Source: a virus | Reading direction: 5' to 3' (one strand) | Virus record (IMG/VR): IMGVR_UViG_3300009103_002187 | Location: 15,765-79,764 of that record | Length of the DNA: 64,000 nucleotides | Part shown: piece by piece, positions 1 to 64,000 of the stretch | Numbering within the stretch: the first letter of the stretch is position 1 | Layout: every line of letters begins with the position of its first letter | Notes under the pieces: model-generated | What the model was told of the DNA's origin: nothing | The model's input: the letters and a program-made list of their open reading frames with translations, nothing else | The model's database searches: none | Position numbers and translations under genes: made by a program

Positions 1-71
1 ATTGACGCCGTCAGACAGCTTTTTTCTAGCCTGTGCATCAAACTTAATTTCCTTATTTGATTCAAACATTA

Positions 72-272
72 TTAATCTCTTAAAACTCTTCGCCGAGACT
101 CTAAAATCAAAGCTCCTGTTTCAACAACACGACGCTCTTTTGTCGTCACGCTTTCTGCAACAATCAGATCTCCAATCCTCAAAGCAATCTCAGTATCTGA
201 AATTAAATTTTTGTCTCTTAGAAGTTTTAAATCGTCACCCCTCAAGGGCGTCTCATAGCTATGTTTACTCAT
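72..272 (-). CDS. hypothetical protein
   Basis: 66-aa ORF in the - strand gene run, GGAG upstream. Confidence 0.7.
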   Translation of the reverse strand: MSKHSYETPLRGDDLKLLRDKNLISDTEIALRIGDLIVAESVTTKERRVVETGALILESRRRVLRD

Positions 273-286
273 CAGTTACTCCACTA

Positions 287-730
287 TTAAGCATTTTGAA
301 CATTTACCTTCGCGACTGTGCCGTCTTCTAACATCACCTCAATGTTATCTAAGCCAGTCATTTTTTTACCCAAAGCAAGGGTATTAACATCTACAACATT
401 GTCTGTTAGAGACTCTTTATCATCTGAGTCAGGGCGTTCTGGAATTACAAAAGAAGATGAAGCTAAGCTTTCAGCCTCACCTACCATCTTATCAATTACA
501 CCTGTGGCATTTGTTATCATAGTTTGACGAACAATGCTTAAGTCTGTAAAGATATTACCCTTGATCTTTGATAGATCAATTCCCTGAGATTTTCCAGGAA
601 CTACAACAATATACGAAGTTGTATCTCCGTTTAATGTCTGCTTAACAATTCGCTCAGACACCTGAACTGGTATTACTCGTTTTGTAGAGCTTGAGATAAT
701 ATATAAAACTTGCCCAACATCATAAGACAT
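287..730 (-). CDS. hypothetical protein
   Basis: 147-aa ORF with AGGAG RBS. Confidence 0.8.
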   Translation of the reverse strand: MSYDVGQVLYIISSSTKRVIPVQVSERIVKQTLNGDTTSYIVVVPGKSQGIDLSKIKGNIFTDLSIVRQTMITNATGVIDKMVGEAESLASSSFVIPERPDSDDKESLTDNVVDVNTLALGKKMTGLDNIEVMLEDGTVAKVNVQNA

Positions 731-776
731 TGCAACTCCTGAACATTAGGAGTATAACATTAGGATGGAGTAAAGT

Positions 777-965
777 TTACTGACTTGATCTAGTATTCAG
801 ATCTTTTGTCAATACTATTATCTCATCCTGTCTGCCAGTTTGACGCTGATAAACTGAAAGTTCGAGAATTCTTAACTCTTCCTTCAGCTTTACCTGCTCT
901 CGGTGACCACCATAATTTTCACAGATTTTTACTAGTCTTTCAACGACTGATTCATGAAGCTTCAT
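777..965 (-). CDS. hypothetical protein
   Basis: 62-aa ORF abutting the upstream gene. Confidence 0.6.
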   Translation of the reverse strand: MKLHESVVERLVKICENYGGHREQVKLKEELRILELSVYQRQTGRQDEIIVLTKDLNTRSSQ

Positions 966-1445
966 TTATCCTACCTTGGAGTTTTTAAAACCGACTCCTG
1001 CAAAACCAATTGTAACTCCTTCTTCTGACCTGTTAATAGGTGCTCCGTAGTTATGCCAGTGTTGTTCACTAACACCGCCCATAGTATCAATTATTGACTG
1101 AATCTCACCTCTTATAGCCTTTCTTAGCTTTCGCTCTTGAACCCGTTGTTTATCGCTTTCAATTGTCTTCAAGATTTCACTTCTAATAGCCTTTCTCAGC
1201 TTAGCTTCCTCAAGATCAACTTCAACTTCTTCAATGTTGACATCTCCTGAGACATTAACATTGACATTGGTTCCTTCGGCTTTGTCATCTTCTTCTTTAT
1301 AAAATAGAGACTCTACGCTTGAATTCACTTGATGAGGCGCGTGTGATGAAACAGGCTCTTCAAAATGATTTTTCTCTGTTAAAAGGTCACTCTCTTTATT
1401 ATGTAAACCTGCAAGCTCTAGAAGCCTGTTGCTGTTAAATTCCAT
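966..1445 (-). CDS. putative virion/head-associated protein carrying both recurrent tags
   Basis: N-terminal RLLELAGL, duplicated LRKAIR(S/G)EI; ATG at 1445 follows GGAG; ATAATTA upstream. Confidence 0.65.
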   Translation of the reverse strand: MEFNSNRLLELAGLHNKESDLLTEKNHFEEPVSSHAPHQVNSSVESLFYKEEDDKAEGTNVNVNVSGDVNIEEVEVDLEEAKLRKAIRSEILKTIESDKQRVQERKLRKAIRGEIQSIIDTMGGVSEQHWHNYGAPINRSEEGVTIGFAGVGFKNSKVG

Positions 1446-1516
1446 TATTAGCACTCCAATCAAAATTCACAGTATAAATCTAATTATGCGCTAATTTAGT
1501 TAAGTTTTATGTTTTT

Positions 1517-2278
1517 TTAAAGTGTCTCTAAGTTAAAAGAGAACTTATCTTCTACATTTTTCCAATATCTCAGACGATCGTATAGCTTGTCAATTCTTTT
1601 TTGATATCGAACTGCCTCTCGATTTTTCATTTGTTTTAGTTTGTCAAGTTTTATCGTTCCTGGCTTCGCTGTGTCAATCCTTTCATAAATTTCTCGCATC
1701 CTAACAACAAACTTTTCAATTGAAGTTTTAATTAGTGCTTCTATCTTTTTAATTTCCAAATTATTTTTATTGATAGCTTCACCGATAATCACATTACACT
1801 TTTTCATTCCCTTATGCTTGTACATCGAGACTTTTCCTCGAGCCCCTGGAGAAATTGGTCGAAAATCATCAATGGTTAGATCTTCAAAGTGTAGAACAGC
1901 AAATGATTTAAAAGTTTCATCAGCAATCACGTATAGATAGTCAAGTGATTTCTTTTGTGCAAGAGTATCTCGATCAGTCTGAAAAGAAATTGATCCATTG
2001 GAATTTCGACTAGTTAATTTGCACTCTACTTCTCTATTGATGTCTTTGATAAAAATATCGGGTTCACCGGTTCTTCCATCCGAAACAACATCTTTAAATT
2101 CTCTACAGAGCTCTTGGCCAAAATATTTCTCTTGTGCCTGAGAAAGAATTACATTTCTTCGTCCAAGGTTTCCCAATAGATCAATCTGATGTGATTGGCA
2201 AAGATGGAGAATATCATCGTGAAATTTGCCCATGTGTTTTAGGGCACTAATTGACATGTCTCTGGTAATATAACTCAT
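1517..2278 (-). CDS. putative PD-(D/E)XK (restriction-endonuclease-like) nuclease
   Basis: QE...GEPDIFI...EVECK motif pattern; AAGGAGG RBS. Confidence 0.6.
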   Translation of the reverse strand: MSYITRDMSISALKHMGKFHDDILHLCQSHQIDLLGNLGRRNVILSQAQEKYFGQELCREFKDVVSDGRTGEPDIFIKDINREVECKLTSRNSNGSISFQTDRDTLAQKKSLDYLYVIADETFKSFAVLHFEDLTIDDFRPISPGARGKVSMYKHKGMKKCNVIIGEAINKNNLEIKKIEALIKTSIEKFVVRMREIYERIDTAKPGTIKLDKLKQMKNREAVRYQKRIDKLYDRLRYWKNVEDKFSFNLETL

Positions 2279-2317
2279 AACGCCTCCTTGAATTATAACA
2301 CGTCAGTATTGTTTTTA

Positions 2318-2686
2318 TCAGGAATCTTCTGTAATAACGTTTCCACGAATTCTCTCAGTGATCTCTCTTCCCTTAATTGCTGCTGTTGTCATTGACTCTA
2401 AGCCCAATGCAGATCTCACAACATCATACACGCCTGGCTCTAAATTTTCCTTTAATACAGCCATATCTGCATACTGGTGCAAATCCATCTGAATTACAGG
2501 AACCTCCTCACCAGATAAGCCAGGCTCATATTCGCCTGTCTCTCTTGACTCAAAAATATAAAGAAGGGACGGCATTGCCTCGCCTTCTGGAACGGGAACA
2601 AATGGTAACTGAGATGTTGCGCTACCATCACTTGACTCCTCATACATTATCTCAGGAATCCAGCTACTGCTATTATTAAAATTCAT
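2318..2686 (-). CDS. hypothetical acidic protein
   Basis: 122-aa ORF. Confidence 0.7.
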   Translation of the reverse strand: MNFNNSSSWIPEIMYEESSDGSATSQLPFVPVPEGEAMPSLLYIFESRETGEYEPGLSGEEVPVIQMDLHQYADMAVLKENLEPGVYDVVRSALGLESMTTAAIKGREITERIRGNVITEDS

Positions 2687-2748
2687 TTTTTTTACCTGGG
2701 GTTAAAACATTAATAAACTGCAAGAAAATGATCGTTAATAGTCTTGTA

Positions 2749-3873
2749 TCATCCCACCTTTTTTATAGCTTCATCAAAAGTTTCTTTTAATATCCTTCCG
2801 TACTCCGTTCCCTCAGGATTGTCAAGGCCAGAATTTTCAAGCATTGCCTGGTGCGTTGTAACAAGCCAACAAACTTGCATAATTGTCTGTAAACCAGCTA
2901 AATTCCATTCATCTTCAACTAGCTCATCTTTATTATAATCACCTCCCGTGAGAGCTTTTTCTAAATCAGATGAAGTTTGAACAACCTTTAAAAACTTTTC
3001 ATATCCCCCAGCTTTTTCCATAATTTCTCCAACGGTTCCCAAACTTGAAATCTTAGCACCCTCAGACACTATATCTTCCATCACAAAGACCTTCATGGAC
3101 TTCTCACCCTCTTCCGCAAGAGATCGAGCATCCTTGTCTTTATTGACAGCATTCTGAACCTCACCCCAACCTAACCATGCCTCCATCGTTCCAAATTTGC
3201 TGTCTGTATCAATAATCTCTTCCTCATTTAACGCAAAGATATCAGTCAATCCTTTTCGATGAATAGATTCATTCTTTTTTACTCCCAATAAAGCATCCAA
3301 CTCCTTAACAACTTCCCCATCTGGATCTTCATCAACAAGTGGGCGCATTAAAACACCGGCCTTTTTAGGCTCCTTGCTAGCAAATCCTGATTGTGAAAGA
3401 AAGGCAACCGGAGCTAGCGCAAATGCCCAGTTGTGTTCGGGCCTACTAAATGATCCAGGATCTGCTCCAGCACCTCCATAACCTCCCAATGGGCCTGTTA
3501 TATATTCTTTATAAACCTGCCCGAGCTTATCGCGGAGCTGATTAGAAGTTTTTCCTCCTGCAAGGATCCTATCATATTCGGGTTTCATCCAAGGAAAGAT
3601 GGTGATTAGAATGCTGTGCCCTATTATCTTTACAGCTTTCTTAGCAGCGTCCTTAACAGCTTTTCCTATCTCTGTAGATGCTTTTTTAGCTGCTGTGCCT
3701 ACCTTTCCAATAGACGCACCGATCGCGGTGCCCACATCGGGAGCAGCCTCAGATAACAGCTCAAGCTGATCCTCAATTGTCAAATTCTCCAAAATTTTCT
3801 TTCTCATTGGAGCATTATTCATGTATGCGATGATCATCTCATCTGTTAGCTTGTCTTCTGGTCCTGTCAACAT
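2749..3873 (-). CDS. hypothetical protein, possibly virion-associated
   Basis: 374-aa ORF; ATAnTTA motifs upstream; LLSE/LNEE-type sites. Confidence 0.7.
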   Translation of the reverse strand: MLTGPEDKLTDEMIIAYMNNAPMRKKILENLTIEDQLELLSEAAPDVGTAIGASIGKVGTAAKKASTEIGKAVKDAAKKAVKIIGHSILITIFPWMKPEYDRILAGGKTSNQLRDKLGQVYKEYITGPLGGYGGAGADPGSFSRPEHNWAFALAPVAFLSQSGFASKEPKKAGVLMRPLVDEDPDGEVVKELDALLGVKKNESIHRKGLTDIFALNEEEIIDTDSKFGTMEAWLGWGEVQNAVNKDKDARSLAEEGEKSMKVFVMEDIVSEGAKISSLGTVGEIMEKAGGYEKFLKVVQTSSDLEKALTGGDYNKDELVEDEWNLAGLQTIMQVCWLVTTHQAMLENSGLDNPEGTEYGRILKETFDEAIKKVG

Positions 3874-3962
3874 TGGGCCGCCTTGTTATAAATCATAAGG
3901 ATCTTCTGCCATTGTATAATTATAATGTGGCACCCTAACTATGTAACAAGGAGATCAATTAA

Positions 3963-4727
3963 ATGACGACAATAGCTCGACTGCGGACCGTGCTTTTTAC
4001 CTTTTTCTCACTCGCAGTCTGTGGCTGTATAAATTATGCTAGTGGCGATTCCACAAGGCAGCTCCCTGAAAATACTGGGCCAAACATTATTGAAAGTGTT
4101 TCTCTCAATCACGTTGAGTCTCAAGCAAGAAACGCTGCTGTAAAAGTTGTTCATCCTCTAGGTGAGGGATATGGATCAGGAACATACACAATTATTAAGG
4201 GTGAGCATGTAGTATTAACAGCAGCGCATGTAGTAGACGACAATCGAAGAATGATCATCTCGGGAAGAAACGGAGAAATGGTCGTCGGAGAAGTCATCTA
4301 CACAGACTTTGGAGCAGATTTTGCTGTAATACACGTACCACGTCTACGAACAAGAACACCAATACCGTTTAAGCCTAGAAATGAGAGATCCGACAATTTT
4401 ATCGGAGACTGGACGACATATACTGGGTTTCCTTCGGGACATGACTTGACAACAATCACGGGAAGAATTGCAAGCATTGATGAATCATCAGACATCTTAA
4501 TCATGCACGGTTACACCTGGATGGGTGCTTCAGGATCTGGTGTTTTCGACGAGCACGGAAATTATATTGGAGTTTTAGTCGCTGTAGATGTTGGTCGATA
4601 TCGTCAAATTCCTCAAATCGTCGAAGATATGGTCTGGGTGGTGCCTGTCAGACAGTTAAATCTAGTTAGCGTATTTGCAAAGATAGAAATGCATAGTCAT
4701 GTTACGGAGATTCCCCATGCACCTTAA
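3963..4727 (+). CDS. trypsin-like (S1) serine protease with signal peptide or lipobox
   Basis: LTAAHV (His), DFAVI (Asp), GASGSGV (Ser); hydrophobic N-terminus ending AVCGC; AGGAG RBS. Confidence 0.85.
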   Translation: MTTIARLRTVLFTFFSLAVCGCINYASGDSTRQLPENTGPNIIESVSLNHVESQARNAAVKVVHPLGEGYGSGTYTIIKGEHVVLTAAHVVDDNRRMIISGRNGEMVVGEVIYTDFGADFAVIHVPRLRTRTPIPFKPRNERSDNFIGDWTTYTGFPSGHDLTTITGRIASIDESSDILIMHGYTWMGASGSGVFDEHGNYIGVLVAVDVGRYRQIPQIVEDMVWVVPVRQLNLVSVFAKIEMHSHVTEIPHAP

Positions 4728-5598
4728 AAAGATACTTTTTGGTCTTTTCGCTTCTTTTTCCCTAAGCTGTACCCAGGATTTCACTGTAGTCGACAAAGAA
4801 GAAACATACGTCATCATTGATTCATTTGTTCAAATGGAGCAAATTGGAAGCCTCGACATTCTTGTAGTTCTCGACAGATCTGGATCAATGCACGATAATG
4901 AAGATGAGGTGGGTACCGGAATGGAGCTTCTAAGAACTGATATTGGTGGGTTAACTGGGGACTATCAATTTGGCTTTATTACCACAGACGGATCAAATCT
5001 GGGATATGTCGGACCATATGACTCTAGCTCTTCAGCAATTGACCTGCTTTTAGCCCCTAGCTTGCTCCCAGCTAACGCACACGGAGAAGCAGGATTTGAA
5101 TCAACATACGTTTTTCTTAGCAGTGACGAAGGAATTCAGTTTAGAAGAACAGAGGCTGACTTTTTATTATTCCTAATCTCTGACGAGGAGGAACAAAGCT
5201 CAATCACCACCAACATATTTTATGATTGGTTGCAGGCAGAGTTTTCAAACGTGAATCATGACGTCGTCTCAATCACCACGTTAGAAAGCTCAACTCTGTG
5301 CAGCGCATGGGAATATGGTTATAAATACGAAGAACTTGCAAATCTTTACGGAAAAGATGCAATCGACATCTGCTCAGAAGACTGGGCAATCTGGCTTTCA
5401 GAAAGCTCATTCCTAACACGACTCAAGGATTATATCGAGCTTAGTCACACACCCATTGCTTCCTCGATCGTGGTATACGTAAATCACGAATCGATCTATG
5501 GGTGGTCATACGATGAAGAAACAAATACCATCTACCTAGATGACACACCCGATTATGGTGCGGTGATTGAGGTGGGATACGATGTGGTAGTTGAGTAG
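4717..5598 (+). CDS. vWA-domain lipoprotein
   Basis: MHLKK...SLSC lipobox; LDILVVLDRSGSM MIDAS motif; ISDEEE. Confidence 0.8.
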   Translation: MHLKKILFGLFASFSLSCTQDFTVVDKEETYVIIDSFVQMEQIGSLDILVVLDRSGSMHDNEDEVGTGMELLRTDIGGLTGDYQFGFITTDGSNLGYVGPYDSSSSAIDLLLAPSLLPANAHGEAGFESTYVFLSSDEGIQFRRTEADFLLFLISDEEEQSSITTNIFYDWLQAEFSNVNHDVVSITTLESSTLCSAWEYGYKYEELANLYGKDAIDICSEDWAIWLSESSFLTRLKDYIELSHTPIASSIVVYVNHESIYGWSYDEETNTIYLDDTPDYGAVIEVGYDVVVE

Positions 5599-5601
5599 AT
5601 T

Positions 5602-8163
5602 TTAAGCTTCTCTTAAAATTGATCGCACTAATCTTCTTAAAGACTCGGCTGCTTGCTCTTCTTCAGGCTGAAACTCCTCAGGCGACAGATTTTCAGGCTG
5701 GGCAACTATAGGCTCTTCAATCTCTTCTGGCACCTCTTCTGGCGTGTCATCAACAGAAATTTCTAGAGGTGCAGTGGTTGTTGCTGTTGTAAATTCAGAC
5801 TTAACAATCGACTTCCAACCTCTCATGCCAAGGATCTGCGGCCCTGTGGACTTACCGTCATTTCGTGCTTTTAAACTAAAATATGGATTTCCAGACGGTC
5901 CCACATTTGCCTTAAGCGTTGTTCCATCGGTAATCCACTCAAATTTTAAATTATCTAAAAATCCCTTCGCCCCACCGATATTTTCAAGATCAAACTTTTC
6001 AATAATCACAGTGACTTCTTCTTTGCAGAGCCAACAAACCCGAAGAACAATAATCGTCTTTGGTGTCGATGAATCCTCTCGAGTTTCTCGACGGGGTCCA
6101 GCCCCAAGGAGATCTTTAGCCCCGGGTATTTTTCCATACATATCAGACCTTATATCAAAAAACGCTGCCATGATATCATCTTTAAATACCTCAGTAAAAG
6201 GTCTTCCGCTTAAAGTCGGTGGATCATGCTTTATTTCACCTATCTCGAGCTGCTCTCCGCTTAACAATTTTGCCAAATCCTCATAGGTCGGTTTCATTGC
6301 CTCTTGATAGGCCTCCTTAGCTAGATTAAATTTTCGGAAAATTGTATCAACCTTTTTCATCAAGTCGTCGATTTTCTCCTTGACTTCAGGATCTTTGACA
6401 GTGCTTATAAGGTTTGCGTACGCTCCTTTTGGATCTTTCCAGGAAATGTACTCTTTGTCTTTACCTCTTGGTGACCTCAGTTGAGGATCTTTCTCATCAG
6501 GTGGCAATCGATTCTTTCGATAAGTGTTGGCTTCTTGCACAGGGCCGTATATAAGATTTTTGATTCGGGTGACCTCCTCCTGTTGCTCAGAAGATAATTT
6601 TTTGAATTTTTCATTATTTTCTGTATAATAAGTCACATCTAAGAATTTTGCAATTTCCTCTCTTTGCGCTCCGGATTCCATGAGTCCGTCTCTGGCAAGA
6701 GTTCCTGCGGGTCGAACAAATCTGCCATCCATTTGATTTGCATCCACAGACCCACTCTCATCTCTAAGATAATCTGTTAGCTTATCTTTCATATGCAAAT
6801 CAAAAATAATTTTCGTTGCCTGATCATAGAGATCTCTAGAATAATATCCTGAAACAGCTCCAAAAATTTTATCTTCCAACTCTTCCGGAGTGGGCTCTTC
6901 CCGTTTTAATTTCCTAATATTCCCAAATCTTCCACCCTTTACCTCCTCGTTAAATTTTACGTGAATGTCTGAAATATCAGTTGGAACATCAACCATACCC
7001 GTATCTTGACCAATAGTTGTAATTAAAGGTCTACCAAGACCTTCTCGAAAAATTGGATTCTTTGTTACAGCTGTGTAAGCTGCTCGATATAAGGCAAATA
7101 TCGTCTTCCTTTCATCGTCAGACAAGCTAGGATCTGTAAAAATATTTTCTGCGTCAGGCGTGTCTTCAAAGGTACCCGGGACAGGTAGCTCACCATTACC
7201 CCCGCGAGGACTTCCTAAAAGCGCATCCAAAACTGAAAACTCCACAAGTTTTCCAATCTTGACCCCTTCACGACCGCCTGTCATATTGGGAAAACAAGGC
7301 TTGGGAGGTCTCTTACATTTTGTATTTGCCTCTTGAATTATGCGAGAGATATATTCTCTAATCAATCTGCTTGAAGTTTTATTTAGAACCTCATTCACTT
7401 TGTCAACTGCTTTTCGAGCATTCACAGGATCTCTCTTTAGCTTTGGACCAATATAGTCCTCAAAGTCAAAAAGATAATCCCTAAATGTTGAATGTGATGC
7501 CATATAATTAAGCAGCCCCTCGAAGGTCAAGACCATGTCAGGGTGAAGATTGATATCTAGCACCTCTAGGATCTTTGCAGGATCTTCAGTTCGAACTGTT
7601 TCTCGACCCTCCATCAAAAAAGTTTGGGGGTTTCCATCAACTCGAACCTGCAAGCCTCCCGGATAAGCGATCGCATATTTCACCTTGCGTTCAGTGGTGC
7701 ATGCTGCGTCACTCTTCTTCCGAGCGATCAGATTGATCAAGGCATTTCGATATGCTCCTTGAATCCCATTTTCATCAACACCTGCGAAAAGCCACGATGT
7801 GTGGTTAATATTTTCACCAGGCATGATGTCAACCTGAACATACTTTCCCGTGGGGCCTTCTGATAGATTAAAGATGGGATACTTCACGTGAATATTACTT
7901 CCCATCTTTCGAACATTTTCAGAACCCAGCGCTGTTGAAAGAAATCTTTCTAGTCTCTCCTTAAAGACAGGCTTGGAATCTCCCATGGGAATTTCAACAG
8001 TGATATCAGCATCTCTGCTGACCGTCTTCTTCCCTGTGCTTCCAATCATCCTATAGGTGTTAATACCTGCAGGGTGAAGATGATTTCTCAAAAAATGATC
8101 TAGCGTTGGCTTACAATCCTCTCGATTAATTCCAGAGGTTCCAACAAATATCGCGCCACCCAT
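5602..8163 (-). CDS. multidomain protein: N-terminal Pol-beta-like nucleotidyltransferase plus unknown C-terminal region
   Basis: IGSTGKK..SRDADI and YVQVDIM; internal LIREYISRIIQEA and terminal LRRLVRSILREA tags. Confidence 0.65.
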   Translation of the reverse strand: MGGAIFVGTSGINREDCKPTLDHFLRNHLHPAGINTYRMIGSTGKKTVSRDADITVEIPMGDSKPVFKERLERFLSTALGSENVRKMGSNIHVKYPIFNLSEGPTGKYVQVDIMPGENINHTSWLFAGVDENGIQGAYRNALINLIARKKSDAACTTERKVKYAIAYPGGLQVRVDGNPQTFLMEGRETVRTEDPAKILEVLDINLHPDMVLTFEGLLNYMASHSTFRDYLFDFEDYIGPKLKRDPVNARKAVDKVNEVLNKTSSRLIREYISRIIQEANTKCKRPPKPCFPNMTGGREGVKIGKLVEFSVLDALLGSPRGGNGELPVPGTFEDTPDAENIFTDPSLSDDERKTIFALYRAAYTAVTKNPIFREGLGRPLITTIGQDTGMVDVPTDISDIHVKFNEEVKGGRFGNIRKLKREEPTPEELEDKIFGAVSGYYSRDLYDQATKIIFDLHMKDKLTDYLRDESGSVDANQMDGRFVRPAGTLARDGLMESGAQREEIAKFLDVTYYTENNEKFKKLSSEQQEEVTRIKNLIYGPVQEANTYRKNRLPPDEKDPQLRSPRGKDKEYISWKDPKGAYANLISTVKDPEVKEKIDDLMKKVDTIFRKFNLAKEAYQEAMKPTYEDLAKLLSGEQLEIGEIKHDPPTLSGRPFTEVFKDDIMAAFFDIRSDMYGKIPGAKDLLGAGPRRETREDSSTPKTIIVLRVCWLCKEEVTVIIEKFDLENIGGAKGFLDNLKFEWITDGTTLKANVGPSGNPYFSLKARNDGKSTGPQILGMRGWKSIVKSEFTTATTTAPLEISVDDTPEEVPEEIEEPIVAQPENLSPEEFQPEEEQAAESLRRLVRSILREA

Positions 8164-8211
8164 ATCAATGACTCCGTCTATATGTTTTAATTATCTTGTA
8201 GATTACCCCTC

Positions 8212-9453
8212 TTACACAAGAGGGACAGAAATTTTTGCTGGAGTTTTACCGTACCTAAAAAACCCAAGGAGCTTATTGATCGGTGTAAACATTCCAGTTA
8301 GCTTACGTGTCTTTCCATTCCACTTAAAGACCACGCCTTCTGTGGCAGTCTCAAAGAGTGACTCGTTGGTCGCAAGCCTGGCAAGCGCAACTCGGATGCT
8401 TTCCAATTGATCCGGATTGGCCTCAATTCGATTCTCATCATATGCTTTTCGAATCTCCTGGACCCGATCAGTGATCTCCTTGTGATTACTCGCAGTAAGA
8501 CTAAACTCCAAGTTTCGAAAGGCATAAGTACCCACGCGTTGGATGATCTCCTCTAGAGGAATGATCGCTTCAGATACCGCTCGAGATCGACGAATCTCGA
8601 CCTCTTTAAACTGCTCCCAATTCTCAGGGGGTGCAACCTTTCGAAATTTCTTGTGCAAATTTCCTCGTCCAGTAGCTAGACGAACAGCGGTATCTTTGAT
8701 CAAAGACCGAGGAATAAATCGATACCTTTGATCAGTGGAGATGTGCTGTCGAACAAGCTCAACAACCAGGTCACGAATTGTGTGTGACCGACTCAATCGA
8801 GATGATCCCAGCAAAGCATCCAAGTCGTCAGTAAGGCTTGCAATTCGATCCTCGCCTTCAATCAAAATTTTCTTTACCTGTGCTTCAGGTGTGTGATCAA
8901 TCTTAAAATTATCAATCAGAACCTTGGCAGAGCTCACAAATTCCTCATAAAGCTTCACATCAGACTCGGACCCAGGAGCAACAGCTGCAACTTGAATGAA
9001 TCGAATCGAAGGCTCATCATAAGCAATGGTATTCGAGCTAGATGGGTGCAACAAGGCGGTCTCAATGAAGATCTTGCCGTCCTGAAAGAGATCTGAATAT
9101 TCGATCGCAACTGGCATCAAGGCCCGATAAGCCTCAGTAAATGCAGTTAGAATATGGGGGTTGTCAGCATACCTCATCTGAATGTCCACGAGATCCATGC
9201 CTCCTCCGGACAACAGACGTCGATAGGAGGCCCCTTTGCTGAGAAACTTCAAATTTCCCTGATGCACCGTAAAGGTTACATTTTGACCATCCATTTTCTC
9301 ATCTAGCTGTGTAAGCGATCCAAACAATGCTGCCTCGATCATCTGATACAGCTCACCGATCGGCATGTCCAGATCCTCATAAAAGTGATAGATGTGAGCA
9401 TCCAGTTTTTCTGGAATAGGCACTGTCTTACCTTGATACATTGGAACGATCAT
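8212..9453 (-). CDS. ATP-dependent ligase-like nucleotidyltransferase (DUF6267-like)
   Basis: HIYHFYED, EKMDG (motif I KxDG), EGVV (motif IV), KLTG (motif V). Confidence 0.65.
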   Translation of the reverse strand: MIVPMYQGKTVPIPEKLDAHIYHFYEDLDMPIGELYQMIEAALFGSLTQLDEKMDGQNVTFTVHQGNLKFLSKGASYRRLLSGGGMDLVDIQMRYADNPHILTAFTEAYRALMPVAIEYSDLFQDGKIFIETALLHPSSSNTIAYDEPSIRFIQVAAVAPGSESDVKLYEEFVSSAKVLIDNFKIDHTPEAQVKKILIEGEDRIASLTDDLDALLGSSRLSRSHTIRDLVVELVRQHISTDQRYRFIPRSLIKDTAVRLATGRGNLHKKFRKVAPPENWEQFKEVEIRRSRAVSEAIIPLEEIIQRVGTYAFRNLEFSLTASNHKEITDRVQEIRKAYDENRIEANPDQLESIRVALARLATNESLFETATEGVVFKWNGKTRKLTGMFTPINKLLGFFRYGKTPAKISVPLV

Positions 9454-10259
9454 CCTACTAGAATTCCCCCTACTATCTCTCGAAGCATTGCCTCTTGTGT
9501 GTTTCTTTTTAGCATTAAATCTAGCACGCGATCCTTATCCTCAGGCGTGTAAATCGCTGGGAGAAAATCGCGGACATTCTCTCGTTCCATCGTCCGAATT
9601 TGGCTTCCTCGCACAGTGATCTTTCTAATCATGTCAGCCTTAAGCTGTGGAGATAGATAAGGCAGCTCATCTCGATAAGCTGTTAGATCGCCGGACTCGA
9701 TGGCACACTGTGCTTTTAGAAGTCGATTCATGGTCTGATCTGGCTCCTGGCCCGAGTCCGTTCGAAACTCTCTGAGAATCGAGGTTCCCTCCAGGCGAGT
9801 GTAGATCTTTAGATCCTTTCTGCCTCCGTAAATTGTTAGACCCACATGAGTCGGATCCACATTTGGGATGTTAAATTGAGAAAGAACCTCACTTTTAGTC
9901 GTCCCATGATTGACCTCATCGATTACACCCCGGACTATCTGGAAGACGTCACCGATCGGTGTTGACTTACCTATCTCACCTGTGCTCTTTTTTGGGGGCC
10001 CTGGTAGAACAGGAAATCTCGCATAGACAAGCTTGGGCAATGTCTGTTTTAGCCGATAGGTGATCCCTGTCCACCCATCATGACCTTCCCACATCTTTTC
10101 CACTGCCTTGTCAGTGATCTCCACCCCGGCACCTTTCTTTCGACCTGCACCTCCAATGATCAGGATCACACCGTCATTTTCTCGATGTGCTAGGACAAGC
10201 TTGGCAAAATGGCCAGAGTGAAAGGGCTTAAAGCCTCCAGTAAAGATTCCAATATTCAT
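9450..10259 (-). CDS. HIGH-superfamily cytidylyltransferase-like protein
   Basis: GGFKPFHSGH motif; RGSQIR resembles the SxTxxR motif. Confidence 0.75.
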   Translation of the reverse strand: MNIGIFTGGFKPFHSGHFAKLVLAHRENDGVILIIGGAGRKKGAGVEITDKAVEKMWEGHDGWTGITYRLKQTLPKLVYARFPVLPGPPKKSTGEIGKSTPIGDVFQIVRGVIDEVNHGTTKSEVLSQFNIPNVDPTHVGLTIYGGRKDLKIYTRLEGTSILREFRTDSGQEPDQTMNRLLKAQCAIESGDLTAYRDELPYLSPQLKADMIRKITVRGSQIRTMERENVRDFLPAIYTPEDKDRVLDLMLKRNTQEAMLREIVGGILVG

Positions 10260-10903
10260 TCCTTCTCCTTGTTTTGATTTTCAATTAGTTGATATATCCT
10301 TGCCACCAATCCCGAAAGATTTTCCAAATTCAATCTTGCATCAATGGTTACCACATTGTCCTCGTCCACATCCAATTTACACCATCGATCCAAAAGTGTC
10401 AGAGGATCATCCAGTGGAAGTTGAGAGATCTTCTCAACTGAGACTGGTGTAAAGTCCCACATGTCCACACAAACATTTACTCTCTTTCCTGAAATTGGTC
10501 TTCCTGTGTGAATATGACCGTGAATTTGTAGATCATAGTTTGCAACCAGGTCGTGTGGCATAGGATAATGACAGATAAAAACTCGTCGATCATCAGGTAA
10601 CTGATAATCCAGTGCATAGTGAACTTCGTCAAATCCTGACTTCAACATCTTAGACACACTACTATCGTGATTTCCCTTGATCAAGATCTTTCTACCGTTC
10701 AACTGTTTTACTATCTCGGTGCCCTTTTGAGAACCACAAAGAAAAACATCACCAACGACATAGACTGTATCATCATTTGACACAGTTTTATTCCATCTCT
10801 TGATAATTTCATTGTTCATCTCATCAACTGTTTCAAAGGGCCTTCCGCAATACCTGATAATATTTTCATGACCAAAATGCATGTCTGAAGTAAAATAGTC
10901 CAT
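10256..10903 (-). CDS. calcineurin-like metallophosphoesterase
   Basis: SDMHFGH, GD, GNHD, HGHIH motifs. Confidence 0.9.
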   Translation of the reverse strand: MDYFTSDMHFGHENIIRYCGRPFETVDEMNNEIIKRWNKTVSNDDTVYVVGDVFLCGSQKGTEIVKQLNGRKILIKGNHDSSVSKMLKSGFDEVHYALDYQLPDDRRVFICHYPMPHDLVANYDLQIHGHIHTGRPISGKRVNVCVDMWDFTPVSVEKISQLPLDDPLTLLDRWCKLDVDEDNVVTIDARLNLENLSGLVARIYQLIENQNKEKE

Positions 10904-10908
10904 TGTTC

Positions 10909-11880
10909 CTACAAAAAAGACAGATAAACTCTGCCTCTAACAGCTTGATTCAAGGCATGAAGATAATCTAGCTTTTTCTTTGACGCTCCAAATTTTTTCT
11001 TCTTTTCAATTGATTTATCAAGACGATTGCTAAAATCATTGTATAGATCATGCAAAAATATATCAGCATAATCAATCACTTTGGCGTCAGCGAGAGTTCT
11101 AGATAGACCATTAATTCCTTTTGCAAGATCATCTAGATCAATAGCATCAGGATTAACACCAGGGTTCTCTGTAAGCAATCTGTTCCTTGGCGTTCCACCT
11201 TCCAATAGATAGTTTGCGATGTCAGTCAAGAAGCTTCTAGGATTAACAGAGATCATTTCTAAATCAAAATTCTTTCGACACCTCGTTGAAACTCTTTTTC
11301 CTTTTCGAACTTTTGCAGTCACACCCTCTGTTCCAATGCTTATCGTAAGTGCTGCACCCAGTGCCGCATAAAGATTACCCATGATGTAACCTTTCAATCC
11401 CCTCTCGGGACAGTATCTCGCCCGCATCCAATCTTGATAACGAGGGAATGTCATCACCATGTCAACCTGAACATATCTTTCATCAGGTAGTTTCATAATT
11501 GCCATAGTTGGAGATGATCGCAACGTCTCTATGATGTCAACAATCTCAGGCTTGCGCTCCTCAACAAACTTAGCAAAGTCTGATTCATACGCAGCTTTAA
11601 TTCGATTTTCTTCTTTGCGCCTCTCCCACTCTGTTCCTTGAAAATCTCGAGGAAAAGGAAGACTAACTAGATAGTCAACATCACCGTATGCAACATCATT
11701 GCGCTCCTCAAAGTCTATCATGCTATAAGCTGATGATCCCACAGCCTGGAGAGGACAAATCTCTGCCTCCCTAAGCTCTCGCCAATCATAAATCAGCTTC
11801 TTATATAGACTAATAGACTCTAGCGCGATCGACGGCGTGATGACAGTCGTCCGCGTCTTTTGTGATTTCAAACCACCCAT
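10909..11880 (-). CDS. Pol-beta-like nucleotidyltransferase
   Basis: VGSS...YGDVDYLV and YVQVDMV; resembles the N-domain of 5602..8163. Confidence 0.7.
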   Translation of the reverse strand: MGGLKSQKTRTTVITPSIALESISLYKKLIYDWRELREAEICPLQAVGSSAYSMIDFEERNDVAYGDVDYLVSLPFPRDFQGTEWERRKEENRIKAAYESDFAKFVEERKPEIVDIIETLRSSPTMAIMKLPDERYVQVDMVMTFPRYQDWMRARYCPERGLKGYIMGNLYAALGAALTISIGTEGVTAKVRKGKRVSTRCRKNFDLEMISVNPRSFLTDIANYLLEGGTPRNRLLTENPGVNPDAIDLDDLAKGINGLSRTLADAKVIDYADIFLHDLYNDFSNRLDKSIEKKKKFGASKKKLDYLHALNQAVRGRVYLSFL

Positions 11881-11896
11881 ATCTCACCTTATGATC

Positions 11897-11924
11897 ATTA
11901 TACCACATGATCAAGAGGTTTACA
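11897..11924 (-). promoter_or_regulatory. putative early/middle promoter TGTAAA-N16-TATAAT
   Basis: same motif and spacing at 35406-35433 and 62704-62731. Confidence 0.65.
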
Positions 11925-12215
11925 TTAAAAATCGGATTCTTCTATCAAACCTTTATTGACGCCAGCTCTTAGTGCCTTTTTTCTAAGAAATCGAAGACTT
12001 TCTAAACATCGAGTAATCCGATCTCTTTCTTTTCTATCTCTCTGGGGTAACTGGTGTCGGATCGACTTCAACTCTGTGATAATCTTATCATAATCATCTA
12101 CGTGTGCAGAAGAACCAAATTCCACCTCTGAGCCTTCAAAGGTATGATATCTTCGCTCTCTAGACTCATTAATAACACTCTGAATCAGAGTTCTCAAATC
12201 TTTTTTCGATAACAT
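11925..12215 (-). CDS. small tag-bearing hypothetical protein
   Basis: MLSKKDLRTLIQSVINES; ATAATTA at 12235-12241. Confidence 0.7.
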   Translation of the reverse strand: MLSKKDLRTLIQSVINESRERRYHTFEGSEVEFGSSAHVDDYDKIITELKSIRHQLPQRDRKERDRITRCLESLRFLRKKALRAGVNKGLIEESDF

Positions 12216-12264
12216 TATAATTTACCTCGCAGAATAATTATTCCTTCGCAAAGTAAACTTCAGA

Positions 12265-12546
12265 TCAATCACTCTTCTTTGATCTTCCCTTCTTGCGTTT
12301 ATTAGAGCGATCATCTCTCTTTTCTTTTAGTCCCTTTTTTGATCTTTTTTTCTCTTCTAATGACTCAATCATCATGTGAAGTCGTTGTCTTTCCTTAACA
12401 GCCCCGACATCTCTGCCAAGGCGCTGATCAAGCAGGGCAATCTGCTGCACTGGGCTTCTTTTAGCTCGCTCTTCAGCGAGAACACTTGCTCTATTTTGAA
12501 GCTCTGCTCGTCGAGCATGCCCCCTATTAATACGTGATCTAGGCAT
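12265..12546 (-). CDS. small basic (Arg/Lys-rich) protein
   Basis: 93 aa, GAGGA RBS. Confidence 0.7.
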   Translation of the reverse strand: MPRSRINRGHARRAELQNRASVLAEERAKRSPVQQIALLDQRLGRDVGAVKERQRLHMMIESLEEKKRSKKGLKEKRDDRSNKRKKGRSKKSD

Positions 12547-12560
12547 TTGTCATCCTCATG

Positions 12561-12791
12561 TTAGCTATTTTGCTCTTTGACTGATTTATTTAAAGCGTTC
12601 TCAACAGCGGTGTGAATAAATTTTCGTATATCATCATCAGATGGTGTTGCTGACGAGGGTAAACCTAAAGAAGACTTGACTACTTCTAAGAATTCTTCAT
12701 TTAATTCTACCTCAAGATTTCCACCTCTGGGTAGATCAATAGACCGAAACGTCTGCTCTTTTTCATTGTGAAATTTTATAGTGTCGCTCAT
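12561..12791 (-). CDS. hypothetical protein
   Basis: 76-aa ORF directly after TAAACA-N16-TATAAT. Confidence 0.65.
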   Translation of the reverse strand: MSDTIKFHNEKEQTFRSIDLPRGGNLEVELNEEFLEVVKSSLGLPSSATPSDDDIRKFIHTAVENALNKSVKEQNS

Positions 12792-12828
12792 ATAAAAATT
12801 ATATTATCGCACGACCTAATGTTTAAGT

Positions 12829-13542
12829 TTATGATCTTAAGATTGACAGCTCTCTCCGAACAGCTTCTTTCTGCTGGGACTCTCCCACCTTAATCGGAAC
12901 TGGTGGAGAGGTATCTTCTTTTCCCGGGCTCTTTGAAGCTGCCTTTTTTGTAGGTGCTGACTTACTTTTAGCAACCTTCTTCTCTCTCTTCTTGGGATCA
13001 GGTGCTGAGACCTTTGTCTGGGATGTCATCTCAATTCGTCCAGGTTTGTCATCGGGTTGGGGAACAGAATTGCCATCTGCACCTGCTGTCACAATATTCT
13101 TAATTGAATTTAAAAACTTGTAAAGTGCAATTCTCTCAGGCTCATCCATGTCTTCATAATACTCGATTAACTCCATCTTAATATCAGAATCTTTCAATGA
13201 TCGCCCTGATCGGATATCATTGATTAGATCACGAATATCATTAAACTTAATCTCCTCGGGCATGTTATCAACAGGCTTCTGTTCCGGAGATGCTTCTTGT
13301 TTCTCAGGCTCAGGAGATGCCTGTTCAACATCCTCTTCGCGAACATCTGACTCTGACTCCCGATGAGGGCTGTCAACTTGGCCAGAAATCTTTTTTGACA
13401 TCGCCATTTGATCTTGACGTGCAGATGTGTAATCATCTTCAGGAACGTCAATGGCACTTTTTGCCCTAGAAACAGACTCCTCAGCAATTAATCTGAGAAA
13501 AGTCTCGAGATTTCGCTTAGAAGTAATTTTTATCTTTTTCAT
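12829..13542 (-). CDS. tag-bearing hypothetical (putative head) protein
   Basis: MKKIKITSKRNLETFLRLIAEE; terminal EAVRRELSIL. Confidence 0.7.
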   Translation of the reverse strand: MKKIKITSKRNLETFLRLIAEESVSRAKSAIDVPEDDYTSARQDQMAMSKKISGQVDSPHRESESDVREEDVEQASPEPEKQEASPEQKPVDNMPEEIKFNDIRDLINDIRSGRSLKDSDIKMELIEYYEDMDEPERIALYKFLNSIKNIVTAGADGNSVPQPDDKPGRIEMTSQTKVSAPDPKKREKKVAKSKSAPTKKAASKSPGKEDTSPPVPIKVGESQQKEAVRRELSILRS

Positions 13543-13745
13543 TTCTTATTCCCACGACGCTGCCATACAACCCGATTTTGAGGGCGCTCACGATAAAGTT
13601 TGTTATAACGACGCTGAGGTAACGCATCTTGATCCTCTGCGTATTCCTTTATCTTCTCTTTGTGCGTAACCTCACGAGTTGCGATATCATCAACAAACTT
13701 GTCAAAATTGAACTCTACTTCTTCTAAATTTTTCTTATTGCTCAT
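13539..13745 (-). CDS. hypothetical protein
   Basis: 68 aa, GAGGAG RBS, ATGA overlap with the next gene. Confidence 0.7.
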   Translation of the reverse strand: MSNKKNLEEVEFNFDKFVDDIATREVTHKEKIKEYAEDQDALPQRRYNKLYRERPQNRVVWQRRGNKK

Positions 13746-13763
13746 AACGATGTCTCCTCAATA

Positions 13764-14150
13764 TTATTTATCTTGTTCATAAAGAAGTGTTATGTCAACA
13801 GCAGCTTCTTCATCTCCGTGCATCACATTTACTTCAAATTTAGAATCTGACGCATTAATCTCTTCAATTATCTCTCGGCCAGTTCCTAAGATTTTTACAG
13901 TATGAAAAGTTTCACCAAGGATAAAAGGCCGTGTGTCTTCCTTTGTTGTTAAGCTTAGAGTTCTCGATTGATCTTTGTTTACAATTCCTGACAACGCACC
14001 TGAAATAGTCACATTGTCAAATAAGACCTCACACGAGTAAACTGCCTGTTTTGATTCTTCGCCCATTAACAATTCAGGAGTGATCCTATCTGTTAAAGAA
14101 TCACTCATAATCAAAACGTCGTTATCTGCACCTTCAATCTTAAAACTCAC
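13764..14150 (-). CDS. hypothetical protein
   Basis: 128-aa ORF in operon. Confidence 0.65.
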   Translation of the reverse strand: MSFKIEGADNDVLIMSDSLTDRITPELLMGEESKQAVYSCEVLFDNVTISGALSGIVNKDQSRTLSLTTKEDTRPFILGETFHTVKILGTGREIIEEINASDSKFEVNVMHGDEEAAVDITLLYEQDK

Positions 14151-14577
14151 GCTCTTTCCTTTTATTCAAAATTAATTTTCTAGTTTGAATTACATCACTA
14201 TAAATTTGATCAACAGATTTTGAGTATTCTAAATCTAGCTCAGTAACCTCATCTAAATCGTGTGTATACACCTCGACCCTAACAACATCTGAGTCAATTT
14301 GCAAAAATCCGTGGTGATCAGTCTCATCTTGATGCTCAAGAACAAATGCAACAAACTTACGAAGATCTTTGTAAAATTTAAACTTAAAAGATCTTCTAAT
14401 CCTATTGGGTGACTCTAACATTTCCCATTTGGACTCTCCAACCTGTAAAGGCAGGCCGTTATCTACTTCTTCTTTAGAATATGCACCGAAAGTCTTAAGT
14501 ACTATCTCAGAAGAATCTGATGATTCAAATAAACCGTTATTCTTGAATATTCTTGATACTGTTCTATTCTTAAGCAT
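14140..14577 (-). CDS. phhB: pterin-4-alpha-carbinolamine dehydratase-like protein
   Basis: W...I.RSFKF..Y....FV, DHH, YTHD and VTELD motifs. Confidence 0.8.
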   Translation of the reverse strand: MLKNRTVSRIFKNNGLFESSDSSEIVLKTFGAYSKEEVDNGLPLQVGESKWEMLESPNRIRRSFKFKFYKDLRKFVAFVLEHQDETDHHGFLQIDSDVVRVEVYTHDLDEVTELDLEYSKSVDQIYSDVIQTRKLILNKRKEREF

Positions 14578-15952
14578 TCTTAGCGCCGCGCCCTTGTTTT
14601 GCGTATAACTTGTCAAGCTTATTACCAAATGCGCCTTTCAAGATTTTAGCAACAACTTGATCTGGTATCAGATGATATTGATCAATCACATCTTGCAAGA
14701 TCAAGCCTTGTATGGGATTGTTTGTGCTGTGAGGTCGCTTGACTCTCTTTCCATGCTTTTTTGGGCTGGCAAATGTGTGCCACTTTGCCTGAAGATGCCT
14801 TGCATCCTTTATCTCCTTATCGTACATCTCCTTGTAGAGGCCTTGCGCAAACAGCTTAAAAGCAGCCAAATAAGCTGAATGATCTGGGCCTTTCCCCACC
14901 TTGAGATCGCTTAATCCTGTCTTGCCGCCATCGGGTAATACTTCCTCTACAGCTGGGTTTATTCCTATCACAAGATCTCTAAAGATCGTAAATGTTACAG
15001 CCTCAATATTATGCGCAGTTCCAAATTTTTCCATATCATATACAATAGGTAGCTTTTTACCAGGTGGGGGCAGATCTCCCAAGAGCTTTAGGTCGTCGTA
15101 GATAATATTTCGAACATTATTGAGACCCGTTCCAATCTCTTGCGCAATGAGCTTAATTAAATCTCCTAAATTCATTCTTCTAACAATGTCTGGCGTTAGC
15201 TTTTCAGCGCCCAGCTCAGCAGACACATGATTAGCCAAGGCTACCCCTGTCGCTTCCTCAACAGGGTTTAGATCGTATTCATGACCGGGTGGCAAGTCTT
15301 CTATATTACCCCTGGCCTCACCACTGTCCCCTTCAGCAGCTCCTGGGTCATCAAGATCAGACAAGTCTTCTGACCCTGGCGTGTATGATCCAAGCGCCTC
15401 CAAGGCTTCAGGATCCTGCTCTGCTGCCATGATCTCTTCATGGGATGGGGCACCCCATTCATCCTCGTCTTTTTTCTTGTCTTTCCATCGATGTTGAGAT
15501 CCCATGGGCTCGTCACCCCACCTTGCACCGGGTCGCCATTCTGGATCACCTGGCTGTGGAATCATCCCAGGGCCGACTTCGATCAAAATCTTTCGAATTG
15601 CTGCTCGAAGATGGGATTCATTTTGATTCTTTTGTCTGGCTCTTTTTCTAGCATTTCTTGCCACTCGTTTTACCTGTCGCTTAACCTTGTCAGACTCATC
15701 CTCAGGTACCTGAGATAAAACAGATATTAAAGATTGAACTAGCTCATCTTCACTAGACAGCGGGTCACCTCCCAAACTGGGCTTCTCTTTCGCCTTTTTA
15801 AGGGGTTGAACATCCATAGTTTCATCAGGTTGCACGGGTGGTTCATTTATGACTCTCGGCGCTGATTTGTCACCGGTACTTTTTTCCTTCCCCGCGTCCA
15901 AAAATTCCTGAATAATTTGGCGTACGGCACTCTTTTTAACAACTACTTTCAT
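14570..15952 (-). CDS. tag-bearing hypothetical (putative head) protein
   Basis: MKVVVKKSAVRQIIQE and NESHLRAAIRKILIE; ATATTTA at 15987-15993. Confidence 0.7.
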   Translation of the reverse strand: MKVVVKKSAVRQIIQEFLDAGKEKSTGDKSAPRVINEPPVQPDETMDVQPLKKAKEKPSLGGDPLSSEDELVQSLISVLSQVPEDESDKVKRQVKRVARNARKRARQKNQNESHLRAAIRKILIEVGPGMIPQPGDPEWRPGARWGDEPMGSQHRWKDKKKDEDEWGAPSHEEIMAAEQDPEALEALGSYTPGSEDLSDLDDPGAAEGDSGEARGNIEDLPPGHEYDLNPVEEATGVALANHVSAELGAEKLTPDIVRRMNLGDLIKLIAQEIGTGLNNVRNIIYDDLKLLGDLPPPGKKLPIVYDMEKFGTAHNIEAVTFTIFRDLVIGINPAVEEVLPDGGKTGLSDLKVGKGPDHSAYLAAFKLFAQGLYKEMYDKEIKDARHLQAKWHTFASPKKHGKRVKRPHSTNNPIQGLILQDVIDQYHLIPDQVVAKILKGAFGNKLDKLYAKQGRGAKNA

Positions 15953-16022
15953 TATAGCACCCTCAAGATAAATAACTTTCAATCTATAAATATTGAGGGA
16001 AAATTATTAATACAATCAATCA

Positions 16023-16493
16023 CTAATCTATTTGTCCCAATGTCCATCCCGCAGCAGCAGTCACCAAGACGCCTCCTACTATGCCTAAGCCAAACCACAA
16101 ACCATTATCAGGCCTAGAAGACTTTAAAAGCTGATCATTTAGAAATTCGATTTGTCCATTTTTAATCTCAAGGATATCACTATGCATCGTTTGACACGAA
16201 GTCAATGATGCTGCTATCGAATCAATCTCAAGCTGCATCTGTGCTGACTGAAGACCTATCTGCCTATCAATCTCAAGCTGGCACGTTTCTTGTGTATACT
16301 CTAAGTCAATCACCAACTGTGCTGCAGCTTCCACACTAAAAAGTGTACCTGAAAATGGGGCTGCGTCTCCCTCATCTAACGTCACAATCGATGCTCCATC
16401 CCACGTAGGTGGATCAGCTAATACTGGTGCAGCAACTAAAAATGAGCAAAGGTATAAGCTTAAAACCTTGCACCAGATGTTATCAAATCTCAT
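16023..16493 (-). CDS. envelope protein (signal peptide, coiled coil, C-terminal TM), spanin-like candidate
   Basis: N-terminal signal ending VLA-D; C-terminal LWFGLGIVGGVLVTAAAGW. Confidence 0.6.
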   Translation of the reverse strand: MRFDNIWCKVLSLYLCSFLVAAPVLADPPTWDGASIVTLDEGDAAPFSGTLFSVEAAAQLVIDLEYTQETCQLEIDRQIGLQSAQMQLEIDSIAASLTSCQTMHSDILEIKNGQIEFLNDQLLKSSRPDNGLWFGLGIVGGVLVTAAAGWTLGQID

Positions 16494-16544
16494 TATTACC
16501 TCACAAATCAATAAATTATTCTATCTTTGTGAGATTACGTTAAA

Positions 16545-17606
16545 TCAATCTTGGAGCAATCCTGCAAGTCGTTGCCATCGCTCCATGATTAAATTGTCAG
16601 ACTTTTTCGTCCCCTCTTCAACTGGGTCGAAAGGAAGCGACACATTAAACTTACCTGATTCAAGACCTGTATAAATTGCTGACTTAGTCGCATCCTGATC
16701 TGGGCCCATAGTCTTGTGATCAACCTGGGGCATATCAGCTCGAGCAGGTGCTCCTGAGTTAGAAGGAATATCGCTTAAATTGCCTGCAACCTTTTTCGAA
16801 ATTGCATCGATAACAGTTTCGTGGTCAGCACCCATCTCAAATCCTGCCCACTCAGCAACTTTCTGACTCTGTGCTGCTGCTGATAAAAACTCATTATTTA
16901 ACAATGCACCCGGTGCGTTTGGATCAGTCTGATTTCCAACATTATCCTTGATCATCTGCTCGATGGTCTCAGAAGACGCTCCCAAAATATTCGTGGGAAA
17001 AGGATCGCTCTCTGACGGTTGGGGTAGATCTGGCGCTTTATGCGCAGCAACTGCTAGCTGTGTCGCAGCCAGCTTTTCCTCCGTGCCGCCTGGAAGATCC
17101 AAATCTCGAGCTACTATCTTTCCGCCACCCTCTTTTCCTAAGATTCCCCAAACACCGGACCACCGGTGATGACCATCCATAACCTCATTGCCTGATACTG
17201 AAATCTCTCCATGTCCCATCTTTTTAGTCAATAAATTCTCAAGCGCACCAATGCTAGAAAGGGGAAAGCTTACAGACTTCATTAGGTCAATCTCTCGCTG
17301 TGTAGGAATAAGCCCGCCAACGTCTATAGAGGAAGCTCCCCCAATATCAACGACATCATCTTCAACCTTATTGTCATAATCACCCTGTAGAACTGTTTTT
17401 AACAAATCGTCATCTGCAGTATTTACCAGACTTCTCACAGCAGCAGGTCCTGCCTTGACAGCAGCAGCCACCTGATCATCAAGCTCTTCAGCAGTTTCTG
17501 CCTCAAAAATTAGAGAAGTAATCGAAGAGACCCTTGTTTCTCCAGCAAGCTCTTCCTGGATTAGCCTTCGAATTCCAGCTCTTAACTTTTTCTCACTAAA
17601 ACCCAC
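16545..17606 (-). CDS. ParB/Srx-like domain protein with both tags
   Basis: LIPTQREI...MDGHHRW; LRAGIRRLIQEE; ERWQRLAGL. Confidence 0.7.
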   Translation of the reverse strand: MGFSEKKLRAGIRRLIQEELAGETRVSSITSLIFEAETAEELDDQVAAAVKAGPAAVRSLVNTADDDLLKTVLQGDYDNKVEDDVVDIGGASSIDVGGLIPTQREIDLMKSVSFPLSSIGALENLLTKKMGHGEISVSGNEVMDGHHRWSGVWGILGKEGGGKIVARDLDLPGGTEEKLAATQLAVAAHKAPDLPQPSESDPFPTNILGASSETIEQMIKDNVGNQTDPNAPGALLNNEFLSAAAQSQKVAEWAGFEMGADHETVIDAISKKVAGNLSDIPSNSGAPARADMPQVDHKTMGPDQDATKSAIYTGLESGKFNVSLPFDPVEEGTKKSDNLIMERWQRLAGLLQD

Positions 17607-17613
17607 AGTGATA

Positions 17614-18780
17614 TCACCCCTTTAAGGTTCCAGCAATCTTCTGCCATCTCTCAAAGATAAATCGATCGGAAGTTTTATTTTCTAGAGACTCATCTTTTTT
17701 TGGAACGCCTTTCTGCCCTCTGCCAAACGCATTTGCGACTGATACCAACAATGGGATCAATGTTTCTGCATCGCCCTTGACACTGTGTACCCCTGAATGA
17801 GTCAAAGAACCGCCTGTCGCAATTCTGGCTCCTGACCATCGGTGGTGCCCGTCAAGAATTTCATTACCTGAAGTTACAAACGCTCCGCCCATATCAGATA
17901 GATCATTAACTTTCCTACCATGCAAAAATGCAAACAGGAGTGATTTTCCAGCTAAAATATTACTTTGAGTCGGCTCCATCTGCCCATTATTCAAAGTTCC
18001 GTTAATTCCCACCTCAATTTGATCGTCAGCTCGAGTTCCATCAAGCTGCCCCTTTGTAAGAAAAGCCAAGGCTTTTCCTACCAACTCTTGTCGAGTTGCT
18101 GCAGTCTGCTTTTCACCTCTCAAAGGTGCGCCAGGCATTTGTGAATTTCCAAACCGAGGAAATCTATCTTCAAAAATTGCAGAAGCTAACCTAGAATAAC
18201 CTTCTTCTTTTTTGTCAGGCTCATTGGGAACTTCCCCCTTTTCAAAAGCTGCCCTATCTTCATCAGAAAGATCACTAAACCATTTTTCAAAGTTAGCTTG
18301 ATTACCAGCATCTGGCGATTCAATATCAACTGTATACTCTCCTCCCGGAGAAAGTGCATCTGCTACCTCATCGGCATCACCTCCCTCGAGAGCGGGCATA
18401 TCTTTTTTAGCCGGAGCATTGCTTGGTAACTTGCTAGAAACATCCTTAATGCGCTTCTCTAGAGTAGATTGACCTATTTCATTTGCCCAAGCTGCAAGAC
18501 CTTTTGGGCCACCAGCTTTTTCAAATGCACCTGGTGACCATCTCGTTGCAGTCGCGATGGCCTGAACTAATGGTGCATTCTCATCGCCTGAGGTTAGCTG
18601 CTTCCAAGTGTCAGGATGCTTTAGATCTTTAATATTGGTCATCGTGCTCACCGCATTATAACCACCGGGATTTGGCTCTGGTTCAGCTGGATTATCTTTA
18701 CCTTCCGCCTCAGCTAAAAAACGATATGGATCATACGAATTTCGAACAAGTCTCTCAAAAAGATCTCGACGTTGGGTCAT
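17614..18780 (-). CDS. ParB/Srx-like domain protein (paralog of the adjacent gene)
   Basis: MEPTQSNI...ILDGHHRW; ERWQKIAGT; ATATTTA at 18817-18823. Confidence 0.7.
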   Translation of the reverse strand: MTQRRDLFERLVRNSYDPYRFLAEAEGKDNPAEPEPNPGGYNAVSTMTNIKDLKHPDTWKQLTSGDENAPLVQAIATATRWSPGAFEKAGGPKGLAAWANEIGQSTLEKRIKDVSSKLPSNAPAKKDMPALEGGDADEVADALSPGGEYTVDIESPDAGNQANFEKWFSDLSDEDRAAFEKGEVPNEPDKKEEGYSRLASAIFEDRFPRFGNSQMPGAPLRGEKQTAATRQELVGKALAFLTKGQLDGTRADDQIEVGINGTLNNGQMEPTQSNILAGKSLLFAFLHGRKVNDLSDMGGAFVTSGNEILDGHHRWSGARIATGGSLTHSGVHSVKGDAETLIPLLVSVANAFGRGQKGVPKKDESLENKTSDRFIFERWQKIAGTLKG

Positions 18781-18837
18781 TCTCTAGTCCTCTATATAAA
18801 GTTACTTTGACAAAGGTAAATATTATCTAGAGAAACA

Positions 18838-19239
18838 TTATTCCACATGGATTTTAAAACCAGTGATCTCTGAAAGCCTCTTGGTGATTTCATCAGCTGA
18901 TTGATCTGATTTTAAGAGATTCTCAATTTCCTTTCTCTTTTGATCATTAAGATCTTTTTGCTCTGCTCGATATGACTCTTCAACCTTTAGCATCACCTCA
19001 ATCGCTCTTTTTTGTGCCTGATCTCTTAGTTCAATCTCTTTCTGATGCGCTCTTTCTAAGGCTTCTAATTCCTTTTCATAATCCTCGCGAGTTCTTTCTA
19101 ACACCTTAGATAAGTTGGGCGGCCGCCTTGTTATGAGAAAAAGAACAACTGGAACAGCCATTCCAACAAATAGCTGCCAGTTTTTCTTAGTCCACGCCCA
19201 GCATTTACGCAGGGTTAACAAGGTGGCCGCCCAGGTCAT
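18838..19239 (-). CDS. membrane-anchored coiled-coil protein (i-spanin-like candidate)
   Basis: single N-terminal TM followed by a charged heptad region. Confidence 0.55.
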   Translation of the reverse strand: MTWAATLLTLRKCWAWTKKNWQLFVGMAVPVVLFLITRRPPNLSKVLERTREDYEKELEALERAHQKEIELRDQAQKRAIEVMLKVEESYRAEQKDLNDQKRKEIENLLKSDQSADEITKRLSEITGFKIHVE

Positions 19240-19446
19240 TTACGAACCATGCCTATAGGCTTTCATTGCATCAACAGCTGCCTGACCTCCGATATAAACA
19301 ATAGCAATCATACCCCAGGTTTCTGAAGTAAGACCATCCCATATCATTAGTCCTGTTGCTGTAAGAAACACAAAAAGCTTTCTAGAGATTAATTTCTCCA
19401 TAAGCATGTCAAGTTTGCTTTGCTTAACTTGTAGATCTTCAGACAT
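19240..19446 (-). CDS. putative holin-like 2-TM protein
   Basis: 68 aa, SRKLFVFL, two hydrophobic helices. Confidence 0.55.
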   Translation of the reverse strand: MSEDLQVKQSKLDMLMEKLISRKLFVFLTATGLMIWDGLTSETWGMIAIVYIGGQAAVDAMKAYRHGS

Positions 19447-19448
19447 GC

Positions 19449-19721
19449 TTACTCGCTAGACTCATCTGATTCAGTCGTTCCGGTCGTCTCTGTTGTCTCA
19501 GTCGTTCCAGTCGTCTCTGTTGTCTCAGTTGTCTCAGTTGAGGCTTCTTCAGTTGCGGCTTCCTCAGAGGCTTCCTCAGAGCTTTCCTCAACATCATCAC
19601 CAAGTCCGGGCAAAGCCGGTACAAATGTGCATTGACCATAGGCCGTTGCAACAACTAGGGCACCGGCGACGAAGCTAATCTGCACCTTCCACCGAACCCA
19701 TAGTTCCTTTAATTTACTCAT
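19449..19721 (-). CDS. small membrane protein with acidic Thr/Glu repeats
   Basis: N-terminal TM, TET/TGT repeats, AGGAG RBS. Confidence 0.65.
   Translation of the reverse strand: MSKLKELWVRWKVQISFVAGALVVATAYGQCTFVPALPGLGDDVEESSEEASEEAATEEASTETTETTETTGTTETTETTGTTESDESSE
19471..19540. repeat. 9-bp-unit tandem repeat containing a near-perfect 27-bp duplication
   Basis: tcagtcgttcc(g/a)gtcgtctctgttgtc at 19471 and 19498. Confidence 0.85.
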
Positions 19722-19731
19722 CTTTCTTCTC

Positions 19732-20043
19732 CTAATTAATTAAATCATCGTCATCATCATTTACAAAAGGCATTATTAAACCTTTAGATGACCCTACTGT
19801 ACTTGACTCAGATGATATGTCATACAGTGAGCTTAAAAAGCTAGCATATTCATACGCCATCTCAAATTGCACCTGGGCTAGATTATTAATCATCAGACGA
19901 TTTTGTTTAATTACATCAGTCAGTTCAACAACTTTTTCACTCATCTCAGCAAGACTCTTAGACAAAAGTTGTATTTGCCGTTGCTGCTCAGAATAAGTAG
20001 GATTGCTTCCGCTTCTTCCCAATAACATGTTAATTATGTTCAC
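19732..20043 (-). CDS. hypothetical coiled-coil protein
   Basis: GTG at 20043 avoids a 107-nt overlap with the upstream gene; start uncertain. Confidence 0.55.
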   Translation of the reverse strand: MNIINMLLGRSGSNPTYSEQQRQIQLLSKSLAEMSEKVVELTDVIKQNRLMINNLAQVQFEMAYEYASFLSSLYDISSESSTVGSSKGLIMPFVNDDDDDLIN

Positions 20044-20059
20044 AATTCTTTTTCCTACG

Positions 20060-20347
20060 TTAAGAAGAGAAAGGACTCTCCTCTTCAAGTATATTAAACA
20101 GTTTTTCAGCATCTGTTTCAGATAAGCTAGCCTTTGTCTTATTTCGCTTTTTTTCGATAAGCTCATCTAACATATCCAATAAACTTGAATCTTCCAATCC
20201 AACCCTTAGTGCAAGCTCCTCAAATGTCTCTTGCATTGACAAGCCCCGCTTAAATAATACAGTTCTAAAAGCGGAATGTGTTTCCTTGTTTAGGTTGATA
20301 TGAACACTCTTCTTCTGAACAAAATCAGAATAAGACTTATCAGACAC
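20060..20347 (-). CDS. putative ribbon-helix-helix DNA-binding protein
   Basis: KKSVHINL beta strand followed by two helices (GLSMQE). Confidence 0.5.
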   Translation of the reverse strand: MSDKSYSDFVQKKSVHINLNKETHSAFRTVLFKRGLSMQETFEELALRVGLEDSSLLDMLDELIEKKRNKTKASLSETDAEKLFNILEEESPFSS

Positions 20348-21051
20348 TACGCACCGCCGCCGGCAGGGCCGGCGCCAGCGGCAAGAGGTGTGGCCCCTGG
20401 ATCAGGATCATGATCAATTTGCTCGGTGCCGTAATCAAGACGAAGCTTCTCCTCGAACTCATCAGAAACTTCAAGTCCGTACTTGTTAGTCAGAAACTCT
20501 GTCGTCCTTTGAATGATTACTGAGGGTATATCCAGAAGATTATCATAATTTGTGATCAGGTTGTTGACGTTCTCAGTAAAGCTTGAGATGTTAAGGGGCG
20601 CTCTCACACCGCCCACATCTACATCAGCTTCAGCAGGTTCATCTCGCCCAGAGTTATCAACGGTCTTGCTCACCTCAAATCCGGCACCAGAAATCTGTCC
20701 CACCATCTTTTGAAGCTCAGCCTCGGGATCATCTTCAACAGCCTCCTCACCTTCCTCATCCCCCTCAGCCTCAGGATCATCCTCGACGGGATCCTCTTCA
20801 CCCTCAGCGTCTTCTTTTTCCTCATCCTCAGGCGCCTCAAAGAGAAAATTCATCACCTTCTGAAGCTTGAATGATTCACCGGTAATTCCTGCTTTCTCAT
20901 AGTCAATCTGCTCAATGGACCCTTCTTCGTAGGACGTTAACAACGCATCGATCTGATCATCAAGTGAGGTGGAGGATCGATTGGCACCTTCAGAGAGCAC
21001 ACGCATCTCTTCATTAATCAAGCCTCTAAGAGTATGTCTGGAGAGCTTCAT
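20347..21051 (-). CDS. acidic tag-bearing (putative head) protein
   Basis: MKLSRHTLRGLINEEMRVLSE. Confidence 0.7.
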   Translation of the reverse strand: MKLSRHTLRGLINEEMRVLSEGANRSSTSLDDQIDALLTSYEEGSIEQIDYEKAGITGESFKLQKVMNFLFEAPEDEEKEDAEGEEDPVEDDPEAEGDEEGEEAVEDDPEAELQKMVGQISGAGFEVSKTVDNSGRDEPAEADVDVGGVRAPLNISSFTENVNNLITNYDNLLDIPSVIIQRTTEFLTNKYGLEVSDEFEEKLRLDYGTEQIDHDPDPGATPLAAGAGPAGGGA

Positions 21052-21055
21052 GGTC

Positions 21056-21436
21056 TTATCCTTGTTTCTGAGTTCCAGCTTTCATTTTTAAATAAACTTG
21101 TTTCATGGCATTATCAACATCTTCTGGCTTGCGCTGGGCAAGATTTTTTGCATCAAATAGAGCTAAAATCTCTTCAATCATCTTTCGAAATACTGGAAAC
21201 TCTGAAGAAAGTAGGCCTTTAGAAGCAACAATCTGATCTTTGGCCCACATCCCAACTTCCATTCGTGCTGCCATCTTCTCCTTATCTTCCCCTTGACCGG
21301 CTTCTGCAGGTGCTTCAATTCCCTCTGTGGATCCACCGCCTTCAACGTCAGACCCAATGTCTTCTTCGGAGTCTTCATGCAACCTTGTCATCTCTTCTCG
21401 AATAATTCTCTTAAGCTGTCCTTTTGTAACTCTCAT
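21056..21436 (-). CDS. tag-bearing (putative head) protein
   Basis: MRVTKGQLKRIIREEMTRLHE. Confidence 0.7.
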   Translation of the reverse strand: MRVTKGQLKRIIREEMTRLHEDSEEDIGSDVEGGGSTEGIEAPAEAGQGEDKEKMAARMEVGMWAKDQIVASKGLLSSEFPVFRKMIEEILALFDAKNLAQRKPEDVDNAMKQVYLKMKAGTQKQG

Positions 21437-21446
21437 TTTTAAATTC

Positions 21447-22145
21447 CTATTTTAAAGCTTTGGCAATCTTGTCAGCTCTCTTGAAACGCTCATCAATCAC
21501 ACCCCAGTCAAGCTCTTTCATCATAGCATAAATATACGTCTTGCGGTTATTAATATAATCCCTATAATAAGAATGCTCCCAGCAATCTAAGACGATGACA
21601 GGATAAAAACCTGCAGGAAGATTGGAATTATGCAAGTCAACAATACAGTTCACATATGTCTGTAAAAATGTGCTAAACCCGGTCACCACCCAACCATTTC
21701 TTGCAGAAAGTGCACAGGCAATAAAATCCTTCTGCCATCGATCAAATGTTCCAAAGTCTCTCTCTATTCTCATAAATGCGAGAGAATCCATGTTAACCTG
21801 ACTGCGAACATCGCTGATATTAGCAAAGAAGAGCTCGTGCAAGTGAACAGCGTTGAGGTTATAAACCTCATCGATCTTAAGTGATCGATACTGGGAGTGA
21901 TTTAGGCTCGCAGCTTCGCGATCAACAGCATCAAGCTCAGCGCTAATCCGATTCAAAGTTTTAACATACTTCTCATAAAGCGTTTTGTGTGCCTTTTTAT
22001 TCTTCGCACTGAGTAGCTCAGTGGGAAGATCAAATTCCTTGATCTGTGCCACATAGGCCTCATTTAGAGTTTTTTCAGTTTCAGAATCAAGACCTAAGCT
22101 TTCTCTCACCAGGTCTCTAATATCGCCATTTTTTAAACTATCCAT
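21447..22145 (-). CDS. sod: Fe/Mn superoxide dismutase with N-terminal tag
   Basis: H...Y..YV..LN, HLHELFF, DCWEHSYY; N-terminal IRDLVRESL...LNE. Confidence 0.88.
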   Translation of the reverse strand: MDSLKNGDIRDLVRESLGLDSETEKTLNEAYVAQIKEFDLPTELLSAKNKKAHKTLYEKYVKTLNRISAELDAVDREAASLNHSQYRSLKIDEVYNLNAVHLHELFFANISDVRSQVNMDSLAFMRIERDFGTFDRWQKDFIACALSARNGWVVTGFSTFLQTYVNCIVDLHNSNLPAGFYPVIVLDCWEHSYYRDYINNRKTYIYAMMKELDWGVIDERFKRADKIAKALK

Positions 22146-22155
22146 AATTTATAAC

Positions 22156-22620
22156 CTATGTGTCAACTGTATAACGCTGGGAAAGCTCATCTTTGCTCAC
22201 CTCAAAGTCCTTCACGTCACCTGGGCTTCGATCCAGATCTTCTCGGCCAGGAATTGAAGCATCTCGGCCGGTAGCGTCTTTCTCAGGAAGATCATAACCT
22301 CGAAGAACAACCGCGTGACGCTTACTAGGATCAGCGTTTGCATCAATTTGATTTCCCTGGGCATCCAAAAAGCTCACAACTGTGTAAAGCAATTTGGAGT
22401 CATCATCATCTGACTTCTTGCTAGGGTGTTGTTTTAACTTACTCTCGATTCCCAAATCCAATATGTTTACCTCAACTGGGCCTTTTGCCTTATTGTCATC
22501 ATCCTTTGAATCATGATCATCCTCAGACTCATGATGTGCCTCAGTGAGAAATCGTCTAAGCTTTCTCTCATACTGCTCTCTCATCATATTGATGATCTCA
22601 GCTTCAGTTAAAACGGACAT
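22156..22620 (-). CDS. tag-bearing hypothetical protein
   Basis: ERKLRRFLTE; TGATG coupling with the upstream gene. Confidence 0.65.
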   Translation of the reverse strand: MSVLTEAEIINMMREQYERKLRRFLTEAHHESEDDHDSKDDDNKAKGPVEVNILDLGIESKLKQHPSKKSDDDDSKLLYTVVSFLDAQGNQIDANADPSKRHAVVLRGYDLPEKDATGRDASIPGREDLDRSPGDVKDFEVSKDELSQRYTVDT

Positions 22621-25382
22621 CAAGATTCCTCCGAGAGGCCAGCTAATAGCGACCAACGATCTAGTGTTTGATTTGTCTCAGCAATTAAATCTGCCTGATT
22701 ATTCTTGCCAATTCCCTCAGTCATCTCTTTGAACATTGCAACGACGTCAGAAAGATCCAAGTCGATAACAGCGAACTCGCCATATCTCTTGCTCTCAGCT
22801 ATGCTAGCCTTCTTAAGAACTGCCCTAATAGCTTTTCTATTTCCAGGCTTAGTCGCATTCCAAAACTCAGATGCTTTCTTTGACTTAAAGTTTTGCTGCT
22901 GAAAATATCTCTTGGGCTTTTTGCCCTTCTTCATCCAATAGTTTACCGCTCTCTGCACAAGGTATCTAGATTGATCATCATTGAGGCCAGCTTGCTGTAA
23001 TCCATCTAAGACGTTCTTACCCACAAGATAGACGATATCAATAGTGCCTGCATTACCAGCAACACGCTTGTTGGCGCCCTTGATATTCCGTCGAACATCA
23101 GGTTCGTTAGCAACAACACCTGCCTTGGTAAAACCACCGGTATGCATGTTATAAATCTTATCGCGACGCTGACGCTTAAATCGGATCTTAGTGGATTCTG
23201 GGCCATGCTCACCTGATGAGATGTTACCGAGGCTTGTCTGCAGATCATCTGAGTTAACATAGATATCATCATCCATCAAGCTCTTGAGAGACTTAACATA
23301 CGTTGCGCCGCCCTGGCCATATCTTTGTTTTAATCTCTTCGCCGACTTTGACTTGGTCTTCTCAGCGTCCTTTACATAACCTGCAAACGTGTTCTTCTTT
23401 AAAACACGATAGACGTGAGCACCCTCTTCAGCATCAAAGACGCACACCGCGATGGGCCCTTTTCCTTTCGCTGTGTCAACAATTGGAGGGTTAGGATTAA
23501 CGGGAGGCGGTGGAGGTGGATCAACTGGAGGCACTGGAGGCTCCGGTCCTGGACCTGGATCGGGACCTGGATCGGGACCTGGATCGGGACCTGGGTCTGG
23601 ACCTGGGTCTGGATCGTCGTCAATTGGGTCAACGGTGATATCTTCATCGTCACCTTGTTTCTCACCCAATAACTTTAGAGCATCCTGAACCACGCTAAGC
23701 TGTTGAGCTCTAGATTGATGTAATCCAATTCGTCGCATCACTAAGATTAGAATTCCGCCTGCAGCCAAGCCCCAACCAAACGTAGATAAAACTCCTAAAA
23801 TGGCAGCACGCATTAAAAAATCTGGACTAGATTGAATAATTGACTCACCAAAAGTTGTTCCAATAGACTCAATCTGGGGTACACGCTCGGTCATAGAAGT
23901 TGTAAGTGCGTCACCGATCAGCTCTCTGTCAAATTGAAATGCTGACCAATCACCGCCGCCGTCTGGTCCAAAATAATCAGCTACAGTCTGATTTGCATTA
24001 TCTGGATGGGCAGAGAAATCAAAGTGCTCTGCCCACTTCGCCTGAAATTCGCTATCAGAAAGGCGAGAGATATCTGCGTATTCTCCTAAGGGGATATCCA
24101 CACCGCCAGGGGCTTGGGCCAACTCAGCAAACTCGCTCATAGACATATTTTGAACTGCTTCAGGAGAGGTCTCAGATATCCTAGCAACAAATTGCGTTAG
24201 CCCCTCTCCGTCACCCCAATAATACTCAGGGCCGGGGACATTCTGTTCAATAAAACCGGTTACTTCATCGTTAAACACTGTCCACTCTTGATTAATCACA
24301 GAGTCATGATTAAGATTCATCCACTCATTCATCCAAGCTGCAAGACCATCAATAAGGCCTAGCTTGTCAGCAAGAAGACCAATCAGGGGCCCTGACATCA
24401 TAAGTAACGGAGCAAGCTTGCTCCGCATCTTTTTCATCACTGGGGATTCCTTTGATGTGGTACCAAGGTACTTAAACTTTACCCTCTCACCAGTTTTAGG
24501 GTCCTTGTAGCTATTAAGTGCATCTGCTGGCGCCTCTTCCTTTTTTTCACTTAACAAATCATCATTTAAAATCGATATGAGAGAATGAATTTCATGAATC
24601 CTCTGCTCTCTTTTCTCTCTCTCAACAGACTCCTCAACTTTGTAAACTGATGCTAGATCGTAATCTCGATATTGCGCCAGAACCCGGGTTAAAGCAACAG
24701 TCTCAGAATTGAAAATTTGTACAGCAGCAAGATTGTCTTTATCGACACTGTCCTTTCGCTCACGATAAAGTTGATATATCGACCCTAAAACCGCAGAAAA
24801 AACATAGGCATCAGCACCCGTTGTTGCAGCCCTTTGTCCTTCCTTGCCCGCCTTTTTTCTAGGGTCGGAACCTGCGGGTCCCACACCTGTGTCGGCACTT
24901 TCCCCCTCACCTCCAAGACCCTCTGATGCCTGCATGACTTTTTCATAAAAATCAGGAAGGTGAGCTTTTACATCCTTGTTTGTGATGTTTGGAAAGTTAG
25001 CAGTGAGATCATTTCCTTTAATTACAGAAAGTAACTCTTGAAAGTATGCCTCACTGTGCTCCGCCATTATCGCCTGAAATTCTTCTTGTGCCGTGTGAAT
25101 TCTTGCCTTTGATGTCAGCTTTCCCTTCCACTTCTCAAAATTTCCTAGCTTGGCAAGGGTGTCCTTTAAGGGCGCATTCATTCTCTTTATGCCCTTAACA
25201 TACATTCCTTTAAGCTTGGAGCCTAGTTCTCCAAACTTAATCTCATTTATTAACTCATCTAGCTGAGCTTCCGTAATAAGACTATCATCTTCAACTAAAC
25301 CCATTAGAGAATAATTCTTTCGTGAGTACTCTAACAAGGCGAGTTCATTAACTAAAGACATGTTTAATCGCTCCAGTGACAC
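22620..25382 (-). CDS. large putative virion/ejection protein with hydrophobic segments and Pro-rich linker
   Basis: 920 aa; hydrophobic helices, (DPGP)n linker, terminal DRWSLLAGL; ATAATTA at 25393-25399. Confidence 0.65.
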   Translation of the reverse strand: MSLERLNMSLVNELALLEYSRKNYSLMGLVEDDSLITEAQLDELINEIKFGELGSKLKGMYVKGIKRMNAPLKDTLAKLGNFEKWKGKLTSKARIHTAQEEFQAIMAEHSEAYFQELLSVIKGNDLTANFPNITNKDVKAHLPDFYEKVMQASEGLGGEGESADTGVGPAGSDPRKKAGKEGQRAATTGADAYVFSAVLGSIYQLYRERKDSVDKDNLAAVQIFNSETVALTRVLAQYRDYDLASVYKVEESVEREKREQRIHEIHSLISILNDDLLSEKKEEAPADALNSYKDPKTGERVKFKYLGTTSKESPVMKKMRSKLAPLLMMSGPLIGLLADKLGLIDGLAAWMNEWMNLNHDSVINQEWTVFNDEVTGFIEQNVPGPEYYWGDGEGLTQFVARISETSPEAVQNMSMSEFAELAQAPGGVDIPLGEYADISRLSDSEFQAKWAEHFDFSAHPDNANQTVADYFGPDGGGDWSAFQFDRELIGDALTTSMTERVPQIESIGTTFGESIIQSSPDFLMRAAILGVLSTFGWGLAAGGILILVMRRIGLHQSRAQQLSVVQDALKLLGEKQGDDEDITVDPIDDDPDPGPDPGPDPGPDPGPDPGPGPEPPVPPVDPPPPPPVNPNPPIVDTAKGKGPIAVCVFDAEEGAHVYRVLKKNTFAGYVKDAEKTKSKSAKRLKQRYGQGGATYVKSLKSLMDDDIYVNSDDLQTSLGNISSGEHGPESTKIRFKRQRRDKIYNMHTGGFTKAGVVANEPDVRRNIKGANKRVAGNAGTIDIVYLVGKNVLDGLQQAGLNDDQSRYLVQRAVNYWMKKGKKPKRYFQQQNFKSKKASEFWNATKPGNRKAIRAVLKKASIAESKRYGEFAVIDLDLSDVVAMFKEMTEGIGKNNQADLIAETNQTLDRWSLLAGLSEES
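23551..23610. repeat. 12-bp tandem repeat x5 encoding DPGP
   Basis: ggacctggatcg x3 followed by ggacctgggtct x2. Confidence 0.9.
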
Positions 25383-25490
25383 AATCTAGTTATAATTATG
25401 CAGCAAAAGATTAATTTATGGCTTTGATGATATAAGACAGACACTTATTCTTTACAGACAAATCAAGATAATTCTAGCACTTCTATACTG

Positions 25491-25895
25491 CTAAAGTTTA
25501 ATTATTTCAATGCCCGCTTCAGTTAAAATCTCAAGGCTTGATTGATCACGATATTTCTCACCATAAACCACTCGGTCGATTCCAGAGTTAACAATCGCCT
25601 TCGCGCACATCCTGCAAGGTGACAGGGTAACATATAACGTCTTCTTCTTTGGATTGTTGTAATCCATTTTCAGCAAAGCATTTATCTCGGCATGCAGCAT
25701 GCCTGACTCACCGGGCGTCTCTGATTCAACCTCATTTGGGCCACCCTTATAGTTACCGTTGTAACCCACGGCCAGAACCTGGGTATTATCTTCAGTCACA
25801 ACAACAGCACCCACCTGATGTCTGGGATCATATGATCGCCTTGCGATAACCTGTGCACAATTCATCCAGACGTTATTCCAGTCAGGCCTGCTCAT
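25491..25895 (-). CDS. dCMP deaminase
   Basis: VGAV, GYNG, HAE, SPCRMC. Confidence 0.9.
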   Translation of the reverse strand: MSRPDWNNVWMNCAQVIARRSYDPRHQVGAVVVTEDNTQVLAVGYNGNYKGGPNEVESETPGESGMLHAEINALLKMDYNNPKKKTLYVTLSPCRMCAKAIVNSGIDRVVYGEKYRDQSSLEILTEAGIEIIKL

Positions 25896-26808
25896 CTTCC
25901 TTCTTTTCCTTTACAACCTTTGTAGATTTCGAGGTCTTTGCCTTGGTGCTTCTTCTTTTTCTTGTCTTAGGCTTATCAAATAAATCCTCGACATGCTTAT
26001 TCTTTGGAAGCTGGAATCCTGCAGCTTTTTTATGTCCACCCCCGCCAAATCTCTTAGCAATTTCCGACACGTCAACTGTCTCATGAAAGGCCCGAAGGCT
26101 CACCTTTGTCAACTTGTCATCGTGATCCCAATACCAAATCATTGCAAAGTCACAGTCCGGGGCAAGACGAGCTCCGATCTCCGACATCCAGTGGGAGGCA
26201 TTTACAACCATCACATCCATACCGTCAAATTTTCTAAGGGTAGCCTTTTCACAAACTTTCTTTACCACCGTTTTTGAATAAGCAAGAATAAACGAACCTC
26301 GTTTTCTAGCATCGTCAAATACAGAGTCATCTTCAAACTTTTCAAATTCTTCAAATTCAAATGGCACCATATCAAATGCTGCACTAAATTCTTTCGAATA
26401 CTCTAGCTCCCATGTCCAAAGATCACGATCTTGAATGTATCGAATAAATTTAGGCGGCTCTTTCCCAGGATGAAAAAACTCCCAGGAAAGTATTGCTCCG
26501 CTCTTAGTCATATCAAAATGAGTATTTGAAATATCGTGAAGCTCTACCATTGCTGACTTGTGATGATCGATAATCAATAATGCGTCAGCATCCTCAATCA
26601 TCTGCTTAGTTGTTGCATTATCAAATGAAAAATCGAGAATTACAACATTCTTTCCAGATACATCAGGTGGAGGCGTGCCGTGTTTGCAGGCATGATACTC
26701 AGCACGATTTCCAAGCAGCTTCCAAGCAGCATAAGCAGCACCAAAGCCATCGGTACAATCTGCATGATATATCACGCAATTCACGCTTGTTGGTTCAACC
26801 AGAGCCAT
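25882..26808 (-). CDS. DHH/DHHA1 phosphoesterase
   Basis: YHADCTDG, IDHH, SLR, GGGGHKKAAGF. Confidence 0.9.
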   Translation of the reverse strand: MALVEPTSVNCVIYHADCTDGFGAAYAAWKLLGNRAEYHACKHGTPPPDVSGKNVVILDFSFDNATTKQMIEDADALLIIDHHKSAMVELHDISNTHFDMTKSGAILSWEFFHPGKEPPKFIRYIQDRDLWTWELEYSKEFSAAFDMVPFEFEEFEKFEDDSVFDDARKRGSFILAYSKTVVKKVCEKATLRKFDGMDVMVVNASHWMSEIGARLAPDCDFAMIWYWDHDDKLTKVSLRAFHETVDVSEIAKRFGGGGHKKAAGFQLPKNKHVEDLFDKPKTRKRRSTKAKTSKSTKVVKEKKEDEQA

Positions 26809-27385
26809 GGTGGTTCCTTTGATTCATAAAGTCATGATGCTCCCAACACCGGGGTTCATAAAGCTCAGCTCCCCCTACGGTGATCTCATTCATGTCTTCA
26901 AATTTTCTATATGTGTAATATGCATCTCTGCCAGTGATAGGGCAGACAGCGGGACAAACTTCTATTTTAGTTGCCCAAGGCATCATGTCTTTGATCTCAT
27001 CAAAGACATTACCAGTAGCTGAAAGCTGCAAGGAAGATACCACAACAGTCTTTCCAGACCGAAAAATATCTAGCAATGCAGGCGCAGAACCCTTAATCAT
27101 AAAGGCTTCATCAACTGCCACAACATCAAAATCTTCTTTTCTATCGCTAACGTTCTCTATAATTTCATCTCCTGATCGTACGCACACAGCAGAAAGACTG
27201 CCTCCCGAATGTGTGCTGATATCAGTGTGAGAATATCTATCGTCCATCAATGGTTTGAAAGCAATTACCCGCTTATTCTGATAGCGATAACGATCTACAG
27301 CTGCGAGCAGCCTCGTCGTCTTAGATCCGAACATTGGTCCGGTAAAAATGATAAACTCAGGATCATTGTTAACCCCGTTCTTCAT
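26795..27385 (-). CDS. tdk: thymidine kinase
   Basis: GPMFGSKTT, VDEA, VGGAELYEPRC; start uncertain. Confidence 0.9.
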   Translation of the reverse strand: MKNGVNNDPEFIIFTGPMFGSKTTRLLAAVDRYRYQNKRVIAFKPLMDDRYSHTDISTHSGGSLSAVCVRSGDEIIENVSDRKEDFDVVAVDEAFMIKGSAPALLDIFRSGKTVVVSSLQLSATGNVFDEIKDMMPWATKIEVCPAVCPITGRDAYYTYRKFEDMNEITVGGAELYEPRCWEHHDFMNQRNHHGSG

Positions 27386-27830
27386 CTGACGCATCAGAAT
27401 TTTTCTCCTTCTCATCAGCGGTGAGGTGTCGATCATAATCATCATCTAACCGAACAGGAGAAAGAGAAGGCTTATCTCCTATCTCGATTATTTCGCAGTC
27501 TTCTAGCGCTTCAATTCGATATGGGCAACCTGACTGGACATTTAAAACGTCCCCTGGATTAAAAATTCCAATCCTATACGGATACCGTTCTGGATTTTTT
27601 ACTGTTCTTTCATCGCCAAACATCACCTTTGCCTTTCCCACTCGAAAGAATAGTGCCTCATTTTTAAGCGGGTGATACTTTAAGCTAGTTCGGTAGCCCT
27701 TTTTTAGAAAAAGTGTCTTTCCTGTCACCCCTCCAAAACTTGACCATTGAATCTCCGAGCCCCACGGCTTGTCAGACTTTGCAGACCCAGACCGCCAGGC
27801 GGTTTTTGCTTCTTTTAATGCCATTAACAT
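27369..27830 (-). CDS. cupin (mannose-6-phosphate isomerase C-terminal-like)
   Basis: KPWGSE, SLKYH..KNE, VRLDDDY. Confidence 0.75.
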   Translation of the reverse strand: MLMALKEAKTAWRSGSAKSDKPWGSEIQWSSFGGVTGKTLFLKKGYRTSLKYHPLKNEALFFRVGKAKVMFGDERTVKNPERYPYRIGIFNPGDVLNVQSGCPYRIEALEDCEIIEIGDKPSLSPVRLDDDYDRHLTADEKEKNSDASDEERG

Positions 27831-27838
27831 GCGTCCTC

Positions 27839-28867
27839 CTACGATTTTGCTAGAATATGAGGCGTTCCCTCATAAAGACCAGAAAAGGTCTGAACGCCCC
27901 ACTGAGACTTAATAGAAATTTCAGATAATTGTTTCGCTCCACAATATGACATACCACTCTGAATGCCCTTCTTCAAATTAATAATTATCTGATTAACGGG
28001 CCCTTTACTCTTTACATAAGTTCCTACTCCCTCATCTGTAGGAAGATTCGTTCTAGTGCTCCCGTACCGGGAACGCATTGCTTCTTGTGAAGCCATTCCT
28101 CGAAATTCTTTCATGACACCATCTTTGGTGGAAACCATCTTTCCGGGTGTCTCAATAGATCCTGCCAACAAGGAACCAATCATCACAAGATCAGATCCGG
28201 CTGCAAAAGCTTTTACAGCGTCACCAGAACCTCTAATGCCACCATCAGCGATAACCTTCACACCTTGAATATCAGCTTGAGCGCAACACTCAAGCAAGCA
28301 TGAAAACATAGGAACCCCGTGTCCAGTAACAACACGCGTCTTACAGCAAGATCCCGCACCAATGCCAACTTTTACACAATCTGCGCCCCATGAAGCAAGA
28401 TCATTAACAGCATCAGGTGTTGCAACATTACCAGCAACAATATAAATCTTAGACTTAAAATACTTTCTCAAGTCGCGCAACGCAGTGCGCATCATTTCAG
28501 AATGGCCATGTGCAATATCAATAATAAAATGACGTGCGCCTGCTGAATAAAGTGTTCGGGCCCTGTCAATGCTGTCACCATTGACCCCTATGGATACAAA
28601 ACAATTAGCATTTGAATCTGTAATCTTTTCATACATCTTCAAATTTTCATCTATCGTTGAAAATCTATGCAAAGCTCCAACTGCACCCAGTCCCCACATC
28701 TCAGTAGCCATCGCTGGGCCAGTAATTGTATCCATATTTGCAGAAATAACAGGAATCTTTAACGAAAAATCTCCAATTTCTACCGAGGTACTTAAATCAC
28801 TACGAGAAAAACAGTCAGTAAACTTCGGAATAAGAAAAATATCATCGAATGAATAATATGACTTCAT
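27839..28867 (-). CDS. IMP dehydrogenase / GMP reductase (no CBS domains)
   Basis: [36 protein letters not shown]. Confidence 0.9.
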
Positions 28868-28872
28868 AGCTT

Positions 28873-29883
28873 CTATGACAAACCCCACCACACTAGTGTC
28901 TTTTCAAGACCTTCCCAGAATCCAATCTTTGGATCGTATCCTAAATCTTCCTTTGCTCTCGTTACATCTGCTTTTGTATGCATCACATCCCCTGGGCGCC
29001 AAGGCGCAGTTCGAACAACTGTGTGTGGGAATCTCTCTAGAAAGAATTCAGCAATCTGATTATTAGAGGTCCTATCGCCACAAGCAATGTTATAACACCT
29101 TCCTTGAAATCCTCCTTCTATATCTGACGTTGCAGCAAGCAAATTCGCATCAATTACATTGTCAATATAACAATGATCTCTTGATTGTGTTCCATCACCA
29201 TCTGATCTCAAAGGCTTCGCTTCCTTTGTATTGTTACACCAGGCAGAAATTACCGTTGAGTAAGGTGAATCTCCATACTGCCCTGGCCCAAAAACATTAA
29301 AATATCGCAAACAGACAATATCAATATTATAAAGCTCACAAAAGATTTTTGATAAATCTTCTACAGCAGATTTTTGCCAAGCATACGGGGACTTGGGGCT
29401 CTTGGGCTGTGTTTCAGGGGTTGGCATTACTTCAGCCCCGCCGTAAATTGACGAAGACGAAGCCCATACAACTCGATCTACATTGTCCCTACAGGCTTCA
29501 AAAAGTCGTGTAGTGGACCAGACATTCACCTCTGTCGTAAAGCCAGGGTTTTCAACTGAAAATGATACACGTGGAACAGCAGCCTGATGAAAGACAACAT
29601 CGTACATCTTTCGCTTGATTCTTGCCAAAACACCTGGATGCGCAAAGTCATCCTGTATTACAAGAACATCCTTGTCAGCACGCGCAGCATCTTCAACTTC
29701 TTCAAAATCAACAAGCATTGTTCCAGCAGCAGGAAGAACCCGAAGCTTTAGACCCTCAAGAAGCTCAAGGTGCCCATTGTACATGTTATCCACAACATCA
29801 ACAGTCCAGCCTTCCTGGACGAGTCTATGAGTAAGGTTGCTTCCAATGAATCCGCAACCTCCCGTTACTAAAGCTCTTTTCAT
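28873..29883 (-). CDS. NAD-dependent nucleotide-sugar epimerase/dehydratase
   Basis: VTGGCGFIGS, SSSSIYG, YAWQK, LRYFNVFGP. Confidence 0.9.
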   Translation of the reverse strand: MKRALVTGGCGFIGSNLTHRLVQEGWTVDVVDNMYNGHLELLEGLKLRVLPAAGTMLVDFEEVEDAARADKDVLVIQDDFAHPGVLARIKRKMYDVVFHQAAVPRVSFSVENPGFTTEVNVWSTTRLFEACRDNVDRVVWASSSSIYGGAEVMPTPETQPKSPKSPYAWQKSAVEDLSKIFCELYNIDIVCLRYFNVFGPGQYGDSPYSTVISAWCNNTKEAKPLRSDGDGTQSRDHCYIDNVIDANLLAATSDIEGGFQGRCYNIACGDRTSNNQIAEFFLERFPHTVVRTAPWRPGDVMHTKADVTRAKEDLGYDPKIGFWEGLEKTLVWWGLS

Positions 29884-29909
29884 AATTTCTCCATAATTTC
29901 GTTTATATT

Positions 29910-30830
29910 TTAATCAAGAATGTGAGCAGAGTTTAAGTTAAATCTCATTCGTACAACATCATTTTCTTGACTTAGTTGAAACTCATCATATACACATTTG
30001 GTTAAATAGTACAGGAACTTTAAATCAGTCTTTAATTTATTTTTTACATCTGTTGATCTTAATACAAAATGCATATCAAGAATGTTATCTCGATAAACAC
30101 CTTGAATAAATGAGATACACGAATCATCTGCGTATACAAACCTTCTAGAAGAAAGATTTTGTATTAGATTATACTCATTCTTTCCTGACCGCTCGTCCCT
30201 AATCTTTTCCAAAAATCTGGTAATAATTTCACGATAATACTCTTTTTCGCCCTGCGTTTCAAGAACACTCTCATCTATCTCTGAAAATGTTCCATCATCA
30301 TAAAATGTAAACGTTATTGGTGTGGCTTCATTTCTAGGGCAGCTATCAGCAAAACGCTGAATAAATCTTGAAATATCAGACAATGATAGCATCTCGAGCT
30401 TATCAAGATAGCTTACAACCTTTTTAGCATTCTCATCTACTTCACCGTCAATTAGACAACACACGTTTGGTTGATACATCAATCGGGTAAATCTCCCATA
30501 AAAAAGTTCATACACTCGACGAAGAGATGTCAAATCTTGAAGCTCATCACCCCTTAGATTAAATCTTTTTTCAATTTCTGAAAAAGACGGCAATAAAAAT
30601 ATCATCCTATTATTTAGATCATACATTTCTTTTTGATGATTTTCTCGATGTCTAAATTGATCACGACCGTAAAGATCAGCATATACCATCATTGACAAAG
30701 ATGATCTATCTTGAATGTTCCATCGAAACTTGGTTAGCTTATGGATTTTGTTATAAAGTGAAGTTTTTCCAGAAAGATCTGGCCCTTCAAGAATTACCGT
30801 TGTAGACGGAAAACGTATCATCGTAAGCAC
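29910..30830 (-). CDS. dNMP kinase fused to a truncated thymidylate-synthase-fold domain
   Basis: EGPDLSGKTS and DRS; C-terminal SRR, C, LRSTD...D, SAHI. Confidence 0.7.
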   Translation of the reverse strand: MLTMIRFPSTTVILEGPDLSGKTSLYNKIHKLTKFRWNIQDRSSLSMMVYADLYGRDQFRHRENHQKEMYDLNNRMIFLLPSFSEIEKRFNLRGDELQDLTSLRRVYELFYGRFTRLMYQPNVCCLIDGEVDENAKKVVSYLDKLEMLSLSDISRFIQRFADSCPRNEATPITFTFYDDGTFSEIDESVLETQGEKEYYREIITRFLEKIRDERSGKNEYNLIQNLSSRRFVYADDSCISFIQGVYRDNILDMHFVLRSTDVKNKLKTDLKFLYYLTKCVYDEFQLSQENDVVRMRFNLNSAHILD

Positions 30831-30843
30831 ACCCTCAAGATTA

Positions 30844-30871
30844 ATAGTACTTACAAAATTTCAAATGTTCA
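30844..30871 (-). promoter_or_regulatory. putative promoter TGAACA-N16-TACTAT
   Basis: matches the recurring TG(A/T)A(A/C)A-N16-TAnnAT pattern. Confidence 0.55.
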
Positions 30872-30877
30872 GTGTTT

Positions 30878-31804
30878 TTATAGACCAGCGATCTTAGACC
30901 AATATTCAGCCAGGCCTGGAGGATCACATGATTGATAATCATCAGCTTTTCCATCTCCTTCGGGTTCAACAACAAAAGTCTCAATTGAAAGATGTGGAAA
31001 TCTCTCACCACACATATCCATAATCCTATTTAAATTTTTTGTCTGATCATCATAAAAATACAGTTTTTCTGGGTTGTATTTTTTAACAAGCCCTGATATT
31101 ACGATTAGCTTATCCTCGGGTTGACCTCCACGAATTACTTCACCCTCAGGACCGTATTTATCATCTCCCGTTGTATAAATGTCTGTTGGATCAATTCTAA
31201 CTCCCGCGCTGGTTAAAATATCATGAATCTGATCTCTATTTTTTCCACTAATCGGCTTTCCTTTTCTGTCCCTAAAGGCAGACGATGTTGTAGCCCTTGC
31301 TGTGACAACAGCAACCTCAGTGTCTGGTCGATGTGAAACATCCTTTAAAATGCTGAGAACATTATTGAGGGGATCGTGGTTTAAGATATAATAAGCTTGA
31401 GAATAGTCTCTGGTGTCTTTTTTTCTAAACTCATGTCCGTACTGATCAACTGTTACCTTCTCATATACACCAAACGCAAAAGAATCTAAAAAGACAGGAT
31501 CATCGGGTGTTCCAGCACCGCCAGATTCTTCATCCCATTCAATGTTATTTGCATGAAGAAATTCTTTAAATGATCTGTTAGGGCCTCCAACTGCAACCTC
31601 AGCACCGTCAGATCTTCCCACACCCACAAGAGTATCAGTTACAGCTAGCGTGTCGTCAAAATCAAAAATATAAATTGCTTTAATTCCGTAAATCTCTGGG
31701 CCGTAATGAGAAGGAGTTTCTAAAGCCTCTTCTTCAGGCTGTTCCTTAATCATTCTTAGCTCTTCCAAGATTAAAGATCTTAATTTATCGTGAGTAATCT
31801 TCAT
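30878..31804 (-). CDS. HAD-family phosphatase with both tags
   Basis: FDFDDTL, VTAR, K, FYDD; MKITHDKLRSLILEE; EYWSKIAGL. Confidence 0.75.
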   Translation of the reverse strand: MKITHDKLRSLILEELRMIKEQPEEEALETPSHYGPEIYGIKAIYIFDFDDTLAVTDTLVGVGRSDGAEVAVGGPNRSFKEFLHANNIEWDEESGGAGTPDDPVFLDSFAFGVYEKVTVDQYGHEFRKKDTRDYSQAYYILNHDPLNNVLSILKDVSHRPDTEVAVVTARATTSSAFRDRKGKPISGKNRDQIHDILTSAGVRIDPTDIYTTGDDKYGPEGEVIRGGQPEDKLIVISGLVKKYNPEKLYFYDDQTKNLNRIMDMCGERFPHLSIETFVVEPEGDGKADDYQSCDPPGLAEYWSKIAGL

Positions 31805-31841
31805 AGTGTCCTCACAGTAAATATGTCGAACGATGACCTGT

Positions 31842-34800
31842 TTACACAACAACAGGCTTCATTTTTGCACCTGATGAAGAGGCACCCCAGTTCGGATCAT
31901 TCGCAGCATCAATCATCCAAAGTGTATATAACGTCGCATCTCTAGGAAGAAAGCCCCAGACACGAAGCCAGGTTGAATTATTATCACTGTCAATCATTTT
32001 AAGTCGATAGAATTTCTTACCCTTCTTAGTTCTCTTCTCAACAATTTCTTGAATACAGCCCCAGACAATTCCTCTCTGACTACCTGACAATGTGGTGATT
32101 GGTGGAATGTCAGCTTTTTCAAGCTTTTCCAAAACATTATCAGGATAAATCAGATCTCTTGGTACTGTAGACGTGATATCTTGATAGTTGTTTACCTTTT
32201 CAGCCCTAGACCAGTCAATTGTGCCAGAAGATAGTTCAATTAACTGAGGAATAATCGGAGATGCTCCCATCTTCTTTGCTTTTCTCATCGTCATTCCAAA
32301 CTTACTTTTTCGAAGATTGTCATAATTTTCAAGAATAATTTCATAAATTTGCTTATGATTTTCAATCAATCCCGATGACATTTCTTCTAAAGATCCAAAT
32401 GCTTCAATCTTGCAAAGTGACTCAAAACATCGCTTGTTCATCTTAGAATGTTTCCACACACCGTCGCTGTCATACAAGAGATTATCAAGATTTTTATATG
32501 GTCGCATCTTCATAATTTCACTAACAGCGGTGTCACCGACACCCTTTACTGCGGTCAGAGGGGGAACAAACGCTTCAATTTCATCAGAATACTCCCATGA
32601 AATGCCCGAATAATTGATATCGGCTGGCGCAAGTTTATATCCCATTTGCTTAATTTCACCAATTGTCTTAGACAATCCCTTCGGATTATTATTTTCAGAT
32701 TGAAGAATTGTTGCCAACCACTCCTTTTCATAATGTGTGTGAAGCCAAGCTGCATAATACGAATCAATTGCGTAAGCAACAGCGTGTGATTTATTAAAGC
32801 CATACACAGAAAAGAATTCAATTCGATCAAATAGGCTGTGCAGCTTATCTTCAGGCAAGCTGTGAAGCTTCTTAGCACCTTCGACAAATTTCTCTCTTAG
32901 GGCATCTCGCTCTGCACCTTTCTTCCCAATGGTATCCAGCGATTTTTTAACAAGCGTCTTGCGCATCTTGTCAGACTCACCGGGAGTAAATCCAGCAAGC
33001 TTTTGTGCCAGAAGCATAAACTGTTCCTGAAAAGTGATATGACCGAATGTCGGGCCCAAAATTTCTTCAATGATTGGATGATCATACTTGATCTGATCGG
33101 CTCTTCGCTTATCATTCACATACTTCTTGTGAACATTCGCTCGAAGAGGCCCTGGACGATAAATCGCAGTCAAAGCAGCAAGCTCTTCAATAGAAGACGG
33201 CTTAGCATCTTCACAGAATCTTCTTGCTCCTTCTGCAGTAAATTGAAATACTCCCGTCTTTCTTCGCTGGTGATAGACATGCTCCCATACTTTACTATCG
33301 TCTAGAGTATTATAGCGACAATTGATATTATCATCAAAAAATGTTTTTATTTCTTGAAATGCTGGATTTTCATTTCCCTGCTTCTTTAAAATCCTGCCAA
33401 TACAATTTTCCACATCTTTTAGCAGGGTCAGACCGAGAAAATCAAACTTAATAAATCCATTATCTTCTAGATTTCTAAAGTTCATGCCTTCAGTCCACGG
33501 TGTCTGAAGTTCACCTCTGACGCCCACTAGCGGCATTGACTTTTCAAGGTCTTCAGCAGGCGCAATAATTACTCCTCCAGCATGTCTACCAATACTTCTA
33601 TTCTGCATGAATAGAGACTCAATGTGATCCTTGACCTTTGGATATTTTTCCATAAACTCACGATAACGCTTAGAGTGAGTCATGCAATCCTCGTGTTTCA
33701 AAACAAAAACAGACTTTTCAGTATTTTCATCTTTGACCTGGGGCATTACCTCAAACTGCAGGGGACCAGTAACAGCATTTACCTCATCAAAAGGAACATC
33801 ATAAAATTTAGAAATATCTTTGACAAGTGACTTTAGCTTTAACGTGTTGAAATTTGAAACAGGAATTACAGCATCATCACCGTAAAGTTCTCGAGCTGCA
33901 TCAATTAGAGCATCTCGATCCCCAGCATCAGAATCAATATCGGGCCAGCTAGTTCGATGCCGTCCCAAAAACCGATCCCATAGAAGACCGTATGGAAGTG
34001 GATCGAGCTGTGTAATTCCCAAAAGATAATTTACAATACTTCCTCCACCAGATCCTCGAGCAGGCCCAAAAAGAGTTCGATCTTCCGCTTTGTGAAAAAC
34101 CTGATACATCGTTAGGAAATAATTTTCAAATCCCAAATATTTGATATCAGCAAGTTCAGTCTTGGCCCTAGATACATACTCATCATTATCAACCAAGTCC
34201 TCCTTAACTAGCCCTTCCTTGACGAGATCTAAGAGCTGTTGAAAAGCAGTTTTCTTTGGAGTGTTGAAATTTGGAAGCTTTACCGATTGATCAATCCAGG
34301 TATCTTCGCACATCTCCCAAGCAATATCATGGGTCCGCTCAATTGCGTCACGAACTCTTTCTTGCGTCCCATTGTAAAAGTCATGCTTATCATAATGAAG
34401 CATATACTCATCCCACATCTGAGAAGCATTTTTAGGATATAATTCACATTTTAGATCATCGAATTCGGGCAACGGAGAAACTGACTTTCCCATCCATCCT
34501 AGCTTCTTATAAAGCTCACGAGCTTCCCATTTATTTGGGCCGTAATAGTGAGAATCAGCAGTTGCGATTAGAGGAATTCCAGTTGTTTCTGAAAGAGAAA
34601 GCAAGTGCTTGTTGACAGAGTGCTGTGCATTAAGCTTATTGAATTGAAGCTCAAGAAAGAAATTTTCAACCCCTACAGCGTCAACAAAACGGTCTGTTAT
34701 ATTTGACAAAGTCAATTGGATCTCCTCAAAAGAGGCACCTGATGCCTCGCCCCGAAGAACTCTATTTGACATGATCCCACCTAAGCACGCGGTAGAAACA

Positions 34801-35381
34801 ATCAATCCTTCACCGTGCTGCTTAAGCATCTCAAAGTCAATTCGAGGAAACCGATAAAACCCATGTTTATAGGACTTCTTAATTAGAGTAAAAAGGTTGC
34901 CTAACCCCGTCCGATTCTTAGCAACTACAACAAGATGATATCTTCGCTTCCAGTCATCTTTGTCCACGTCAATAGTCTTAGTTTCTTCCTCATTTTCAAT
35001 AGTATGGCCAGCTGCAACTACGTCTTCATCAGCATCAATATCTGTCTTCTCTTTGGCTTTCTTTTCAGACCTTGCAGCTTTTACTGCCTCCCGATGATTA
35101 TTGTAATCAATCCTCCACTGACTAAGAGATGGAACAAAATAAAATTCACACCCATAAATCTGCCGATATTTCTGGCCTGATTCCTGAACTTTCTTGGCAT
35201 GCTTATACGCATGTGCCAGTCCAGATCCATTCCCATGATCAGTTAGCGCCAACGCATCCATTTCGTTTGAAAGAACGAAATCAATGTGATCAGCGGGATA
35301 TCCCAAGCCATCAAAAACTGAAAAACCTGAATGTGCGTGCAACCCGACAAAGCGCCGAGGTGGCTTGATAATCTTACTCAT
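31842..35381 (-). CDS. dnaE: DNA polymerase III alpha subunit
   Basis: PHP domain (LHAHS, LTDHG), RGSGGGS, PDIDSD, KFDFLGL, YGFNKSH. Confidence 0.95.
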   Translation of the reverse strand: MSKIIKPPRRFVGLHAHSGFSVFDGLGYPADHIDFVLSNEMDALALTDHGNGSGLAHAYKHAKKVQESGQKYRQIYGCEFYFVPSLSQWRIDYNNHREAVKAARSEKKAKEKTDIDADEDVVAAGHTIENEEETKTIDVDKDDWKRRYHLVVVAKNRTGLGNLFTLIKKSYKHGFYRFPRIDFEMLKQHGEGLIVSTACLGGIMSNRVLRGEASGASFEEIQLTLSNITDRFVDAVGVENFFLELQFNKLNAQHSVNKHLLSLSETTGIPLIATADSHYYGPNKWEARELYKKLGWMGKSVSPLPEFDDLKCELYPKNASQMWDEYMLHYDKHDFYNGTQERVRDAIERTHDIAWEMCEDTWIDQSVKLPNFNTPKKTAFQQLLDLVKEGLVKEDLVDNDEYVSRAKTELADIKYLGFENYFLTMYQVFHKAEDRTLFGPARGSGGGSIVNYLLGITQLDPLPYGLLWDRFLGRHRTSWPDIDSDAGDRDALIDAARELYGDDAVIPVSNFNTLKLKSLVKDISKFYDVPFDEVNAVTGPLQFEVMPQVKDENTEKSVFVLKHEDCMTHSKRYREFMEKYPKVKDHIESLFMQNRSIGRHAGGVIIAPAEDLEKSMPLVGVRGELQTPWTEGMNFRNLEDNGFIKFDFLGLTLLKDVENCIGRILKKQGNENPAFQEIKTFFDDNINCRYNTLDDSKVWEHVYHQRRKTGVFQFTAEGARRFCEDAKPSSIEELAALTAIYRPGPLRANVHKKYVNDKRRADQIKYDHPIIEEILGPTFGHITFQEQFMLLAQKLAGFTPGESDKMRKTLVKKSLDTIGKKGAERDALREKFVEGAKKLHSLPEDKLHSLFDRIEFFSVYGFNKSHAVAYAIDSYYAAWLHTHYEKEWLATILQSENNNPKGLSKTIGEIKQMGYKLAPADINYSGISWEYSDEIEAFVPPLTAVKGVGDTAVSEIMKMRPYKNLDNLLYDSDGVWKHSKMNKRCFESLCKIEAFGSLEEMSSGLIENHKQIYEIILENYDNLRKSKFGMTMRKAKKMGASPIIPQLIELSSGTIDWSRAEKVNNYQDITSTVPRDLIYPDNVLEKLEKADIPPITTLSGSQRGIVWGCIQEIVEKRTKKGKKFYRLKMIDSDNNSTWLRVWGFLPRDATLYTLWMIDAANDPNWGASSSGAKMKPVVV

Positions 35382-35405
35382 TGCTCACCTTAAATAGACA
35401 TCTCT

Positions 35406-35433
35406 ATTATACACTAACAGACTGAGATTTACA
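35406..35433 (-). promoter_or_regulatory. putative promoter TGTAAA-N16-TATAAT for dnaE
   Basis: exact recurring motif. Confidence 0.65.
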
Positions 35434-35441
35434 CGAGATTT

Positions 35442-35723
35442 TTAAGCATCGCCGAACAAAACAAATACTCTATCAAAAAAAGTTATCTCAAAACCAGGCG
35501 GGAAAAACATTTCTTTTCCTGACTCGGTGATAACTGACAATGGAGATTCTAGCGTCACGGTTTCTGAGTGGGGTTGAGGAAAAATGTCATAAATATAAAC
35601 TTCATTTCCATGTGCATTCTCAAGTCGCTGGAGCAGCTCATCAACGTGCACCTCGTACGTAAAATAAAATGTTAGTCTACTTTTCTCATTCTCAGCGATA
35701 TATCGATAAATGTCCATCTTCAC
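35442..35723 (-). CDS. hypothetical protein
   Basis: 93-aa ORF overlapping the upstream stop. Confidence 0.55.
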   Translation of the reverse strand: MKMDIYRYIAENEKSRLTFYFTYEVHVDELLQRLENAHGNEVYIYDIFPQPHSETVTLESPLSVITESGKEMFFPPGFEITFFDRVFVLFGDA

Positions 35724-38578
35724 CCATCCGGGGCTTCGGCCTCCTTGTCTTCCTCTTTCTTCTTCACATCAACTGCGCCTAGCGCGTCAAGACGATCATC
35801 CAGTCGATTAAGCCACTTATCAACAATTCTTGACATGACCGGGCCCAGTTCTTCTGCATTAAAGCCTCTTGATGTAGCTTTTTTGAACACAGATATCACA
35901 TCGTTTCTGAGTAGACTATTGTAATCCACTTCGTAGCCCTCCAGCTCCATCTCCCTGCCGCGGCCGAGGATACCTGCAACGTGTGCGCGTGTCTCAGCGT
36001 CAGACGTGTAATAACGCTCAATGTGATCGAGGCTTAGCCACTTATCTTCGCCCTCAGGAATATCTGCAGTCAACATCTCTGTTGTGTCACAGCTATGTTG
36101 AAGCTCATGTGATAGTGCATCGGCTAAATCAAATCTAAGCCACTTCTCAAACTCTTTATATCCTGCAGGGTCAGAATACATTCGTGGTATATTCATGTCT
36201 ATGACTAAATCAGATTCTGATCGATTAGAAGGAACGCATCTGTAATACGCTTTAACTTGTCCAGAGTCTTTGTTGTTGACTGAAATTATCATTCTCACCT
36301 TATTAATATTCTCATAGTCGCCAAAAATCTTTCCCTCGCTATCTAAAATGGACGGCCATTCTTCGTCAGGATTCATAGATTTCACTTCTTCTTTGACTCT
36401 GTCGCTTCTTAACGCGCCTAAGATTATCGAAAGAAGGATGTCAACATACTGAGTCATATCAGGCTCTTCTTCAACAGACTCAAGTAAAATATCAATCAAT
36501 TGAATTCTAGACTCTCCTATTAGCTGAGCATATGCTTCACTCTCAGCATCCTCTAAAGCAGCTCCTAAAGATGGTCCCTTAATTCCCTGAGACATTAATT
36601 CTCTAGCATCTGCAGCTGGAGGTGAGACCACAAACGTTAAAAATCCTGACAAGATGTTTGGTGATATGTTGGCTTCTCTTGTAAACTCCTTCATAAAGGA
36701 TCGACTCAAATCCAGGCGATTAAATAACTTCTTTAGTTTTGGTGCAGTTTCTTTCGTAATATCCTTAAAACTCATTAAGAACATTATCGATCCGATATCT
36801 TGATTAGTATAACGCATCTTTTTCAAAGAAGACTGAACTGTGGGTAAATCACTTGTAGAAGAAGCCAATAAAGCGATCTGTATGCTAGAATCACTTGAAT
36901 CCCCTACTTTTGTGATATCTAAAGGTATCGCAGGCAAGACTTGAGATAATAATCCTAGATCATTCAAGCCAACGATATACTCTTTTGGATTTATCGCGGT
37001 CTTTAGTCCTTTCTTAAACTCTTCTGTAATTCGCTCGTTGCCCTTAATAGCACCCTCACCCTGGAGAAGCCCATCATCATCTTTAATCGCTTGAGAAACA
37101 TCACTTGAAAGATCAAATCCCATTCTTGCAGCAAATCGAACTGCTCTAAGCATCCTCAGCTTATCTTCAGCAAATCGATCTTGAGCGCTGCCTCCTGCTG
37201 CACGAACTACGCCATTCCTGATATCTTCCAAGCCTCCTACATAATCTACCACCTCGCTTGTATCTAAATCATAAAAGAGGGCGTTGATAGTTAAATCTCT
37301 TCGGAGAACATCTTTGTCAATAGTTGTAAACGACACACCTGTCGGGCGCCTGCCAGATCCCAGATCCTCCCGAAATGTCGCAATCTCATACTCATTATCT
37401 CCCGGCGTCTTTACTCTCACAACTCCGAATGCCTTGCCCGTTAGATCCAATCTTAGGCGTCCATGCCTACTAAGAATATCTATTGTCTGATCTGGGGTGG
37501 CATCTGATACTAGGTCATAATCTTTGGGTGTTTTTCCTACCAGTGTATCCCGAACAGCGCCACCAACCACATATAGCTGTTTCCCAGAACCCTTCATACG
37601 TTTGTGAATATCTCGCAAGTCGTCAGGAATCTTCAGATCAAGCTTCTGTCTAATTGGGTTATGGGTCAATTCTTCACGAATTGCTGCCCTTATCGAAGAC
37701 TCATTCATGTGTTTTTTCAATAGTGCTAAAAGCTCTTTATCTTTTCTATCCAGCGCAGGTGATATCCCAGGAACTACAATTCCCCTAATATCTCTGGGAC
37801 CTCTTTCAACTCTCTGTGGTTCAGGCTCAGTCTTTGCCATAATAGCTGCAACAGCCTTTCGTCGTTCCTCGGGTTTAAGAAGCTTGATCACATCCTCTGG
37901 GTGATTTGTGGCCCGCAAACCACTCAAATTAAATCTTTCTTGTTGTGCTTTCCACGCTGCCATTTCTTCATCATTCAGCCAGCTGGGCGATCGGGGCGTT
38001 CCTCTTCTATTAACTGTAGCTGCAGTGTCACTATAACTGCTCTCATACTCTTCGAATACTTCATCTACATCTTTGCTCTTGCCAAGAAATTCTATCTCAT
38101 TGCCAGCCTCATTCCATATTTCTTCAGATATCAGGATCTCAGAACCATGATCGTAGCGATGGACGCCCCCCGCTTTTTTAATTACCCACTCTGGAACTTT
38201 AAGCGCGTAAACGTGCCCAATTCTTCCGTGGAATGATGAAATGGCACGCCAATTGGGCGTCAAAAACACACCAGATTCAATTGGTTTGTCCAGCCAGTAC
38301 CGTTGCCATGAATCATCAGCTCCAGTCCGGACATACTCTCCCGTTCTCTCACCGGTATGTCTATCCACAGCCTGCGCATCCCACTCTTCAATCCACTTCA
38401 TTTTAGGAACAGGTCTCGGTGGTCGTGGGCCGATGTGATAAAGAACTCGCTTGTTTTTCTGGCTGCGAATTGCCTTCTCAGTCAATTGAAGATCCGCTAG
38501 AACATCAAGAATATCATTAGAAACAGGCTCTCTCTTTTTCTGCAAACTTGTAAATATTTGACGATTCTCTGGTTTCAT
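35720..38578 (-). CDS. polyprotein-like fusion: ART-like domain + CCA-adding/poly(A) polymerase + HExxH domain
   Basis: LYH..GVFLTP..SEILI; VGGAVRD, DYD, RRDLTINAL, EDKLRMLRAVRF; SHELQH. Confidence 0.8.
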   Translation of the reverse strand: MKPENRQIFTSLQKKREPVSNDILDVLADLQLTEKAIRSQKNKRVLYHIGPRPPRPVPKMKWIEEWDAQAVDRHTGERTGEYVRTGADDSWQRYWLDKPIESGVFLTPNWRAISSFHGRIGHVYALKVPEWVIKKAGGVHRYDHGSEILISEEIWNEAGNEIEFLGKSKDVDEVFEEYESSYSDTAATVNRRGTPRSPSWLNDEEMAAWKAQQERFNLSGLRATNHPEDVIKLLKPEERRKAVAAIMAKTEPEPQRVERGPRDIRGIVVPGISPALDRKDKELLALLKKHMNESSIRAAIREELTHNPIRQKLDLKIPDDLRDIHKRMKGSGKQLYVVGGAVRDTLVGKTPKDYDLVSDATPDQTIDILSRHGRLRLDLTGKAFGVVRVKTPGDNEYEIATFREDLGSGRRPTGVSFTTIDKDVLRRDLTINALFYDLDTSEVVDYVGGLEDIRNGVVRAAGGSAQDRFAEDKLRMLRAVRFAARMGFDLSSDVSQAIKDDDGLLQGEGAIKGNERITEEFKKGLKTAINPKEYIVGLNDLGLLSQVLPAIPLDITKVGDSSDSSIQIALLASSTSDLPTVQSSLKKMRYTNQDIGSIMFLMSFKDITKETAPKLKKLFNRLDLSRSFMKEFTREANISPNILSGFLTFVVSPPAADARELMSQGIKGPSLGAALEDAESEAYAQLIGESRIQLIDILLESVEEEPDMTQYVDILLSIILGALRSDRVKEEVKSMNPDEEWPSILDSEGKIFGDYENINKVRMIISVNNKDSGQVKAYYRCVPSNRSESDLVIDMNIPRMYSDPAGYKEFEKWLRFDLADALSHELQHSCDTTEMLTADIPEGEDKWLSLDHIERYYTSDAETRAHVAGILGRGREMELEGYEVDYNSLLRNDVISVFKKATSRGFNAEELGPVMSRIVDKWLNRLDDRLDALGAVDVKKKEEDKEAEAPDG

Positions 38579-39186
38579 AAACCCGTCTCCGTCTTAAGAT
38601 CCCAAGGGCCCCAGTGCTTATATTCTAATATCTTCTGACGAGCTTCTTCCCAAGAGTAACGATGTATATTACCCCCTTTAACAGTGGCGGCATTAGAAGA
38701 ACTAAATCCTGGTTGCCCCCACTTCGACATGTCAACTTCAATTTCTCCAATTCTTCCAAGCTGATAATATAAAAATTTGGGTATCTCAATGTCTCGACCA
38801 TTTGATTTATCAATAACAAGATCGCCCTTTTCGACCCAGGCATGTCCATACTTGATTCCCTCTAAGCGGCCCTGCCCAGTCACCTCTCCATGCACAAGAA
38901 TTAAATCACAGTGATCTGAGGTTAGCATACACAGATCCATTATGTATTTTCCAGCTGACTCATAACAATCACCGTTATCGGTATTTCTCGCCTCGTTGAT
39001 CTTTTGTTCAACCATTAAGCCCATATCTTTTAGCCACTTAACAATCTGATCATTGACAGAAGGCTCATACTCCCCTTCAGGCCAGCCTCCATGAGATGAG
39101 GGCTTGTCTAGGTGAAGATCTTTCTTCGTCCCTTTTTTATATGCATCATTGATAAGATCTCGAAGATCGTTTCGCTTAATCTTCAT
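38575..39186 (-). CDS. tag-bearing protein with a transglutaminase/papain-like Cys-His-Asp domain
   Basis: MKIKRNDLRDLIND; GDCY, HAWVE, VID. Confidence 0.55.
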   Translation of the reverse strand: MKIKRNDLRDLINDAYKKGTKKDLHLDKPSSHGGWPEGEYEPSVNDQIVKWLKDMGLMVEQKINEARNTDNGDCYESAGKYIMDLCMLTSDHCDLILVHGEVTGQGRLEGIKYGHAWVEKGDLVIDKSNGRDIEIPKFLYYQLGRIGEIEVDMSKWGQPGFSSSNAATVKGGNIHRYSWEEARQKILEYKHWGPWDLKTETGL

Positions 39187-39239
39187 TTTTAACCTTCTAG
39201 TTATTCACATATAATTATTTTTCTAAACAGTTTATTACG

Positions 39240-40226
39240 TCAATAAAAATCTATGAGATCTATTCCTTCTGACTTTGCTTTCTCAAGATGCATCAGAGGA
39301 TTATATTCGGCAGCCCCAGATAACTCTGAAATGCTTTCCCAAGATCTCTTTAAACCGTTATACAAACCATGTCTCGGAGTCCATCCTGAAGCATCTCTAA
39401 ACTTTTGAGAACTTAAAATATGATTACCCAGATAGTCAGTCTCAGGATGCCATTGTATAATTGAACCAATATCATATCCTGAAATTTCAGACATCATGTC
39501 AACAATTTCTCCAGTTACACACGGTGTCTCTGCCGCAACATTAAAATCATCATTCCACAATCCCAAGTGACAAGCAGTCGCAACTGCATCACAAAAATCA
39601 AAAACATGCATATAGTCCTTTTGCTTTTTTGGATCTAAAAACATGGCAAGATCTTTCACACCGTTTTTTACTGCAAAAAATGACTTTGCCATTAGCGAGT
39701 TCATATCACCTACACCCCCGTAAGCAAACAAGGGTCTGATGATCATCCATTTATCACAGTGAGATTTGACAATATGTTCTCCTGAAAGTTTAAGCGCACC
39801 ATAAAATGTTTTTGGTTGAAGAATGCTATCTTCAAAGATTGTAGAACTTTGATATAAATCAGTTTTGTAAATTACGGTTGTACCCATATAACAAACCGGT
39901 ATCTTCATCTCATTTGCTGCTCGGCAGATATTATAAGTTCCCGCGACATTTGTTAGTGTTGCATGATTTGAGTTTAATGCCACAACATCAGTTCCTACAA
40001 CGGCAGCATTATGAACAACCACATCAATGTTCAATCTAGAAAGAGCATCCTTCCATACCTCAGTATCATTTCGATAAACACAGGGCTCTAATGTTCCAAC
40101 AATCTTTTCAGTTAGACCATGATCATCTCGATTACATAGGGATACAACGTCATGACCCAAAGTTTTAAAGGACTGAAATAGATTGCTAGCGATAAAACCT
40201 TTCTCACCCGTCACTAATACTCTCAC
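39240..40226 (-). CDS. NAD-dependent epimerase/dehydratase
   Basis: VTGEKGFIA, HNAA, YGALK. Confidence 0.85.
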   Translation of the reverse strand: MRVLVTGEKGFIASNLFQSFKTLGHDVVSLCNRDDHGLTEKIVGTLEPCVYRNDTEVWKDALSRLNIDVVVHNAAVVGTDVVALNSNHATLTNVAGTYNICRAANEMKIPVCYMGTTVIYKTDLYQSSTIFEDSILQPKTFYGALKLSGEHIVKSHCDKWMIIRPLFAYGGVGDMNSLMAKSFFAVKNGVKDLAMFLDPKKQKDYMHVFDFCDAVATACHLGLWNDDFNVAAETPCVTGEIVDMMSEISGYDIGSIIQWHPETDYLGNHILSSQKFRDASGWTPRHGLYNGLKRSWESISELSGAAEYNPLMHLEKAKSEGIDLIDFY

Positions 40227-40284
40227 ATTAACTCCTATAATTTAATACTATTATAGGCTGTCAATCTTTAGATTTATAGGGTTT

Positions 40285-40830
40285 TTATCCGCAGCCACCG
40301 TCATCTTGAGGAAGTAATTGTGGCAACTCTCCACCCACTGGTGTGATGCCAACCGGCTCAGGCATCATTGTCATATCAGATCCTGCACCAGACAGCTCGG
40401 TCAAAAGAATACCAATCCAATCTAAAATATCAGATTCAGATGCACCTGATGATCGGATCATCTCAGCGGTCATTACAGGGCAAGGCATCGCCTTGCTATG
40501 CTCATGTCCCATCTCAGAAGATGAATCTGCAACACCTCCATCCATTCCTTCAGGACACTCAAGCTGCATAATTTCAGCAATACTTCCTGCCTTTATCCAG
40601 TTCTGTTTTCTTTCGAGATTTTCTCCGCTTCCCCACTTAGAAGTCTTCGACTTTATCTTTTTACTGTTCATCTTGTCCCAATCGACATCATTATGAACAT
40701 TTTGTCCACCTGCCCAAGCATCTTCCTGACGTTCAACTGAGGAAGGATGCTCATGAGCAAATGGATCATCAGTTGTCTTCTTTGCTTCTTCAATGATCAA
40801 GTTTCTAAGATAAGATCGTGTTAGCTTCAT
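40285..40830 (-). CDS. tag-bearing hypothetical protein
   Basis: MKLTRSYLRNLIIEEA. Confidence 0.7.
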   Translation of the reverse strand: MKLTRSYLRNLIIEEAKKTTDDPFAHEHPSSVERQEDAWAGGQNVHNDVDWDKMNSKKIKSKTSKWGSGENLERKQNWIKAGSIAEIMQLECPEGMDGGVADSSSEMGHEHSKAMPCPVMTAEMIRSSGASESDILDWIGILLTELSGAGSDMTMMPEPVGITPVGGELPQLLPQDDGGCG

Positions 40831-40881
40831 TTTATCAACCCTGTAGATTACCTTAATATATATGCCCTATTATTAAGAAAT

Positions 40882-41070
40882 TTATAACTTAGGATTTGCT
40901 TCAATCATTACTCTTTTCGATTTTATATCGACAATTCGTATTAAATCTGACATGCATGTGGGCCCTACACAAATTATCATATCAGCTTTTTTGGCAGAAG
41001 AATAAAACATTCCTCCGCAGTCTCTACACTCACACACATAGGTTCTCTCAACAGTCGTCTTAATTTTCAT
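40882..41070 (-). CDS. small zinc-ribbon protein
   Basis: CRDC...C....C; AGGAG RBS. Confidence 0.6.
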   Translation of the reverse strand: MKIKTTVERTYVCECRDCGGMFYSSAKKADMIICVGPTCMSDLIRIVDIKSKRVMIEANPKL

Positions 41071-41082
41071 TGTTTCGCTCCT

Positions 41083-41109
41083 AAAAAAAACCTCGGGGGT
41101 TACCCGAGG
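41083..41109 (-). terminator. rho-independent terminator after the glutamine synthetase gene
   Basis: cctcggg/cccgagg stem followed by T8 on the - strand. Confidence 0.85.
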
Positions 41110-41135
41110 CTTTACATATTCTAGATTAGATATTT

Positions 41136-42200
41136 TTACTTGTAATTAAGACAGATAGTTTCTAACAACAGCCTTGTAACCACATAAGGGTCACAATTTG
41201 CATTAGGGCGACGATCTTCTAAATAGCCGCTTTCCTTATTTGCAACTGCCCTTGGAATTCGAATAGACGCAGTCCTATCTGCAATGCCCCAACGAAAATC
41301 CTCATAAGAACAAGTCTCATGTTCACCTGTTAGCCTCAGTTCAATGCCTTCACCATAACCCGAAAGATGAGCTTCAGTTCTACCTTGAAGCTTCTTACAT
41401 GCCTGTTCAATATGACTTAAGCCTCCGGGTTGTCTCATTCTATTTGTGCTAAAGTTAGTATGACATCCAGCACCATTCCAATCTCCCATCATCGGTTTTG
41501 GTTCAAAAGTCACAGTCATTCCAGACTTTTCAGAAATCTTCAAGAGAAGCCAGCGAGAAAGCCAGATTTGATCACTCACATCAACAGCACCGACATTGGG
41601 ACCACCAATCTGATATTCCCATTGTCCTGGCATCACTTCTGCATTTGTTCCAGTGATGTCAAGGCCTGCATGAATACACACATACAGATGATTATCTGAG
41701 ACCTCTCTTCCAAATGCTCGATCACCTCCTGCGCTACAATAATAAATTCCCTGTGGTGACGGATAACCCGTTGGAGGAAAACCTAAAGGGCGTTTATCTT
41801 TGCAAATTGTATACTCTTGTTCTAAACCAAACCACGGATCACTATCACTAGTGTCTGCTGCCACTTGACTCAAAAGTCTTCGATAGTTTGTTTTGTGGGG
41901 AGACCCATCTCCATTTAAGACCTCACACAAAACAATAAAAGCGGTATTATCACCACGAACTGCGTCAGGAATTACCTTTACTGGTGACAGTAAACAATCT
42001 GAATCTCCTCCTGACGCCTGACCTGTTGATGATCCATCGAAGCCCCATTCAGGTAGACATGTATGATCCATGGTCTCTCTAAGGTATTTAAAATCTCCCA
42101 GAGGAAGTGTATGAACACCAATCTTAGATCTTAGTCCCCAGGGAGTAAATCCGTCTATCCAGACATACTCAAGCTTTACTTTGACTAAATTACTATTCAT
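41136..42200 (-). CDS. glnII: glutamine synthetase type II
   Basis: EYVWIDG, LRSK, FDGSST, NAEVMPGQWEYQ, DWNGAGCHTNFS, YLEDRRP. Confidence 0.93.
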   Translation of the reverse strand: MNSNLVKVKLEYVWIDGFTPWGLRSKIGVHTLPLGDFKYLRETMDHTCLPEWGFDGSSTGQASGGDSDCLLSPVKVIPDAVRGDNTAFIVLCEVLNGDGSPHKTNYRRLLSQVAADTSDSDPWFGLEQEYTICKDKRPLGFPPTGYPSPQGIYYCSAGGDRAFGREVSDNHLYVCIHAGLDITGTNAEVMPGQWEYQIGGPNVGAVDVSDQIWLSRWLLLKISEKSGMTVTFEPKPMMGDWNGAGCHTNFSTNRMRQPGGLSHIEQACKKLQGRTEAHLSGYGEGIELRLTGEHETCSYEDFRWGIADRTASIRIPRAVANKESGYLEDRRPNANCDPYVVTRLLLETICLNYK

Positions 42201-42640
42201 TACTCTATGCTTCCATAGTAAGGCTCATAAAGCAACTCACCAACTTCAGCACAGCGCTCGAGATAATCATCAAGATCTTCGATAGAAGTACACACCTTAA
42301 TTCCAGACTGTGCTAACATTAGATTGAATGTTGCGCCCGAAGGCAATCCTGAACAAAAATAGACAATCGGAGTATCTGATTGAAATGCTACACCTGCTTC
42401 AAAAATACTTCCCATATCTTTGTCGCGTGTATTACAAATCACAAAATCGTTTCCAAGAATATGTTTTACGTTCCCTTCAAACGTTGCTTTTTGTGTCTTT
42501 AAGTCTGCCGTAGGAGGACAGACAAAAAAATCCTTTGGAGAAAAATACTCAAACTGATGTTTTGTCAGCATCTCCTTGATCATTTCAACTTCTTCAAAAG
42601 CTGGTGGTGTGAACCAAGAACTTGCGATATATGCTTTCAT
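42200..42640 (-). CDS. nucleoside 2-deoxyribosyltransferase / N-glycosidase family protein
   Basis: YIASSWF, DMGSIFEAG, NLML. Confidence 0.8.
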   Translation of the reverse strand: MKAYIASSWFTPPAFEEVEMIKEMLTKHQFEYFSPKDFFVCPPTADLKTQKATFEGNVKHILGNDFVICNTRDKDMGSIFEAGVAFQSDTPIVYFCSGLPSGATFNLMLAQSGIKVCTSIEDLDDYLERCAEVGELLYEPYYGSIE

Positions 42641-42652
42641 TTTTATTTCCTT

Positions 42653-43633
42653 TTAATTAAAGCGATTTTGATACTCTTCTTCAAGCAAGCTAATCTCACT
42701 TATAATAGAGTTCCAGAGTTGTCTAAACTTAGTGTTACCATCACACTCATCATCGGGTGGGCTTGTCCCGTTTAGATCATAACGGTATCCTTGATAGATA
42801 GTGTCATTAGGGTGATACTCAATGTGCTCAGCGCTATCGTCATCAGGCCAGTAAAGATTTGTTCCAGTTCCTGACCTGAGATTCTTAATATAATGCCACG
42901 CTGGACTTGTCAATGTTTTTGATCCAATGACAGCGCTAGCTTCGGGAAGAACCTTAATGATTTCAAGGGCCATTTTTGCTGCAATTAAATTATCAACAGC
43001 AGGCTGAATCTGCTTATCTGACCGTTGTTTAATAAACCCGATAATATCTTTTAGATTAAATCGACCATAGTAAAATGTGGACAGACATTTTGGAAGAATG
43101 GTTCTTGCGTCCATCATAGAAATCTTCTTGGAATCAACCATGTCAGCGTAAAGCTGCTTTCCATCTTCTACATGTCGCTGCCATCGTCGATAAAGCTCTG
43201 GGCTATTTTCCACTGAGCTGGGAACAAGACAAGGTTCATGGTGAAGAAAACGATCTCCCGTACACTGCGCTGCCCATGATCCCGCACGATGTCGAATCAA
43301 GTGGGTCACAGTTTGAAGATCAATTCCTGCAAACTTAAAGGTGAAGCTAAAAATCTCCATCGGAGTTGGCAAAGCACGAAAACAAAGAACATCTTCAAGA
43401 TTTTCGCTTAACTCAATAGCTGAAGCACCGTCAGGGTTAGTAAAATCAGGAGTATCAGCCCATGTTGCCTTCACAAACCTCCAAGCAACATCTCGCATCT
43501 GTTCAGCTGTGGGATGATCTACAAGTTCAACTTGTAAAGCATTTAAATCATTTAAAAATTCCGTAGTTGGTTCCTCATCAAAACGAAGGGTCATGGGAAG
43601 AACGACAGGATCAAGATCAGTATTTTGTGCCAA
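42653..43633 (-). CDS. thyX: ThyX-like flavin-dependent thymidylate synthase (non-canonical motif)
   Basis: HLIRHRAGSWAAQCTGDR, DARTILP. Confidence 0.75.
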   Translation of the reverse strand: MAQNTDLDPVVLPMTLRFDEEPTTEFLNDLNALQVELVDHPTAEQMRDVAWRFVKATWADTPDFTNPDGASAIELSENLEDVLCFRALPTPMEIFSFTFKFAGIDLQTVTHLIRHRAGSWAAQCTGDRFLHHEPCLVPSSVENSPELYRRWQRHVEDGKQLYADMVDSKKISMMDARTILPKCLSTFYYGRFNLKDIIGFIKQRSDKQIQPAVDNLIAAKMALEIIKVLPEASAVIGSKTLTSPAWHYIKNLRSGTGTNLYWPDDDSAEHIEYHPNDTIYQGYRYDLNGTSPPDDECDGNTKFRQLWNSIISEISLLEEEYQNRFN

Positions 43634-43634
43634 T

Positions 43635-44603
43635 TTATTTCTCCTTATTGATCAAATTATGCACTAAACTATAAACTTCAGAAACGTCTTTGTACACAGA
43701 CACTCCAGAAATATTTGATAATTCTTTATTATAACTTTTAGCAGGTGAAAGGACTTCGATACCATGCTTAGCGTACTCTGAAGAATGCTTGGCAGAGTCA
43801 TCAATTGCGCACACAACCTTGTCAGCATCATAAAAATCCTTTTGAACTAGCCACCTAAATTTTTCAGGAGAAAAATCAAGATGATGAAACCTTACGCCTG
43901 CATTGGAAATCCAATAGAATGTGTCATATAAACAAGTTAAGTTTTCCTTTGGTCTCGCTGTGATTATCTGAATCCAAAAACCCTCATTGTAAAATGTGTT
44001 AATCAAGTCAATCATCTCCTGATTCTTGCTAATCTTGCGCAAACCTCTATCTGAAATAAACTCTTGAAAAACGCCCTCTGGCAAAAATCCAGCTTCTTTT
44101 ACCTCTTTTGTGCTATAATACTCTGTTGATTCGGGATCAACACTAATTCCCTTTTTATCGCGCAACCAATCAGTAAAATCTTCTCTAAAATTATTAAGAA
44201 CATCGTCCATGTCAACTAAAAGAACAGGCTTATTATTCCAGACATTCTTTTCCATCTCATGACGAACATGAAGATAAAGATCTTTATCCCAAAATGCCCT
44301 AATAAAGTCTTCAGTGCTAAAGTCCCACATATTGAGAATCGCCAACAAATAACGAAAAGCATCAATTGACTTATATAAGATCTTATCAGTGTCAATATCA
44401 TGCTTAATAAGTCGATGATCTTTAAAATTAACAGAAGTTGCAAGTCCTGTGGCTTCAGCGTGCAAAGCCAGAGAAAATGATTTAGTCATCTCTTCCTTTT
44501 GTCTATCAGACATCTTATCTTTGTCAAAGAATAAAGATGAAAATTCATCCTGTCTCTCCAACATTGTCTTTAGCAAAAGGATATCTTTTTCTTTATTACT
44601 CAA
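43635..44603 (-). CDS. all-alpha NTP-pyrophosphatase-like domain fused to a 5'(3')-nucleotidase HAD domain
   Basis: degenerate dUTPase/MazG N-half resembling the neighbouring gene; LVDMDDVL, ITAR, IDD. Confidence 0.7.
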   Translation of the reverse strand: MSNKEKDILLLKTMLERQDEFSSLFFDKDKMSDRQKEEMTKSFSLALHAEATGLATSVNFKDHRLIKHDIDTDKILYKSIDAFRYLLAILNMWDFSTEDFIRAFWDKDLYLHVRHEMEKNVWNNKPVLLVDMDDVLNNFREDFTDWLRDKKGISVDPESTEYYSTKEVKEAGFLPEGVFQEFISDRGLRKISKNQEMIDLINTFYNEGFWIQIITARPKENLTCLYDTFYWISNAGVRFHHLDFSPEKFRWLVQKDFYDADKVVCAIDDSAKHSSEYAKHGIEVLSPAKSYNKELSNISGVSVYKDVSEVYSLVHNLINKEK

Positions 44604-44618
44604 AAGAACATCCTCTAA

Positions 44619-44993
44619 TTAGTATCCCTCTAGAAGTCGCTGATGTATAATTTTATCTTTCTTTTCATACGCTTCAAAAAGATCTTCAGCAGTAACTCCT
44701 GTCAAAATTAATAGTGAAAAAAAGTAATTGAAAGCATCTACGACTTCCTCAAGAAACTCGTCTTGATTAAACTCCTTGATCTCAGTCACCCTATGAGGCT
44801 TCCAGTTTTTAAGATGACCAAGTGCCTCAAACATTTCCTCAACCCCCCGTAATGCGATATCTCGAACAAACTGTTGGTTCTTCTTAGACGTCAGATCTAA
44901 TGGCCAAGAAGGATGAGATTCGGGAACCCTAGCTTTTAGCTTTTGCATAAATCTTTCTCTCATCTCAAACATTTCTGAAAGCTGATCACTCAT
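44619..44993 (-). CDS. dimeric dUTPase/MazG-like pyrophosphatase
   Basis: EEMFE, WKPH, EEVVD. Confidence 0.8.
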   Translation of the reverse strand: MSDQLSEMFEMRERFMQKLKARVPESHPSWPLDLTSKKNQQFVRDIALRGVEEMFEALGHLKNWKPHRVTEIKEFNQDEFLEEVVDAFNYFFSLLILTGVTAEDLFEAYEKKDKIIHQRLLEGY

Positions 44994-45247
44994 TATTCAT
45001 CCTTTAGCGGTGATTCATCTTCACCTACATCTTGTTCAGAAAGATTTGCCACCTCTTCCATTAATCGTTCAAGGCCTTCCTCAAACTGTTTTGAATACTC
45101 CTTGGTGGGAATTAATGTTTCACCATCAAGTGTCTTTTCAAAACGCATCAACCTCAAATTGTCAATAACGTCAGTGCCTGTCAAGATTGCAATCTGTAGT
45201 AGCTTTGCAACTTGAATAATAGCGTCATCAGATAATTTTAAACTCAT
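44993..45247 (-). CDS. hypothetical protein
   Basis: ATG at 45247 after AAGGAAG. Confidence 0.65.
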   Translation of the reverse strand: MSLKLSDDAIIQVAKLLQIAILTGTDVIDNLRLMRFEKTLDGETLIPTKEYSKQFEEGLERLMEEVANLSEQDVGEDESPLKDE

Positions 45248-45260
45248 TTTAACTTCCTTT

Positions 45261-46064
45261 TTAATGTTGAACTGCAGGTGACCAGTGGGTTGTTCGCTTA
45301 TCTTTGGTTGTTTCTTTGATAACCTCATTTCCCTTTGGATCCTGCTTACGATTATAAACCAAAAACTTTTCCCCGTATTCCCCTAATGACCCATCAAAAT
45401 TCTTATAAGAATAGATTGTGGCCCCGCCTGAATCAAAGCTAGTCTTCATAATTTTATGAATATTGTGATTTAAATCAACTAAATCTTGATCAGAAAGAGA
45501 AGAAACCTGTCGATGGGGAGAGATTCCTGTCAGCCACAGTGCATCAGCCTTTATATAGTTTCCTACTCCTGCAACAACCTTTTGATCCATTATCACCTCA
45601 GTGATGTTTTTATGATTTTTAGATCGTAATCTTTCAATGAAAAGATCATTATCACATTTTTCAGCAAGCAAATCAGGACCTAAGCTTGACAGTTTATCAA
45701 TCAAAGGTTTTCTTCCCTCAACAAATTTTAACGTTCCAAAATTTCTAGTATCATTATAGTAAACATCACCGTCATTTAGTGAAAATCTAACTCTGGAATT
45801 TTTTTGACGATTATCTGACCATGCACCTGTCAAACCTAACGTGCACCAAATTGACATGTCATTTTCAATAATCCAATATAAAAACTTTCCATGAACACCG
45901 ACACCAACAATGCGACTTGGAAGCTTGGCACGAAAATCACCGATACCTGACGGATCTTTCTTTAGATACCTCCCAGATAAAATTGTGACAGAGCTCAAGG
46001 CACGAGACGACGCTCGCTTAGCTAAATCGATCCCATACTTCCTAACTTCTGGTCCTTCAGGCAT
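45261..46064 (-). CDS. Fpg/Nei family DNA glycosylase
   Basis: N-terminal PEGPE, GKF, DTRNFG, LGPD, GVGNYIK; no C4 zinc finger. Confidence 0.92.
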   Translation of the reverse strand: MPEGPEVRKYGIDLAKRASSRALSSVTILSGRYLKKDPSGIGDFRAKLPSRIVGVGVHGKFLYWIIENDMSIWCTLGLTGAWSDNRQKNSRVRFSLNDGDVYYNDTRNFGTLKFVEGRKPLIDKLSSLGPDLLAEKCDNDLFIERLRSKNHKNITEVIMDQKVVAGVGNYIKADALWLTGISPHRQVSSLSDQDLVDLNHNIHKIMKTSFDSGGATIYSYKNFDGSLGEYGEKFLVYNRKQDPKGNEVIKETTKDKRTTHWSPAVQH

Positions 46065-46126
46065 TTCTTTGTGTATTTCCTAACGTATTTACAGTATTAT
46101 TATAAGTACATTATAGGAGATGTTCA

Positions 46127-46810
46127 ATGAAAAGAGTGATCATTTCTGACACTCACATCGGCACAAAATTCTACAAAGCAGAGGAGCTGCTAAATTTTCT
46201 AGCATCTGAAACTTATGATCAGCTTATCTTGGCCGGAGATATCATTGACTTTATTAAAATTCCTGTTTTCACTGAGCGCTGTCTCAGAATAGTTGAAACA
46301 ATTAGCGAACAAAAAGATGTTATCTATATCGTGGGAAATCATGATGAAAGCTTGATCAATGTTGCTGGCAAATCATTAAAAAATATTACATTTGTAAAAA
46401 GATACGATTTTGAAGATGGTGGAAGAAAATTCAGAATAGAGCACGGTGATGCCTATGACAAAGGCGCATTAGCTAATCGAGTGTTCGTAAAACTTTTATC
46501 TGTTATTCAAAATATGCTTGAGTTCACCTTTAACTTTGATTTCACAACATGGTGGACTGAAATTCAAATTAAAAAGCATAAACTAAGAAGCATCATTAAC
46601 ATTCTTCGGCATCATCCAAAGATTGACGTTTTTATTATGGGTCACACTCATATTCCAGAAGCTTTAATTTGGGTAGATGAAGATCAAAATATCAAAACTT
46701 ATATTAACGCCGGAGACTGGGTCACACACCAAACATACGTCACAGTAATAGACGGTGTTTCTAGATTAAGAAAATTTAATCACGAGAAGAAATCTTCACA
46801 AGATCACTAA
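46127..46810 (+). CDS. metallophosphoesterase (LpxH-like)
   Basis: SDTHIG, GDIID, GNHD, HGD, GHTH, NAGDW. Confidence 0.85.
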   Translation: MKRVIISDTHIGTKFYKAEELLNFLASETYDQLILAGDIIDFIKIPVFTERCLRIVETISEQKDVIYIVGNHDESLINVAGKSLKNITFVKRYDFEDGGRKFRIEHGDAYDKGALANRVFVKLLSVIQNMLEFTFNFDFTTWWTEIQIKKHKLRSIINILRHHPKIDVFIMGHTHIPEALIWVDEDQNIKTYINAGDWVTHQTYVTVIDGVSRLRKFNHEKKSSQDH

Positions 46811-47036
46811 TTGGAATTGATTCAATTTTTCCTGTCTGAAGAAGAACGTTTCCCAATCTCGATGTCCCAGGGACACGATTTTTATCCCAGCCCACTAAAA
46901 TTCCTATTAATCGCTCCCGCAAATCTAACTCTGACCCTTCAGGTATCGTTAAAAACATATCCCATCTTTGAGGCTTTAAAAAAAAGACAAGATCACCGAT
47001 TCCTATTTTAAATTTCTTTTTTATCTTTGTTGCCAT
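46776..47036 (-). CDS. hypothetical protein (SH3/KOW-like)
   Basis: IGDLV motif, 86 aa. Confidence 0.5.
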   Translation of the reverse strand: MATKIKKKFKIGIGDLVFFLKPQRWDMFLTIPEGSELDLRERLIGILVGWDKNRVPGTSRLGNVLLQTGKIESIPISDLVKISSRD

Positions 47037-47044
47037 TTTCTAGA

Positions 47045-47497
47045 TTATTCAAGACACTTAAAATCGTCTTTGAGGCGGTCACCGATCTCTTCATACTGAT
47101 TTAATTCAGCAGTAAATGAACCCAAGCCAAAATCAAATTCTATCAATGCTGAATCTTCTGATAATTGAGACTTTACACACTGAGAACCTATCAATAAGCA
47201 GTCAGTTATCATCTCATCTTCCCCAAAATAATAATTTCCAAAAACTTCAGTTGATTCACACGGACGAGTTTCATACTCATCTTGTATGATATAGATTCCC
47301 TCCGTGTGATAAATCCAACCAGTCAAATAATCATCCTCATCCTGAAAAAGCTGGAGATGCATATTTGTATCAATTTCAACCCACCCTGGATTATTTTGAT
47401 ACACATTTCCCGACCACATGCCCGGCAGGAGACAAATATCGTCACATATTACCGTCTCTGAAAAACAGCCCATAAGGAAAAACATAAGGAAAAACAC
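47045..47497 (-). CDS. putative lipoprotein
   Basis: FFLMFFLMGC lipobox; ATAGTTA at 47503-47509. Confidence 0.6.
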   Translation of the reverse strand: MFFLMFFLMGCFSETVICDDICLLPGMWSGNVYQNNPGWVEIDTNMHLQLFQDEDDYLTGWIYHTEGIYIIQDEYETRPCESTEVFGNYYFGEDEMITDCLLIGSQCVKSQLSEDSALIEFDFGLGSFTAELNQYEEIGDRLKDDFKCLE

Positions 47498-47508
47498 GGC
47501 TATAACTA

Positions 47509-47940
47509 TTAGTTCTCGCCAAATGTCTCCTTTAAAAAGCTATGATAATTGCTTAACGCCCTATCTTTTGGCTCTACGTTTCGCCATTCACCCACACAAA
47601 ATATTTGATAAGCATCAGAAGCATACTTTCCAATCCCATAAAGAACCTTAGGATCTTCTTTCCAGTTCTTTTTAAGGTAGCCATCAGACATTTGAATCAA
47701 TGTATTTGCACGCCTTTTAGACAATCCTAAGGGTTGTATCATTTCCTGAACTTCAAATAAATTAGCTTTAGCTGCCTGCTTGGGACCCGAATATTTCTTA
47801 AAAAATTTCCACAAATAGGGTTCGGCATCGACCCTTCTAGTTAAATTGCAAAAAATACAAGCAACAAATATTTTCCAAGGATCGTGATACAAATGTTCCT
47901 GAATTAGATTGTATGGTGACTTTGGTGGAATCCACGACAT
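47509..47940 (-). CDS. MBD4-like HhH-GPD mismatch DNA glycosylase
   Basis: WIPPKSPYNLIQE.LYHDPWK, PLGL, LYGIGKYASDAY. Confidence 0.88.
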   Translation of the reverse strand: MSWIPPKSPYNLIQEHLYHDPWKIFVACIFCNLTRRVDAEPYLWKFFKKYSGPKQAAKANLFEVQEMIQPLGLSKRRANTLIQMSDGYLKKNWKEDPKVLYGIGKYASDAYQIFCVGEWRNVEPKDRALSNYHSFLKETFGEN

Positions 47941-47987
47941 AGTAATATTATAAAGAGAAAAATAGAAGAATTACATTACAATTTCTA

Positions 47988-48314
47988 TTAAAACGAAAAA
48001 GACTCTCCACATCCGCAGCTTCTTTTTGCTGAGGGAATATTAAATTCTAGACCTGATTTAAGAAGGTCTTCCTTGTAGTCTATCTCCATTCCATTAAGAT
48101 AGATGTATGACTTAAGATCAACGCAGAGCTTAACATCATTAAATTCAAAAATCTTATCCTTTTCATCAGGAACAGAGATAAAGCTATAATCAAACATAAA
48201 GCCAGAACAACCTCCTCCTCTGAGGCTGATTTTAAGATAGTCATCAGGAGTTTGACGCTTTCGAAGAAGCCTTGATATATGCTCAACAGCGACATCTGTC
48301 ATTGTTACTGCCAT
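47988..48314 (-). CDS. iscA: A-type Fe-S carrier IscA/HesB
   Basis: GGGCSG and SCGCGESF. Confidence 0.92.
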   Translation of the reverse strand: MAVTMTDVAVEHISRLLRKRQTPDDYLKISLRGGGCSGFMFDYSFISVPDEKDKIFEFNDVKLCVDLKSYIYLNGMEIDYKEDLLKSGLEFNIPSAKRSCGCGESFSF

Positions 48315-48553
48315 TATACCTGTCTCACTTCTTTAACTTCTGGAAATTCTTCTTTAAGCAGGTTCTCAATACCATGCTTAAGTGTAATTATCGACGAGGG
48401 ACATGATCCGCAAGCGCCCTTAAGCCTCAATGATACCACACCCTCATCAAATCCTACAAATTCAAAGTCACCGCCATCACGCTGTAGAAGGGGGCGAACG
48501 CACTCGTCCATTAGCTGTAAAATTTTTGTTTCAATCTCCATTTTATTTTTCAT
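48314..48553 (-). CDS. NifU C-terminal/Nfu Fe-S carrier
   Basis: VRPLLQRDGGD, GACGSCPSS. Confidence 0.9.
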   Translation of the reverse strand: MKNKMEIETKILQLMDECVRPLLQRDGGDFEFVGFDEGVVSLRLKGACGSCPSSIITLKHGIENLLKEEFPEVKEVRQV

Positions 48554-48938
48554 TCTTTTCTCCTAGCTTTTTTCTATAATCAGCAATAGCTGCTTTAATA
48601 GCATCTTCAGCGAGGACAGAGCAGTGAATTTTTACTGGTGGCAAGCTTAATTCCTGAGCAATGTCTGAGTTTTTAATAATTTCAGCTTCGTCAAGTGTCT
48701 TTCCTTTGATCCAAGTAGTTATTAAAGAACTAGAAGCAATTGCTGACCCACACCCAAATGTCTTAAACTTAGCGTCTTCTATAATTCCATCATCGCCTAT
48801 TTTAATTTGAAGCTTCATTACATCACCACATGCAGGTGCGCCCACTAAACCAGTCCCAACAGATAAATCATTTTTATCTAATGCGCCCATGTTCTGGGGA
48901 TTTTCAAAGTGATCAACAACTTTATTAGAATAAGTCAT
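48543..48938 (-). CDS. iscU: Fe-S scaffold IscU
   Basis: GAPACGDVM, KTFGCGSA, LPPVKIHCS. Confidence 0.95.
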   Translation of the reverse strand: MTYSNKVVDHFENPQNMGALDKNDLSVGTGLVGAPACGDVMKLQIKIGDDGIIEDAKFKTFGCGSAIASSSLITTWIKGKTLDEAEIIKNSDIAQELSLPPVKIHCSVLAEDAIKAAIADYRKKLGEKNEK

Positions 48939-48992
48939 AAAAAAACTCCTCCCTCTAGACTTAATTATTAAATTTTAAATGTATAATGAGAA

Positions 48993-49661
48993 TTAATCAA
49001 TTCTTTGAAGAGATCCGTCTTCCAAAACTTTAGCAACATCAAAAGAGAAGTTTTCGCCCTGAGCATTTTTTAATTCTCTGTAGCGTCTCAAAAAACTGTG
49101 CATTGAATTAGCGTTAGGTGTTGAATCATCAAAAAAACTCACACGATTAATATTTGGATTATCTAAAAGAAGGCGCTCAACAACACTAACTTTCGCTTCG
49201 GGATTTGAAGACCCTACTCCTACAACTTCAATCTTGGAAGCGTCAATCCCAATCTTATTCAAAAATAAAGAAATACCTTCTTCTGATGCAGGCCTCCTTG
49301 CTGTCAAAACCATTACGATTCTAATGTCTGCGTTTTGAACATTTAAAAAACTTCTCAAAATATTAGTTACGATAGGATTTTCTATAGCTTTATCGATATC
49401 AACGTCATCAAATTCATCAAACCCATAATGGTAACCCATCTCTGATTCTTCTGATGTGATATGATCTTCATGAGTTTTGTCACCAAACTCTTCTGATGAC
49501 ATTGATCTAACAACTGTGCCTTCTTTGTCCAAAATCTCGATCATTTCTGCAGTATATGCAATAGTATCATCAAAATCTAAAATTCTTAAAGACTCCACCT
49601 CTGTCGATTCAGTTAATCGACTGTTCCATTCTCTTAGAATTTCTCTCATTGAATTTTTCAT
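48993..49661 (-). CDS. HAD-family phosphatase with N-terminal tag (paralog of 30878..31804)
   Basis: LDFDDTI, LTAR, K, FFDD; MREILREWNSRLTE. Confidence 0.75.
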   Translation of the reverse strand: MKNSMREILREWNSRLTESTEVESLRILDFDDTIAYTAEMIEILDKEGTVVRSMSSEEFGDKTHEDHITSEESEMGYHYGFDEFDDVDIDKAIENPIVTNILRSFLNVQNADIRIVMVLTARRPASEEGISLFLNKIGIDASKIEVVGVGSSNPEAKVSVVERLLLDNPNINRVSFFDDSTPNANSMHSFLRRYRELKNAQGENFSFDVAKVLEDGSLQRID

Positions 49662-49689
49662 TTCAGCTAATAAGTATCAAAATTAATAG

Positions 49690-50637
49690 TTATCTATCGA
49701 GACAGTACATCGTGGAGTTCTTAACTTCATCTAAAAGAGTGGGAAGATCTAAACCAGCACAGTCTTTCTTTGTTTTTGTGAAGTTATAGTGATTACAAAA
49801 ACCATGGAAATTTCCCCTTTCACAATCTTTATGCACACCAGTCTCTATATTCCCGCTTGAATTTTGTGGATACTCCAATGGTATGCCAATCCCAATATGA
49901 ACGGCTTTCCACAAAGCCTTTAGGGCCTCAAGCTGAACGGGATAAAAATCCAAAAATGGATCCAGCGTTCTTCCATGCACGTAACCACGCTCTTGAACAG
50001 GTCTTTCTCCGAATCCATGCCTAACGTACCAGTCTTGATACTTCAAATAATAAGCATTTGAAATCTCTACACCTATCCCCTTGGTGTTACCACCTTCGTA
50101 GCGAGAAATTCCTGCATGCCAAGCCTTGTGCTGTGTATCTAAAAGCTGATAGATTGTTCCGTCATTGTCTATGCAAAAATGCACAGAAACTCCGCGCCTG
50201 TTTAATACCTTTTCACAAGATTCTGCACTTAAACACACATCCCAATGATTGACAAACATAGTTGGTTTTCTATCAGGTTTTCCTGAATAGTCGGTATAAC
50301 ACCCTTTGTTAGATTTTAGCCCATCTTTTTCATCCCAGAGAATCACTTTGTCCCATTCAATAGGGATAAAATTTCCATTATGAACTATGTGCTTGTCACC
50401 ATCTCTATACGAATTTCTTGGTCTTGTAGGCTCGTAATCAGAAATATTTGATTCTCTCTCTGTCCAAATCCTTCGATACGTCATTGGGCCGACCAAGCCA
50501 TCGCCCGTTAATCCGTTAGCTTTTTGCCATTTCTGAACAGCTTTAACCAAGTTAAAATCAAATTCTTCGCAGTTAAACCAGGACGGATCCCATCCCAAAC
50601 TATCAGCACTTGATTTATTATAAAAGTCCTTATCCAA
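49690..50637 (-). CDS. endolysin-like N-acetylmuramoyl-L-alanine amidase with peptidoglycan-binding domain
   Basis: AVQKWQ..GL..DGLVGP.T; VNH, SVHF, AWHAG, GVEI, K.DC. Confidence 0.85.
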   Translation of the reverse strand: MDKDFYNKSSADSLGWDPSWFNCEEFDFNLVKAVQKWQKANGLTGDGLVGPMTYRRIWTERESNISDYEPTRPRNSYRDGDKHIVHNGNFIPIEWDKVILWDEKDGLKSNKGCYTDYSGKPDRKPTMFVNHWDVCLSAESCEKVLNRRGVSVHFCIDNDGTIYQLLDTQHKAWHAGISRYEGGNTKGIGVEISNAYYLKYQDWYVRHGFGERPVQERGYVHGRTLDPFLDFYPVQLEALKALWKAVHIGIGIPLEYPQNSSGNIETGVHKDCERGNFHGFCNHYNFTKTKKDCAGLDLPTLLDEVKNSTMYCLDR

Positions 50638-50654
50638 TCTTTAACCTCCGATTA

Positions 50655-51908
50655 TTAAAACTGTTCAGATTCAGTTGAGTCAGTCAAAGCCAAAGTTGAC
50701 GATTCCCCTCCTGTAATCATATTCTTAACATCATCAAAATAGCCCGTTCCAACTTCTCTCTGATGCCTTGTCGCTGTATAACCTCTATCCTCAGCAACAA
50801 ATTCTTTCTCCTGAAGATCTACATATGCAGACATCCCATTATCTCTGTACTGATCTGCAAGATCAAACATGTTATAATTCAAAGAATGAAAGCCTGCCAA
50901 AGTAATAAACTGAAATTTATATCCCATTTTATTTAGCTCATCTTGAAACTTAGCAATTACATCATCTGTTAGATGCTTTTTCCAGTTAAAAGATGGCGAA
51001 CAGTTATAAGCTAAAATCTTTCCAGGATATTTTTCATGAATAGCGTCAGCAAACTTTTTTGCCTCTTCTAGATCGGGAGTGGAGGTTTCACACCACAATA
51101 AATCAGCATATGGCGCATATTGCAACCCCCGATTAATTGCCATGTCAATTCCTCCAGTAATTCGATAAAAACCCTCAGCTGTCCGATTCTTATCTGTGAT
51201 GAATTGATGATCTTCCTTATCCAGCCCTGTCGTTAATAGTTTTGCACTATTTGCATCTGTTCTTGCAATAATTACTGTGGGAACATCTAAAATATCAGCA
51301 GCTAATCTTGCAGCCTTAAGATTTCTGATAAATGTTGAACCAGGAATTAAAACCTTTCCACCTAAGTGCCCACACTTCTTTTCAGAGCTTAGCTGATCTT
51401 CAAAATGAACACCAGATGCTCCCGACTCTATCATCCCTTTCATTAATTCAAACGCATTCAATGGGCCGCCAAAGCCCGCTTCAGCATCAGCAACGATAGG
51501 CAGCATCCAGTCTCTAGTGATATTTCCTTCGACGCTCTCAACTTGATCTGCTCTTTGTAGAGCTTGATTAATTCTCTTTACAACATGCGGCACACTATTA
51601 GCCGGATATAAACTTTGATCTGGGTACATATGTCCTGAAAGATTTGCATCCGCCGCGACTTGCCATCCACTTAAATAAATTGCTTTCAACCCTGCCCGCG
51701 CCTGTTGCACGCCCTGATTTCCTGTTAATGCCCCTAAGGCAGCAACCCTTTCTGGCTGTTGTAACAATCTCCAGAGTTTTTTTGATCCATTTTTAGCAAT
51801 CGTATGTTCAACTAAAACGCTACCCCTAAGACGATTAACGTCTTCATCTGTCCAATCTCGAGTAATACCGTTCCACCGATTTTCATCGATGTTATCATTA
51901 TCAGCCAT
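50655..51908 (-). CDS. aceA: isocitrate lyase
   Basis: [41 protein letters not shown]. Confidence 0.96.
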
Positions 51909-51919
51909 TATTAGAACTC

Positions 51920-53503
51920 CTAATTTTTGTCTATGTGACTAAACTTTATTTGATCATAAGCTGGCAAGGTTAAAAATTCAGCTAGGTCATTTGAAATAGA
52001 AAGTTCTCTAAACAATTTAATCGCCTGATCATACTTTCCATCATAAAACTTTTCTCTTCCCACTGCTTCTTTAATTTTCTCAACCTCATCCAATAGAATT
52101 TTATCAAATTCTCCAACACTAAACTTTTGATGTCTCAGCCACTGCCATACTTGCGTTCTAGATATCTCAGCAGTTGCGGCATCTTCCATGAGATGATAGA
52201 GTGGAACACAGCCGCTTCCTCGCAGCCACGACTCTAAGTATAAAATTCCTACATTAATATTTTTTCGAAGACCCTCTTCTGTAATTTTTCCCTCGGGTGC
52301 TAAAACTAAATCATTTTGACTAACTGTAAGGTCATTTATCTTGTCAATTTGATTAGGGGTTTTCATATGAGAATCAAAAATTTCCCTAGCTACATGAACC
52401 AAACCAGGATGTGCAACCCACGTTCCATCGTGACCTGCAGTAACTTCACGATATTTGTCTCTTCGAACAGCAGAAATTGCTTTATCATTAGCGTCTGCAT
52501 CATGACGAATAGGAATCTGTGCTGCCATCCCGCCCATAGCATGAATTTCTCGTTTATGACAAGTCTTGATTAACAGCTCACTATATGATTTCATAAACTT
52601 TCTACTCATTGTAACAGACGACCTATCGGGAAGAACTCTATCACTATGTGCCCTTAGAGTTTTGATATAGCTAAAAATATAATCCCATCTTCCACAATTT
52701 AATCCAGCTGAATGATCTCTTAGTTCGTGTAGAATTTCATCCATTTGAAATGCAGCAGGAAGGGTTTCAATTAAAACTGTAGCCCTGATTGTTCCGGGAA
52801 GAATTCCTAGTCTTTCTTGTGACCATATGAAAACATTGTTCCACCATCTTGCTTCTAAATGATGCTGTAATTTGGGTAGATAATAATAAGGACCAGTTCC
52901 TGACTCAATTAAGGTATGAGCATTGTGAAATAAAAATAACCCAAAATCAAAAAGAGAAGCCGGAACTGGAAATCCATCAACTAGAAAATTTTCCTCTTTT
53001 AAGTGTAATCCTCTTGGTCTTACGAAAAGTACGGCGACCTCTTCATTTAACTTATAGGTTCCTTTTGTTGGATGCTCATACGTAATTTCTTTTCGAACAG
53101 CATCCCTTAAGTTTTCTTGACTACTTAAAATGTTATCCCAGGTAGGTGATAAAGAATCTTCAAAATCGGCCATGAAGACATTTGCCCCTGAGTTAAGTGC
53201 ATTGATTACCATCTTTCTATCTGGGGGCCCAGTAATTTCAACCCGACGATCTTGCAAGTCTGAAGGTATCTTAGCAACAGTCCACTCCCCCTCTCTTATT
53301 TCTTTTGTTTCATCTAAAAAATCTGGTATCACACCCGCATCAAACTTAATTTGACGATCTTTTCTAGCAGATATTAAAACATCTAACTGATCACCAAACT
53401 GTCTTGTTAGATCAGAAATAAAAGCAATCGCATCTTTTGTCAGTATAGAAGAATATTGATTCTTACCGTAGTTTATTGTTGTCACGCCTTTCAATGTAGT
53501 CAC
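51920..53503 (-). CDS. aceB: malate synthase A
   Basis: [41 protein letters not shown]. Confidence 0.96.
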
Positions 53504-53505
53504 CT

Positions 53506-54108
53506 TTATTCAAAATCAATTTCTACATTGACTTCTATGTTAAATTTTGGAACTCGTAAATGATTGACTATTCCATGTTTTTTTGCTTCTGCAGCATCCA
53601 TAAACCAATCTGCGTGTTTCTTTGAAAAGACCTTCTTTTTAAAGTAATCATCTTTCTTTCCACAGTTTCTTGCCATCATCGTATAGATCTTTTCATCTAG
53701 ACGTTCAGCTTCCTTAACGTCTGCTTTGAGCTCTTCTATCTTTCCATACATTCCACTAGAAACATCGTGAATCATAATAGTGGCATCAGGATCTGCAAAT
53801 CTCATTCCATCTTCTCCAAAGGTCATAAGAACAGCCCCGCAAGACATCGCTTTTCCCTCTACTATTGTAGCAACTGGTATTTCTGAATGCTTGATGGCAC
53901 TTATCATCGCCATTAGGCTGTAAACTTGTCCGCCGTATGAGTCAATTATTACTGGAATTACTTTTTGCCCAGTGTTATGAGCTAAAGCCATCTGCTCTTG
54001 AAACTCTTTTGCTGACTTTTCATCAAACTTATTTACCCTTACCATTACGGGTGTTTTTCTTAGTTCAACTTCTTTAATTAAAGGTGACACTTTGCTAGTC
54101 CATTTCAT
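53506..54108 (-). CDS. clpP: ClpP-like serine protease
   Basis: IDSYGG, AMSCG, IMIH. Confidence 0.85.
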   Translation of the reverse strand: MKWTSKVSPLIKEVELRKTPVMVRVNKFDEKSAKEFQEQMALAHNTGQKVIPVIIDSYGGQVYSLMAMISAIKHSEIPVATIVEGKAMSCGAVLMTFGEDGMRFADPDATIMIHDVSSGMYGKIEELKADVKEAERLDEKIYTMMARNCGKKDDYFKKKVFSKKHADWFMDAAEAKKHGIVNHLRVPKFNIEVNVEIDFE

Positions 54109-54473
54109 TAATTTTTCCTTCCACAGCCCTTACACAATCTCAAAGTTGTTAGAGGACGAATCCTCTCGAACAGATCATAACATTTACTAAAAAGCCAGTT
54201 AATAATGAAAAGCCTTGAAATCCAAACTAATCTAGAAAAACCTAACTCCTCAAAAACTTTTCTCACTGCTTCATGTCCGGTAAACCACTCGCCTTTAAAG
54301 ACGTGAAGTGTCAGTGTCATATCATCTATTTTCTTTCCTAAAAATTCAGGTCGAAACTTTTCTGAAGAAATATCGACCCACTTTATAACACTTTTCTTAT
54401 CGTGTCTTATTAAAGCATTAGATAGCTTTCGACAGACCCAACAAGATCTGTCGAAAAAAATTGTTAGCTGCAC
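54108..54473 (-). CDS. DCC1/DUF393-like thiol-disulfide oxidoreductase
   Basis: FFDRSCWVC (DxxCxxC). Confidence 0.75.
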   Translation of the reverse strand: MQLTIFFDRSCWVCRKLSNALIRHDKKSVIKWVDISSEKFRPEFLGKKIDDMTLTLHVFKGEWFTGHEAVRKVFEELGFSRLVWISRLFIINWLFSKCYDLFERIRPLTTLRLCKGCGRKN

Positions 54474-56941
54474 TTACTATGACCGCAATTCAAGCAAGAA
54501 ACACACCCTTCTTGATAGCGCAAGGAGTCTTCTGCTTTACATTGCACACAAGTCCTATCTCCTCCAGGGAGCTCACCATTAGCAATATAGTTTTTAATTA
54601 CTCGAGCAATTACCTTTGCAAAAGAGAAAAGATCAGCATCTCGGTCTCCCTTGAGCAACTGTTCACACACATACTTTGCAGGAGCACCATGACGAAGTGC
54701 AAGAGAAATAGTTCTTGTAAAAGATGAATGATTTGGATTGTCAAAAACCTTTACAATATTCTTAATGATAACTTCATCGCCATTTTCTCCAAAACGTAAG
54801 TCATAAATCGAATTCATTGTTTTTCGTGGATGCTTGGTAATAATTCCTTCTTTGTATTTTCTTGGTATCTCAACAAACTCAGCAAGCCCGCCGATGACCT
54901 CATACGGCCTATCATTTAGCAGGCCAACCAGTATGGTCCACTTTTCGCCTTTAATTGAAGCATGATGTATATGACACTTTAAATCTTTTGGTCGTTTAGG
55001 CGCTGAAAGAGATAGAAACTCATCTTCTTCTTTATTCTTGTCAATTAAAACCCCTGATCTAGATCCATCTCGATAAACAGTTACACCCTTGCATCCCATC
55101 TTCCAAGCTTTAACATAAATCTTCTTAACTTCATCAACAGAAGCATCTTTCGGAAGATTAATTGTTGAAGAAATTCCATGATCAATCCATTTTTGAGCAG
55201 CTGCTTGTAAGCTAACTCTCTTATCCCAGTCAATTTCTTCTGCAGACGACTGATAATATGGAGAATCCTCAGGTGCTGTTAGGCCCGTGATGTCCATCCA
55301 CCTTTTAAAGCCATGATGATAAACTGTATGCTCCTGCCATCGATCACCTAAGTCATCAACAAAATCAACCTTTACAGGTTCTGATGACTGACTGATCTTT
55401 CTCCTTCTCGTATACTTCAGCATAAAAACGGGCTCAATTCCCGATGTTGTTTTCGTTAGTGTTGAAACAGAACCGGCAGGTGCTGTTGTTAGAATTGCAA
55501 TGTTTCTCCTTCCTGACTCACTGCTAAGATTTAAAATCCTTCTATCTCCATCCCAAAGTCTTTCAAGAAATGGATGCCCCTTTTCAGACTCATGATCATG
55601 CAAAGGAAAGGCACCTCTTTCTTTAGCCAGAACACAAGATGAATAATATGCATTTAATGCTAGAGTCTTATAAATTTTCTCAACAATTTTAATTGACTTA
55701 TCTGAACCATATCTCACACCTAGTGCAGCTAAAGTATCACCCACAGCAGTTACACCAAGACCTGTTCTCCGTCCACTTAGTGCTTTTTGTCTAATTCTTG
55801 ACCACAGGTTTTTCTCAATTAACTTTACCTCATCAGACTCAGGATCAGAATCAATCTTATGTAAAATCTTGTCGATCTGATCGATTTCGATATCAATCAT
55901 ATCATCCATTAACCGCTGTGCCTTTTGAGTTTTTTCTGAAAAAAGATTAAAGTCAAATTTAGCCTTGTCGCTATAGGGGTTTAAAACAAATGAATTAAGA
56001 TTTAGCAACATCAAACGACATGAATCATACGGTGCTAATGGCAATTCACTGCAAGGATTTGTACTTGTCGTTTTAAAACCTTTATCTTGATACACATCAG
56101 CAGGAGAATTATCAATTACATTATCCCAAAAAATTAATCCTGGTTCAGCAGAATCATGGGCAGCAGAAATTATCTCATCCCAAAGCTCTCGCGCATCAGC
56201 CCAGTCCTCAACAAGATAATTGTCTCCCTTTTCTACGGGAAATCTTAGATGAACATCTTCCTCTTTCTCGACTGCTTGTAAAAATTCATTAGTTAACCTA
56301 ATAGAAATATTTGCACCTGTCACCTTTTTTCGATCACGCTTGATGTTAATAAAATCTCTAATCTGAGGATGATGAACAGAAATTGTCAGCATTAGAGCAC
56401 CACGCCTTCCGCCCTGAGCAACCTCCCTAGTTGAGTTAGAAAATCTTTCCATAAAGATCTCTATTCCATCTGTTGATCTTGCTGCGTTTCCTGTAGACTG
56501 TCCCTTGGGCCGAATAGTTGAAATATCAAATCCAACACCGCCTCTTCTCTTTGCTATCTGTACTAGTTCCTGATCTGACTTTAAAATTCCTCCGTAAGAG
56601 TCACGGGGTGACTCAATTACAAAGCAGTTAGAAATAGACTGAATTTGCTTGTTATTCCCTATGCCCGCCATTGGCGACCCTTGAGGTACAACATAGCGAA
56701 AATCTTTTAAAAGCTCATAAATCTCCTCTTCAGACATGGGATTTTTATATCTTTGTTCAACCTTGCTAAACTCAGAGGCTATCCGACGGTGCATATCGTC
56801 TGGAGTCATCTCTAAAAGATTGCCTTCTCGATCTGTTAGCGCATACTTTGTTGCAAAAACAGTAGCAGCAAGATCATCTCCTGCAAAATACTCTGTTGAT
56901 TTTTTAACAACCTCTTCAAACGTTGTCAATTTACACCTCAC
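54464..56941 (-). CDS. nrdJ: class II (B12-dependent) ribonucleotide reductase
   Basis: SNCFV, GGRRGA, TNPCSE, APAGS, GIEP; C-terminal zinc ribbon; no small subunit in window. Confidence 0.88.
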   Translation of the reverse strand: MRCKLTTFEEVVKKSTEYFAGDDLAATVFATKYALTDREGNLLEMTPDDMHRRIASEFSKVEQRYKNPMSEEEIYELLKDFRYVVPQGSPMAGIGNNKQIQSISNCFVIESPRDSYGGILKSDQELVQIAKRRGGVGFDISTIRPKGQSTGNAARSTDGIEIFMERFSNSTREVAQGGRRGALMLTISVHHPQIRDFINIKRDRKKVTGANISIRLTNEFLQAVEKEEDVHLRFPVEKGDNYLVEDWADARELWDEIISAAHDSAEPGLIFWDNVIDNSPADVYQDKGFKTTSTNPCSELPLAPYDSCRLMLLNLNSFVLNPYSDKAKFDFNLFSEKTQKAQRLMDDMIDIEIDQIDKILHKIDSDPESDEVKLIEKNLWSRIRQKALSGRRTGLGVTAVGDTLAALGVRYGSDKSIKIVEKIYKTLALNAYYSSCVLAKERGAFPLHDHESEKGHPFLERLWDGDRRILNLSSESGRRNIAILTTAPAGSVSTLTKTTSGIEPVFMLKYTRRRKISQSSEPVKVDFVDDLGDRWQEHTVYHHGFKRWMDITGLTAPEDSPYYQSSAEEIDWDKRVSLQAAAQKWIDHGISSTINLPKDASVDEVKKIYVKAWKMGCKGVTVYRDGSRSGVLIDKNKEEDEFLSLSAPKRPKDLKCHIHHASIKGEKWTILVGLLNDRPYEVIGGLAEFVEIPRKYKEGIITKHPRKTMNSIYDLRFGENGDEVIIKNIVKVFDNPNHSSFTRTISLALRHGAPAKYVCEQLLKGDRDADLFSFAKVIARVIKNYIANGELPGGDRTCVQCKAEDSLRYQEGCVSCLNCGHSKCS

Positions 56942-58362
56942 TTTCCAAGGGCTTGTAATTTAGAACTTCCACTTACCTCATTCCACTTTTGTTTTAAAAG
57001 TGCCTTCATTGATGACTCATCTTGTTGAACAACTTCATTTAAAGTCAGCTCAGATTCATCTAACACCTTTAGATAAGATCGAGCAGTGTCCAACTGAATT
57101 GGGAAGACTAAACCATCACGACCTGCTCTATTTTTAGCAATAAACAATCTTCCGGCGCCGGAAGCTTTTTCAAGGGGCTTTCTTGATAGAGATACCACTA
57201 CATCTGCAACCATCGCCTTGCCATAAGCTTCTGACATATTTTCTAATCCTACAATATCTGATTTCGCTGAATCACGGTTTGCTTGAGAGGCAGTCCAAAC
57301 TGGAATCTCTAACTCCATAGCTAGATTTCTTAACTCCTCATAGATTAACTTTAGCTCATGACGCAAAGAATCAAAATTTCTACTAGATCTCATAATATCG
57401 GCGTAGTCTACAATAATCAAGCTAGGCTTAAATGATCTCATCGCCAACTTTTCAATATGACTTCTAATTGTATGAACAGACGCTGATCCTGTGGGATATT
57501 CTTTAATGATCAACTGACCTAGATCACCATCCTCATACCTCTTAAGCACCTTCTCTCTATTGTTAACAATCTCATTGCTAGGAATTTTACAAAAATTAGA
57601 ATCATACCTCAATCCCACAGCTGATTCCGAAAGCTCAAACGTATAATGAACAACATTCTTTCCTAGCTTTAGGGCTTCTGCACCTACGTGTACGAGAAAG
57701 TGTGACTTTCCCACACCAGTATTTGCTGTTACAACACCGATCTCTCCTCTTCCTAGTCCTCCGTTTAAAATATCAGGTCGATCTAACTGACTAATTCCTG
57801 TCGGACAAACTTGTCGGCTCACTTTTGCAAATCTTGCTTCATAATCTTGGAAAAAATCATGACCAATTGAAGTAGGAATTCCAACAGACACTGCAGACTT
57901 CATAACCTCAAGGACACTTTCAAAATTATCTTCAGCAACCATCTCAACTGCTTTTTCAAGTGCATCCTTGAATGCTTGCCTACGACAAAAATCCAAGGAT
58001 CGATCTTTAACAAACTGAAGATCCCCAGCGTTTGAATTTACTCGAAGTCTTTGCAAGAAATCAATAATCTGATTTCTCAAAACAACATCATTTTTATCAA
58101 CAAGGTCATCTCTCACAATCGTTACAAGAATCTGAAGAGATGGAAAGGACTTATACTTCTGATAATAGATAAAATACTTGTCTGTAAGATACGCAAGATA
58201 TCTAAGGTCAAAAAAATCAGGCTTCATCAGCTCAATCATCTGAACGCCCCACTTGTGGTCATTTATCAGGGCTTGAAAGATCTTTTCCTGAAAGCTTTTG
58301 CCGTACTGTCTAAAGTGATGAACTTCTAATTCTGAATTTTGCAAGGGAGCTTGCTGTGTCAT
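56938..58362 (-). CDS. replicative DnaB/gp41-like helicase
   Basis: ANTGVGKS, IIKEYPTG, VDYAD, WTASQANR, KNRAG. Confidence 0.9.
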   Translation of the reverse strand: MTQQAPLQNSELEVHHFRQYGKSFQEKIFQALINDHKWGVQMIELMKPDFFDLRYLAYLTDKYFIYYQKYKSFPSLQILVTIVRDDLVDKNDVVLRNQIIDFLQRLRVNSNAGDLQFVKDRSLDFCRRQAFKDALEKAVEMVAEDNFESVLEVMKSAVSVGIPTSIGHDFFQDYEARFAKVSRQVCPTGISQLDRPDILNGGLGRGEIGVVTANTGVGKSHFLVHVGAEALKLGKNVVHYTFELSESAVGLRYDSNFCKIPSNEIVNNREKVLKRYEDGDLGQLIIKEYPTGSASVHTIRSHIEKLAMRSFKPSLIIVDYADIMRSSRNFDSLRHELKLIYEELRNLAMELEIPVWTASQANRDSAKSDIVGLENMSEAYGKAMVADVVVSLSRKPLEKASGAGRLFIAKNRAGRDGLVFPIQLDTARSYLKVLDESELTLNEVVQQDESSMKALLKQKWNEVSGSSKLQALGK

Positions 58363-58380
58363 TTCATTCCCATTTTGAAT

Positions 58381-59334
58381 TTATAGTGCGAAGTTTAGAG
58401 TAAAAAAAAGAGAATTTACATCAAAAGTTGAAAGTCCTTCTCTTGTTAAGATCCTCATCAAGCCAATCTTATTGCGTTGAGGTCGGTAAGTATCAATTGA
58501 ATTATCAATCTTTTCAATTTGTGAAGCTGCCAAATTTGACGTACCTAAGTGCATTAATTTCCAGTTTCTACGAGCGATATCAGCATTCTCACAGATTCTC
58601 TGGAATAGCTTCACTTTACCCGCCTTGACACGTTGCTGACTCAGTTTAATTATATCTTCAACACTCACATGTTCCGGTTCACAAAGTTCAGGGAACCTCC
58701 TTGCCATGGTTTTAAAACCAGCACCTTTTATTCCCGGAATGTTGTCAGAGGTATCCCCACAAAATGACCTTATTGTGCAAAAATTTTCAGGAGATACCAT
58801 GAATCGATCCTGCGCGTCTTCGGCTGTTACATACTTCTTTGAGGTGGGTGAGTAAATTACAACCCTATCACTTAAGAGTTGATAAAAATCCTTGTCAGAA
58901 GACAGAATTACGCATTTCTTCTCCTTTAATTTATAACCCGCCATATAACCGATTACATCATCTGCTTCACAGTCCTTGACGTATACCTGACAAACAGGAA
59001 TATTTTTCAACATTTCAACAAGTAAAGAAACCTGAATATTTTTGTTTTCGACAAGGTCATGTAAATCATTGTCATAAAAACGATTTAACTTGGGAGGTTT
59101 TCGACCCTTTTTATAGTCGGGAAAAAGCGCTCGTCTTCTAGGTGATCCTCCTGCTTCCCAAATCACATAAATTCTCTCAGGATAAATATCATCAACAATT
59201 TTTCTAAGACTACCTAGAAATCCAACTGCACCCCCAACAGGTATTCCTTCTTTATTTAAGGTTGGATTTGCACAAAAATGTCGAGTAAATAGGTTGTAGG
59301 CATCAATTATAAGAACAGGTCTGTCCTTTTTCAC
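58381..59334 (-). CDS. 5'-3' exonuclease / RNase H (FEN family)
   Basis: IIDAYN, YK.GR, EADD, SSDKDF, GDTSDNIPG. Confidence 0.92.
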   Translation of the reverse strand: MKKDRPVLIIDAYNLFTRHFCANPTLNKEGIPVGGAVGFLGSLRKIVDDIYPERIYVIWEAGGSPRRRALFPDYKKGRKPPKLNRFYDNDLHDLVENKNIQVSLLVEMLKNIPVCQVYVKDCEADDVIGYMAGYKLKEKKCVILSSDKDFYQLLSDRVVIYSPTSKKYVTAEDAQDRFMVSPENFCTIRSFCGDTSDNIPGIKGAGFKTMARRFPELCEPEHVSVEDIIKLSQQRVKAGKVKLFQRICENADIARRNWKLMHLGTSNLAASQIEKIDNSIDTYRPQRNKIGLMRILTREGLSTFDVNSLFFTLNFAL

Positions 59335-60509
59335 GGGTCAATATCCAGTGCTGATTCTGTTTCAATCAATAAAGAACGAACCTCTTCATAAGACTCAGGA
59401 TCGATATTATCAAAATTTTCATTAAAATTCTTAATCATTACACGCTCAAGAAGATCATCAATGTACTTTGAATACTGACTGTCGCTCAGAAGCTCATTAA
59501 AATTAGCCTTGTGAAATTTTTTCTCCATTAGCACTTCTCCTGTCTTTACGTCTACGACAGAAAAGGTTTTCCAACTTCCAGTACCCTTAACAGTAATTTC
59601 CTTATCATTGATAATCTCAGGACCATGTTTTCTCAAAACATCAAAGATCTGCTCATGCTCCTTAATTCCCACGCCAAAGTGAATCTCAAAATTAATCTTT
59701 CTAAAAGGAGGCGCAACCTTATTCTTAATCGTTTTAGCAGAGACATGAATTCCAATCACATCTTCGCCATCTTTAATTTGCTGTCCTGCTCCAAGCTTAA
59801 TTCTTGTAGAGGCATGAAATGGAATAGCTTTTCCGCCCGGTGTCGTGTCAGGATCTCCATACATCACCCCAATCTTTGTTCGAATCTGATTAAGAATTAC
59901 AAACAATACATTTTGATTGGCGATAACTCCGGTAATCTTGCGCATCCCTTTTGAAATTGCTCGAGCTTGAAGGCCAATTGATTCCTTGTCATAATCGCCA
60001 ATTAGCTCAGCCTTTGGAGAGCTAGCAGCAACAGAGTCCCAAACAATTGTAATCGGAACATCTTTGTCCATTGCCTTAGCTTTCATGATGGTAGCCTCTG
60101 CAATAGAAAGCACTTCTTCCGTACAATGTGTATCAACGTATACAAACCTCTTAGCAACATCAATTCCTAAAAGACCTAAATTTTCTACACTTGTCGCATT
60201 TTCAGTGTCAATATAAACAACAATCCCACCCATCTGCTGAGTTGTTCTTGCAATCTGTGTAGCAATATGAGACTTACCAATTGACGGCGGCCCAAAAATC
60301 TCAACAATTCTCCCTTCTGGGAGTCCTCCGTCTCTTCGATTAGAACAGATATAATCTAGTAGCTTTGAACCTGTGCTAATCCATCGATTAACATGGGTTG
60401 GAGAAGTATCAACACTTAAGTTATACGCCACTCTCGATCCATGTTCTTTATTGAGAGCTTGGATTAAATCAGAGGTAAAATCCTCCATTCCGTTTGTCTT
60501 TTTAGCCAT
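59331..60509 (-). CDS. recA: RecA/UvsX recombinase
   Basis: ISTGS, GPPSIGKS, DSVAA, NQIR, TTPGGKA. Confidence 0.93.
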   Translation of the reverse strand: MAKKTNGMEDFTSDLIQALNKEHGSRVAYNLSVDTSPTHVNRWISTGSKLLDYICSNRRDGGLPEGRIVEIFGPPSIGKSHIATQIARTTQQMGGIVVYIDTENATSVENLGLLGIDVAKRFVYVDTHCTEEVLSIAEATIMKAKAMDKDVPITIVWDSVAASSPKAELIGDYDKESIGLQARAISKGMRKITGVIANQNVLFVILNQIRTKIGVMYGDPDTTPGGKAIPFHASTRIKLGAGQQIKDGEDVIGIHVSAKTIKNKVAPPFRKINFEIHFGVGIKEHEQIFDVLRKHGPEIINDKEITVKGTGSWKTFSVVDVKTGEVLMEKKFHKANFNELLSDSQYSKYIDDLLERVMIKNFNENFDNIDPESYEEVRSLLIETESALDIDP

Positions 60510-60561
60510 GTTCTATCCTCTTAGAGAATAATACATCATTAAGACAAATCTGTTCAAGCAT

Positions 60562-60596
60562 AAAAATAAAAAGCAGGAGCGAAATGCTCCTGCTTT
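60562..60596 (-). terminator. rho-independent terminator after the SSB gene
   Basis: aaagcaggagc/gctcctgcttt stem with T-tract on the - strand. Confidence 0.85.
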
Positions 60597-60621
60597 AAAT
60601 GTTGTCCACTGTCAATGGTGT

Positions 60622-61407
60622 CTAGATATCTTCTAGATCTGCAAATGCATCATCCAGGCTCTTATAAGACTTTCCGTTGGTCGTCGTGGAAGATGTAGTT
60701 GTTTCCGTAGCACTATTTGTACTCGTAGTAGATCCTGTCTCATCAGGAAAATCCGGACCATTGATCCACTCATTAACAATCTTTTCAAGCTCTTCATAAG
60801 GCTTGCATGTATAGATCGCGTCAAGATCAGGAGTATTGCTGAGCCAAGTTTGAGTCTGATCAGAATCACTAGAAAGCTTTGAAGAAGAACCCCTCGGACG
60901 CACATCAGTCATTGCCCACTGACGTCCTGGCGGCTTAACACAGGTCACCTTAATATCACGACCAGTAAGAGGATCGGTGATGTCTCCATAGTCTTCATCA
61001 AGCATCAAGTTAAGAATAGACTGATAAACAGTTTTTCCAAATGCCCAAAGACGAACTCCTCGATCTTCCTCACCTCGAACGATAACAGGGGCATAGGTTC
61101 TCATCTTTGGATAGAGCTTCTTTGCAAGCTCATAAGACTCCTTGCTTCCATCATCTCGAAGCTTAGTGATCAGCTCCTGAATAGGATCTGGGTTTCCAAA
61201 CTGGTAGGGAGCCAAAAGGCCCGGATTATTTCCAATATTATAATAGAAATAACGCTCCTTAAAAGGTTGCCCGTCATTATCAGGAAAAGCGAGAAGACGA
61301 ATCGTATACTCCTCTCCTTCCTTGGGACGCCACATCACGTTTGAGCGGCGGTTTTGGCCAGAAAGCTGGCCTAGCTTGCGACGAATTGCATCAAAATCAA
61401 TAGCCAT
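60622..61407 (-). CDS. T4 gp32-like single-stranded DNA-binding protein
   Basis: WRP...IRLL, GVRLW.FGK, YGDITDP..GRD; acidic tail DDAFADLEDI. Confidence 0.8.
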   Translation of the reverse strand: MAIDFDAIRRKLGQLSGQNRRSNVMWRPKEGEEYTIRLLAFPDNDGQPFKERYFYYNIGNNPGLLAPYQFGNPDPIQELITKLRDDGSKESYELAKKLYPKMRTYAPVIVRGEEDRGVRLWAFGKTVYQSILNLMLDEDYGDITDPLTGRDIKVTCVKPPGRQWAMTDVRPRGSSSKLSSDSDQTQTWLSNTPDLDAIYTCKPYEELEKIVNEWINGPDFPDETGSTTSTNSATETTTSSTTTNGKSYKSLDDAFADLEDI

Positions 61408-61486
61408 TTTTTAATCTCCAATATTTAATGGTTAATGCTTACTGTAACTGTTAATTGATAGTTTTTATTATCTTTAGTTACGAATC

Positions 61487-61514
61487 ATTCTACACACTCG
61501 TAACTCAATGTTCA
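61487..61514 (-). promoter_or_regulatory. putative promoter TGAACA-N16-TAGAAT for the SSB gene
   Basis: recurring motif. Confidence 0.6.
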
Positions 61515-62081
61515 CTTATTTTTTCTTGCTTTTTTTCTTTTTTTTCTTGTCTTTTTTGTCTTTCTTTTCTTTTTTGTCACTCCGGTTGCAAGTTTTGCAT
61601 TTCCGAAACTTCTAGCTGTTGGACCCCAGTGTGGGGCAGGGCCTTTGACCGGCGCCATATAACCAAAATTTCCAATACCACCAGCACCACCAACAGAACT
61701 ATATTCTTCTAAATCAGGATCTTCTTCAATCTCATCTTCATCAAGAATCTTCTCAGAATCCTCAGACGTCTTTCGGTCCTCAGCGAGAATGAGATGAATT
61801 AATTCGCGTAAAGATTCCATCACAGGTTCTTCATCTTCATCTTCTTCTGGACAGTCATCAAAATATGGATCTGGGCAGCCCGCTAAAGGCGTTCCCAGAC
61901 GCATAGAGAAGCTGACATCTGCTGAAGAGCTAGGGCCTCCACTTAATCCTGACATTGTAGGCGGGATCGGAGTGCTACCTAACCGATCCCGGGGCACCAT
62001 TGCACCGCCGGCCGGAACTGCTCTTCCCATACCAGACGGACGGTTATTATAATTTGACCTGTATCTACGAGTTGGCATCAA
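61512..62081 (-). CDS. low-complexity tag-bearing protein with a very basic tail
   Basis: MESLRELIHLILAE; KKKRKTKKTRKKRKKARKNK; ATAGTTA at 62085-62091. Confidence 0.65.
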   Translation of the reverse strand: MMPTRRYRSNYNNRPSGMGRAVPAGGAMVPRDRLGSTPIPPTMSGLSGGPSSSADVSFSMRLGTPLAGCPDPYFDDCPEEDEDEEPVMESLRELIHLILAEDRKTSEDSEKILDEDEIEEDPDLEEYSSVGGAGGIGNFGYMAPVKGPAPHWGPTARSFGNAKLATGVTKKKRKTKKTRKKRKKARKNK

Positions 62082-62090
62082 CTATAACTA

Positions 62091-62699
62091 TCACTCCTGA
62101 GATAGCTTTTCCTGATGTACGGCCATAATTTTAGCCTGTTGAAGAATCAGAGCCAGGGTCGGTTCTGAGCCTACATAAAATCTGTTCTCTTCGATATGCG
62201 AACCCCCTGAGATCTGAATGGCAATCCACTCATCCATTGTCAGCTTAACACCAAAGTGTTGTAATAGATACAACGTCCGATGAGTTGATGACATCTTTGA
62301 CAGATTCTCGTTGTATTTGTAATATTGACCCAGCTTTTCTCGGTGCCAACTTGAGTCCTGATCAATAAAAAGGTCGTGCTCAAGATCTCCCACCTTACCG
62401 ATATCATGCAACAAAGCAACTTTCAACACAGAGGAAATTGGAAATGACACGTCATAAGCTCTTACAAGCTTTCGAACATTAGATGTAACCTTTAGGGTAT
62501 GGTCAATTAGACCTCCCGGATAGGCCCCATGACGATCTAGATGTGTAGAAGCAGGACAGATTGACAGCCTATTTTCCAAAGACTCGATCAGACCCCTCAA
62601 TCCATCATCTTCCAATTTCCCGCAAAGGGCCTCAAAAGTCCCCCAATTCTTCTCAATCTTCTCAATATAATGCTCTGGATCAAACAAAAGCACCTCCAT
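62091..62699 (-). CDS. HD-domain phosphohydrolase
   Basis: H.AYPGGLIDH, LLHDIGK. Confidence 0.85.
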   Translation of the reverse strand: MEVLLFDPEHYIEKIEKNWGTFEALCGKLEDDGLRGLIESLENRLSICPASTHLDRHGAYPGGLIDHTLKVTSNVRKLVRAYDVSFPISSVLKVALLHDIGKVGDLEHDLFIDQDSSWHREKLGQYYKYNENLSKMSSTHRTLYLLQHFGVKLTMDEWIAIQISGGSHIEENRFYVGSEPTLALILQQAKIMAVHQEKLSQE

Positions 62700-62703
62700 G
62701 TCT

Positions 62704-62731
62704 ATTATAACACAAGACAGCCTAGTTTACA
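62704..62731 (-). promoter_or_regulatory. putative promoter TGTAAA-N16-TATAAT
   Basis: exact recurring motif. Confidence 0.65.
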
Positions 62732-62746
62732 CAAAATAGTTGGATT

Positions 62747-63937
62747 TTAGCCACAAACAATCTCTCCGCGTAGAAAAAATTCATTCTCAAATCCTGGAAT
62801 AATCGATCCAACTTGACAAAGCTCATCTATACACTCCTGTTCTTCCTCAGGAACATCTACAAAAAGGGCATCGTGGAGGACATAGATCGGTTTCATCTTA
62901 AGCTGACGCGCTTTAATGTGATCAAGAATTGAAGCAAATCCCTGTAAAGCAACATCAACTCCAGTAGATTGAACATAATAGCTAACAAGAATGTGAGGTG
63001 AGCTTACATCCACCTTCACGGGTCTTCCGTAAAAGTTCATAATTAACTCTCTCTCGTGAAGCTCCCGAGTAAGCCTTCGAGCAAGACTATTGATTCCAAA
63101 GTAATCCTTAATTTTGGAAAGAACATCAGCTGCATCTAAATCTGAGCCTATCACACTTTGAAGTCTTCGTGCAGAGATTCCAAATAATGCACCCATCACA
63201 GCAGTTTTTAGGTGTGTTCGGCTAGCCTTGAGGCTTAGCTTATCTTGAATTTCGCTGTAGATATCCTTTGGAGCATTTCTACCAAGAATCGATAAGGCCA
63301 CACGAGGCTCAAGAGAAACATAATCAAGTTGAACAATTTTTCCCTTGTTAAACCTTGAGGTGATCACATCCCGATAACCCCTCTTTAGAGTCAAGATCTG
63401 GGGACCAGAAATTACAGAAAGTCTACCCGTATTAGCCTGTTTGTATCTAGGCGGATTTAACAGCTCAGCTCCCTTTGGCGCCAAAAAGCTTCGCAAAGAT
63501 GAGCTGGAATCTTGTTTAAGATAAGCGCCTAACTTTCCCTTATCAATCTGCGCTTGAGAAAGACCCAGAATGACTTCTCTAGATCTCTCAAAGACTCGCA
63601 TGTAATTGGTATCATGAAAGACCTCAAGTAATCCAGAGAGATCACCTAGAAGGTCAGAAATACATCTCTGAAACTGCCCCCTGGGCATACATTTATGCCA
63701 AGGAATCGGACCTTTTGCGCCGAGATCCCGATAGATCTTCACGTGAGCTGGGCTGGGAAATTTCAAAGGATACCCTAAAAGCTCACAAGCTGCACCAAGA
63801 TCTCGAGATTGATCCGTGCCTCCAAAAACCCATGCCGCTTCAGGGATCTTATCAAGCCAAGTAAATCCTTTTTGTTCATCATCTTGAATAAGATGAGAAG
63901 TTGCTCCTAAAACATCCTTGTGCACACAGATCTGCAT
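62747..63937 (-). CDS. minimal family-A DNA polymerase (polymerase domain only)
   Basis: TGRLS, motif A LDYVSLEPR, motif B RTHLK...LFG, VQSTGVD, motif C LHDA. Confidence 0.8.
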   Translation of the reverse strand: MQICVHKDVLGATSHLIQDDEQKGFTWLDKIPEAAWVFGGTDQSRDLGAACELLGYPLKFPSPAHVKIYRDLGAKGPIPWHKCMPRGQFQRCISDLLGDLSGLLEVFHDTNYMRVFERSREVILGLSQAQIDKGKLGAYLKQDSSSSLRSFLAPKGAELLNPPRYKQANTGRLSVISGPQILTLKRGYRDVITSRFNKGKIVQLDYVSLEPRVALSILGRNAPKDIYSEIQDKLSLKASRTHLKTAVMGALFGISARRLQSVIGSDLDAADVLSKIKDYFGINSLARRLTRELHERELIMNFYGRPVKVDVSSPHILVSYYVQSTGVDVALQGFASILDHIKARQLKMKPIYVLHDALFVDVPEEEQECIDELCQVGSIIPGFENEFFLRGEIVCG

Positions 63938-63943
63938 ATCTCA

Positions 63944-63971
63944 ATCATAACTTATCAGATCGACATGTTCA
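63944..63971 (-). promoter_or_regulatory. putative promoter TGAACA-N16-TATGAT
   Basis: recurring motif 6 nt upstream of the ATG. Confidence 0.6.
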
Positions 63972-64000
63972 GGTTTAAAAGTTCTATTCGTTTTCTACAG

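Follow-up and report, generated by a model that had tools for sequence, protein, structure and literature searches.

Why do so many otherwise dissimilar proteins of a single marine phage begin with nearly the same short peptide? The question is raised by a stretch of 64,000 nucleotides (hereafter the window; positions 15,765 to 79,764 of IMG/VR record IMGVR_UViG_3300009103_002187), in which about 10% of the genes carry such a tag. The source phage is an uncultured giant (jumbo) T4-like marine phage, putatively of the 'Far-T4' type, a clade of T4-like phages described by Roux et al. 2015 (PMC4360716), and the contig covers about 27% of its genome. The consensus of the tag, M-K-(I/L)-T-x-x-x-L-R-x-(I/L)-I-x-E-E, is secure at the N-terminus of seven window proteins; five more begin with weaker forms, giving about 12 plausible N-terminal carriers in all, and internal or C-terminal variants occur in three to four proteins. 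A preliminary description of this DNA had placed an 'LRxLIxEE' tag on about 20 proteins; the motif and its excess over chance are real, but the count was too high. As far as its residues can tell, the tag is a portable N-terminal amphipathic helix which is occasionally internal.

All carriers in the window lie on the minus strand, and their starts and translations were checked. The tag MKLTRSYLRNLIIEE (40786..40830), which scores 21.9 bits with a matrix trained only on the relative G005, opens a 181-aa ORFan (40285..40830) that matches no Pfam or PHROG family and has only three close homologue clusters. Four other canonical tags were recognized by both the scan matrix and an N-terminus test. 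MKITHDKLRSLILEE (31760..31804) begins a 308-aa HAD-like protein (30878..31804), a paralogue of 48993..49661 (BLASTP E=4e-4), whose opposite end bears the C-terminal label EYWSKIAGL (30881..30907). MRVTKGQLKRIIREE (21392..21436) begins a 126-aa acidic ORFan (21056..21436), and MKLSRHTLRGLINEE (21007..21051) a 234-aa very acidic ORFan (20347..21051), the orthologues of which adjoin the superoxide dismutase (SOD) gene in relatives G001, G004 and G005 and keep a tag-like start. MKIKRNDLRDLINDA (39142..39186) heads the 203-aa ORFan 38575..39186; it has no L/I-x-E site because Asp replaces the usual Glu, and this is counted against the role as a cleaved propeptide that is considered below. In T4, Asp at position 10 of the CTS peptide blocks processing, not targeting (PMC9026906).

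The excess over chance was measured with a scan matrix (PSSM) trained only on the tags of G005. Applied to the window genome, it detected eight proteins at 12 bits or more, as compared with 0.41 in shuffled proteomes, and four at 16 bits or more, as compared with 0.03. Seven of the eight matches of at least 12 bits are N-terminal and start at residues 2–6, and across 23 loci in four genomes a start codon directly precedes nearly every match of at least 16 bits. In the N-terminus-specific test, which took internal 25-mers of this proteome as its background, p was <=5e-5 for five tags and 8e-4 for two, which bears out the starts proposed earlier at 21051, 21436, 31804, 40830 and 39186 (canonical) and at 17606 and 15952 (variant). 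For the five canonical tags this test is not independent, because its matrix contains them, and the G005-trained scan is the only independent evidence. The carriers had been called unrelated, and rightly so: in an all-versus-all BLASTP comparison similarity is limited to the first 20–38 residues, except in two paralogue pairs. The tag had also been said to be missing from core enzymes, which holds for DnaE, RNR, RecA, the helicase, gp32 and the glyoxylate enzymes, with the Fe/Mn-SOD homologue as a weak exception. Many synonymous codons are used for the conserved residues (four for L8, five for R9), and when window tags are compared, 26 of 60 identical residues are encoded by different codons; therefore, selection acts on the peptide.

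Variant tags begin two further proteins, namely KKLRAGIRRLIQEE (17550..17606, core LRAGIRRLIQEE; p=8e-4) on a 353-aa ParB/Srx-like protein (16545..17606) and MKVVVKKSAVRQIIQE (15905..15952, containing AVRQIIQE), recognized by the N-terminus test, on a 460-aa ORFan (14570..15952). Weaker forms are ...NLETFLRLIAEE (13477..13542, FLRLIAEE) on a 237-aa acidic/basic ORFan (12829..13542), MLSKKDLRTLIQSVINE (12165..12215, core DLRTLIQSVINE) on a 96-aa protein (11925..12215), the tag-like extension MDSLKNGDIRDLVRES (22098..22145, DIRDLVRES; p about 0.01) of the SOD homologue 21447..22145, and MKNSMREILREWNSRLTE (49608..49661, ILREWNSRLTE), a possible alternative label on the second HAD-like protein (48993..49661). 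These four, also listed in the preliminary description, are near chance level on the matrix, but G001, G004 and G005 keep the first three in their orthologues: the N-termini of 12829..13542 and 11925..12215 are kept in all three relatives (the latter starting with MSSEKELRELVREVLVE in G005), and the SOD orthologues have a helix-like extension in 3/3, which reads MMIRNSDISRIINES in G001. The weak label at 49661, not detected by the tag matrix, resembles an xLLFESWRxFLNE (ESWRxFLNE) type of N-terminus found among homologues of the 353-aa carrier. The enzyme names first attached to the carriers stand for SOD (a Pfam Sod_Fe_C domain at residues 126–220) and for CCA (a PolyA_pol/CCA head domain in a 952-aa protein), whereas 'HAD' and 'ParB-like' derive from short motifs and weak fold matches; the remaining N-tagged proteins match no Pfam or PHROG family. 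SOD and HAD-like enzymes are unexpected as virion cargo, and they too are counted against a propeptide role.

Copies of the helix also occur inside proteins. The variant [LI]R[AKRS][AG]IR is found five times, as compared with 0.018 expected: twice in 966..1463, at residue 125 of 14570..15982, at residue 296 of 35720..38578, and at the N-terminus of 16545..17606. The two copies in 966..1463 read LRKAIRSEIL and LRKAIRGEIQ (1098..1199), and this protein, if read from an inner Met at 1445, would start with an LAG-type label, MEFNSNRLLELAGL (1404..1445). The copy in the 460-aa ORFan is LRAAIRKILIE (15578..15610), and that in the 952-aa protein 35720..38578 is MNESSIRAAIREEL (37667..37708), about 30 residues before the PolyA_pol/CCA head domain. 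Internal copies had therefore been reported correctly for these three proteins, but in 9450..10259 and 61512..62081, which had been named as well, nothing reaches 5 bits on the tag matrix. Two copies had been claimed for the 853-aa protein 5602..8163; only one weak site is present, the C-terminal helix LRRLVRSILREA (5605..5640), and its significance is weak because it is a single occurrence.

A second, C-terminal label accompanies the tag. The pattern (E/D)RWxx(L/I)AG, also seen as (E/D/N)RWxx(L/I)AG(I/L), ends four window proteins 0–4 residues from the stop, and a label of this RWxxLAG type ends two N-tagged proteins of G001. In the window it appears, besides the EYWSKIAGL end given above, as ERWQRLAGLLQD (16548..16583) on the 353-aa protein, as ERWQKIAGTLKG (17617..17652) on a 388-aa paralogue (17614..18780), and as DRWSLLAGLSEES (22623..22661) on a 920-aa ORFan (22620..25382). 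Close to the N-terminus of the latter lies a tag-like SLITEAQLDELINE (25236..25289). The same type of label is the end of a scaffold-like protein encoded just upstream of the gp23-like major capsid protein (MCP) in G001, G004, G006 and G009. The name 'scaffold' is given here from gene order and composition; the protein has no PHROG match, and hhalign against T4 or P-HM2 gp22 gave a probability below 1%. Through the C-terminal label, carriers probably have another route to co-assembly with the shell or scaffold.

The 353-aa carrier illustrates how both termini are exchanged. Among its 116 homologue clusters, the same core is found with the tag (33 clusters), without it, or with one of four other N-terminal peptides, and 65 of the 116 have the RWxxLAG-type end; wherever a canonical tag can be paired with a C-terminal class, it goes with RWxxLAG (32/32). 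The termini are thus swapped as modules. In the AlphaFold2 model (mean pLDDT 89) the tag and the C-terminal label are predicted as separate helices (residues 4–21 and 334–346), each joined by a low-confidence linker to a compact, well-folded core. The best fold matches, over residues 85–300, have Z 3.5–4.6 and are to the serine kinase SerK, PadC, Atu1540, sulfiredoxin and KorB; a Foldseek search with the carrier returned nothing at E<=1e-3. The DGHHRWS motif is invariant.

The contig itself, being about 27% complete, contains no protease, scaffold or capsid gene, that is, no head module, and the tag is bridged to head genes by relatives whose DnaE is 57–79% identical to that of the window phage. 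Peptidase_S77, the T4 gp21-type prohead protease, is encoded in G001–G004. It is also found in five of nine further tag-bearing contigs that were retrieved with an unrelated metagenomic two-tag protein (G006, G007, G009, G013 and G014, including a 5.9-kb fragment, a 19.6-kb fragment and one complete genome of 189.6 kb), as well as in Flavobacterium phage immuto, a cultured relative and the only cultured tag carrier found. In several lineages the protease gene is immediately followed by tagged genes, which take up the interval to the MCP gene: in G014 a tagged gene starts 2 nt past the protease stop, in G009 eight small tagged genes separate the protease from the scaffold-like and MCP genes, and in G001, G004 and G006 the first gene after the protease encodes a protein with a tag-like N-terminus. 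The MCPs of G001 and G006 best match those of an uncultured 484-kb phage, phage immuto, Microcystis phage Mel-JY01 and Rhodothermus phage RM378, followed by cyanophage gp23 at about 33% identity. S77 is not the only protease found together with the tags, because a CLP_protease homologue (ClpP), encoded in the window at 53506..54108, also accompanies them in four of five relatives, the complete genome included.

The ending of the tag would suit an S77-type protease. An L/I/V-x-E sequence ends at residue 14 in 23 of 28 aligned tags, and 24 of the 28 have at least two such sites in their first 30 residues, most with the second about 7 residues after the first. T4 gp21 cuts after L/I-x-E, and the T4 CTS, MKTYQEFIAE (PMC9026906, PMC8442874), ends in I-A-E just as the tag of 13542 does. 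Like the CTS of IPI/II/III and Alt, the tag is a short N-terminal peptide which begins with M-K, ends with phi-I-x-E, and sits on diverse, otherwise unrelated, fast-evolving proteins in genomes with an S77 protease; as in T4, the phage's own core or scaffold proteins have similar N-termini, and those of T4 gp22, gp67, gp21 and gp24 and of P-HM2 gp22 are the same kind of phi-phi-x-E peptide. Unlike the CTS, however, the tag is usually longer (14–15 residues plus a second site), is far more conserved across lineages, may be internal or repeated within one protein, is accompanied by a separate C-terminal label, and has many more carriers per genome. There is no detectable sequence similarity between the two, only the common pattern M-K...phi-I-x-E, and the N-termini of T4 gp67, gp68, gp21, gp22, gp23 and gp24 score no more than 0.7 bits on the tag matrix.

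We consider that the tag is probably a head-targeting propeptide of the T4 CTS type, cut by a gp21-type protease. During prohead assembly, the helix would attach diverse phage proteins to the scaffolding core; the Peptidase_S77 prohead protease would then remove it by cutting behind residue 14, the Glu that closes (L/I)-x-E, often with a second cut about 7 residues later, and the freed proteins would remain in the head, from which they could enter the host with the DNA. Core binding, cleavage, packaging and ejection are steps that we infer. The portable, T4-like address label ending in I/L-x-E suggested in the preliminary description is favored by the S77 linkage, the recurrent cleavage-type site, the modularity and the C-terminal label, but disfavored by the lack of similarity to the T4 CTS and by a contig without head genes.

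Other systems resemble this arrangement in part. The phages phiKZ, 201phi2-1 and SPN3US are likewise jumbo phages, with removable N-terminal propeptides and redundant x-x-E sites on many head-internal proteins, and the SPN3US paralogues gp53 and gp54 have identical N-termini. Their propeptides differ in being mostly at least 100 residues long and in sharing no single motif, and the phiKZ-type cut, made by a diverged gp21 homologue, follows S/A-x-E, whereas the site here is L/I/V-x-E, as in T4. Encapsulin cargo-loading peptides are short terminal peptides that address unrelated enzymes to the interior of an HK97-fold shell, and phage scaffolding proteins such as that of P22 bind coat through their C-terminus. 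The presence of RWxxLAG on both cargo candidates and a scaffold-like protein would fit this logic; to our knowledge, encapsulin peptides have other sequences and are not cleaved. The Dar system of phage P1 also loads head-internal anti-defence proteins during head assembly and ejects them into the host (PMC12810830). There, loading requires specific partner proteins (DarA/Hdf-dependent packaging of DarB and others), the head protease belongs to another family, and the cargos are not known to share one short tag.

Alternatively, the helix might be a general docking or oligomerization element that directs its carriers to another hub (a factory for replication or metabolism, for instance, the GroEL of the phage, or a target in the host) or to each other by coiled-coil bundling, with neither packaging nor cleavage. 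In the window, tagged genes do have replication and metabolic genes as neighbors, and SOD and HAD-like enzymes are among the carriers; L8, I11, I12 and L16 form a generic heptad-like amphipathic helix, also seen in EF-hand/S100 and repeat proteins, and proteins with two or three copies would suit avidity. We nevertheless regard this as unlikely, since it leaves unexplained the regular (L/I)-x-E ending at a fixed distance, the coupling of tagged genes to the prohead protease gene with the filling of the protease-to-MCP interval, and the co-occurring C-terminal labels that copy the end of a scaffold-like protein. Far less probable is an N-terminal degron, or a signal for regulated proteolysis, through which the phage ClpP and a host unfoldase would set when early proteins are degraded. 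Substrates are known to be addressed to ClpXP by peptide signals at their N-terminus, and the ClpP homologue accompanies the tag as described above, but ClpP is not specific for (L/I)-x-E, linkage of the tags is to the S77 gene and not to the ClpP gene, the internal copies and the scaffold-type C-terminal label would be unexplained, and the tag does not seem to fit the published N-motifs of ClpX. Chance, compositional bias, paralogue ancestry or a translation enhancer at gene starts can scarcely account for the recurrence: highly expressed phage genes often have Lys as their second codon and an A-rich start, and several weaker cases are at chance level, but the independently trained scan, the BLASTP comparison, the codon diversity and the metagenomic abundance of the tag all speak against them.

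That abundance amounts to 3,243 protein clusters at E<=1e-3 among 1.84 billion metagenomic proteins, the top 150 profile matches containing 137 N-terminal copies, and proteins with 2–3 copies are common. The sequence pattern alone is not specific, because a similar helix forms a repeat in unrelated membrane proteins and occurs in EF-hand/S100 helices. A literature search found no paper printing the motif, which is apparently undescribed in the papers covered by that search. Being frequent and sharply defined as well, it therefore offers a simple handle for cataloguing candidate ejected proteins. If it is indeed a head-targeting propeptide, the tag would mark capsid-borne proteins that abundant uncultured marine phages deliver with their DNA, a class to which anti-defence and takeover factors of T4, P1 and phiKZ-like phages belong and which is otherwise invisible in metagenomes; it would also be a candidate packaging tag for engineering non-model phages. 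More tentatively, and with rather more doubt than belief, we suggest that Far-T4-type marine phages may use a modular address code, in which a helix at the N-terminus (MKITxxQLRxIIxEE or an alternative specific to the lineage) and a scaffold-mimicking C-terminal peptide (RWxxLAG) together bring dozens of enzymes into each virion, among them SOD-, HAD-, ParB- and CCA-type proteins and multi-tag polyproteins cut apart by the prohead protease. Were this true, sequence alone would suffice to predict which proteins thousands of uncultured phages inject. The exchange of labels between lineages around the same core would provide a natural system for the co-evolution of cargo addressing, scaffold and protease. 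Among homologues of the 353-aa carrier, some bear a 10-residue variant, MLKLKDLLxE, in which the length and the position of the site are the same as in the T4 CTS.

Near-identical starting 15-mers open five minus-strand ORFs of the window (MKLSRHTLRGLINEE, MRVTKGQLKRIIREE, MKITHDKLRSLILEE, MKLTRSYLRNLIIEE and MKIKRNDLRDLINDA), and clear variants of this tag occur in two further ORFs (KKLRAGIRRLIQEE and KKSAVRQIIQE). To avoid circularity, a position matrix was built from eight tags of the related contig G005 alone, with the initiator Met excluded, and the window genome was then scanned with it. Eight proteins scored at least 12 bits, compared with 0.41 in 200 shuffled proteomes, and four scored at least 16 bits, compared with 0.03; seven of the eight matches at 12 bits or more were N-terminal. 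The seven N-terminal tags also differed from random internal 25-mers of the same proteome (p<=8e-4), but the matrix of that test contains the five canonical tags, and therefore only the G005-matrix scan is independent for those five. All-versus-all BLASTP restricts the similarity between carriers to their first 20–38 residues. Leucine 8 of the tag is written in four codons and arginine 9 in five, 26 of the 60 residues that are identical across the five canonical tags of the window have differing codons, and selection is on the peptide. The tag and most of its carriers fall in no Pfam or PHROGs family, and the T4-type late promoter (TATAAAT) had only scattered matches upstream of tagged genes, from which no inference on timing is drawn.

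The preliminary description had counted about 20 tagged proteins; the recurrence is real, but the number was too high, with seven secure cases, about 12 plausible ones and a few internal variants. The weaker N-terminal cases (13542, 12215, the SOD at 22145, and 49661) have matrix scores near chance. The N-termini of the first three are kept in the orthologues of three relatives, and the start of 49661 resembles another label type, seen among the homologues of the 353-aa carrier. As for the proposed internal copies, a variant form of the core, [LI]R[AKRS][AG]IR, is present in five places where 0.018 are expected and accounts for those in 966..1463 (two), 14570..15982 and 35720..38578, whereas no tag was found in 9450..10259 or 61512..62081, which had also been cited as carriers. 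In the 952-aa protein at 35720..38578 (minus), a PolyA_pol/CCA head domain (residues 335-459) follows directly on the internal variant (37667-37708), and this protein may be a fusion or a polyprotein cut at the tag.

The window, bases 15765-79764 of a single virus contig of 79,764 bases with an estimated completeness of ~27% (CheckV), has nearly all of its genes on the minus strand. Those identified include a family-C DNA polymerase (DnaE), a DnaB-like helicase, a 5'-3' exonuclease, RecA and a gp32-like protein, as well as ClpP, a SOD homologue, a pterin dehydratase and the PolyA_pol/CCA-type domain; head genes and Peptidase_S77 were absent from this ~27% of the genome. The DnaE query retrieved 26 IMG/VR loci at 57-79% identity, on contigs of up to 176 kb with an estimated completeness of ~52%, figures that imply a jumbo genome of at least about 300 kb. 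The relatives' capsid proteins are gp23-like, with their closest matches in an uncultured 484-kb phage, Flavobacterium phage immuto, Microcystis phage Mel-JY01 and Rhodothermus phage RM378, and by these sequence matches the clade probably belongs to the 'Far-T4' neighbourhood of PMC4360716.

Four of the relatives possess Peptidase_S77, to which the gp21 prohead protease of T4 belongs. The head module of the related contig G001 runs from the large terminase through the portal, a 288-aa protein, the protease, a 171-aa protein starting MKMTRQDLKSIVKE, a 96-aa protein starting MATRLTPDTLRRLVLEE, two 177-aa proteins and a 466-aa acidic helical protein to the gp23-like major capsid protein (MCP), and this layout is repeated in G004 and G006. 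With an unrelated two-tag metagenomic protein as bait, nine further tag-bearing IMG/VR contigs were obtained. S77 is encoded on five of the nine, among them the sole complete genome (189.6 kb) and two short fragments (5.9 kb and 19.6 kb); on the 5.9-kb fragment (G014), a gene with the start MKLTKSQLKEIIREE opens 2 nt after the protease stop. G009 has eight small tagged genes in the interval from the protease to the scaffold-like and MCP genes. Among 28 aligned tags, 23 have an (L/I/V)-x-E ending at residue 14, and 24 have at least two (L/I/V)-x-E sites within 30 residues. The S77 protease of contig G014 itself (L051:2394-3008) has the C-terminus ...VTKVERIINDILRGE, a tag-like helix ending in Glu, which recalls the C-terminal self-processing reported for gp21-family proteases.

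With the same matrix, the tag was found at many gene starts of the relatives, with a start codon directly before almost every match of at least 16 bits; canonical-type copies of at least 12 bits number ~14 in G005 (82.6 kb) and 11-12 in G001 (176 kb), among others. In G005, the protein at 6881..7576 carries a tag variant at its N-terminus and ...GLAEGNKMKITRRQLRKIIKEE further in, in frame and with no stop codon between. A related-locus search found no relatives of the 234-aa carrier. The consensus of the 28 tags is MKITxxxLRxIIxEE, and their profile gave 3,243 matches at E<=1e-3 among 1.84 billion representative proteins. The best 150 of these, which rank at the top because of multiple copies per protein, hold 2-12 copies each, 137 of the copies being N-terminal, and all ten matches looked up are unnamed metagenomic proteins (GOS, ENA, JGI, Logan). 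A few top matches (P0004, P0005, P0007, P0015 and P0031) belong to a separate family that the profile catches as well, made up of large, probably membrane-bound proteins in which (V/P)LTSDDLRSIIREEL follows acidic stretches and is repeated 7-12 times, and which match S-100/EF-hand weakly; a membrane-spanning region opens P0004, whose sequence was read throughout. The helix pattern alone is thus not specific. Among cultured phages, gene 190 of Flavobacterium phage immuto (vB_FspM_immuto, immuto35A_190) begins MKKSQLRQIIKEALD. A tblastn search of 50,697 cultured or deposited phage records with the two-tag metagenomic protein returned only the uncultured 484-kb LR756508 (E about 2), short tags being below the reach of BLAST.

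The 466-aa protein of G001 (85841-87241, L035:5841-7241), a putative scaffold by synteny and composition, and its counterparts in G004, G006 and G009 share the C-terminal peptide (D/N)R(W/F)xx(L)AGI, which finishes 1-3 residues short of the stop. At a distance of 0-4 residues from the stop, this peptide also closes two N-tagged G001 proteins and four window proteins on the minus strand: 16545..17606 (label 16548-16583), 17614..18780 (17617-17652), 22620..25382 (22623-22661) and 30878..31804 (30881-30907). The peptide (E/D/N)RWxx(L/I)AG(I/L) may serve as a second address label, in imitation of the scaffold. The hhalign comparison of the scaffold-like alignment with gp22 of T4 and of cyanophage P-HM2 was not significant, and the predicted complex of scaffold-like protein and tag scored 0.00, which is no answer and evidence neither way. 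In phage immuto, the acidic, scaffold-like protein encoded just ahead of the capsid gene (L076:18725-19966, MW353176.1 immuto35A_203) is annotated as 'DNA polymerase phi-like protein', probably a low-complexity artefact.

A homologue search with the 353-aa carrier gave 116 clusters, whose ends are interchangeable around a conserved core in which DGHHRWS is invariant. The N-terminal types are the canonical tag (33), no label, xLLFESWRxFLNE, xAARLQKLAGILKE and a 10-residue MLKLKDLLxE, and the C-terminal types are ERWQRLAGLLKG (65), LDxMLKESIIKIK, PPFVKDGIIKLK and IVxEEIKR. For 32 canonical tags a C-terminal class could be assigned, and in every case it is RWxxLAG, an ending that just one protein with a different labelled N-terminal type shares. 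In other lineages, xLLFESWRxFLNE, MLKLKDLLxE or YYKKFQKFLTE stands in place of the canonical tag on the same core domain. The LAG-type peptide also occurs at N-termini, as MEFNSNRLLELAGL, MKQxLIxEAARLQKLAGILKE and ...FRRMQKLAGII (window 1404-1445, minus; clusters P0211, P0214, P0246 and P0248; immuto35A_187 in L076:4774-5238). Foldseek against the PDB gave no clear fold for the 353-aa carrier, its core having weak ParB/Srx-type structural matches (Z 3.5-4.6). The AlphaFold2 model (mean pLDDT 89.2) has a compact core at residues 35-320, with the N-tag as helix 4-21 and the C-label as helix 334-346, each on a low-confidence linker.

In T4, gp21 cuts after L/I-x-E, and a 10-residue capsid-targeting sequence (CTS), MKTYQEFIAE, directs internal proteins to the scaffolding core before being cleaved off (PMC9026906, PMC8442874, PMC3012670). 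A peptide of the same kind begins T4 gp22 (MLKEQLIAE), gp67, gp21 and gp24, as well as gp22 of P-HM2 (...KFKKVIAE). In function the tag would resemble the T4 CTS, to which it is not homologous in sequence; the tag is longer and more conserved, can be internal or repeated, and has a C-terminal label as its partner. The 10-residue MLKLKDLLxE of the homologues matches the CTS in length and site position. The best reading, which we consider fairly probable, is that the tag belongs to a head-targeting system resembling that of the T4 CTS: the N-terminal helix would address proteins to the prohead core, the S77 protease would then remove it, and the C-terminal label would imitate the scaffold's own end. 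Against this reading, the window's contig is without head genes, SOD and HAD-like enzymes are unexpected as cargo, and ClpP co-occurs with the tags as well, also in the tag-bearing relatives. That the tag is a general docking helix to some other hub seems rather unlikely, as this could not account for the linkage to the S77 protease gene or the fixed x-E ending, and that it is a ClpP degron seems very improbable despite that co-occurrence. Chance is ruled out by the excess of 8 over 0.41 with the independent matrix and by the number of profile matches, paralogy by the confinement of BLASTP similarity to the carriers' starts, and a nucleotide-level signal by the varied synonymous codons at conserved residues.

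The principle of head-targeting propeptides is already known from T4 and phiKZ-like phages. A literature search with six printed motif forms, and with 'capsid targeting' combined with Far-T4, cyanophage and pelagiphage, found no description of the tag, and the Far-T4 paper (PMC4360716) makes no mention of a motif, a protease or a scaffold. By the literature searched, the tag itself, its wide occurrence in marine viromes, the forms with several copies, the scaffold-mimicking C-terminal label and the lineage-wise swapping of labels round one core appear to be undescribed.

A ClpP homologue is kept across the phage clade (window 53506-54108, minus; G001 120121-120612; G004 59552-60040; G006 81172-81585 and 91037-91453; G007 79623-80144), and the complete 189.6-kb genome has two copies, one with an internal TAA. 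The ORFs 16545-17606 and 17614-18780 (minus) lie next to each other and are paralogues (BLASTP E=1e-10) from a widespread viral family; the C-terminal label is present in both copies and the N-terminal tag in the downstream copy, 16545-17606, only.

What the first reader, a model, noticed from the sequence alone, without database searches (positions are those of the whole stretch)
5602..11924. Five-gene nucleotidyl-transfer operon (NTase, phosphoesterase, HIGH transferase, ligase-like, NTase fusion)
Seen: behind one promoter (11897-11924), five closely spaced genes (the first four overlapping or 5 nt apart) cover three unrelated nucleotidyltransferase folds (Pol-beta GS..DxD..D twice, HIGH HSGH, ligase KxDG) plus a metallophosphoesterase. 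Two members carry the tag. Established: ligase plus phosphoesterase combinations heal and seal RNA; Pol-beta NTases also make nucleotide signals or AMPylate proteins; HIGH enzymes include NMN adenylyltransferases. Inference: an uncharacterised counter-defence pathway (RNA repair, NAD or second-messenger manipulation, or protein nucleotidylation).
Basis: partly seen in the sequence, partly recalled or inferred. Interest (0 to 1): 0.78.

Follow-up and report, generated by a model that had tools for sequence, protein, structure and literature searches.

The report
Phage three-nucleotidyltransferase break-repair cassette
A fragment of an uncultured jumbo phage carries a conserved set of enzymes (two DNA-polymerase-X-like enzymes, a phosphoesterase, an NMNAT/PPAT-like adenylyltransferase and an RNA-ligase-like enzyme) that related phages fuse into single polyproteins; it most likely mends broken nucleic-acid ends, in a combination I did not find described.

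Summary

- **g1 (323 aa):** models with confidence (pLDDT 92) as a family-X DNA polymerase palm plus thumb (Z about 10), not a generic Pol-beta NTase. The first ~265 residues of g5 (g5N) are a distant paralogue.
- **g2:** an intact calcineurin-type phosphoesterase of a very common phage family.
- **g3:** a PPAT/NMNAT-type adenylyltransferase.
- **g4:** an RNA-ligase-type adenylyltransferase with no OB domain and a large helical insert.

**Linkage is strong.** The order g1-g2-g3-g4-g5N recurs in IMG/VR jumbo-phage contigs. Relatives fuse g3+g4, g4+g5N and g3+g4+g5N. The HIGH-ligase fusion persists in distant phages (Microcystis phage Mel-JY01, a 484-kb megaphage).

**Processing.** Junctions before the PolX-like domain always read [LI]xE|GG. 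This fits the T4-type prohead protease that three related contigs encode, so the proteins are probably processed virion cargo.

**Best reading (about 0.5):** a heal-fill-seal repair kit for broken RNA or DNA ends. The substrate and the role of the HIGH enzyme are unresolved. The C-terminal 570 aa of g5 is an orphan passenger.

New variant of a known kind. The scan noted this stretch before, but only on this same genome.

The parts
10909..11880 (-). g1: 323-aa PolX-like nucleotidyltransferase (palm plus thumb, then a C-terminal helical hairpin). It starts MGG.
   Evidence: The AF2 model has pLDDT 92. VIA-wide gives Z 10.5 to Pol beta 142-335 and 10.2 to ASFV PolX, and the nine best hits are all family X. 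Foldseek puts Pol lambda and Pol beta on top. G48, S49, D67, D69 and D140 are invariant in 23 homologues. No Pfam, PHROG, NCBIfam or PDB sequence hit was found.
10256..10903 (-). g2: 215-aa calcineurin-like metallophosphoesterase with a ~55-aa C-terminal extension.
   Evidence: PF00149 scores 28.2 bits against a cut-off of 21.5. phrog_547 matches at E 1.7e-52. The nearest NCBIfam model is PdeM TIGR04123, at 26 bits, far below its cut-off of 150. The core of residues 1-160 is found in 2137 phage records.
9450..10259 (-). g3: 269-aa PPAT/NMNAT-type (HxGH) adenylyltransferase with a C-terminal tag-like helix (9453-9494).
   Evidence: The family profile hits only PPAT, NMNAT and NaMNAT chains in the PDB, with a best E of 1.4e-7. 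G8, F10, P12, H17 and R222 are invariant. PF01467 scores over its cut-off in fused homologues.
8212..9453 (-). g4: 413-aa RNA-ligase-type covalent nucleotidyltransferase. Motif I is KMDGQN, motifs IV and V are EGVVFKW and GKTRKLTG. It has a helical insert at ~190-360 and no OB domain.
   Evidence: The AF2 model has pLDDT 86. VIA gives Z 8.4 to NgrRnl, 8.0 to Trl1, 7.7 to Rnl2 and 7.5 to Rnl1, with DNA ligases mostly lower (ASFV ligase 7.2, others 4.8-6.5). The best Foldseek hits are RNA ligases. PF09414 matches g4 itself at E 0.008 and reaches its cut-off in homologue P0035.
7369..8163 (-). g5N: N-terminal ~265 aa of g5, a second PolX-like NTase. It starts MGG and carries GSTGKK..DxD..VQVD.
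   Evidence: hhalign against the g1 family gives probability 70%, E 4e-5. PF14792 DNA_pol_B_palm matches below threshold in 3 of 10 family members and in the L016 homologue. In relatives it is fused to the C-terminus of g4.
7309..7368 (-). Tag-like amphipathic linker inside g5 (residues ~266-285).
   Evidence: The stand-alone g5C homologues P0026-28 begin here. The same kind of helix forms the linkers and C-termini in relatives.
5602..7308 (-). g5C: C-terminal ~570 aa of g5, an orphan passenger domain with a C-terminal tag-like helix.
   Evidence: Only 4 hits were found among 1.84 billion representatives. It is absent from the related loci. The ESM Atlas gave no usable hit.
11881..11924 (-). 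Intergenic region upstream of g1, with an extended -10 (TGGTATAAT, 11897-11905) and an SD.
   Evidence: This is a consensus match only.
8164..8211 (-). g4-g5 spacer, with ATAATTA (8188-8194) and a GGAG SD.
   Evidence: ATANTTA is not enriched window-wide: 38 found against 43.8 expected.

Best explanation
The block encodes a nucleic-acid break-repair ('heal, fill, seal') enzyme set of an uncultured jumbo phage.

Proposed roles, all inferred:
- g2, the metallophosphoesterase, removes 3'-phosphate or 2',3'-cyclic phosphate (or other blocking groups) from broken ends.
- The two PolX-like enzymes, g1 and g5N, add nucleotides to the 3'-OH.
- g4, the RNA-ligase-type enzyme, seals the break through a lysyl-AMP intermediate at the KMDG lysine.
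- g3, the PPAT/NMNAT-type adenylyltransferase, works directly with the ligase. It is the ligase's most constant partner. It may supply or regenerate its nucleotide cofactor, or it may add AMP to or remove AMP from a 5'-phosphate end. That chemistry is the same as NMN + ATP = NAD + PPi.

In relatives the HIGH, ligase and PolX-like parts are made as one polyprotein. Its junctions ([LI]xE|GG) fit a T4-type prohead protease. The enzymes are therefore probably packaged, cut in the capsid and delivered with the DNA.

Shown here: the folds, the catalytic motifs, co-conservation, the fusions and the junction motif.
Inferred: the order of the steps, the packaging and the substrate.

My odds within this reading are roughly 55:45 for RNA (cleaved tRNA or RNA, the RlaP-plus-ligase logic) against duplex DNA or DNA with ribonucleotide patches (the PolX-plus-ligase, LigD-like logic).
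For: - **Folds.** g1 is family-X palm plus thumb. g4 is an RNA ligase. g3 is PPAT/NMNAT-type. g2 is an intact metallophosphoesterase.
- **Catalytic residues** are invariant across the families.
- **Gene order.** g1-g2-g3-g4-g5N is kept in 8 IMG/VR loci and g3-g4-g5N in 17, at 24-47% identity.
- **Fusions.** g3+g4 occurs in P0035/37/40/42, L018/L019 and Mel-JY01, and in LR756508 and L021/22/26, where it is shown by g4 homology plus a CTP_transf_like hit. g4+g5N occurs in P0029/36/39/41/56 and in L004, L006, L012, L015, L016, L020 and L025. The triple fusion occurs in L005, L011, L013, L014 and L017.
- **Distant locus L026.** A Pol-beta NTase (NTP_transf_2, E 5e-4) sits just upstream of the HIGH-ligase fusion.
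- **ESM Atlas leads.** Viral clusters join CTP_transf_like with DNA_pol_B_palm, and a PolX-like domain with PDDEXK.
- **g1 and g2 travel together.** g2 is never seen without g1 in these loci. This echoes bacterial PolX with its fused phosphoesterase domain (PMC2566882).
- **Precedents.** RNA-ligase-associated Pol-beta NTases (RlaP) add 1-2 NMP to damaged RNA before ligation (PMC7824862; bioRxiv 10.64898/2025.12.29.696909). A viral PolX-ligase fusion carries out gap filling and sealing (PMC5537341).
- **Junctions.** Every junction before the GG start is [LI]xE. Peptidase_S77 (T4 gp21-type) is encoded in three related contigs.
Against: - No polynucleotide 5'-kinase is in the block or in the 80-kb contig. 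The contig is only 27% of the genome.
- No Ku.
- No tRNA genes in the window.
- In this phage clade, tag-linked polyproteins also join unrelated enzymes. g5N carries variable passengers, and g5C is an orphan. Fusion may therefore partly reflect co-packaging rather than one pathway.
- Synteny extends over the whole region. Gene order among the close relatives is therefore not independent evidence.
- g2 belongs to a generic phage family found in 2137 phage records.
- No role for a HIGH-type enzyme in any known repair pathway turned up in the papers I could read.
- No biochemical or expression data exist.
Confidence: 0.5

Rival explanations
1. The block is a DNA-specific, virion-delivered end-repair or end-joining kit, working like NHEJ or BER. 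PolX-like gap filling (possibly with rNMPs), phosphoesterase end cleaning and sealing of 3'-ribo nicks by an Rnl-type ligase would protect or recircularise the injected genome after restriction or exonuclease attack. This is the DNA branch of the best explanation, stated here on its own.
For: - The best structural neighbours of g1 are DNA polymerases beta, lambda and mu, TdT and ASFV PolX, and the match includes the thumb that reads a duplex.
- Giant-virus PolX proteins appear among the BFVD hits.
- The nearest named subfamily for g2 is the ligase-associated DNA-damage phosphoesterase PdeM.
- The PgV PolX-ligase fusion performs BER (PMC5537341).
- A g1-like domain is fused to ParB/Srx in a 1096-aa phage protein, and ParB_N precedes HIGH-ligase in LR756508.
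- The ESM Atlas shows an archaeal cluster (57 members, 93% with PDDEXK_1) whose models resemble g5N (TM 0.72).
- The likely capsid delivery suits a DNA-protecting role, as with the P1 Dar proteins (PMC5512222).
Against: - g4 has no OB domain, and RNA ligases rank above most DNA ligases (ASFV ligase at Z 7.2 overlaps the RNA-ligase range).
- Motif I is KxDGxN, which to my knowledge is typical of RNA ligases.
- No Ku.
- No 8-kDa dRP-lyase or HhH domain is present in g1 or g5N (the model begins at the palm).
- The PdeM match is far below its cut-off.
Confidence: 0.22
2. The block serves nucleotide-cofactor metabolism or counter-defence. g3 would be a true NMN adenylyltransferase that rebuilds NAD+ (or makes another ADP-linked metabolite) against NAD-depleting defences. 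The other enzymes would process nucleotide derivatives rather than polymer ends.
For: - The best named matches of g3 are NMNAT and PPAT.
- A related distant contig (G005) that carries the HIGH-ligase fusion also encodes a NAMPT-family enzyme.
- Phage NAD+ pathways are known (PMC9503650).
Against: - Only the N-terminal ~45-80 residues of g3 match NMNAT or PPAT. Scores are far below every NMNAT equivalog cut-off, for example 23.6 against 341.
- No NAMPT is present in the window's contig or in three other related contigs searched (G001-G003; not the whole close clade).
- Constant fusion to an RNA-ligase-type and a PolX-like enzyme is not explained by NAD salvage.
Confidence: 0.1
3. The Pol-beta-fold enzymes make nucleotide second messengers or decoys, or they nucleotidylate proteins (AMPylation).
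For: OAS1, CdnC and a cGAS-like receptor appear as weaker structural neighbours of the g1 palm, with Z 6.8-7.7 over 113-132 residues aligned.
Against: - Family-X polymerases score clearly higher and over more residues, with Z 10.5 over 182-186 aligned residues including the thumb.
- No CD-NTase or other signalling family was hit by sequence.
- The tight link to a ligase and an end-healing phosphoesterase is not explained.
Confidence: 0.06
4. There is no shared pathway. The genes are neighbours, and are fused in relatives, only because they are co-packaged cargo concatenated with tag linkers, each acting on its own target.
For: - g5N is joined to unrelated, variable C-terminal passengers.
- The whole region is syntenic in the clade.
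- An earlier first-stage note (e1-6088128, unchecked) describes another tag-linked polyprotein of unrelated enzymes in this genome.
Against: - The HIGH-ligase pair persists in distant phages that otherwise lack the detectable partners and neighbours.
- The triad recurs in different arrangements: HIGH+ligase, ligase+PolX-like, HIGH+PolX-like in ESM Atlas clusters, and a separate NTase next to HIGH-ligase in L026.
Confidence: 0.12

Closest known systems
RlaP (PF10127) plus RNA ligase repair modules of phages and bacteria (T4 NrdC.11; Pseudomonas RtcB operons)
   Same: A Pol-beta-superfamily NTase is genomically coupled to an RNA ligase and end-healing phosphoesterases. RlaP adds 1-2 NMP to damaged RNA 3' ends before ligation (PMC7824862; bioRxiv 10.64898/2025.12.29.696909).
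   Different: - g1 and g5N do not match PF10127.
- Their second domain is a PolX-type thumb, not the RlaP helical domain.
- No kinase is present.
- A HIGH-type adenylyltransferase is fused.
- The proteins are made as polyproteins.
Phaeocystis globosa virus PolX-ligase fusion; ASFV PolX plus ligase (viral base excision repair)
   Same: A minimal viral family-X polymerase is coupled, and in PgV fused, to a ligase for gap filling and sealing (PMC5537341). ASFV PolX aligns with g1 over 167 of its 176 modelled residues, Z 10.2.
   Different: - The ligase here is RNA-ligase-type without an OB domain, not an NAD+-dependent or ATP-dependent DNA ligase.
- There is no dRP-lyase domain.
- These are phage proteins, not NCLDV proteins.
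- Sequence similarity to PolX is at or below Pfam thresholds.
Bacterial LigD (POL + phosphoesterase + LIG) and bacterial PolX with its PHP domain
   Same: The same three activities appear in one functional unit: polymerase, 3'-end phosphoesterase and ligase. In bacterial PolX, the polymerase is paired with a phosphoesterase (PMC2566882, PMC7072297).
   Different: All three folds differ from LigD: PolX-like rather than primase-polymerase, calcineurin-like rather than LigD-PE, and Rnl-type rather than a DNA ligase with OB. No Ku was found.
Clostridium thermocellum Pnkp / T4 Pnkp-Rnl1 heal-and-seal RNA repair
   Same: A phosphoesterase is coupled to an RNA-ligase-type adenylyltransferase. To my knowledge the phosphoesterase of CthPnkp is calcineurin-type.
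   Different: There is no P-loop 5'-kinase domain and no Hen1. Two PolX-like NTases and a HIGH enzyme are present in addition.
Polyvalent, capsid-packaged phage proteins (Iyer et al. 2017, PMC5512222)
   Same: Several unrelated enzymatic domains sit in one polypeptide, are probably processed and are injected with the DNA. ParB/Srx partners are seen in relatives.
   Different: Processing appears to rely on prohead-protease-type [LI]xE sites rather than an in-built zincin peptidase. In the passages of that paper that I searched, RNA ligases appeared only as not associating with the polyvalent-protein 2H domains.

Membership tests
Family X DNA polymerase (PolX) | Pol-beta palm with hG[GS]...DxD...D on the canonical strands | tested here: met
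   g1 has G48, S49, D67, D69 and D140, invariant in 23 sequences and lying at strand-helix and strand positions of the model. g5N has GSTGKK-x4-DxD with the same 10-residue spacing as Pol beta (my knowledge), plus VQVD.
Family X DNA polymerase (PolX) | Palm plus C-terminal (thumb) subdomain fold | tested here: met
   g1 model residues 6-249 align to Pol beta 142-335 (Z 10.5, 182-186 residues aligned, rmsd 3.6-4.0). ASFV PolX gives Z 10.2, and Pol lambda, TthPolX, TdT and Pol mu follow. The next tier (GLD-2, OAS1) reaches Z 8 or less and covers the palm only. g5N was not modelled. It is linked to g1 only by hhalign at probability 70%.
Family X DNA polymerase (PolX) | Pfam PolX models over threshold (PF14792 and others) | tested here: not met
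   The g1 family has no hit. The g5N family gives PF14792 below threshold in 3 of 10 members, with a best E of 0.005. A six-frame search of the contig found nothing.
Family X DNA polymerase (PolX) | 8-kDa dRP-lyase and HhH 'fingers' domains | tested here: not met
   The g1 model starts at the palm after one N-terminal helix. ASFV PolX also lacks these domains.
Family X DNA polymerase (PolX) | Template-directed DNA synthesis | not testable with these tools
   This needs primer-extension assays.
RlaP (PF10127) | Match to the PF10127 model | tested here: not met
   No hit for g1, for g5, or for 23 g1-family and 10 g5N-family members at E up to 1. There is none in the contig, while a true RlaP is found in the distant contig G005.
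RlaP (PF10127) | Genomic coupling to an RNA ligase | tested here: met
   g5N is adjacent to g4 or fused to it in 17 related loci, and g1 lies within the same block.
RNA ligase / covalent nucleotidyltransferase superfamily (PF09414) | Motif I lysine (KxDG) and motifs III, IIIa, IV and V | tested here: met
   EKMDGQN, VVIE, NPNTIVY, EGxVFxW and GKTRKLTG are invariant or nearly so in 27 sequences.
RNA ligase / covalent nucleotidyltransferase superfamily (PF09414) | Adenylyltransferase fold | tested here: met
   VIA gives Z 8.4 to NgrRnl, 8.0 to Trl1-LIG, 7.7 to T4 Rnl2 and 7.5 to T4 Rnl1, and all ten best hits are ligases. The best Foldseek hits are Rnl3 and Rnl1. The Z values are modest because of the ~170-aa helical insert.
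RNA ligase / covalent nucleotidyltransferase superfamily (PF09414) | Pfam score over the gathering cut-off | tested here: inconclusive
   g4 itself scores 16.8 bits against a cut-off of 27. Homologue P0035 scores 28.4 and P0040 scores 26.4.
ATP-dependent DNA ligase / capping enzyme | OB-fold domain after the nucleotidyltransferase domain | tested here: not met
   The g4 model ends about 30 residues after motif V. It has no OB domain, and the DNA ligases align only over their NTase domain at Z 4.8-7.2.
Cytidylyltransferase-like HIGH superfamily (PF01467; PPAT/NMNAT) | GxFxPx[HT]xGH and downstream [ST]xxxR motifs | tested here: met
   G8, F10, P12, H17 and R222 are invariant in 16 sequences.
Cytidylyltransferase-like HIGH superfamily (PF01467; PPAT/NMNAT) | Profile match | tested here: met
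   The family profile hits PPAT at E 1.4e-7 and NadM at 8e-7, and more than 50 hits are PPAT, NMNAT or NaMNAT. PF01467 scores over its cut-off in LR756508 (35.3 bits), L021 (23.7) and Mel-JY01 (21.1). g3 itself gives no Pfam hit.
NMN adenylyltransferase (NadR/NadM equivalogs) | Full-length match over the NCBIfam cut-off | tested here: not met
   TIGR01526 scores 23.6 bits against a cut-off of 341, and only residues 1-46 align.
Calcineurin-like metallophosphoesterase (PF00149) | Model over the cut-off and five metal-binding motifs | tested here: met
   28.2 bits against a cut-off of 21.5. DxH, GD, GNHD, H and GHxH are read in the sequence.
PdeM (TIGR04123, ligase-associated phosphoesterase) | Equivalog score | tested here: not met
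   26.3 bits against a cut-off of 150. It is only the nearest named subfamily.
Capsid-packaged, protease-processed cargo | Protease-type junctions and a matching protease in the clade | tested here: met
   [LI]xE|GG precedes the mature start in all 13 g1 homologues that carry an N-terminal extension. It also does so in all 7 g4-g5N fusions of A3 and in 4 of the 5 polyproteins inspected. Peptidase_S77 is over its cut-off in 3 related contigs. It was not found in the window's own 27%-complete contig.
Capsid-packaged, protease-processed cargo | Presence and cleavage in virions | not testable with these tools
   This needs virion mass spectrometry.

The most novel reading that the evidence does not exclude
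The cassette is a self-contained, virion-delivered break-repair machine with two unprecedented features.

1. A split ligation chemistry. The PPAT/NMNAT-type enzyme would adenylylate a 5'-phosphate nucleic-acid end, or de-adenylylate it by pyrophosphorolysis. Alternatively it would make the AMP donor on the spot for an RNA-ligase-type sealing enzyme.

2. PolX-like enzymes whose invariant Gly-Gly N-terminus must be exposed, by methionine removal or by prohead-protease cleavage at [LI]xE|GG, because the free amino terminus takes part in catalysis. It could, for example, act as a lyase nucleophile, as in T4 endonuclease V or Fpg.
Probability: 0.12. Interest if true: 0.85.

Novelty: new variant of a known kind. 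Interest (0 to 1): 0.6.

Why it matters
- **Phage repair enzymes.** Heal-and-seal systems are the founding examples of RNA repair and remain a source of enzymes for molecular biology. The triad here (HIGH adenylyltransferase, Rnl-type ligase and minimal PolX-like enzyme, with a phosphoesterase) recurs, often as one polyprotein. It is found in uncultured, largely marine jumbo-phage contigs and reaches a cyanophage and a 484-kb megaphage. No family model names three of the five proteins.
- **If it repairs RNA.** It would show a PolX-type fold doing the job assigned to RlaP.
- **If it repairs DNA.** It would be a phage counterpart of LigD or of viral BER, built from different folds and perhaps injected with the genome.
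- **Either way.** The constant HIGH-ligase pairing points to an undescribed step in ligation chemistry or cofactor supply. The [LI]xE|GG junctions give a testable handle on cargo processing in this phage clade.

Tried and rejected
- **Nucleotide and tblastn searches of 50,697 phage records.** These gave nothing for the block or for g5, and only two distant hits for g4.
- **Sequence searches for g1 and g5.** Single-sequence searches of g1 and g5, and a g1-family profile search against the PDB, found nothing. The g5N-family profile gave only summed repeat artefacts with designed PPR proteins, which I disregarded.
- **g5C.** An exhaustive HMMER search gave 4 hits, and the ESM Atlas gave none. It is unrelated by HMM to the extra C-terminal domains of relatives. 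My impression that those extra domains in L013 and L016 carry a PD-(D/E)xK-like motif got no Pfam support and is only a lead.
- **BLASTP of g1 against g5.** Not significant. Only the profile-profile comparison links them.
- **DUF6267 (ESM Atlas lead).** No match in the contig, and no paper mentions it.
- **Prokaryotic genomes.** A scan of 185,579 species gave one hit, on a Tara MAG contig. There is therefore no cellular context to learn from.
- **Other partners.** Ku, an AAA_33 kinase and NAMPT are absent from the contig, which is 27% complete, so this is weak evidence.
- **ATAnTTA as a promoter motif.** It is not enriched in the window.
Contexts came from the search for related loci instead.
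- **Burroughs & Aravind 2016 (NAR, RNA repair systems)** is not held.
- **No structure was predicted for g3, g5N or g5C**, because the cap was two jobs.

Full report
**Setting.** The window is bases 15765-79764 of a 79.8-kb linear IMG/VR contig. CheckV estimates it at 27% complete, which implies a jumbo phage of roughly 300 kb. Nearly all genes lie on the minus strand. No cultured phage shares nucleotide similarity with the block.

**Observation.** Five minus-strand ORFs fill 5602-11880:
- g1, 10909-11880
- g2, 10256-10903
- g3, 9450-10259
- g4, 8212-9453
- g5, 5602-8163

The spacing is 5 nt, a 4-nt overlap, a 4-nt overlap and 48 nt. They are conserved in family alignments.

Upstream of g1 there is a perfect extended -10 (TGGTATAAT, 11897-11905) and a Shine-Dalgarno sequence. 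TGNTATAAT is only mildly over-represented, with 6 found against 2.7 expected. The next gene upstream is co-directional and 44 nt away. 'One promoter' is therefore plausible but not shown.

g5 is preceded by its own spacer with ATAATTA and GGAG. That heptamer is not enriched in the window.

**g1.** Pfam, PHROGs, NCBIfam and the PDB give nothing by sequence, even with a 23-member profile.
- An AlphaFold2 model built on that alignment is confident (pLDDT 92, pTM 0.89).
- Foldseek places Pol lambda and Pol beta on top.
- An exhaustive VIA-align search of 48,161 chains gives family-X polymerases for all nine best hits. These are Pol beta residues 142-335 (Z 10.5, 182-186 aligned), Leishmania Pol beta, ASFV PolX (Z 10.2, 167 of its 176 modelled residues), Pol lambda, Thermus PolX, TdT and Pol mu.
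- Other Pol-beta-superfamily enzymes (GLD-2, OAS1, TUT7, CdnC) reach Z 8 or less and match the palm only.
- In BFVD the neighbours are uncharacterised phage proteins and giant-virus family-X polymerases. The best is a 1096-aa phage protein annotated ParB/Sulfiredoxin that contains a g1-like domain.

g1 is therefore a minimal PolX-like enzyme (palm plus thumb) with an added C-terminal helical hairpin.

**g5.** BLAST splits g5 into two parts.
- Residues 2-272 (g5N) are homologous to the C-terminal domain of ~695-aa proteins whose N-terminal 420 aa are g4 homologues.
- Residues ~266-801 (g5C) are homologous to stand-alone 566-aa proteins that begin with the tag-like helix.

g5N carries GSTGKK-x4-DxD and VQVD. 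To my knowledge, this pattern and spacing are those of Pol beta and Pol lambda. Its family aligns with the g1 family by hhalign at probability 70%, E 4e-5. PF14792 (DNA polymerase beta palm) is the only Pfam family hit by several of its members: 3 of 10, below threshold.

ESM Atlas leads show that g5N-like domains are widespread in phages. They are sometimes joined to CTP_transf_like domains, and an archaeal cluster of PDDEXK_1 proteins has structurally similar models.

g5C is an orphan. It has four hits among 1.84 billion representatives and nothing in the Atlas, and it is absent from the related loci.

**g2.** It passes the Pfam Metallophos cut-off and matches phrog_547 at E 2e-52. All five metal-binding motifs are intact. 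The nearest NCBIfam model is the ligase-associated phosphoesterase PdeM, but far below its cut-off. The catalytic core occurs in 2137 phage records of many kinds, so by itself it says little.

**g3.** The N-terminus matches NadR/NadM NMNAT. A 16-member family profile hits only PPAT, NMNAT and NaMNAT chains, with a best E of 1.4e-7. The GxFxPx[H/T]xGH motif and a downstream Arg of an SxxxR motif are invariant. It is a HIGH-type adenylyltransferase, but it is not a recognisable NMNAT orthologue.

**g4.**
- Pfam RNA_ligase is sub-threshold in g4 and reaches the cut-off in a homologue.
- The model (pLDDT 86) matches RNA ligases best: NgrRnl 8.4, Trl1 8.0, Rnl2 7.7, Rnl1 7.5, REL1 and Rnl3. Apart from ASFV ligase (Z 7.2), DNA ligases and capping enzymes score lower.
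- Motifs I, III, IIIa, IV and V are conserved.
- A ~170-aa helical insert separates motif IIIa from motif IV.
- There is no OB domain.

**Linkage.** A pattern scan of IMG/VR with the g4 family gave 23 loci.
- tblastn and ORF maps show g1-g2-g3-g4-g5N in the same order in eight loci, and g3-g4-g5N in seventeen.
- g4+g5N(+extra domain) fusions occur in seven loci.
- Triple g3+g4+g5N fusions occur in five.
- g3+g4 fusions occur in two more loci (L018/L019), in four database proteins and in Mel-JY01. In the 484-kb phage LR756508 and in L021/L022/L026 the same fusion is shown by g4 homology plus a CTP_transf_like match.
- In the most distant locus (L026), a separate Pol-beta NTase (NTP_transf_2, E 5e-4) lies just upstream of the HIGH-ligase gene.
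- g2 occurs only together with g1.

Two cautions apply. First, the close relatives are syntenic over the whole region, so gene order there is not independent evidence. Second, in this clade polyproteins also carry unrelated passengers.

The family is essentially confined to phages. It has one hit, on a Tara MAG contig, among 185,579 prokaryotic species.

**Processing.** In every homologue with sequence upstream of the PolX-like domain, the domain begins GG and is preceded by [LI]xE. This holds for:
- thirteen g1 homologues that carry N-terminal extensions;
- seven g4-g5N fusions;
- four polyproteins from the loci, while L025 has LSE|SG.

In the window, both g1 and g5 start MGG. Three related contigs encode a T4 gp21-type prohead protease, Peptidase_S77, at E 1e-26 to 1e-29. 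To my knowledge, that enzyme cuts after Glu in L/I-x-E sites.

Stand-alone g3 and many g5N proteins end in an amphipathic helix...LRxxIRGIIRG. In fused forms the same helix is the linker. This agrees with the earlier first-stage notes on a recurrent tag. It suggests capsid targeting and cleavage, but packaging has not been shown.

**Interpretation.** The set combines an end-healing phosphoesterase, 3'-end nucleotide addition and sealing. It has precedents on both substrates.
- On RNA: phage and bacterial RNA ligases are accompanied by RlaP Pol-beta NTases, which add one or two nucleotides to damaged RNA (PMC7824862; bioRxiv 10.64898/2025.12.29.696909). They are also accompanied by phosphoesterases, including calcineurin-like ones (PMC9503650).
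- On DNA: viral PolX is coupled or fused to a ligase for gap repair (PMC5537341), and LigD and bacterial PolX combine the same activities (PMC2566882, PMC7072297).

The ligase fold and the missing OB domain point to RNA, or to 3'-ribo nicks. The PolX thumb, the ParB/Srx and PDDEXK partners, and the likely delivery with the DNA point to duplex DNA. I cannot decide between them. My odds are about 55:45 within a 0.5 overall confidence for repair.

The HIGH enzyme is the ligase's most constant partner, and its role is unexplained. Its family chemistry (NTP + R-phosphate gives NDP-R + PPi) equals 5'-adenylylation of a phosphate end. That makes cofactor supply, end activation and reversal of abortive adenylylation all conceivable.

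A kinase and Ku were not found, but all the contigs are fragments. A true RlaP and a NAMPT occur in the distant contig G005, which has only the HIGH-ligase fusion.

**Novelty.** I found no description of a HIGH-Rnl-PolX-like triad or polyprotein in the searchable literature. Three of the five proteins have no family model. The logic is that of known repair modules, so I rate it a new variant of a known kind.

The same stretch was noted before in this scan, but only on this same genome.

Noticed in passing
window 10909-11880 and 5602-8163; homologues P0005-P0023, P0029-P0041; L004, L005, L013, L016: The PolX-like domains always begin Gly-Gly. They start either directly after the initiator Met or after an [LI]xE junction, and no exception was seen apart from L025 (SG). 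GG is conserved even where no cleavage is needed, which suggests that the free N-terminus matters for function.
   Followed up: partly
window 9453-9494, 7309-7368, 5605-5646; L004-L025 g3 and g5N C-termini: Stand-alone g3 and g5N proteins end in an amphipathic helix, ...LRxxIRGIIRG-COOH. The same helix forms the inter-domain linker in fused forms. g2 may carry a weaker copy (LVARIYQLIENQ, near its C-terminus).
   Followed up: partly
P0005, P0008, P0010, P0012, P0015-P0017, P0019, P0021, P0022 (g1 homologues): A conserved ~100-aa N-terminal propeptide (tag helix, then ...YGS...LRKGP.R.KHRKEMHRLQDAIGAIRYLK...) precedes the LAE|GG site in many g1 homologues. It is absent from the window's g1.
   Followed up: no
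L013:12107-13393, L016:12146-13504 (C-terminal ~430 aa of the polyproteins): The extra C-terminal domains after the PolX-like domain contain a string that looks like PD-(D/E)xK (SDVYVP...GIEVKL). There was no Pfam hit. An ESM Atlas cluster of archaeal PDDEXK_1 proteins has models structurally similar to g5N.
   Followed up: partly
L002 (LR756508.1) 6477-9221; BFVD A0A6J5TD12: ParB/Srx-type domains are joined to the module in other phages. A weak ParB_N match precedes HIGH-ligase in the 915-aa megaphage ORF, and a 1096-aa phage protein annotated ParB/Sulfiredoxin contains a g1-like domain.
   Followed up: no
window 8168-8410 (+): An 80-aa plus-strand ORF gives tblastn hits in 16 related loci. 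It lies antisense to the most conserved C-terminal part of g4, so it is a shadow of that conservation and not a gene.
   Followed up: partly
G005 (contig of L022) 21791-22522 and 94530-95075: A distant phage that has only the HIGH-ligase fusion also encodes a NAMPT-family enzyme (E 4e-54) and a true RlaP (28.7 bits, over the cut-off), about 12 kb from the fusion gene.
   Followed up: no
window 11925-12215, 12829-13542, 14140-14628, 16023-16511, 21447-22145: Genes flanking the block, including the superoxide dismutase at 21447-22145, have homologues in the same order in 10-14 related contigs. The whole region is a syntenic core of this uncultured phage clade.
   Followed up: partly

Follow-up and report, generated by a model that had tools for sequence, protein, structure and literature searches.

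The stretch of DNA analysed here (the window, 64,000 nucleotides) comes from an uncultured marine T4-type jumbo (giant) phage and contains, on its minus strand, an uninterrupted 952-aa ORF, P0001 (35720..38578), at exactly the position given for it in the original prediction. As had also been claimed, three modules lie in this single ORF, namely a predicted ART fold, a class II tRNA nucleotidyltransferase of the CCA-adding type and an HExxH domain. The ATG of P0001, with GGAG 11 nt upstream, overlaps the stop codon of an upstream 203-aa ORF (ATGA; 38575..39186, minus strand), which is leader-tagged, is translationally coupled to P0001 and has a body resembling the module behind the ART domain in the relative G006 (BLASTP E 1e-6, 34% over 67 aa). 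Downstream, a 93-aa ORF without a family match (35442..35723, minus strand) overlaps the stop of P0001 by 4 nt and is followed by DnaE; P0001 is thus placed in a replication-gene neighbourhood, adjoining DnaE and not head genes. The phage's own contig is only 27% complete. No tRNA genes were found within the window, and no sequencing run with RNA was listed as carrying the sequence.

In a collection of 5.8 billion proteins, no other protein with the ART, CCA and HExxH triple architecture was found among candidates of near length (523-1666 aa), and the HExxH gene stands alone in close relatives, as would be expected if assembly or sequencing had wrongly merged three adjacent genes. However, contigs of four runs cover the ORF, runs X1 and X4 supplying those that cross junction 1 and runs X3, X4 and X5 those that cross junction 2, and these contigs, from marine metagenomes of different studies, showed 0-2 mismatches and no indels at both junctions. 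Because independent contigs bridge both junctions, the fusion is not an assembly chimera, and the artefact explanation is largely refuted and highly improbable.

The first module is preceded by residues 22-41 (38456..38515, minus strand), a putative degenerate leader-tag remnant recognized by its position relative to homologue tags; it contains L-T-E at 32-34 and is modelled as a helix (21-41) ahead of the ART core. The core itself (residues 42-181; 38036..38455, minus strand) was predicted with an AF2 pLDDT of 85.8 and carries the motifs LYH48IG, G103-V-F105-L-T and E147, and the H/GVFLT/E pattern read earlier from the translation proved to be a family feature, H48 being found in 68, F105 in 73 and E147 in all of 76 members. 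The middle position of the putative triad is Phe and not Tyr in the family, with the positions assigned from the strand order of the model and not by residue-level superposition. A structure search (VIA) with residues 42-183 returned ARTs in nearly all matches, headed by RES (Z 6.4, rmsd 3.2, 100 aligned), MbcT (6.3), ParT (6.1) and diphtheria toxin (5.0), with PARP1, cholix and Tpt1 lower at Z 3.3-3.8; in the ESM Atlas, Arr accounted for 26 of the 30 nearest named clusters. The structure prediction that had been suggested as a check thus favours residues 42-181 as a predicted ART fold with the H-F-E signature of the diphtheria-toxin/Arr type, at modest Z. The domain family comprises 186 uncurated clusters; neither the query nor any of the 76 members matched Pfam, and no PDB match was obtained with the family profile.

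Two more specific readings of this domain were rejected. The proposed likeness to the ART Alt did not hold, as the P0001 domain has the H-F-E signature and T4 Alt that of the R-S-E class, and no Pfam ART family matches the P0001 domain. A Tpt1-like domain was likewise dismissed, because no PF01885 match was found in Pfam, no winged-helix RNA lobe lies upstream of the ART core, the Glu is invariant, and only the NAD lobe of Tpt1/KptA can be aligned, with a Z of 3.4-3.8 that falls short of those for diphtheria toxin and RES. With the minimal ARTs (Arr, RES/MbcT, ParT and diphtheria toxin) the domain shares a predicted fold of ~140 residues and, by the strand order of the model, a His-aromatic-Glu arrangement on strands 1, 2 and 5, but it has no detectable sequence relationship to them, has Phe for Tyr, and differs in a 50-residue insert after strand 1 and a helical tail of 110 residues after the core. 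This helical extension (residues 182-290; 37709..38035, minus strand), delimited from the model and the relatives, ends in a conserved KD-x-ELL-x-LLKKH helix.

The central module (residues 306-685; 36524..37663, minus strand) was assigned by database comparison, and the earlier identification of a class II CCA/poly(A) polymerase was confirmed by Pfam PolyA_pol (PF01743; E 9e-32, 110.5 bits with the cut-off at 23) and PHROG 2244 (E 8e-53). The motifs GGxVRD, DxD, RRD and EDxxR can be read in the translation, and the PDB relatives 3aqm, 6ibp and 1miv were matched at about 1e-28 to 1e-30. Between a CCA-adding enzyme and a poly(A) polymerase the NCBIfam models made no distinction, the CCA model (166.8 bits) and the pcnB model (162.5 bits) giving similar scores, both below their own cut-offs. 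In a tblastn search of P0001 against 50,697 phage records, the CCA part alone gave matches, the best of them in huge uncultured phages at 35-37% identity, and the flanking modules were covered by none of the 504 matching deposited records. The CCA-adding enzymes of jumbo phages offer a comparison system (PMC7824862); they likewise are class II Pol-beta nucleotidyltransferases with all head-domain motifs, but the P0001 module is fused on both sides.

The C-terminal module (residues 702-945; 35744..36475, minus strand) is a phage-specific domain defined from a family alignment and a model. The predicted HELQH is present at 36095-36109 and is family-invariant, as are the longer H824-E-L-Q-H828-S-C-D (HExQHSCD as the family motif) and E862/R864, with H824, E825, H828 and E862 unchanged across 25 sequences. 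The closest stand-alone orthologues, 66-84% identical overall (tool-reported), carry an N-terminal MNLLREYIR tag. Like the ART-like module, the C-terminal module matched nothing in Pfam, PHROGs, NCBIfam or PDB, either singly or by family; Foldseek against the PDB gave no match at E below 0.05, and a wide VIA search returned generic helical matches only. The domain has in common with gluzincins the HExxH and downstream Glu motif and the succession of its elements, in which helices are followed by a four-stranded sheet, a long HExxH helix and a further helix that opens with the conserved Glu, but it lacks a significant fold or sequence match to them, has an additional invariant S-C-D and, in the model, places the motif at the end of the helix and not inside it. 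The HExxH...E domain is probably a metal-dependent hydrolase. The earlier description of the module as peptidase-like was not supported as stated, its basis being the HExxH...E motif and weak fold matches (Z at most 4.6).

Such a domain might be imagined as a tag-processing peptidase cutting the fusion in cis. A paralogous domain shares just the HExxH...E signature with it (hhalign E 1e-4), so that this invariant signature is all that has been kept between the two; the domain invariably lies on the C-terminal side of the other modules, with a tag ahead of it in every case; and the domain-spanning VIA alignments are to M3 peptidases (neurolysin, TOP2), MATCAP and an HExxH oxygenase domain. However, these alignments reach Z 3.4-4.6 only, the modelled motif lies at a helix end, and the lineage already has a T4-type protease, which together make cleavage in cis very unlikely.

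The borders between the modules are marked by peptides that resemble a leader carried by a further 11 or so ORFs of the window; the core replication enzymes are without it. The first junction (residues 291-305; 37664..37708, minus strand) is a canonical internal copy of the tag and reads MNESS-IRAAIREE-L, with I-R-E at 300-302, and the same peptide recurs at the junction in relatives. With a PSSM built solely from the N-terminal tags of the other ORFs, a HMMER model being precluded by the shortness of the tag, this segment ranked first in the whole protein with a score of 13.7, which about 1% of shuffles reach. An internal translation start at M291 was rejected, as no Shine-Dalgarno sequence precedes the Met codon. 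The second linker (residues 686-701; 36476..36523, minus strand) has I-G-E at 687-689 and L-L-E at 698-700 and aligns with the MNLLREYIR tag of the stand-alone orthologues, but it has decayed to 4/14 identity and was not significant as a tag by PSSM; the N-terminal LQLTE is similarly tag-like by position but degenerate. Two of the three tags of P0001, the N-terminal one and that between the CCA and HExxH modules, are degenerate remnants. The original prediction had placed tag-like linkers at the domain borders, and peptides of tag origin were indeed found there.

Among identical residues in the tag copies, only 44% share the same codon, and the longest common nucleotide run is 9 nt, which argues for selection on the tag peptide and not on the DNA, and against a role for the tag at the DNA level, be it as a repeat, a promoter or a site of recombination. 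The T4 late promoter TATAAATA was not enriched (2 matches against 3 expected), and no upstream motif common to the tagged genes was visible by eye. We regard the junction peptides, as judged from their sequences, as inherited leader tags that are short and amphipathic.

Recombination of the same modules is recurrent among relatives, and the domain shuffling named beforehand as a check was found in the form of repeated pairwise fusions. Module pairs in the databases comprised ART with the HExxH domain (9), CCA with the HExxH domain (6), ART followed by CCA (1) and CCA followed by ART (2). Most of these fusions retain a tag at the junction, at least 14 fusion junctions outscore 99% of shuffles, and many fusions have held on to an internal tag despite their divergence. 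In most close relatives the tag lies ahead of the modules, whether they are stand-alone or internal, and stand-alone ART proteins end in it, so that tags overall occupy N-terminal, internal and C-terminal positions. Taken together, these comparisons make it fairly probable that the three genes truly fused in P0001 normally stand alone in this lineage, each behind a leader tag of its own.

The wider set of fusion partners (HAD_SAK_1, 2H, LigD 3'-phosphoesterase, NUDIX, RNase_T, PAP2 and topoisomerase IB) suggests joint RNA-end chemistry. Multidomain RNA-repair proteins of this kind were reportedly named "Swiss Army Knife" proteins (Pfam PF10307, HAD_SAK_1) by Burroughs and Aravind in 2016. The system described here is alike in that RNA-end-healing domains are fused in varying combinations, with HAD_SAK_1, 2H and phosphoesterases among the partners of the ART-like and HExxH modules, but it differs in that the ART-like and HExxH families are absent from Pfam and a conserved leader tag separates the modules.

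The tags also raise the question of packaging and cleavage. For T4, cleavage at L/I-X-E, the capsid-targeting sequence and the processing of Alt have been described (PMC9026906). In both systems a T4-type lineage combines an ART-fold enzyme, predicted as such in P0001, with a gp21-type protease, in our case in relatives, and both place a short leader ending in L/I-X-E on unrelated proteins; in contrast, the tag of the P0001 phage has a different sequence, is about 14 aa long and occurs in copies inside the protein at module borders. The relative G006, whose DnaE is 78% identical and which shares its gene neighbourhood with the P0001 phage, encodes Peptidase_S77 (the T4-type prohead protease) as well as a capsid protein of gp23 type whose N-terminal region contains LLRE, and a gp21-type protease is also present in G005. 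Because the tag ends in [LI]xE and T4-type relatives have the protease, head loading and trimming would be feasible.

In a packaged polyprotein, the tags would load P0001 into the prohead and the T4-type protease would cut it at [LI]xE into two to three enzymes, to be injected with the DNA. The retention of internal tags across diverged fusions is consistent with such processing, as are the eight [LI]xE tripeptides in 952 aa, one of which lies within 10 residues upstream of every module start, the tag at the end of stand-alone ART proteins, comparable to the C-terminal propeptide of T4 Alt, and the protease and capsid genes of close relatives. However, [LI]xE is a short motif, two of the P0001 tags are degenerate, the P0001 gene is coupled to its neighbours among replication genes, and neither its own incomplete contig nor the fragmentary contig of L002 showed a gene for a head protease or a capsid protein; we hold a packaged polyprotein to be plausible but less likely than not. 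If P0001 is cut, the likeliest site would be I-R-E at 300-302, since the tag at the second junction has decayed, and the cut would separate the ART portion from a joint CCA-HExxH portion.

Alternatively, the tags may be docking or oligomerisation helices or flexible connectors in an intact cytoplasmic protein, with neither capsid loading nor proteolysis. The tag helix is modelled off the domain body at low confidence (pLDDT 42-44), the tag occurs at N-terminal, internal and C-terminal positions alike, and the fusion itself argues that co-localisation on a single chain is useful; yet this leaves unexplained why the motif ends in a protease P3/P1 pattern and why the core replication enzymes in the window are tagless, and we consider it unlikely. 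That an internal capsid-targeting-like leader serves as a protease-cleavable linker, by which RNA-end-repair and NAD-dependent enzymes are freed in the head for injection, is a doubtful but conceivable extension of the packaging proposal. We know of no bacteriophage in which true polyproteins are packaged with release of the enzymes in the head. If it were true, a cut after E302 would amount to polyprotein-style cargo in a phage, and the tags at internal junctions provide a direct test case for cleavage and loading signals.

Whatever the fate of the tags, the modules have been joined repeatedly, in other orders and with RNA-end-healing domains, which suggests that they act on one class of substrate. 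We infer the enzymatic activities and the substrate of the three modules as follows. The common substrate class would most likely be damaged tRNA or RNA ends, on which the CCA module would rebuild the 3' ends, the ART-fold module may use NAD to modify either the phosphate of an RNA end or a translation factor, and the HExxH module may remove a blocking group; together, they could counter host defences aimed at tRNA. As a whole, a three-gene fusion acting on damaged tRNA or RNA ends and countering tRNA-targeting host defences is the best explanation of P0001, and one that we hold to be reasonably likely.

The analysis defines two uncurated families, a minimal H-F-E ART-fold domain of 186 clusters and a phage-only HExxH...E domain, and repeated independent fusions link both to CCA-adding enzymes and RNA-end-healing domains. 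It thereby offers a concrete hypothesis, that NAD-dependent tRNA/RNA repair or counter-defence may operate in abundant marine giant phages.

Both junctions of P0001, the 952-aa product of an open frame of 952 codons (35720-38578, minus strand), are supported by independent assemblies. Logan contigs from four marine sequencing runs were mapped onto the gene; junction 1 (residues 291-305) is spanned by contigs of runs X1 and X4 and junction 2 (residues 686-701) by those of X3, X4 and X5, with 0-2 mismatches and no indels seen. These runs belong to different studies, so the fused gene is a natural one. Its start codon shares an ATGA with the stop of the tagged ORF ahead of it, and a GGAG lies 11 nt upstream. 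The source contig (79.8 kb, an IMG/VR virus) has an estimated completeness of 27%, and nearly all genes of the window are on one strand. No close deposited phage was found, the DnaE of the window being 28% identical to Streptomyces phage proteins.

The middle module (residues 306-685) was confirmed as the class II CCA/poly(A) polymerase of the original prediction, with agreement among Pfam PolyA_pol (E 9e-32), PHROG 2244 (tRNA nucleotidyltransferase, E 8e-53), solved class II enzymes (about 1e-28 to 1e-30) and the GGxVRD, DxD, RRD and EDxxR motifs readable in the translation, although NCBIfam does not separate CCA-adding from PcnB models for this region. Jumbo phages are known to encode CCA-adding enzymes (PMC7824862).

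For the N-terminal module, no sequence method found a known family. An exhaustive HMMER search gathered 186 cluster representatives with the consensus LYHIG-x-RP ... GVFLTPN ... E-I-L-I, in which H48, F105 and E147 are conserved in 68, 73 and 76 of 76 members, respectively. In the AlphaFold model (76 sequences, pLDDT 85.8), these residues fall on ART-fold strands 1, 2 and 5 by strand order. Almost all VIA-align matches of residues 42-183 are ART-superfamily structures, including RES (Z 6.4), MbcT (6.3), ParT (6.1), diphtheria toxin residues 15-187 (5.0) and Tpt1, PARP1 and cholix (3.3-3.8), and in the ESM Atlas the 30 nearest named clusters include 26 of Arr rifampin ARTs; Foldseek ranked diphtheria toxin and ParT at the top, not significantly. 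Thus, strand order, VIA-align and the ESM Atlas support an ART fold by prediction. The ART-like assignment is retained with its conserved H/F/E, but not as the R-S-E type of T4 Alt, which the H48/F105/E147 signature rules out; a Tpt1 identity is ruled out by architecture. The tagged 203-aa ORF upstream (38575-39186, minus strand) has a body resembling the module fused behind the ART domain in the related contig G006 (E 1e-6) and, more weakly, the ART core itself (E 0.005), so this ORF may encode a diverged ART-like paralogue. Distant ART-like members with a topoisomerase IB catalytic core occur in five tag-free proteins of 1100-3200 aa (P0090, P0092, P0117, P0127 and P0136), one of them also with 2H and HAD_SAK_1 domains.

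The C-terminal module (residues 702-945; model pLDDT 84) belongs to a family of stand-alone proteins of about 230 aa from viral metagenomes, with invariant H-E-x-Q-H-S-C-D and, downstream, A-E-x-R. No fold match was significant; the few whole-domain alignments (Z 3.4-4.6) were to M3 peptidases, MATCAP and an HExxH oxygenase domain, and the BFVD search returned only uncharacterised phage proteins. The predicted HELQH motif is thus part of an invariant signature, but 'peptidase' is not established by these weak matches, and the domain can reasonably be read as a metal-dependent hydrolase. Syntenic to P0001, G006 encodes a 467-aa protein (L022:1498-2901, minus strand) with two tandem, distantly paralogous HExxH domains in the order HEMHH, tag, HEIQH; a paralogous domain in G006 shares essentially only HExxH and the Glu with the C-terminal module (hhalign E 1e-4).

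Among near-length candidates (523-1666 aa) in a 5.8-billion-protein collection, none carried all three modules, and pairs recurred: ART+HExxH in 9, CCA+HExxH in 6, ART+CCA in 1 and CCA+ART in 2, which bears out the expected domain shuffling among relatives. Further partners are RNase_T, NUDIX, HAD_SAK_1, Fic, PAP2, 2H, the LigD 3'-phosphoesterase domain and topoisomerase IB. A tag precedes each module in most close relatives, stand-alone or fused, and ART modules end with KD-x-ELL-x-LLKKH, after which comes M-N-E-S-x-[LIV]-R-x-Y-[IV]-R, also in proteins that extend no further. In the relative L002, an ART module of 64% identity with a canonical N-terminal tag is joined to a different C-terminal body. 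An X1 contig shares 44 nt with the window (36446-36489) and diverges at 36489 into MNLLREYIRT coding sequence; the relative co-occurring in X1 has a stand-alone HExxH gene with a canonical leader.

About 11 other window ORFs begin with M-K-x-x-(K/R)-x-x-L-R-x-L-I-x-E-E (the MKITKRQLRRIIRE leader), conserved at the peptide rather than the DNA level. One (21447-22145, minus strand) has an Fe/Mn superoxide dismutase C-terminal domain (E 9e-19); the others are mostly without a Pfam family. With a matrix built solely from N-terminal tags of ORFs other than P0001, the top site in P0001 was residues 294-305, a score reached by about 1% of shuffles. The predicted tag-like linkers therefore hold for linker 1 but not at tag level for linker 2, which in alignment A1 takes the position held in stand-alone orthologues by their MNLLREYIR-x-LLLE leader and has decayed to 4/14 identity, versus a tool-reported 66-84% overall for the closest of them. 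By position, the N-terminal LQLTE region is another decayed tag.

These tags bear on whether P0001 is a packaged, protease-cut polyprotein. In T4, gp21 cleaves after L/I-X-E, internal proteins are loaded via a 10-residue capsid-targeting sequence, and Alt is processed at its N- and C-termini (PMC9026906). P0001 has only 8 [LI]xE tripeptides, with one no more than 10 residues upstream of each module start (chance roughly 1e-3 by our own post hoc estimate), so that both tag positions and motif fit cleavage. The relatives fit as well: G006 (236 kb, 87% complete; DnaE 78% identical to that of the window, with the same epimerase/HExxH-gene/DnaE neighbourhood) encodes a prohead protease of the T4 type (Peptidase_S77, E 5e-28), as well as a gp23-type capsid protein with LLRE in its N-terminal region, and G005 likewise has both genes, presence being what this comparison covered. 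However, two of the three tags in P0001 are degenerate, the gene sits among replication genes, and a late-promoter signal was looked for and none was seen; cleavage is judged less likely than not, and if it occurs, a cut after E302 only is most likely. Both capsid proteins (L012 of G006 and L013 of G005) have LLENQ...LLRE some 45-60 residues in from the N-terminus, which resembles the tag end and may be where a propeptide is cut off. A 157-aa ORF beside the G006 protease gene (L011:525-998, minus strand), with a tag-like helix LKGIVKECLVEILSE, possibly encodes a protein of the core or scaffold.

There is good support for the three modules and for their repeated association, and together they point to a putative joint RNA-end or tRNA chemistry that would use NAD.

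Follow-up and report, generated by a model that had tools for sequence, protein, structure and literature searches.

Does a phage genome carry the two branch-point enzymes of the glyoxylate shunt as intact genes, and what might an infected cell do with them? The question arises from an IMG/VR virus record of 79,764 bp (IMGVR_UViG_3300009103_002187), of which the window analysed here is a stretch of 64,000 nt (positions 15,765 to 79,764), and in which genes for malate synthase (aceB) and isocitrate lyase (aceA) lie side by side. The explanation that we favour for the whole, and regard as probable, is that the DNA comes from a large marine T4-like phage in which aceB and aceA form an auxiliary metabolic pair for rerouting host carbon.

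The aceB-aceA pair and its neighbours

The two genes are adjacent and co-directional, with a gap of 11 nt; clpP and aceB are separated by 2 nt and aceA and the amidase gene by 17 nt, and neither the aceA nor the aceB open reading frame contains an internal stop. The original prediction, i.e. an intact aceB and aceA with gaps of 2-17 nt, is borne out at its exact coordinates, as is its placement of the pair between RNR/ClpP and an amidase, with Pfam and NCBIfam models identifying NrdJ and ClpP upstream and an Amidase_2 protein downstream. The features of the locus are as follows (window coordinates).

60596-60570 (-): terminator-like hairpin, 11-bp stem followed by a T-run, upstream of recA (sequence pattern)
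60557-60528 (-): promoter-like TTGAAC-18-TATTAT, after the hairpin and upstream of recA (consensus scan)
59331..60509 (-): RecA (Pfam)
58381..59334 (-): 5'-3' exonuclease (Pfam)
56938..58362 (-): DnaB-like helicase (Pfam)
54464..56941 (-): NrdJ, adenosylcobalamin-dependent (class II) ribonucleotide reductase (TIGR02504, 503 bits, cut-off 399.95)
54108..54473 (-): DCC1-like thiol-disulfide oxidoreductase (Pfam PF04134, 65 bits)
53506..54108 (-): ClpP-family protease (Pfam CLP_protease)
51920..53503 (-): aceB, malate synthase A, 527 aa (TIGR01344 and three Pfam domains)
50655..51908 (-): aceA, isocitrate lyase, 417 aa (NF011645, Pfam ICL and motif)
49690..50637 (-): peptidoglycan amidase, endolysin-like (Pfam Amidase_2 and PG_binding_1)
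48543-48938 (-): IscU/NifU_N, Fe-S cluster assembly (Pfam NifU_N, 176.7 bits)
47988-48314 (-): IscA-type, Fe-S cluster assembly (Pfam Fe-S_biosyn, 66.4 bits)
41136-42200: glutamine synthetase (GS)-like gene

The recA, exonuclease and dnaB genes head a co-directional string, the members of which overlap or are spaced by no more than 18 nt, and which continues through nrdJ, the DCC1-like gene and clpP to aceB and aceA (its seventh and eighth genes) and the amidase gene. The ClpP-family protein reaches the curated cut-off neither of the models for cellular ClpP nor of that for ClpP-related head-maturation proteases; its gene adjoins aceB in 14 loci as well as in G004, a 267-kb viral record considered below, and is a conserved left neighbour in this phage lineage. 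Amidase homologues (65-82% identity) are present in nine related viral loci. The IscU and IscA genes lie some 1.7 kb downstream of aceBA, and G004, like several of the aceBA-bearing loci, has homologues of them. In base composition the pair resembles its surroundings, the GC3 of aceBA (0.25-0.30) being like that of the adjoining genes and the cosine of its codon usage to that of the contig being 0.945, as expected of amelioration. A sigma-70 consensus scan gave promoter and terminator calls no more numerous than in shuffled controls, its sole noteworthy result being the hairpin-plus-promoter pair 5' of recA; as a pattern match, this pair (60528..60596) is a putative start of a transcription unit.

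AceA scores 738.6 bits against the NCBIfam isocitrate lyase model NF011645 (curated equivalog cut-off 562) and 577.7 bits against TIGR01346 (cut-off 275.9), and is matched by Pfam ICL (PF00463). Its residues 8-417 align with PDB 7cmx, and the KKCGH catalytic-loop motif, including the active-site Cys, is intact, as it is in all 24 viral AceA sequences. The gene is preceded by an AGGAG Shine-Dalgarno sequence. On its curated scores and catalytic motif, AceA is confirmed as an isocitrate lyase (EC 4.1.3.1), the predicted reaction of which yields succinate and glyoxylate from isocitrate. Assignment to the paralogous methylisocitrate lyase, PrpB, was rejected: the PrpB models, with cut-offs of about 354, give only 100.9 and 80.2 bits.

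AceB scores 760.8 bits against the malate synthase A model TIGR01344 (curated cut-off 594.5) and has the MS_N, MS_TIM-barrel and MS_C domains (PF20656, PF01274 and PF20659), each above its gathering score. It aligns over residues 7-517 to PDB 3cux and over residues 9-517 to 3cuz; in the latter alignment (the 3cuz chain being numbered one lower than the native enzyme), AceB is identical to the E. coli enzyme at R166, E250, D278 and D447, which we take to be the catalytic residues (Arg and Asp) together with the ligands of Mg2+. The R.RG.H and CGRWDY motifs are kept in nearly all of 26 viral AceB sequences. The start of aceB is ambiguous, being either GTG at 53503 or TTG at 53494 behind AAGGTG. 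By curated score, domains and residues, the assignment of AceB as a malate synthase A (EC 2.3.3.9) is confirmed; assignment as malate synthase G was rejected, the isoform-G models, which have cut-offs of 565 and 989, giving only 22.8 and 18.9 bits, respectively. Neither AceA nor AceB has a strict match to the 'LRxLIxEE' cargo tag or an N-terminal extension. Both enzymes look catalytically competent, and from their sequences we infer that they would be active.

Comparison with the E. coli AceB/AceA operon and the bacterial structures (3cuz, 3cux, 7cmx and 1igw) reveals the same gene order, domain architecture and catalytic residues, with full-length alignment. The differences lie in the setting: the intergenic distance is about 70-180 nt in the sampled cellular loci compared with 11 nt here; by annotation alone, there is no aceK in the window and no iclR-type regulator adjoining the pair; and the viral genes are embedded among phage replication genes, their products falling in a clade apart from those of 80 sampled bacterial species.

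Viral origin and integrity of the fragment

The record has a CheckV completeness of 27% and no terminal repeat over its 79,764 bp, and searches with PHROGs and Pfam (PF03237 for terminase) revealed no recognisable capsid, portal or terminase gene on the 79.8-kb fragment. The same searches gave no match for large orphan ORFs of 853, 470, 353, 388 and 920 aa in the window or of 1531, 479 and 373 aa upstream of it. A gp32-like SSB is encoded on the fragment. Because the fragment is without recognisable structural genes, its viral identity was established via G004, with which 49 of the 124 ORFs of the record are colinear. G004 encodes TerL, a portal protein and, at 215 bits, a capsid protein of the T4 gp23 type; none of the 14 cellular genomes used as controls has a member of this family. 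The clpP|aceB junction is split between the two ends of G004, a pattern expected if the record is a complete genome with circular permutation. The viral nature of the fragment rests on this synteny, together with the IMG/VR classification and the gp32-like SSB, and the earlier description of the genome as phage-like stands. The CheckV value implies a genome of about 295 kb, and the colinear G004 is 267 kb; the fragment probably comes from an uncultured marine tailed phage of a distant T4-like kind, with a whole genome of about 270-300 kb, which would place it among the huge (jumbo) phages of 200 kb or more. No tRNAs were found, and the neighbours of the G004 TerL, in Flavobacterium phage immuto and Microcystis phage Mel-JY01, are only 42-44% identical to it; we make no host call.

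The lack of a recognisable structural gene on the 79.8-kb fragment, along with the 56-63% identity of the enzymes to bacterial counterparts, could be taken to suggest a cellular contig or a chimera of bacterial aceBA with phage DNA. Such an artefact is contradicted by the synteny with G004, with its TerL, portal and gp23 genes, by the separate clade that the viral sequences form, and by the similarity of aceBA codon usage to that of the neighbouring genes. At the level of the assembly, the same junctions and synteny recur in about 14 contigs from other samples, and contigs from an independent study (P3) bridge the clpP|aceB and aceA|amidase junctions with no differences. All three junctions, including aceB|aceA, are bridged by contigs from X1, which is possibly the source sample; among the contig pieces listed for runs X3-X5 no independent bridging of aceB|aceA is visible, and only X1 bridges it. 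The coverage break, chimeric assembly or cellular contig that the original prediction had named as its possible undoing was not encountered. Given the recurrence, the synteny, the viral clades, the dN/dS values (below) and the independent bridging of two of the three junctions, we reject a chimeric or cellular origin, which can be regarded as already effectively refuted.

Viral relatives, precedents and descent

A search of viral databases for aceA together with aceB, as proposed with the original prediction, was productive: a related AceB (52-69% identity) is encoded on 25 IMG/VR contigs, 23 of which also encode AceA. The order is aceB then aceA in 22 of these 23 related viral loci, and the recA-exo-dnaB-nrdJ-clpP-aceB-aceA block is common to about 14 of the contigs, the synteny holding even at 52-69% protein identity. 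A single branch divides the viral AceB sequences from every cellular homologue sampled (SH-aLRT 100), and the same is true of AceA (support 97). The cellular sample in these trees comprised the best 80 pattern-matched GTDB species, such that an unsampled donor lineage could break the viral monophyly; on addition of 119 more database proteins, no named cellular sequence fell inside the viral clade. Among the matches listed, the best cellular AceB sequences (56-63% identity) are from Myxococcota, Acidobacteriota, Alphaproteobacteria, Planctomycetota and Bacteroidota. The phylogeny suggested earlier as a means of finding the donor yielded separate viral clades for both proteins, but no supported cellular sister among the sampled sequences, and a donor was not singled out. 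For pairs with unsaturated dS, dN/dS is 0.035-0.11. As the dN/dS values, the clades and the synteny reveal, aceBA is under strong purifying selection and is maintained in viral genomes, rather than being a transient passenger. The cassette is probably old in viruses, going back to a single capture of a bacterial aceBA operon that was then inherited and exchanged among marine phages.

The statement that both genes together are rarely reported in bacteriophages is outdated, in view of three published reports and the 25 IMG/VR contigs. Both aceA and aceB were reported from Pacific Ocean viromes in 2013 (PMC4053976), and Nishimura et al. in 2017 described the complete genome of a marine virus, TARA_ERS478052_N000008 (179 kb), that has an aceBA operon (PMC5332604). 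A 2025 preprint on huge phages reports isocitrate lyase in 98, with both genes in 22 and adjacent in 20, marine ones included (bioRxiv 10.1101/2025.02.27.640493). TARA_ERS478052_N000008 resembles the phage studied here in its adjacent aceB-aceA, its origin in an uncultured marine phage, its T4-like structural genes and the interpretation of the genes as an auxiliary metabolic pair; it differs in size (179 kb versus the 270-300 kb or so estimated here), the comparison being with its published description, since it is absent from our trees. The huge-phage collection shares with our phage the presence of glutamine synthetase, to which the GS-like gene at 41136-42200 corresponds; that work is a structural-clustering catalogue, without phylogeny, synteny or selection analysis.

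Phage C48C1 (OQ984149.1, Kyanoviridae, 156 kb) is the only true phage genome with an isocitrate lyase homologue (56% identity) in the copy of INPHARED that was searched. Its enzyme lies inside the same viral AceA clade, and its gene has DnaB, a NifU-like gene and an endolysin nearby; unlike the present phage, C48C1 has no malate synthase, its isocitrate lyase gene is annotated as hypothetical, and its genome is smaller and cyanophage-like. Malate synthase is absent from true phage genomes in the INPHARED copy searched. The other INPHARED 'phage' matches were discarded as bacterial DNA, comprising 501-kb Salmonella contigs and tiny unannotated records.

Role in the infected cell

We consider it most likely that, during infection, aceB and aceA would be transcribed together with the genes for replication and nucleotide metabolism. 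The isocitrate lyase would then divert host isocitrate from the two CO2-releasing steps of the TCA cycle; the glyoxylate so formed would be condensed with acetyl-CoA by the malate synthase. The phage would contribute the two branch-point enzymes only, with citrate synthase, aconitase and the other TCA enzymes coming from the host; citrate synthase, aconitase, IDH and an AMP-binding (acetyl-CoA synthetase-type) ligase are absent from the five phage records searched. The expected outcome is a net gain of C4 units, as succinate and malate and then oxaloacetate, aspartate and PEP, which may serve as precursors for nucleotides and biomass, with less NADH being produced via the shunt. The direction of flux and the fitness benefit are likewise presumed. 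If host isocitrate dehydrogenase is not under an aceK-like control, it is uncertain how isocitrate flux would be partitioned. The narrower proposal that lipid or acetate carbon is redirected toward nucleotide synthesis is plausible, in that it fits the nucleotide-metabolism neighbourhood, although no acetyl-CoA synthetase-type ligase is present in the five records. In a marine virocell, the host aceA and aceB are the most induced of the TCA genes (PMC7082346).

Alternatively, the same enzymes could belong to an iron/redox-sparing programme acting in the infected cell, rather than being a carbon-gain device. Bypass of NADH-generating steps would make less demand on complex I, which is rich in iron, and would reduce ROS, and the Fe-S scaffold genes, the iron-free B12-dependent RNR and the thiol oxidoreductase would serve the same end. 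The proximity of IscU and IscA to aceBA, the recurrence of their homologues in aceBA-bearing loci and in G004, and the presence of NrdJ and the DCC1-like oxidoreductase within the aceBA string are in accord with this, as are the NifU-like gene about 3 kb from the isocitrate lyase gene in C48C1 and the up-regulation of the shunt by iron limitation in marine heterotrophs (PMC11069385 and references therein). The Fe-S assembly genes and the neighbouring B12-dependent RNR make such a role an equally good fit; however, marine phages commonly have Fe-S scaffold genes and a class II RNR with or without aceBA, so the linkage may be coincidental, and the two roles are mutually compatible. As the explanation of the pair, we think iron and redox sparing unlikely. 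We are similarly doubtful of a combined account, in which a single ancient aceBA capture was traded among large marine phage backbones, with one Kyanoviridae descendant keeping aceA only, and in which the pair here belongs to an iron/redox-sparing module, the main benefit of which would be to relieve the infected cell of iron or oxidative limitation, rather than carbon gain.

For TARA_ERS478052_N000008, its authors favoured a role linked to lysogeny (PMC5332604), i.e. aceBA as a lysogenic-conversion or host-fitness factor aiding growth or survival of a host that bears a prophage or is in pseudolysogeny. In contrast, no tyrosine integrase was found in the present record or in four relatives, including those of 267 kb and 202 kb, and aceBA does not form a moron-like island but lies within the replication/nucleotide string. 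A lytic life cycle is typical of T4-like phages, the kind to which the structural genes belong. A lysogenic role here is accordingly very improbable, and carbon rerouting during infection remains the role that we prefer.

The locus is a well-supported further example rather than a discovery, phages with both genes side by side having already been published, and it opens no new question. What it adds beyond the reports cited is that the viral enzymes form clades of their own, that they are under strong purifying selection, and that the clpP-aceB-aceA order is kept across deep divergence, in phages of about 270-300 kb. Where phages bring shunt genes, some of the infected marine bacteria may lose less carbon as respired CO2 and direct more of it into phage progeny, a shift of relevance to models of carbon flux via the viral shunt.

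The isocitrate lyase and malate synthase genes

Both ORFs of the predicted glyoxylate-shunt pair were recovered on the minus strand with the coordinates originally proposed:

50655-51908, minus strand: aceA, isocitrate lyase (ICL), 417 aa; NCBIfam isocitrate lyase equivalog NF011645, 738.6 bits (cut-off 562)
51920-53503, minus strand: aceB, malate synthase A, 527 aa; TIGR01344, 760.8 bits (cut-off 594.5)

The short gaps reported with them were likewise reproduced, i.e. 2 nt for clpP-aceB, 11 nt for aceB-aceA and 17 nt for aceA-amidase. AceA falls far short of the methylisocitrate lyase cut-offs, and end-to-end alignment with solved isocitrate lyases reveals that the KKCGH catalytic loop is kept. 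AceB has all three Pfam malate-synthase domains, with only trace-level resemblance to malate synthase isoform G, and aligns from end to end with both the B. anthracis and the E. coli structure; it matches E. coli R166, E250, D278 and D447, the catalytic Arg/Asp and Mg2+ ligands of malate synthase, residue for residue. The aceA ribosome-binding site is AGGAG, and there are two candidate aceB starts, GTG 53503 or TTG 53494, the latter preceded by AAGGTG.

Phage nature and contiguity of the contig

The full record, catalogued as a virus in IMG/VR, is a single 79,764-bp contig without terminal repeats, with a CheckV completeness of 27% and an implied genome of ~295 kb. No terminase, portal or capsid genes were found on this fragment, which encodes replication proteins (DnaE, DnaB, RecA, a FEN-type exonuclease, a gp32-like SSB and an ATP-dependent ligase), enzymes of nucleotide metabolism (NrdJ, ThyX and thymidine kinase), GroEL, a sigma factor, IscU/IscA and an endolysin-like amidase, nearly all on the same strand. 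Its phage identity is decided by synteny with two viral relatives: 49 of the 124 fragment ORFs are colinear with G004 (IMGVR_UViG_3300030329_006583) and another 56 with G001 (69.9 kb). G004 (267,118 bp, GC 40%) has 107/109 large ORFs on one strand, a portal gene adjoining that for the large terminase, and a major capsid protein of the T4 gp23 type (215 bits), whose family matched none of 14 cellular control genomes. The G004 TerL shares 42-44% identity with its counterparts in Flavobacterium phage immuto and Microcystis phage Mel-JY01, and about 32-34% with those of T4-like cyanophages and pelagiphages. Classed in the database as 'linear' and 78% complete, G004 probably represents a nearly whole genome of about 267 kb that is circularly permuted, because its contig ends split the conserved clpP|aceB junction, with aceB at the end (265581-267110; L044:5581-7110) and clpP at the start (107-706). 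We conclude that the window is a piece of a tailed phage, probably a huge one, with a distant relationship to T4.

The possibility of a chimeric assembly or a cellular contig was rejected in view of recurrence of the gene block in viral contigs, spanned junctions, and the match of aceA and aceB to adjacent phage genes in codon usage and GC3. In one IMG/VR scan, AceB relatives at 52-69% identity were encoded by 25 viral contigs; 23 also encode AceA, in the order aceB then aceA in 22, and about 14 share the complete recA-exo-dnaB-nrdJ-clpP-aceB-aceA block. Public metagenomes of marine or seawater origin, from seven studies, contain parts of the window. Contigs from one metagenome run, possibly the source sample, span all three junctions (clpP|aceB, aceB|aceA and aceA|amidase), and contigs from an independent study bear out the contiguity at clpP|aceB (53333-53592) and aceA|amidase (50522-50898) with 0 differences.

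The fragment's largest ORFs lack PHROGs and Pfam matches, as do long orphan ORFs of 470, 353, 388, 920, 1531 and 479 aa (window 12000-26000 and locus L002 1-7749), several of which have homologues at 242-246 kb of G004, far from its capsid/terminase module. A glutamine-synthetase-like gene at 41136-42200 (minus strand; Gln-synt_C and Gln-synt_N) has homologues in six related loci (41-72% identity); glutamine synthetase is among the auxiliary metabolic genes reported for huge phages (bioRxiv 10.1101/2025.02.27.640493).

Phylogeny and variation of the cassette

In a maximum likelihood tree of AceB, built from 25 viral sequences and 80 from named bacteria, every viral sequence lies to one side of a single branch (SH-aLRT 100). 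Extension with the 119 nearest proteins out of a 5.8-billion-protein collection enlarged the viral clade to 67 sequences; with the cellular sample comprising the best pattern-matched species among the matches listed, no named cellular sequence fell inside it and no cellular sister was supported. The AceA tree gives the same viral separation (SH-aLRT 97), its viral clade including the ICL of Kyanoviridae phage C48C1, and dN/dS is 0.035-0.11 at unsaturated synonymous sites. These viral clades and low ratios fit a scenario in which a bacterial aceBA operon would have been captured once, long ago, followed by long phage residence with some inter-phage exchange.

AceB of the window and of colinear G004 are only 52% identical, compared with 69% for AceA and 64-72% for flanking syntenic genes, and fall in different viral subclades; aceB in one of the pair may have been replaced by another phage's copy. 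In G001 (7123-11490) the amidase gene separates clpP from aceB, but in the window it follows aceA (49690-54108 compared), a local rearrangement around the cassette. The G004 NrdJ ORF (L031, 721-4116, minus strand) encodes 1131 aa versus 825 aa in the window, with only 529 residues aligned as one piece, which may point to an insertion such as an intein. A ClpP-family gene (53506-54108, minus strand), conserved as the neighbour of aceB, scores under the curated cut-offs of both cellular ClpP models and the ClpP-related head-maturation protease model, and may be read as a metabolic ClpP or a prohead protease.

Possible role in the infected cell and relation to reported cases

As judged from their predicted products, aceA and aceB demonstrably encode two intact enzymes under selection. 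Upstream of recA, the gene string containing them is headed by a strong hairpin and a promoter-like site, and no convincing terminator lies within it ahead of the amidase; aceBA would be co-transcribed with replication and nucleotide genes, and the enzymes would open the glyoxylate bypass inside the infected cell. Searches of five related records turned up no citrate synthase, aconitase, isocitrate dehydrogenase or acyl/acetyl-CoA ligase, and the two branch enzymes would be the phage's sole contribution to the shunt.

The benefit could be carbon savings that feed C4 and nucleotide precursors, in line with the original prediction; in one marine virocell the most induced TCA genes are host aceA and aceB (PMC7082346). 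It could alternatively be relief of iron or redox limitation: low iron induces the shunt in marine heterotrophs (PMC11069385), and Fe-S scaffold genes neighbour the cassette, together with genes for a B12-dependent RNR and for a thiol oxidoreductase. A lysogeny-linked role, as proposed for another aceBA phage (PMC5332604), is less likely because none of the five records has a detectable tyrosine integrase.

The supposition that the pair is rarely reported in phages does not stand, as aceA and aceB have been detected in Pacific Ocean viromes (PMC4053976), a complete marine viral genome of 179 kb whose structural genes are T4-like is reported to carry an aceBA operon (PMC5332604), and 22 huge phages are reported with both genes (bioRxiv 10.1101/2025.02.27.640493). 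In phage C48C1 (OQ984149.1), CDS0055 (L001 7992-9233), labelled 'hypothetical protein', encodes an isocitrate lyase sharing 56% identity with the window AceA, close to DnaB, NifU-like and endolysin genes; malate synthase is missing from this genome. Six INPHARED 'phage' records carrying enterobacterial aceBA (AFYI01000007.1, AGRM01000005.1, OR845679.1, OR850939.1, OR845746.1 and OR851757.1) were discounted, being 501-kb Salmonella contigs or 1.5-4.5-kb unannotated pieces; such records are a source of false 'phage' matches for metabolic genes. The window is a well-supported further case of a known phage aceBA phenomenon, to which it adds, modestly, apparent monophyly of the viral forms of both enzymes, strong purifying selection as estimated from substitution rates, and a conserved clpP-aceB-aceA arrangement.
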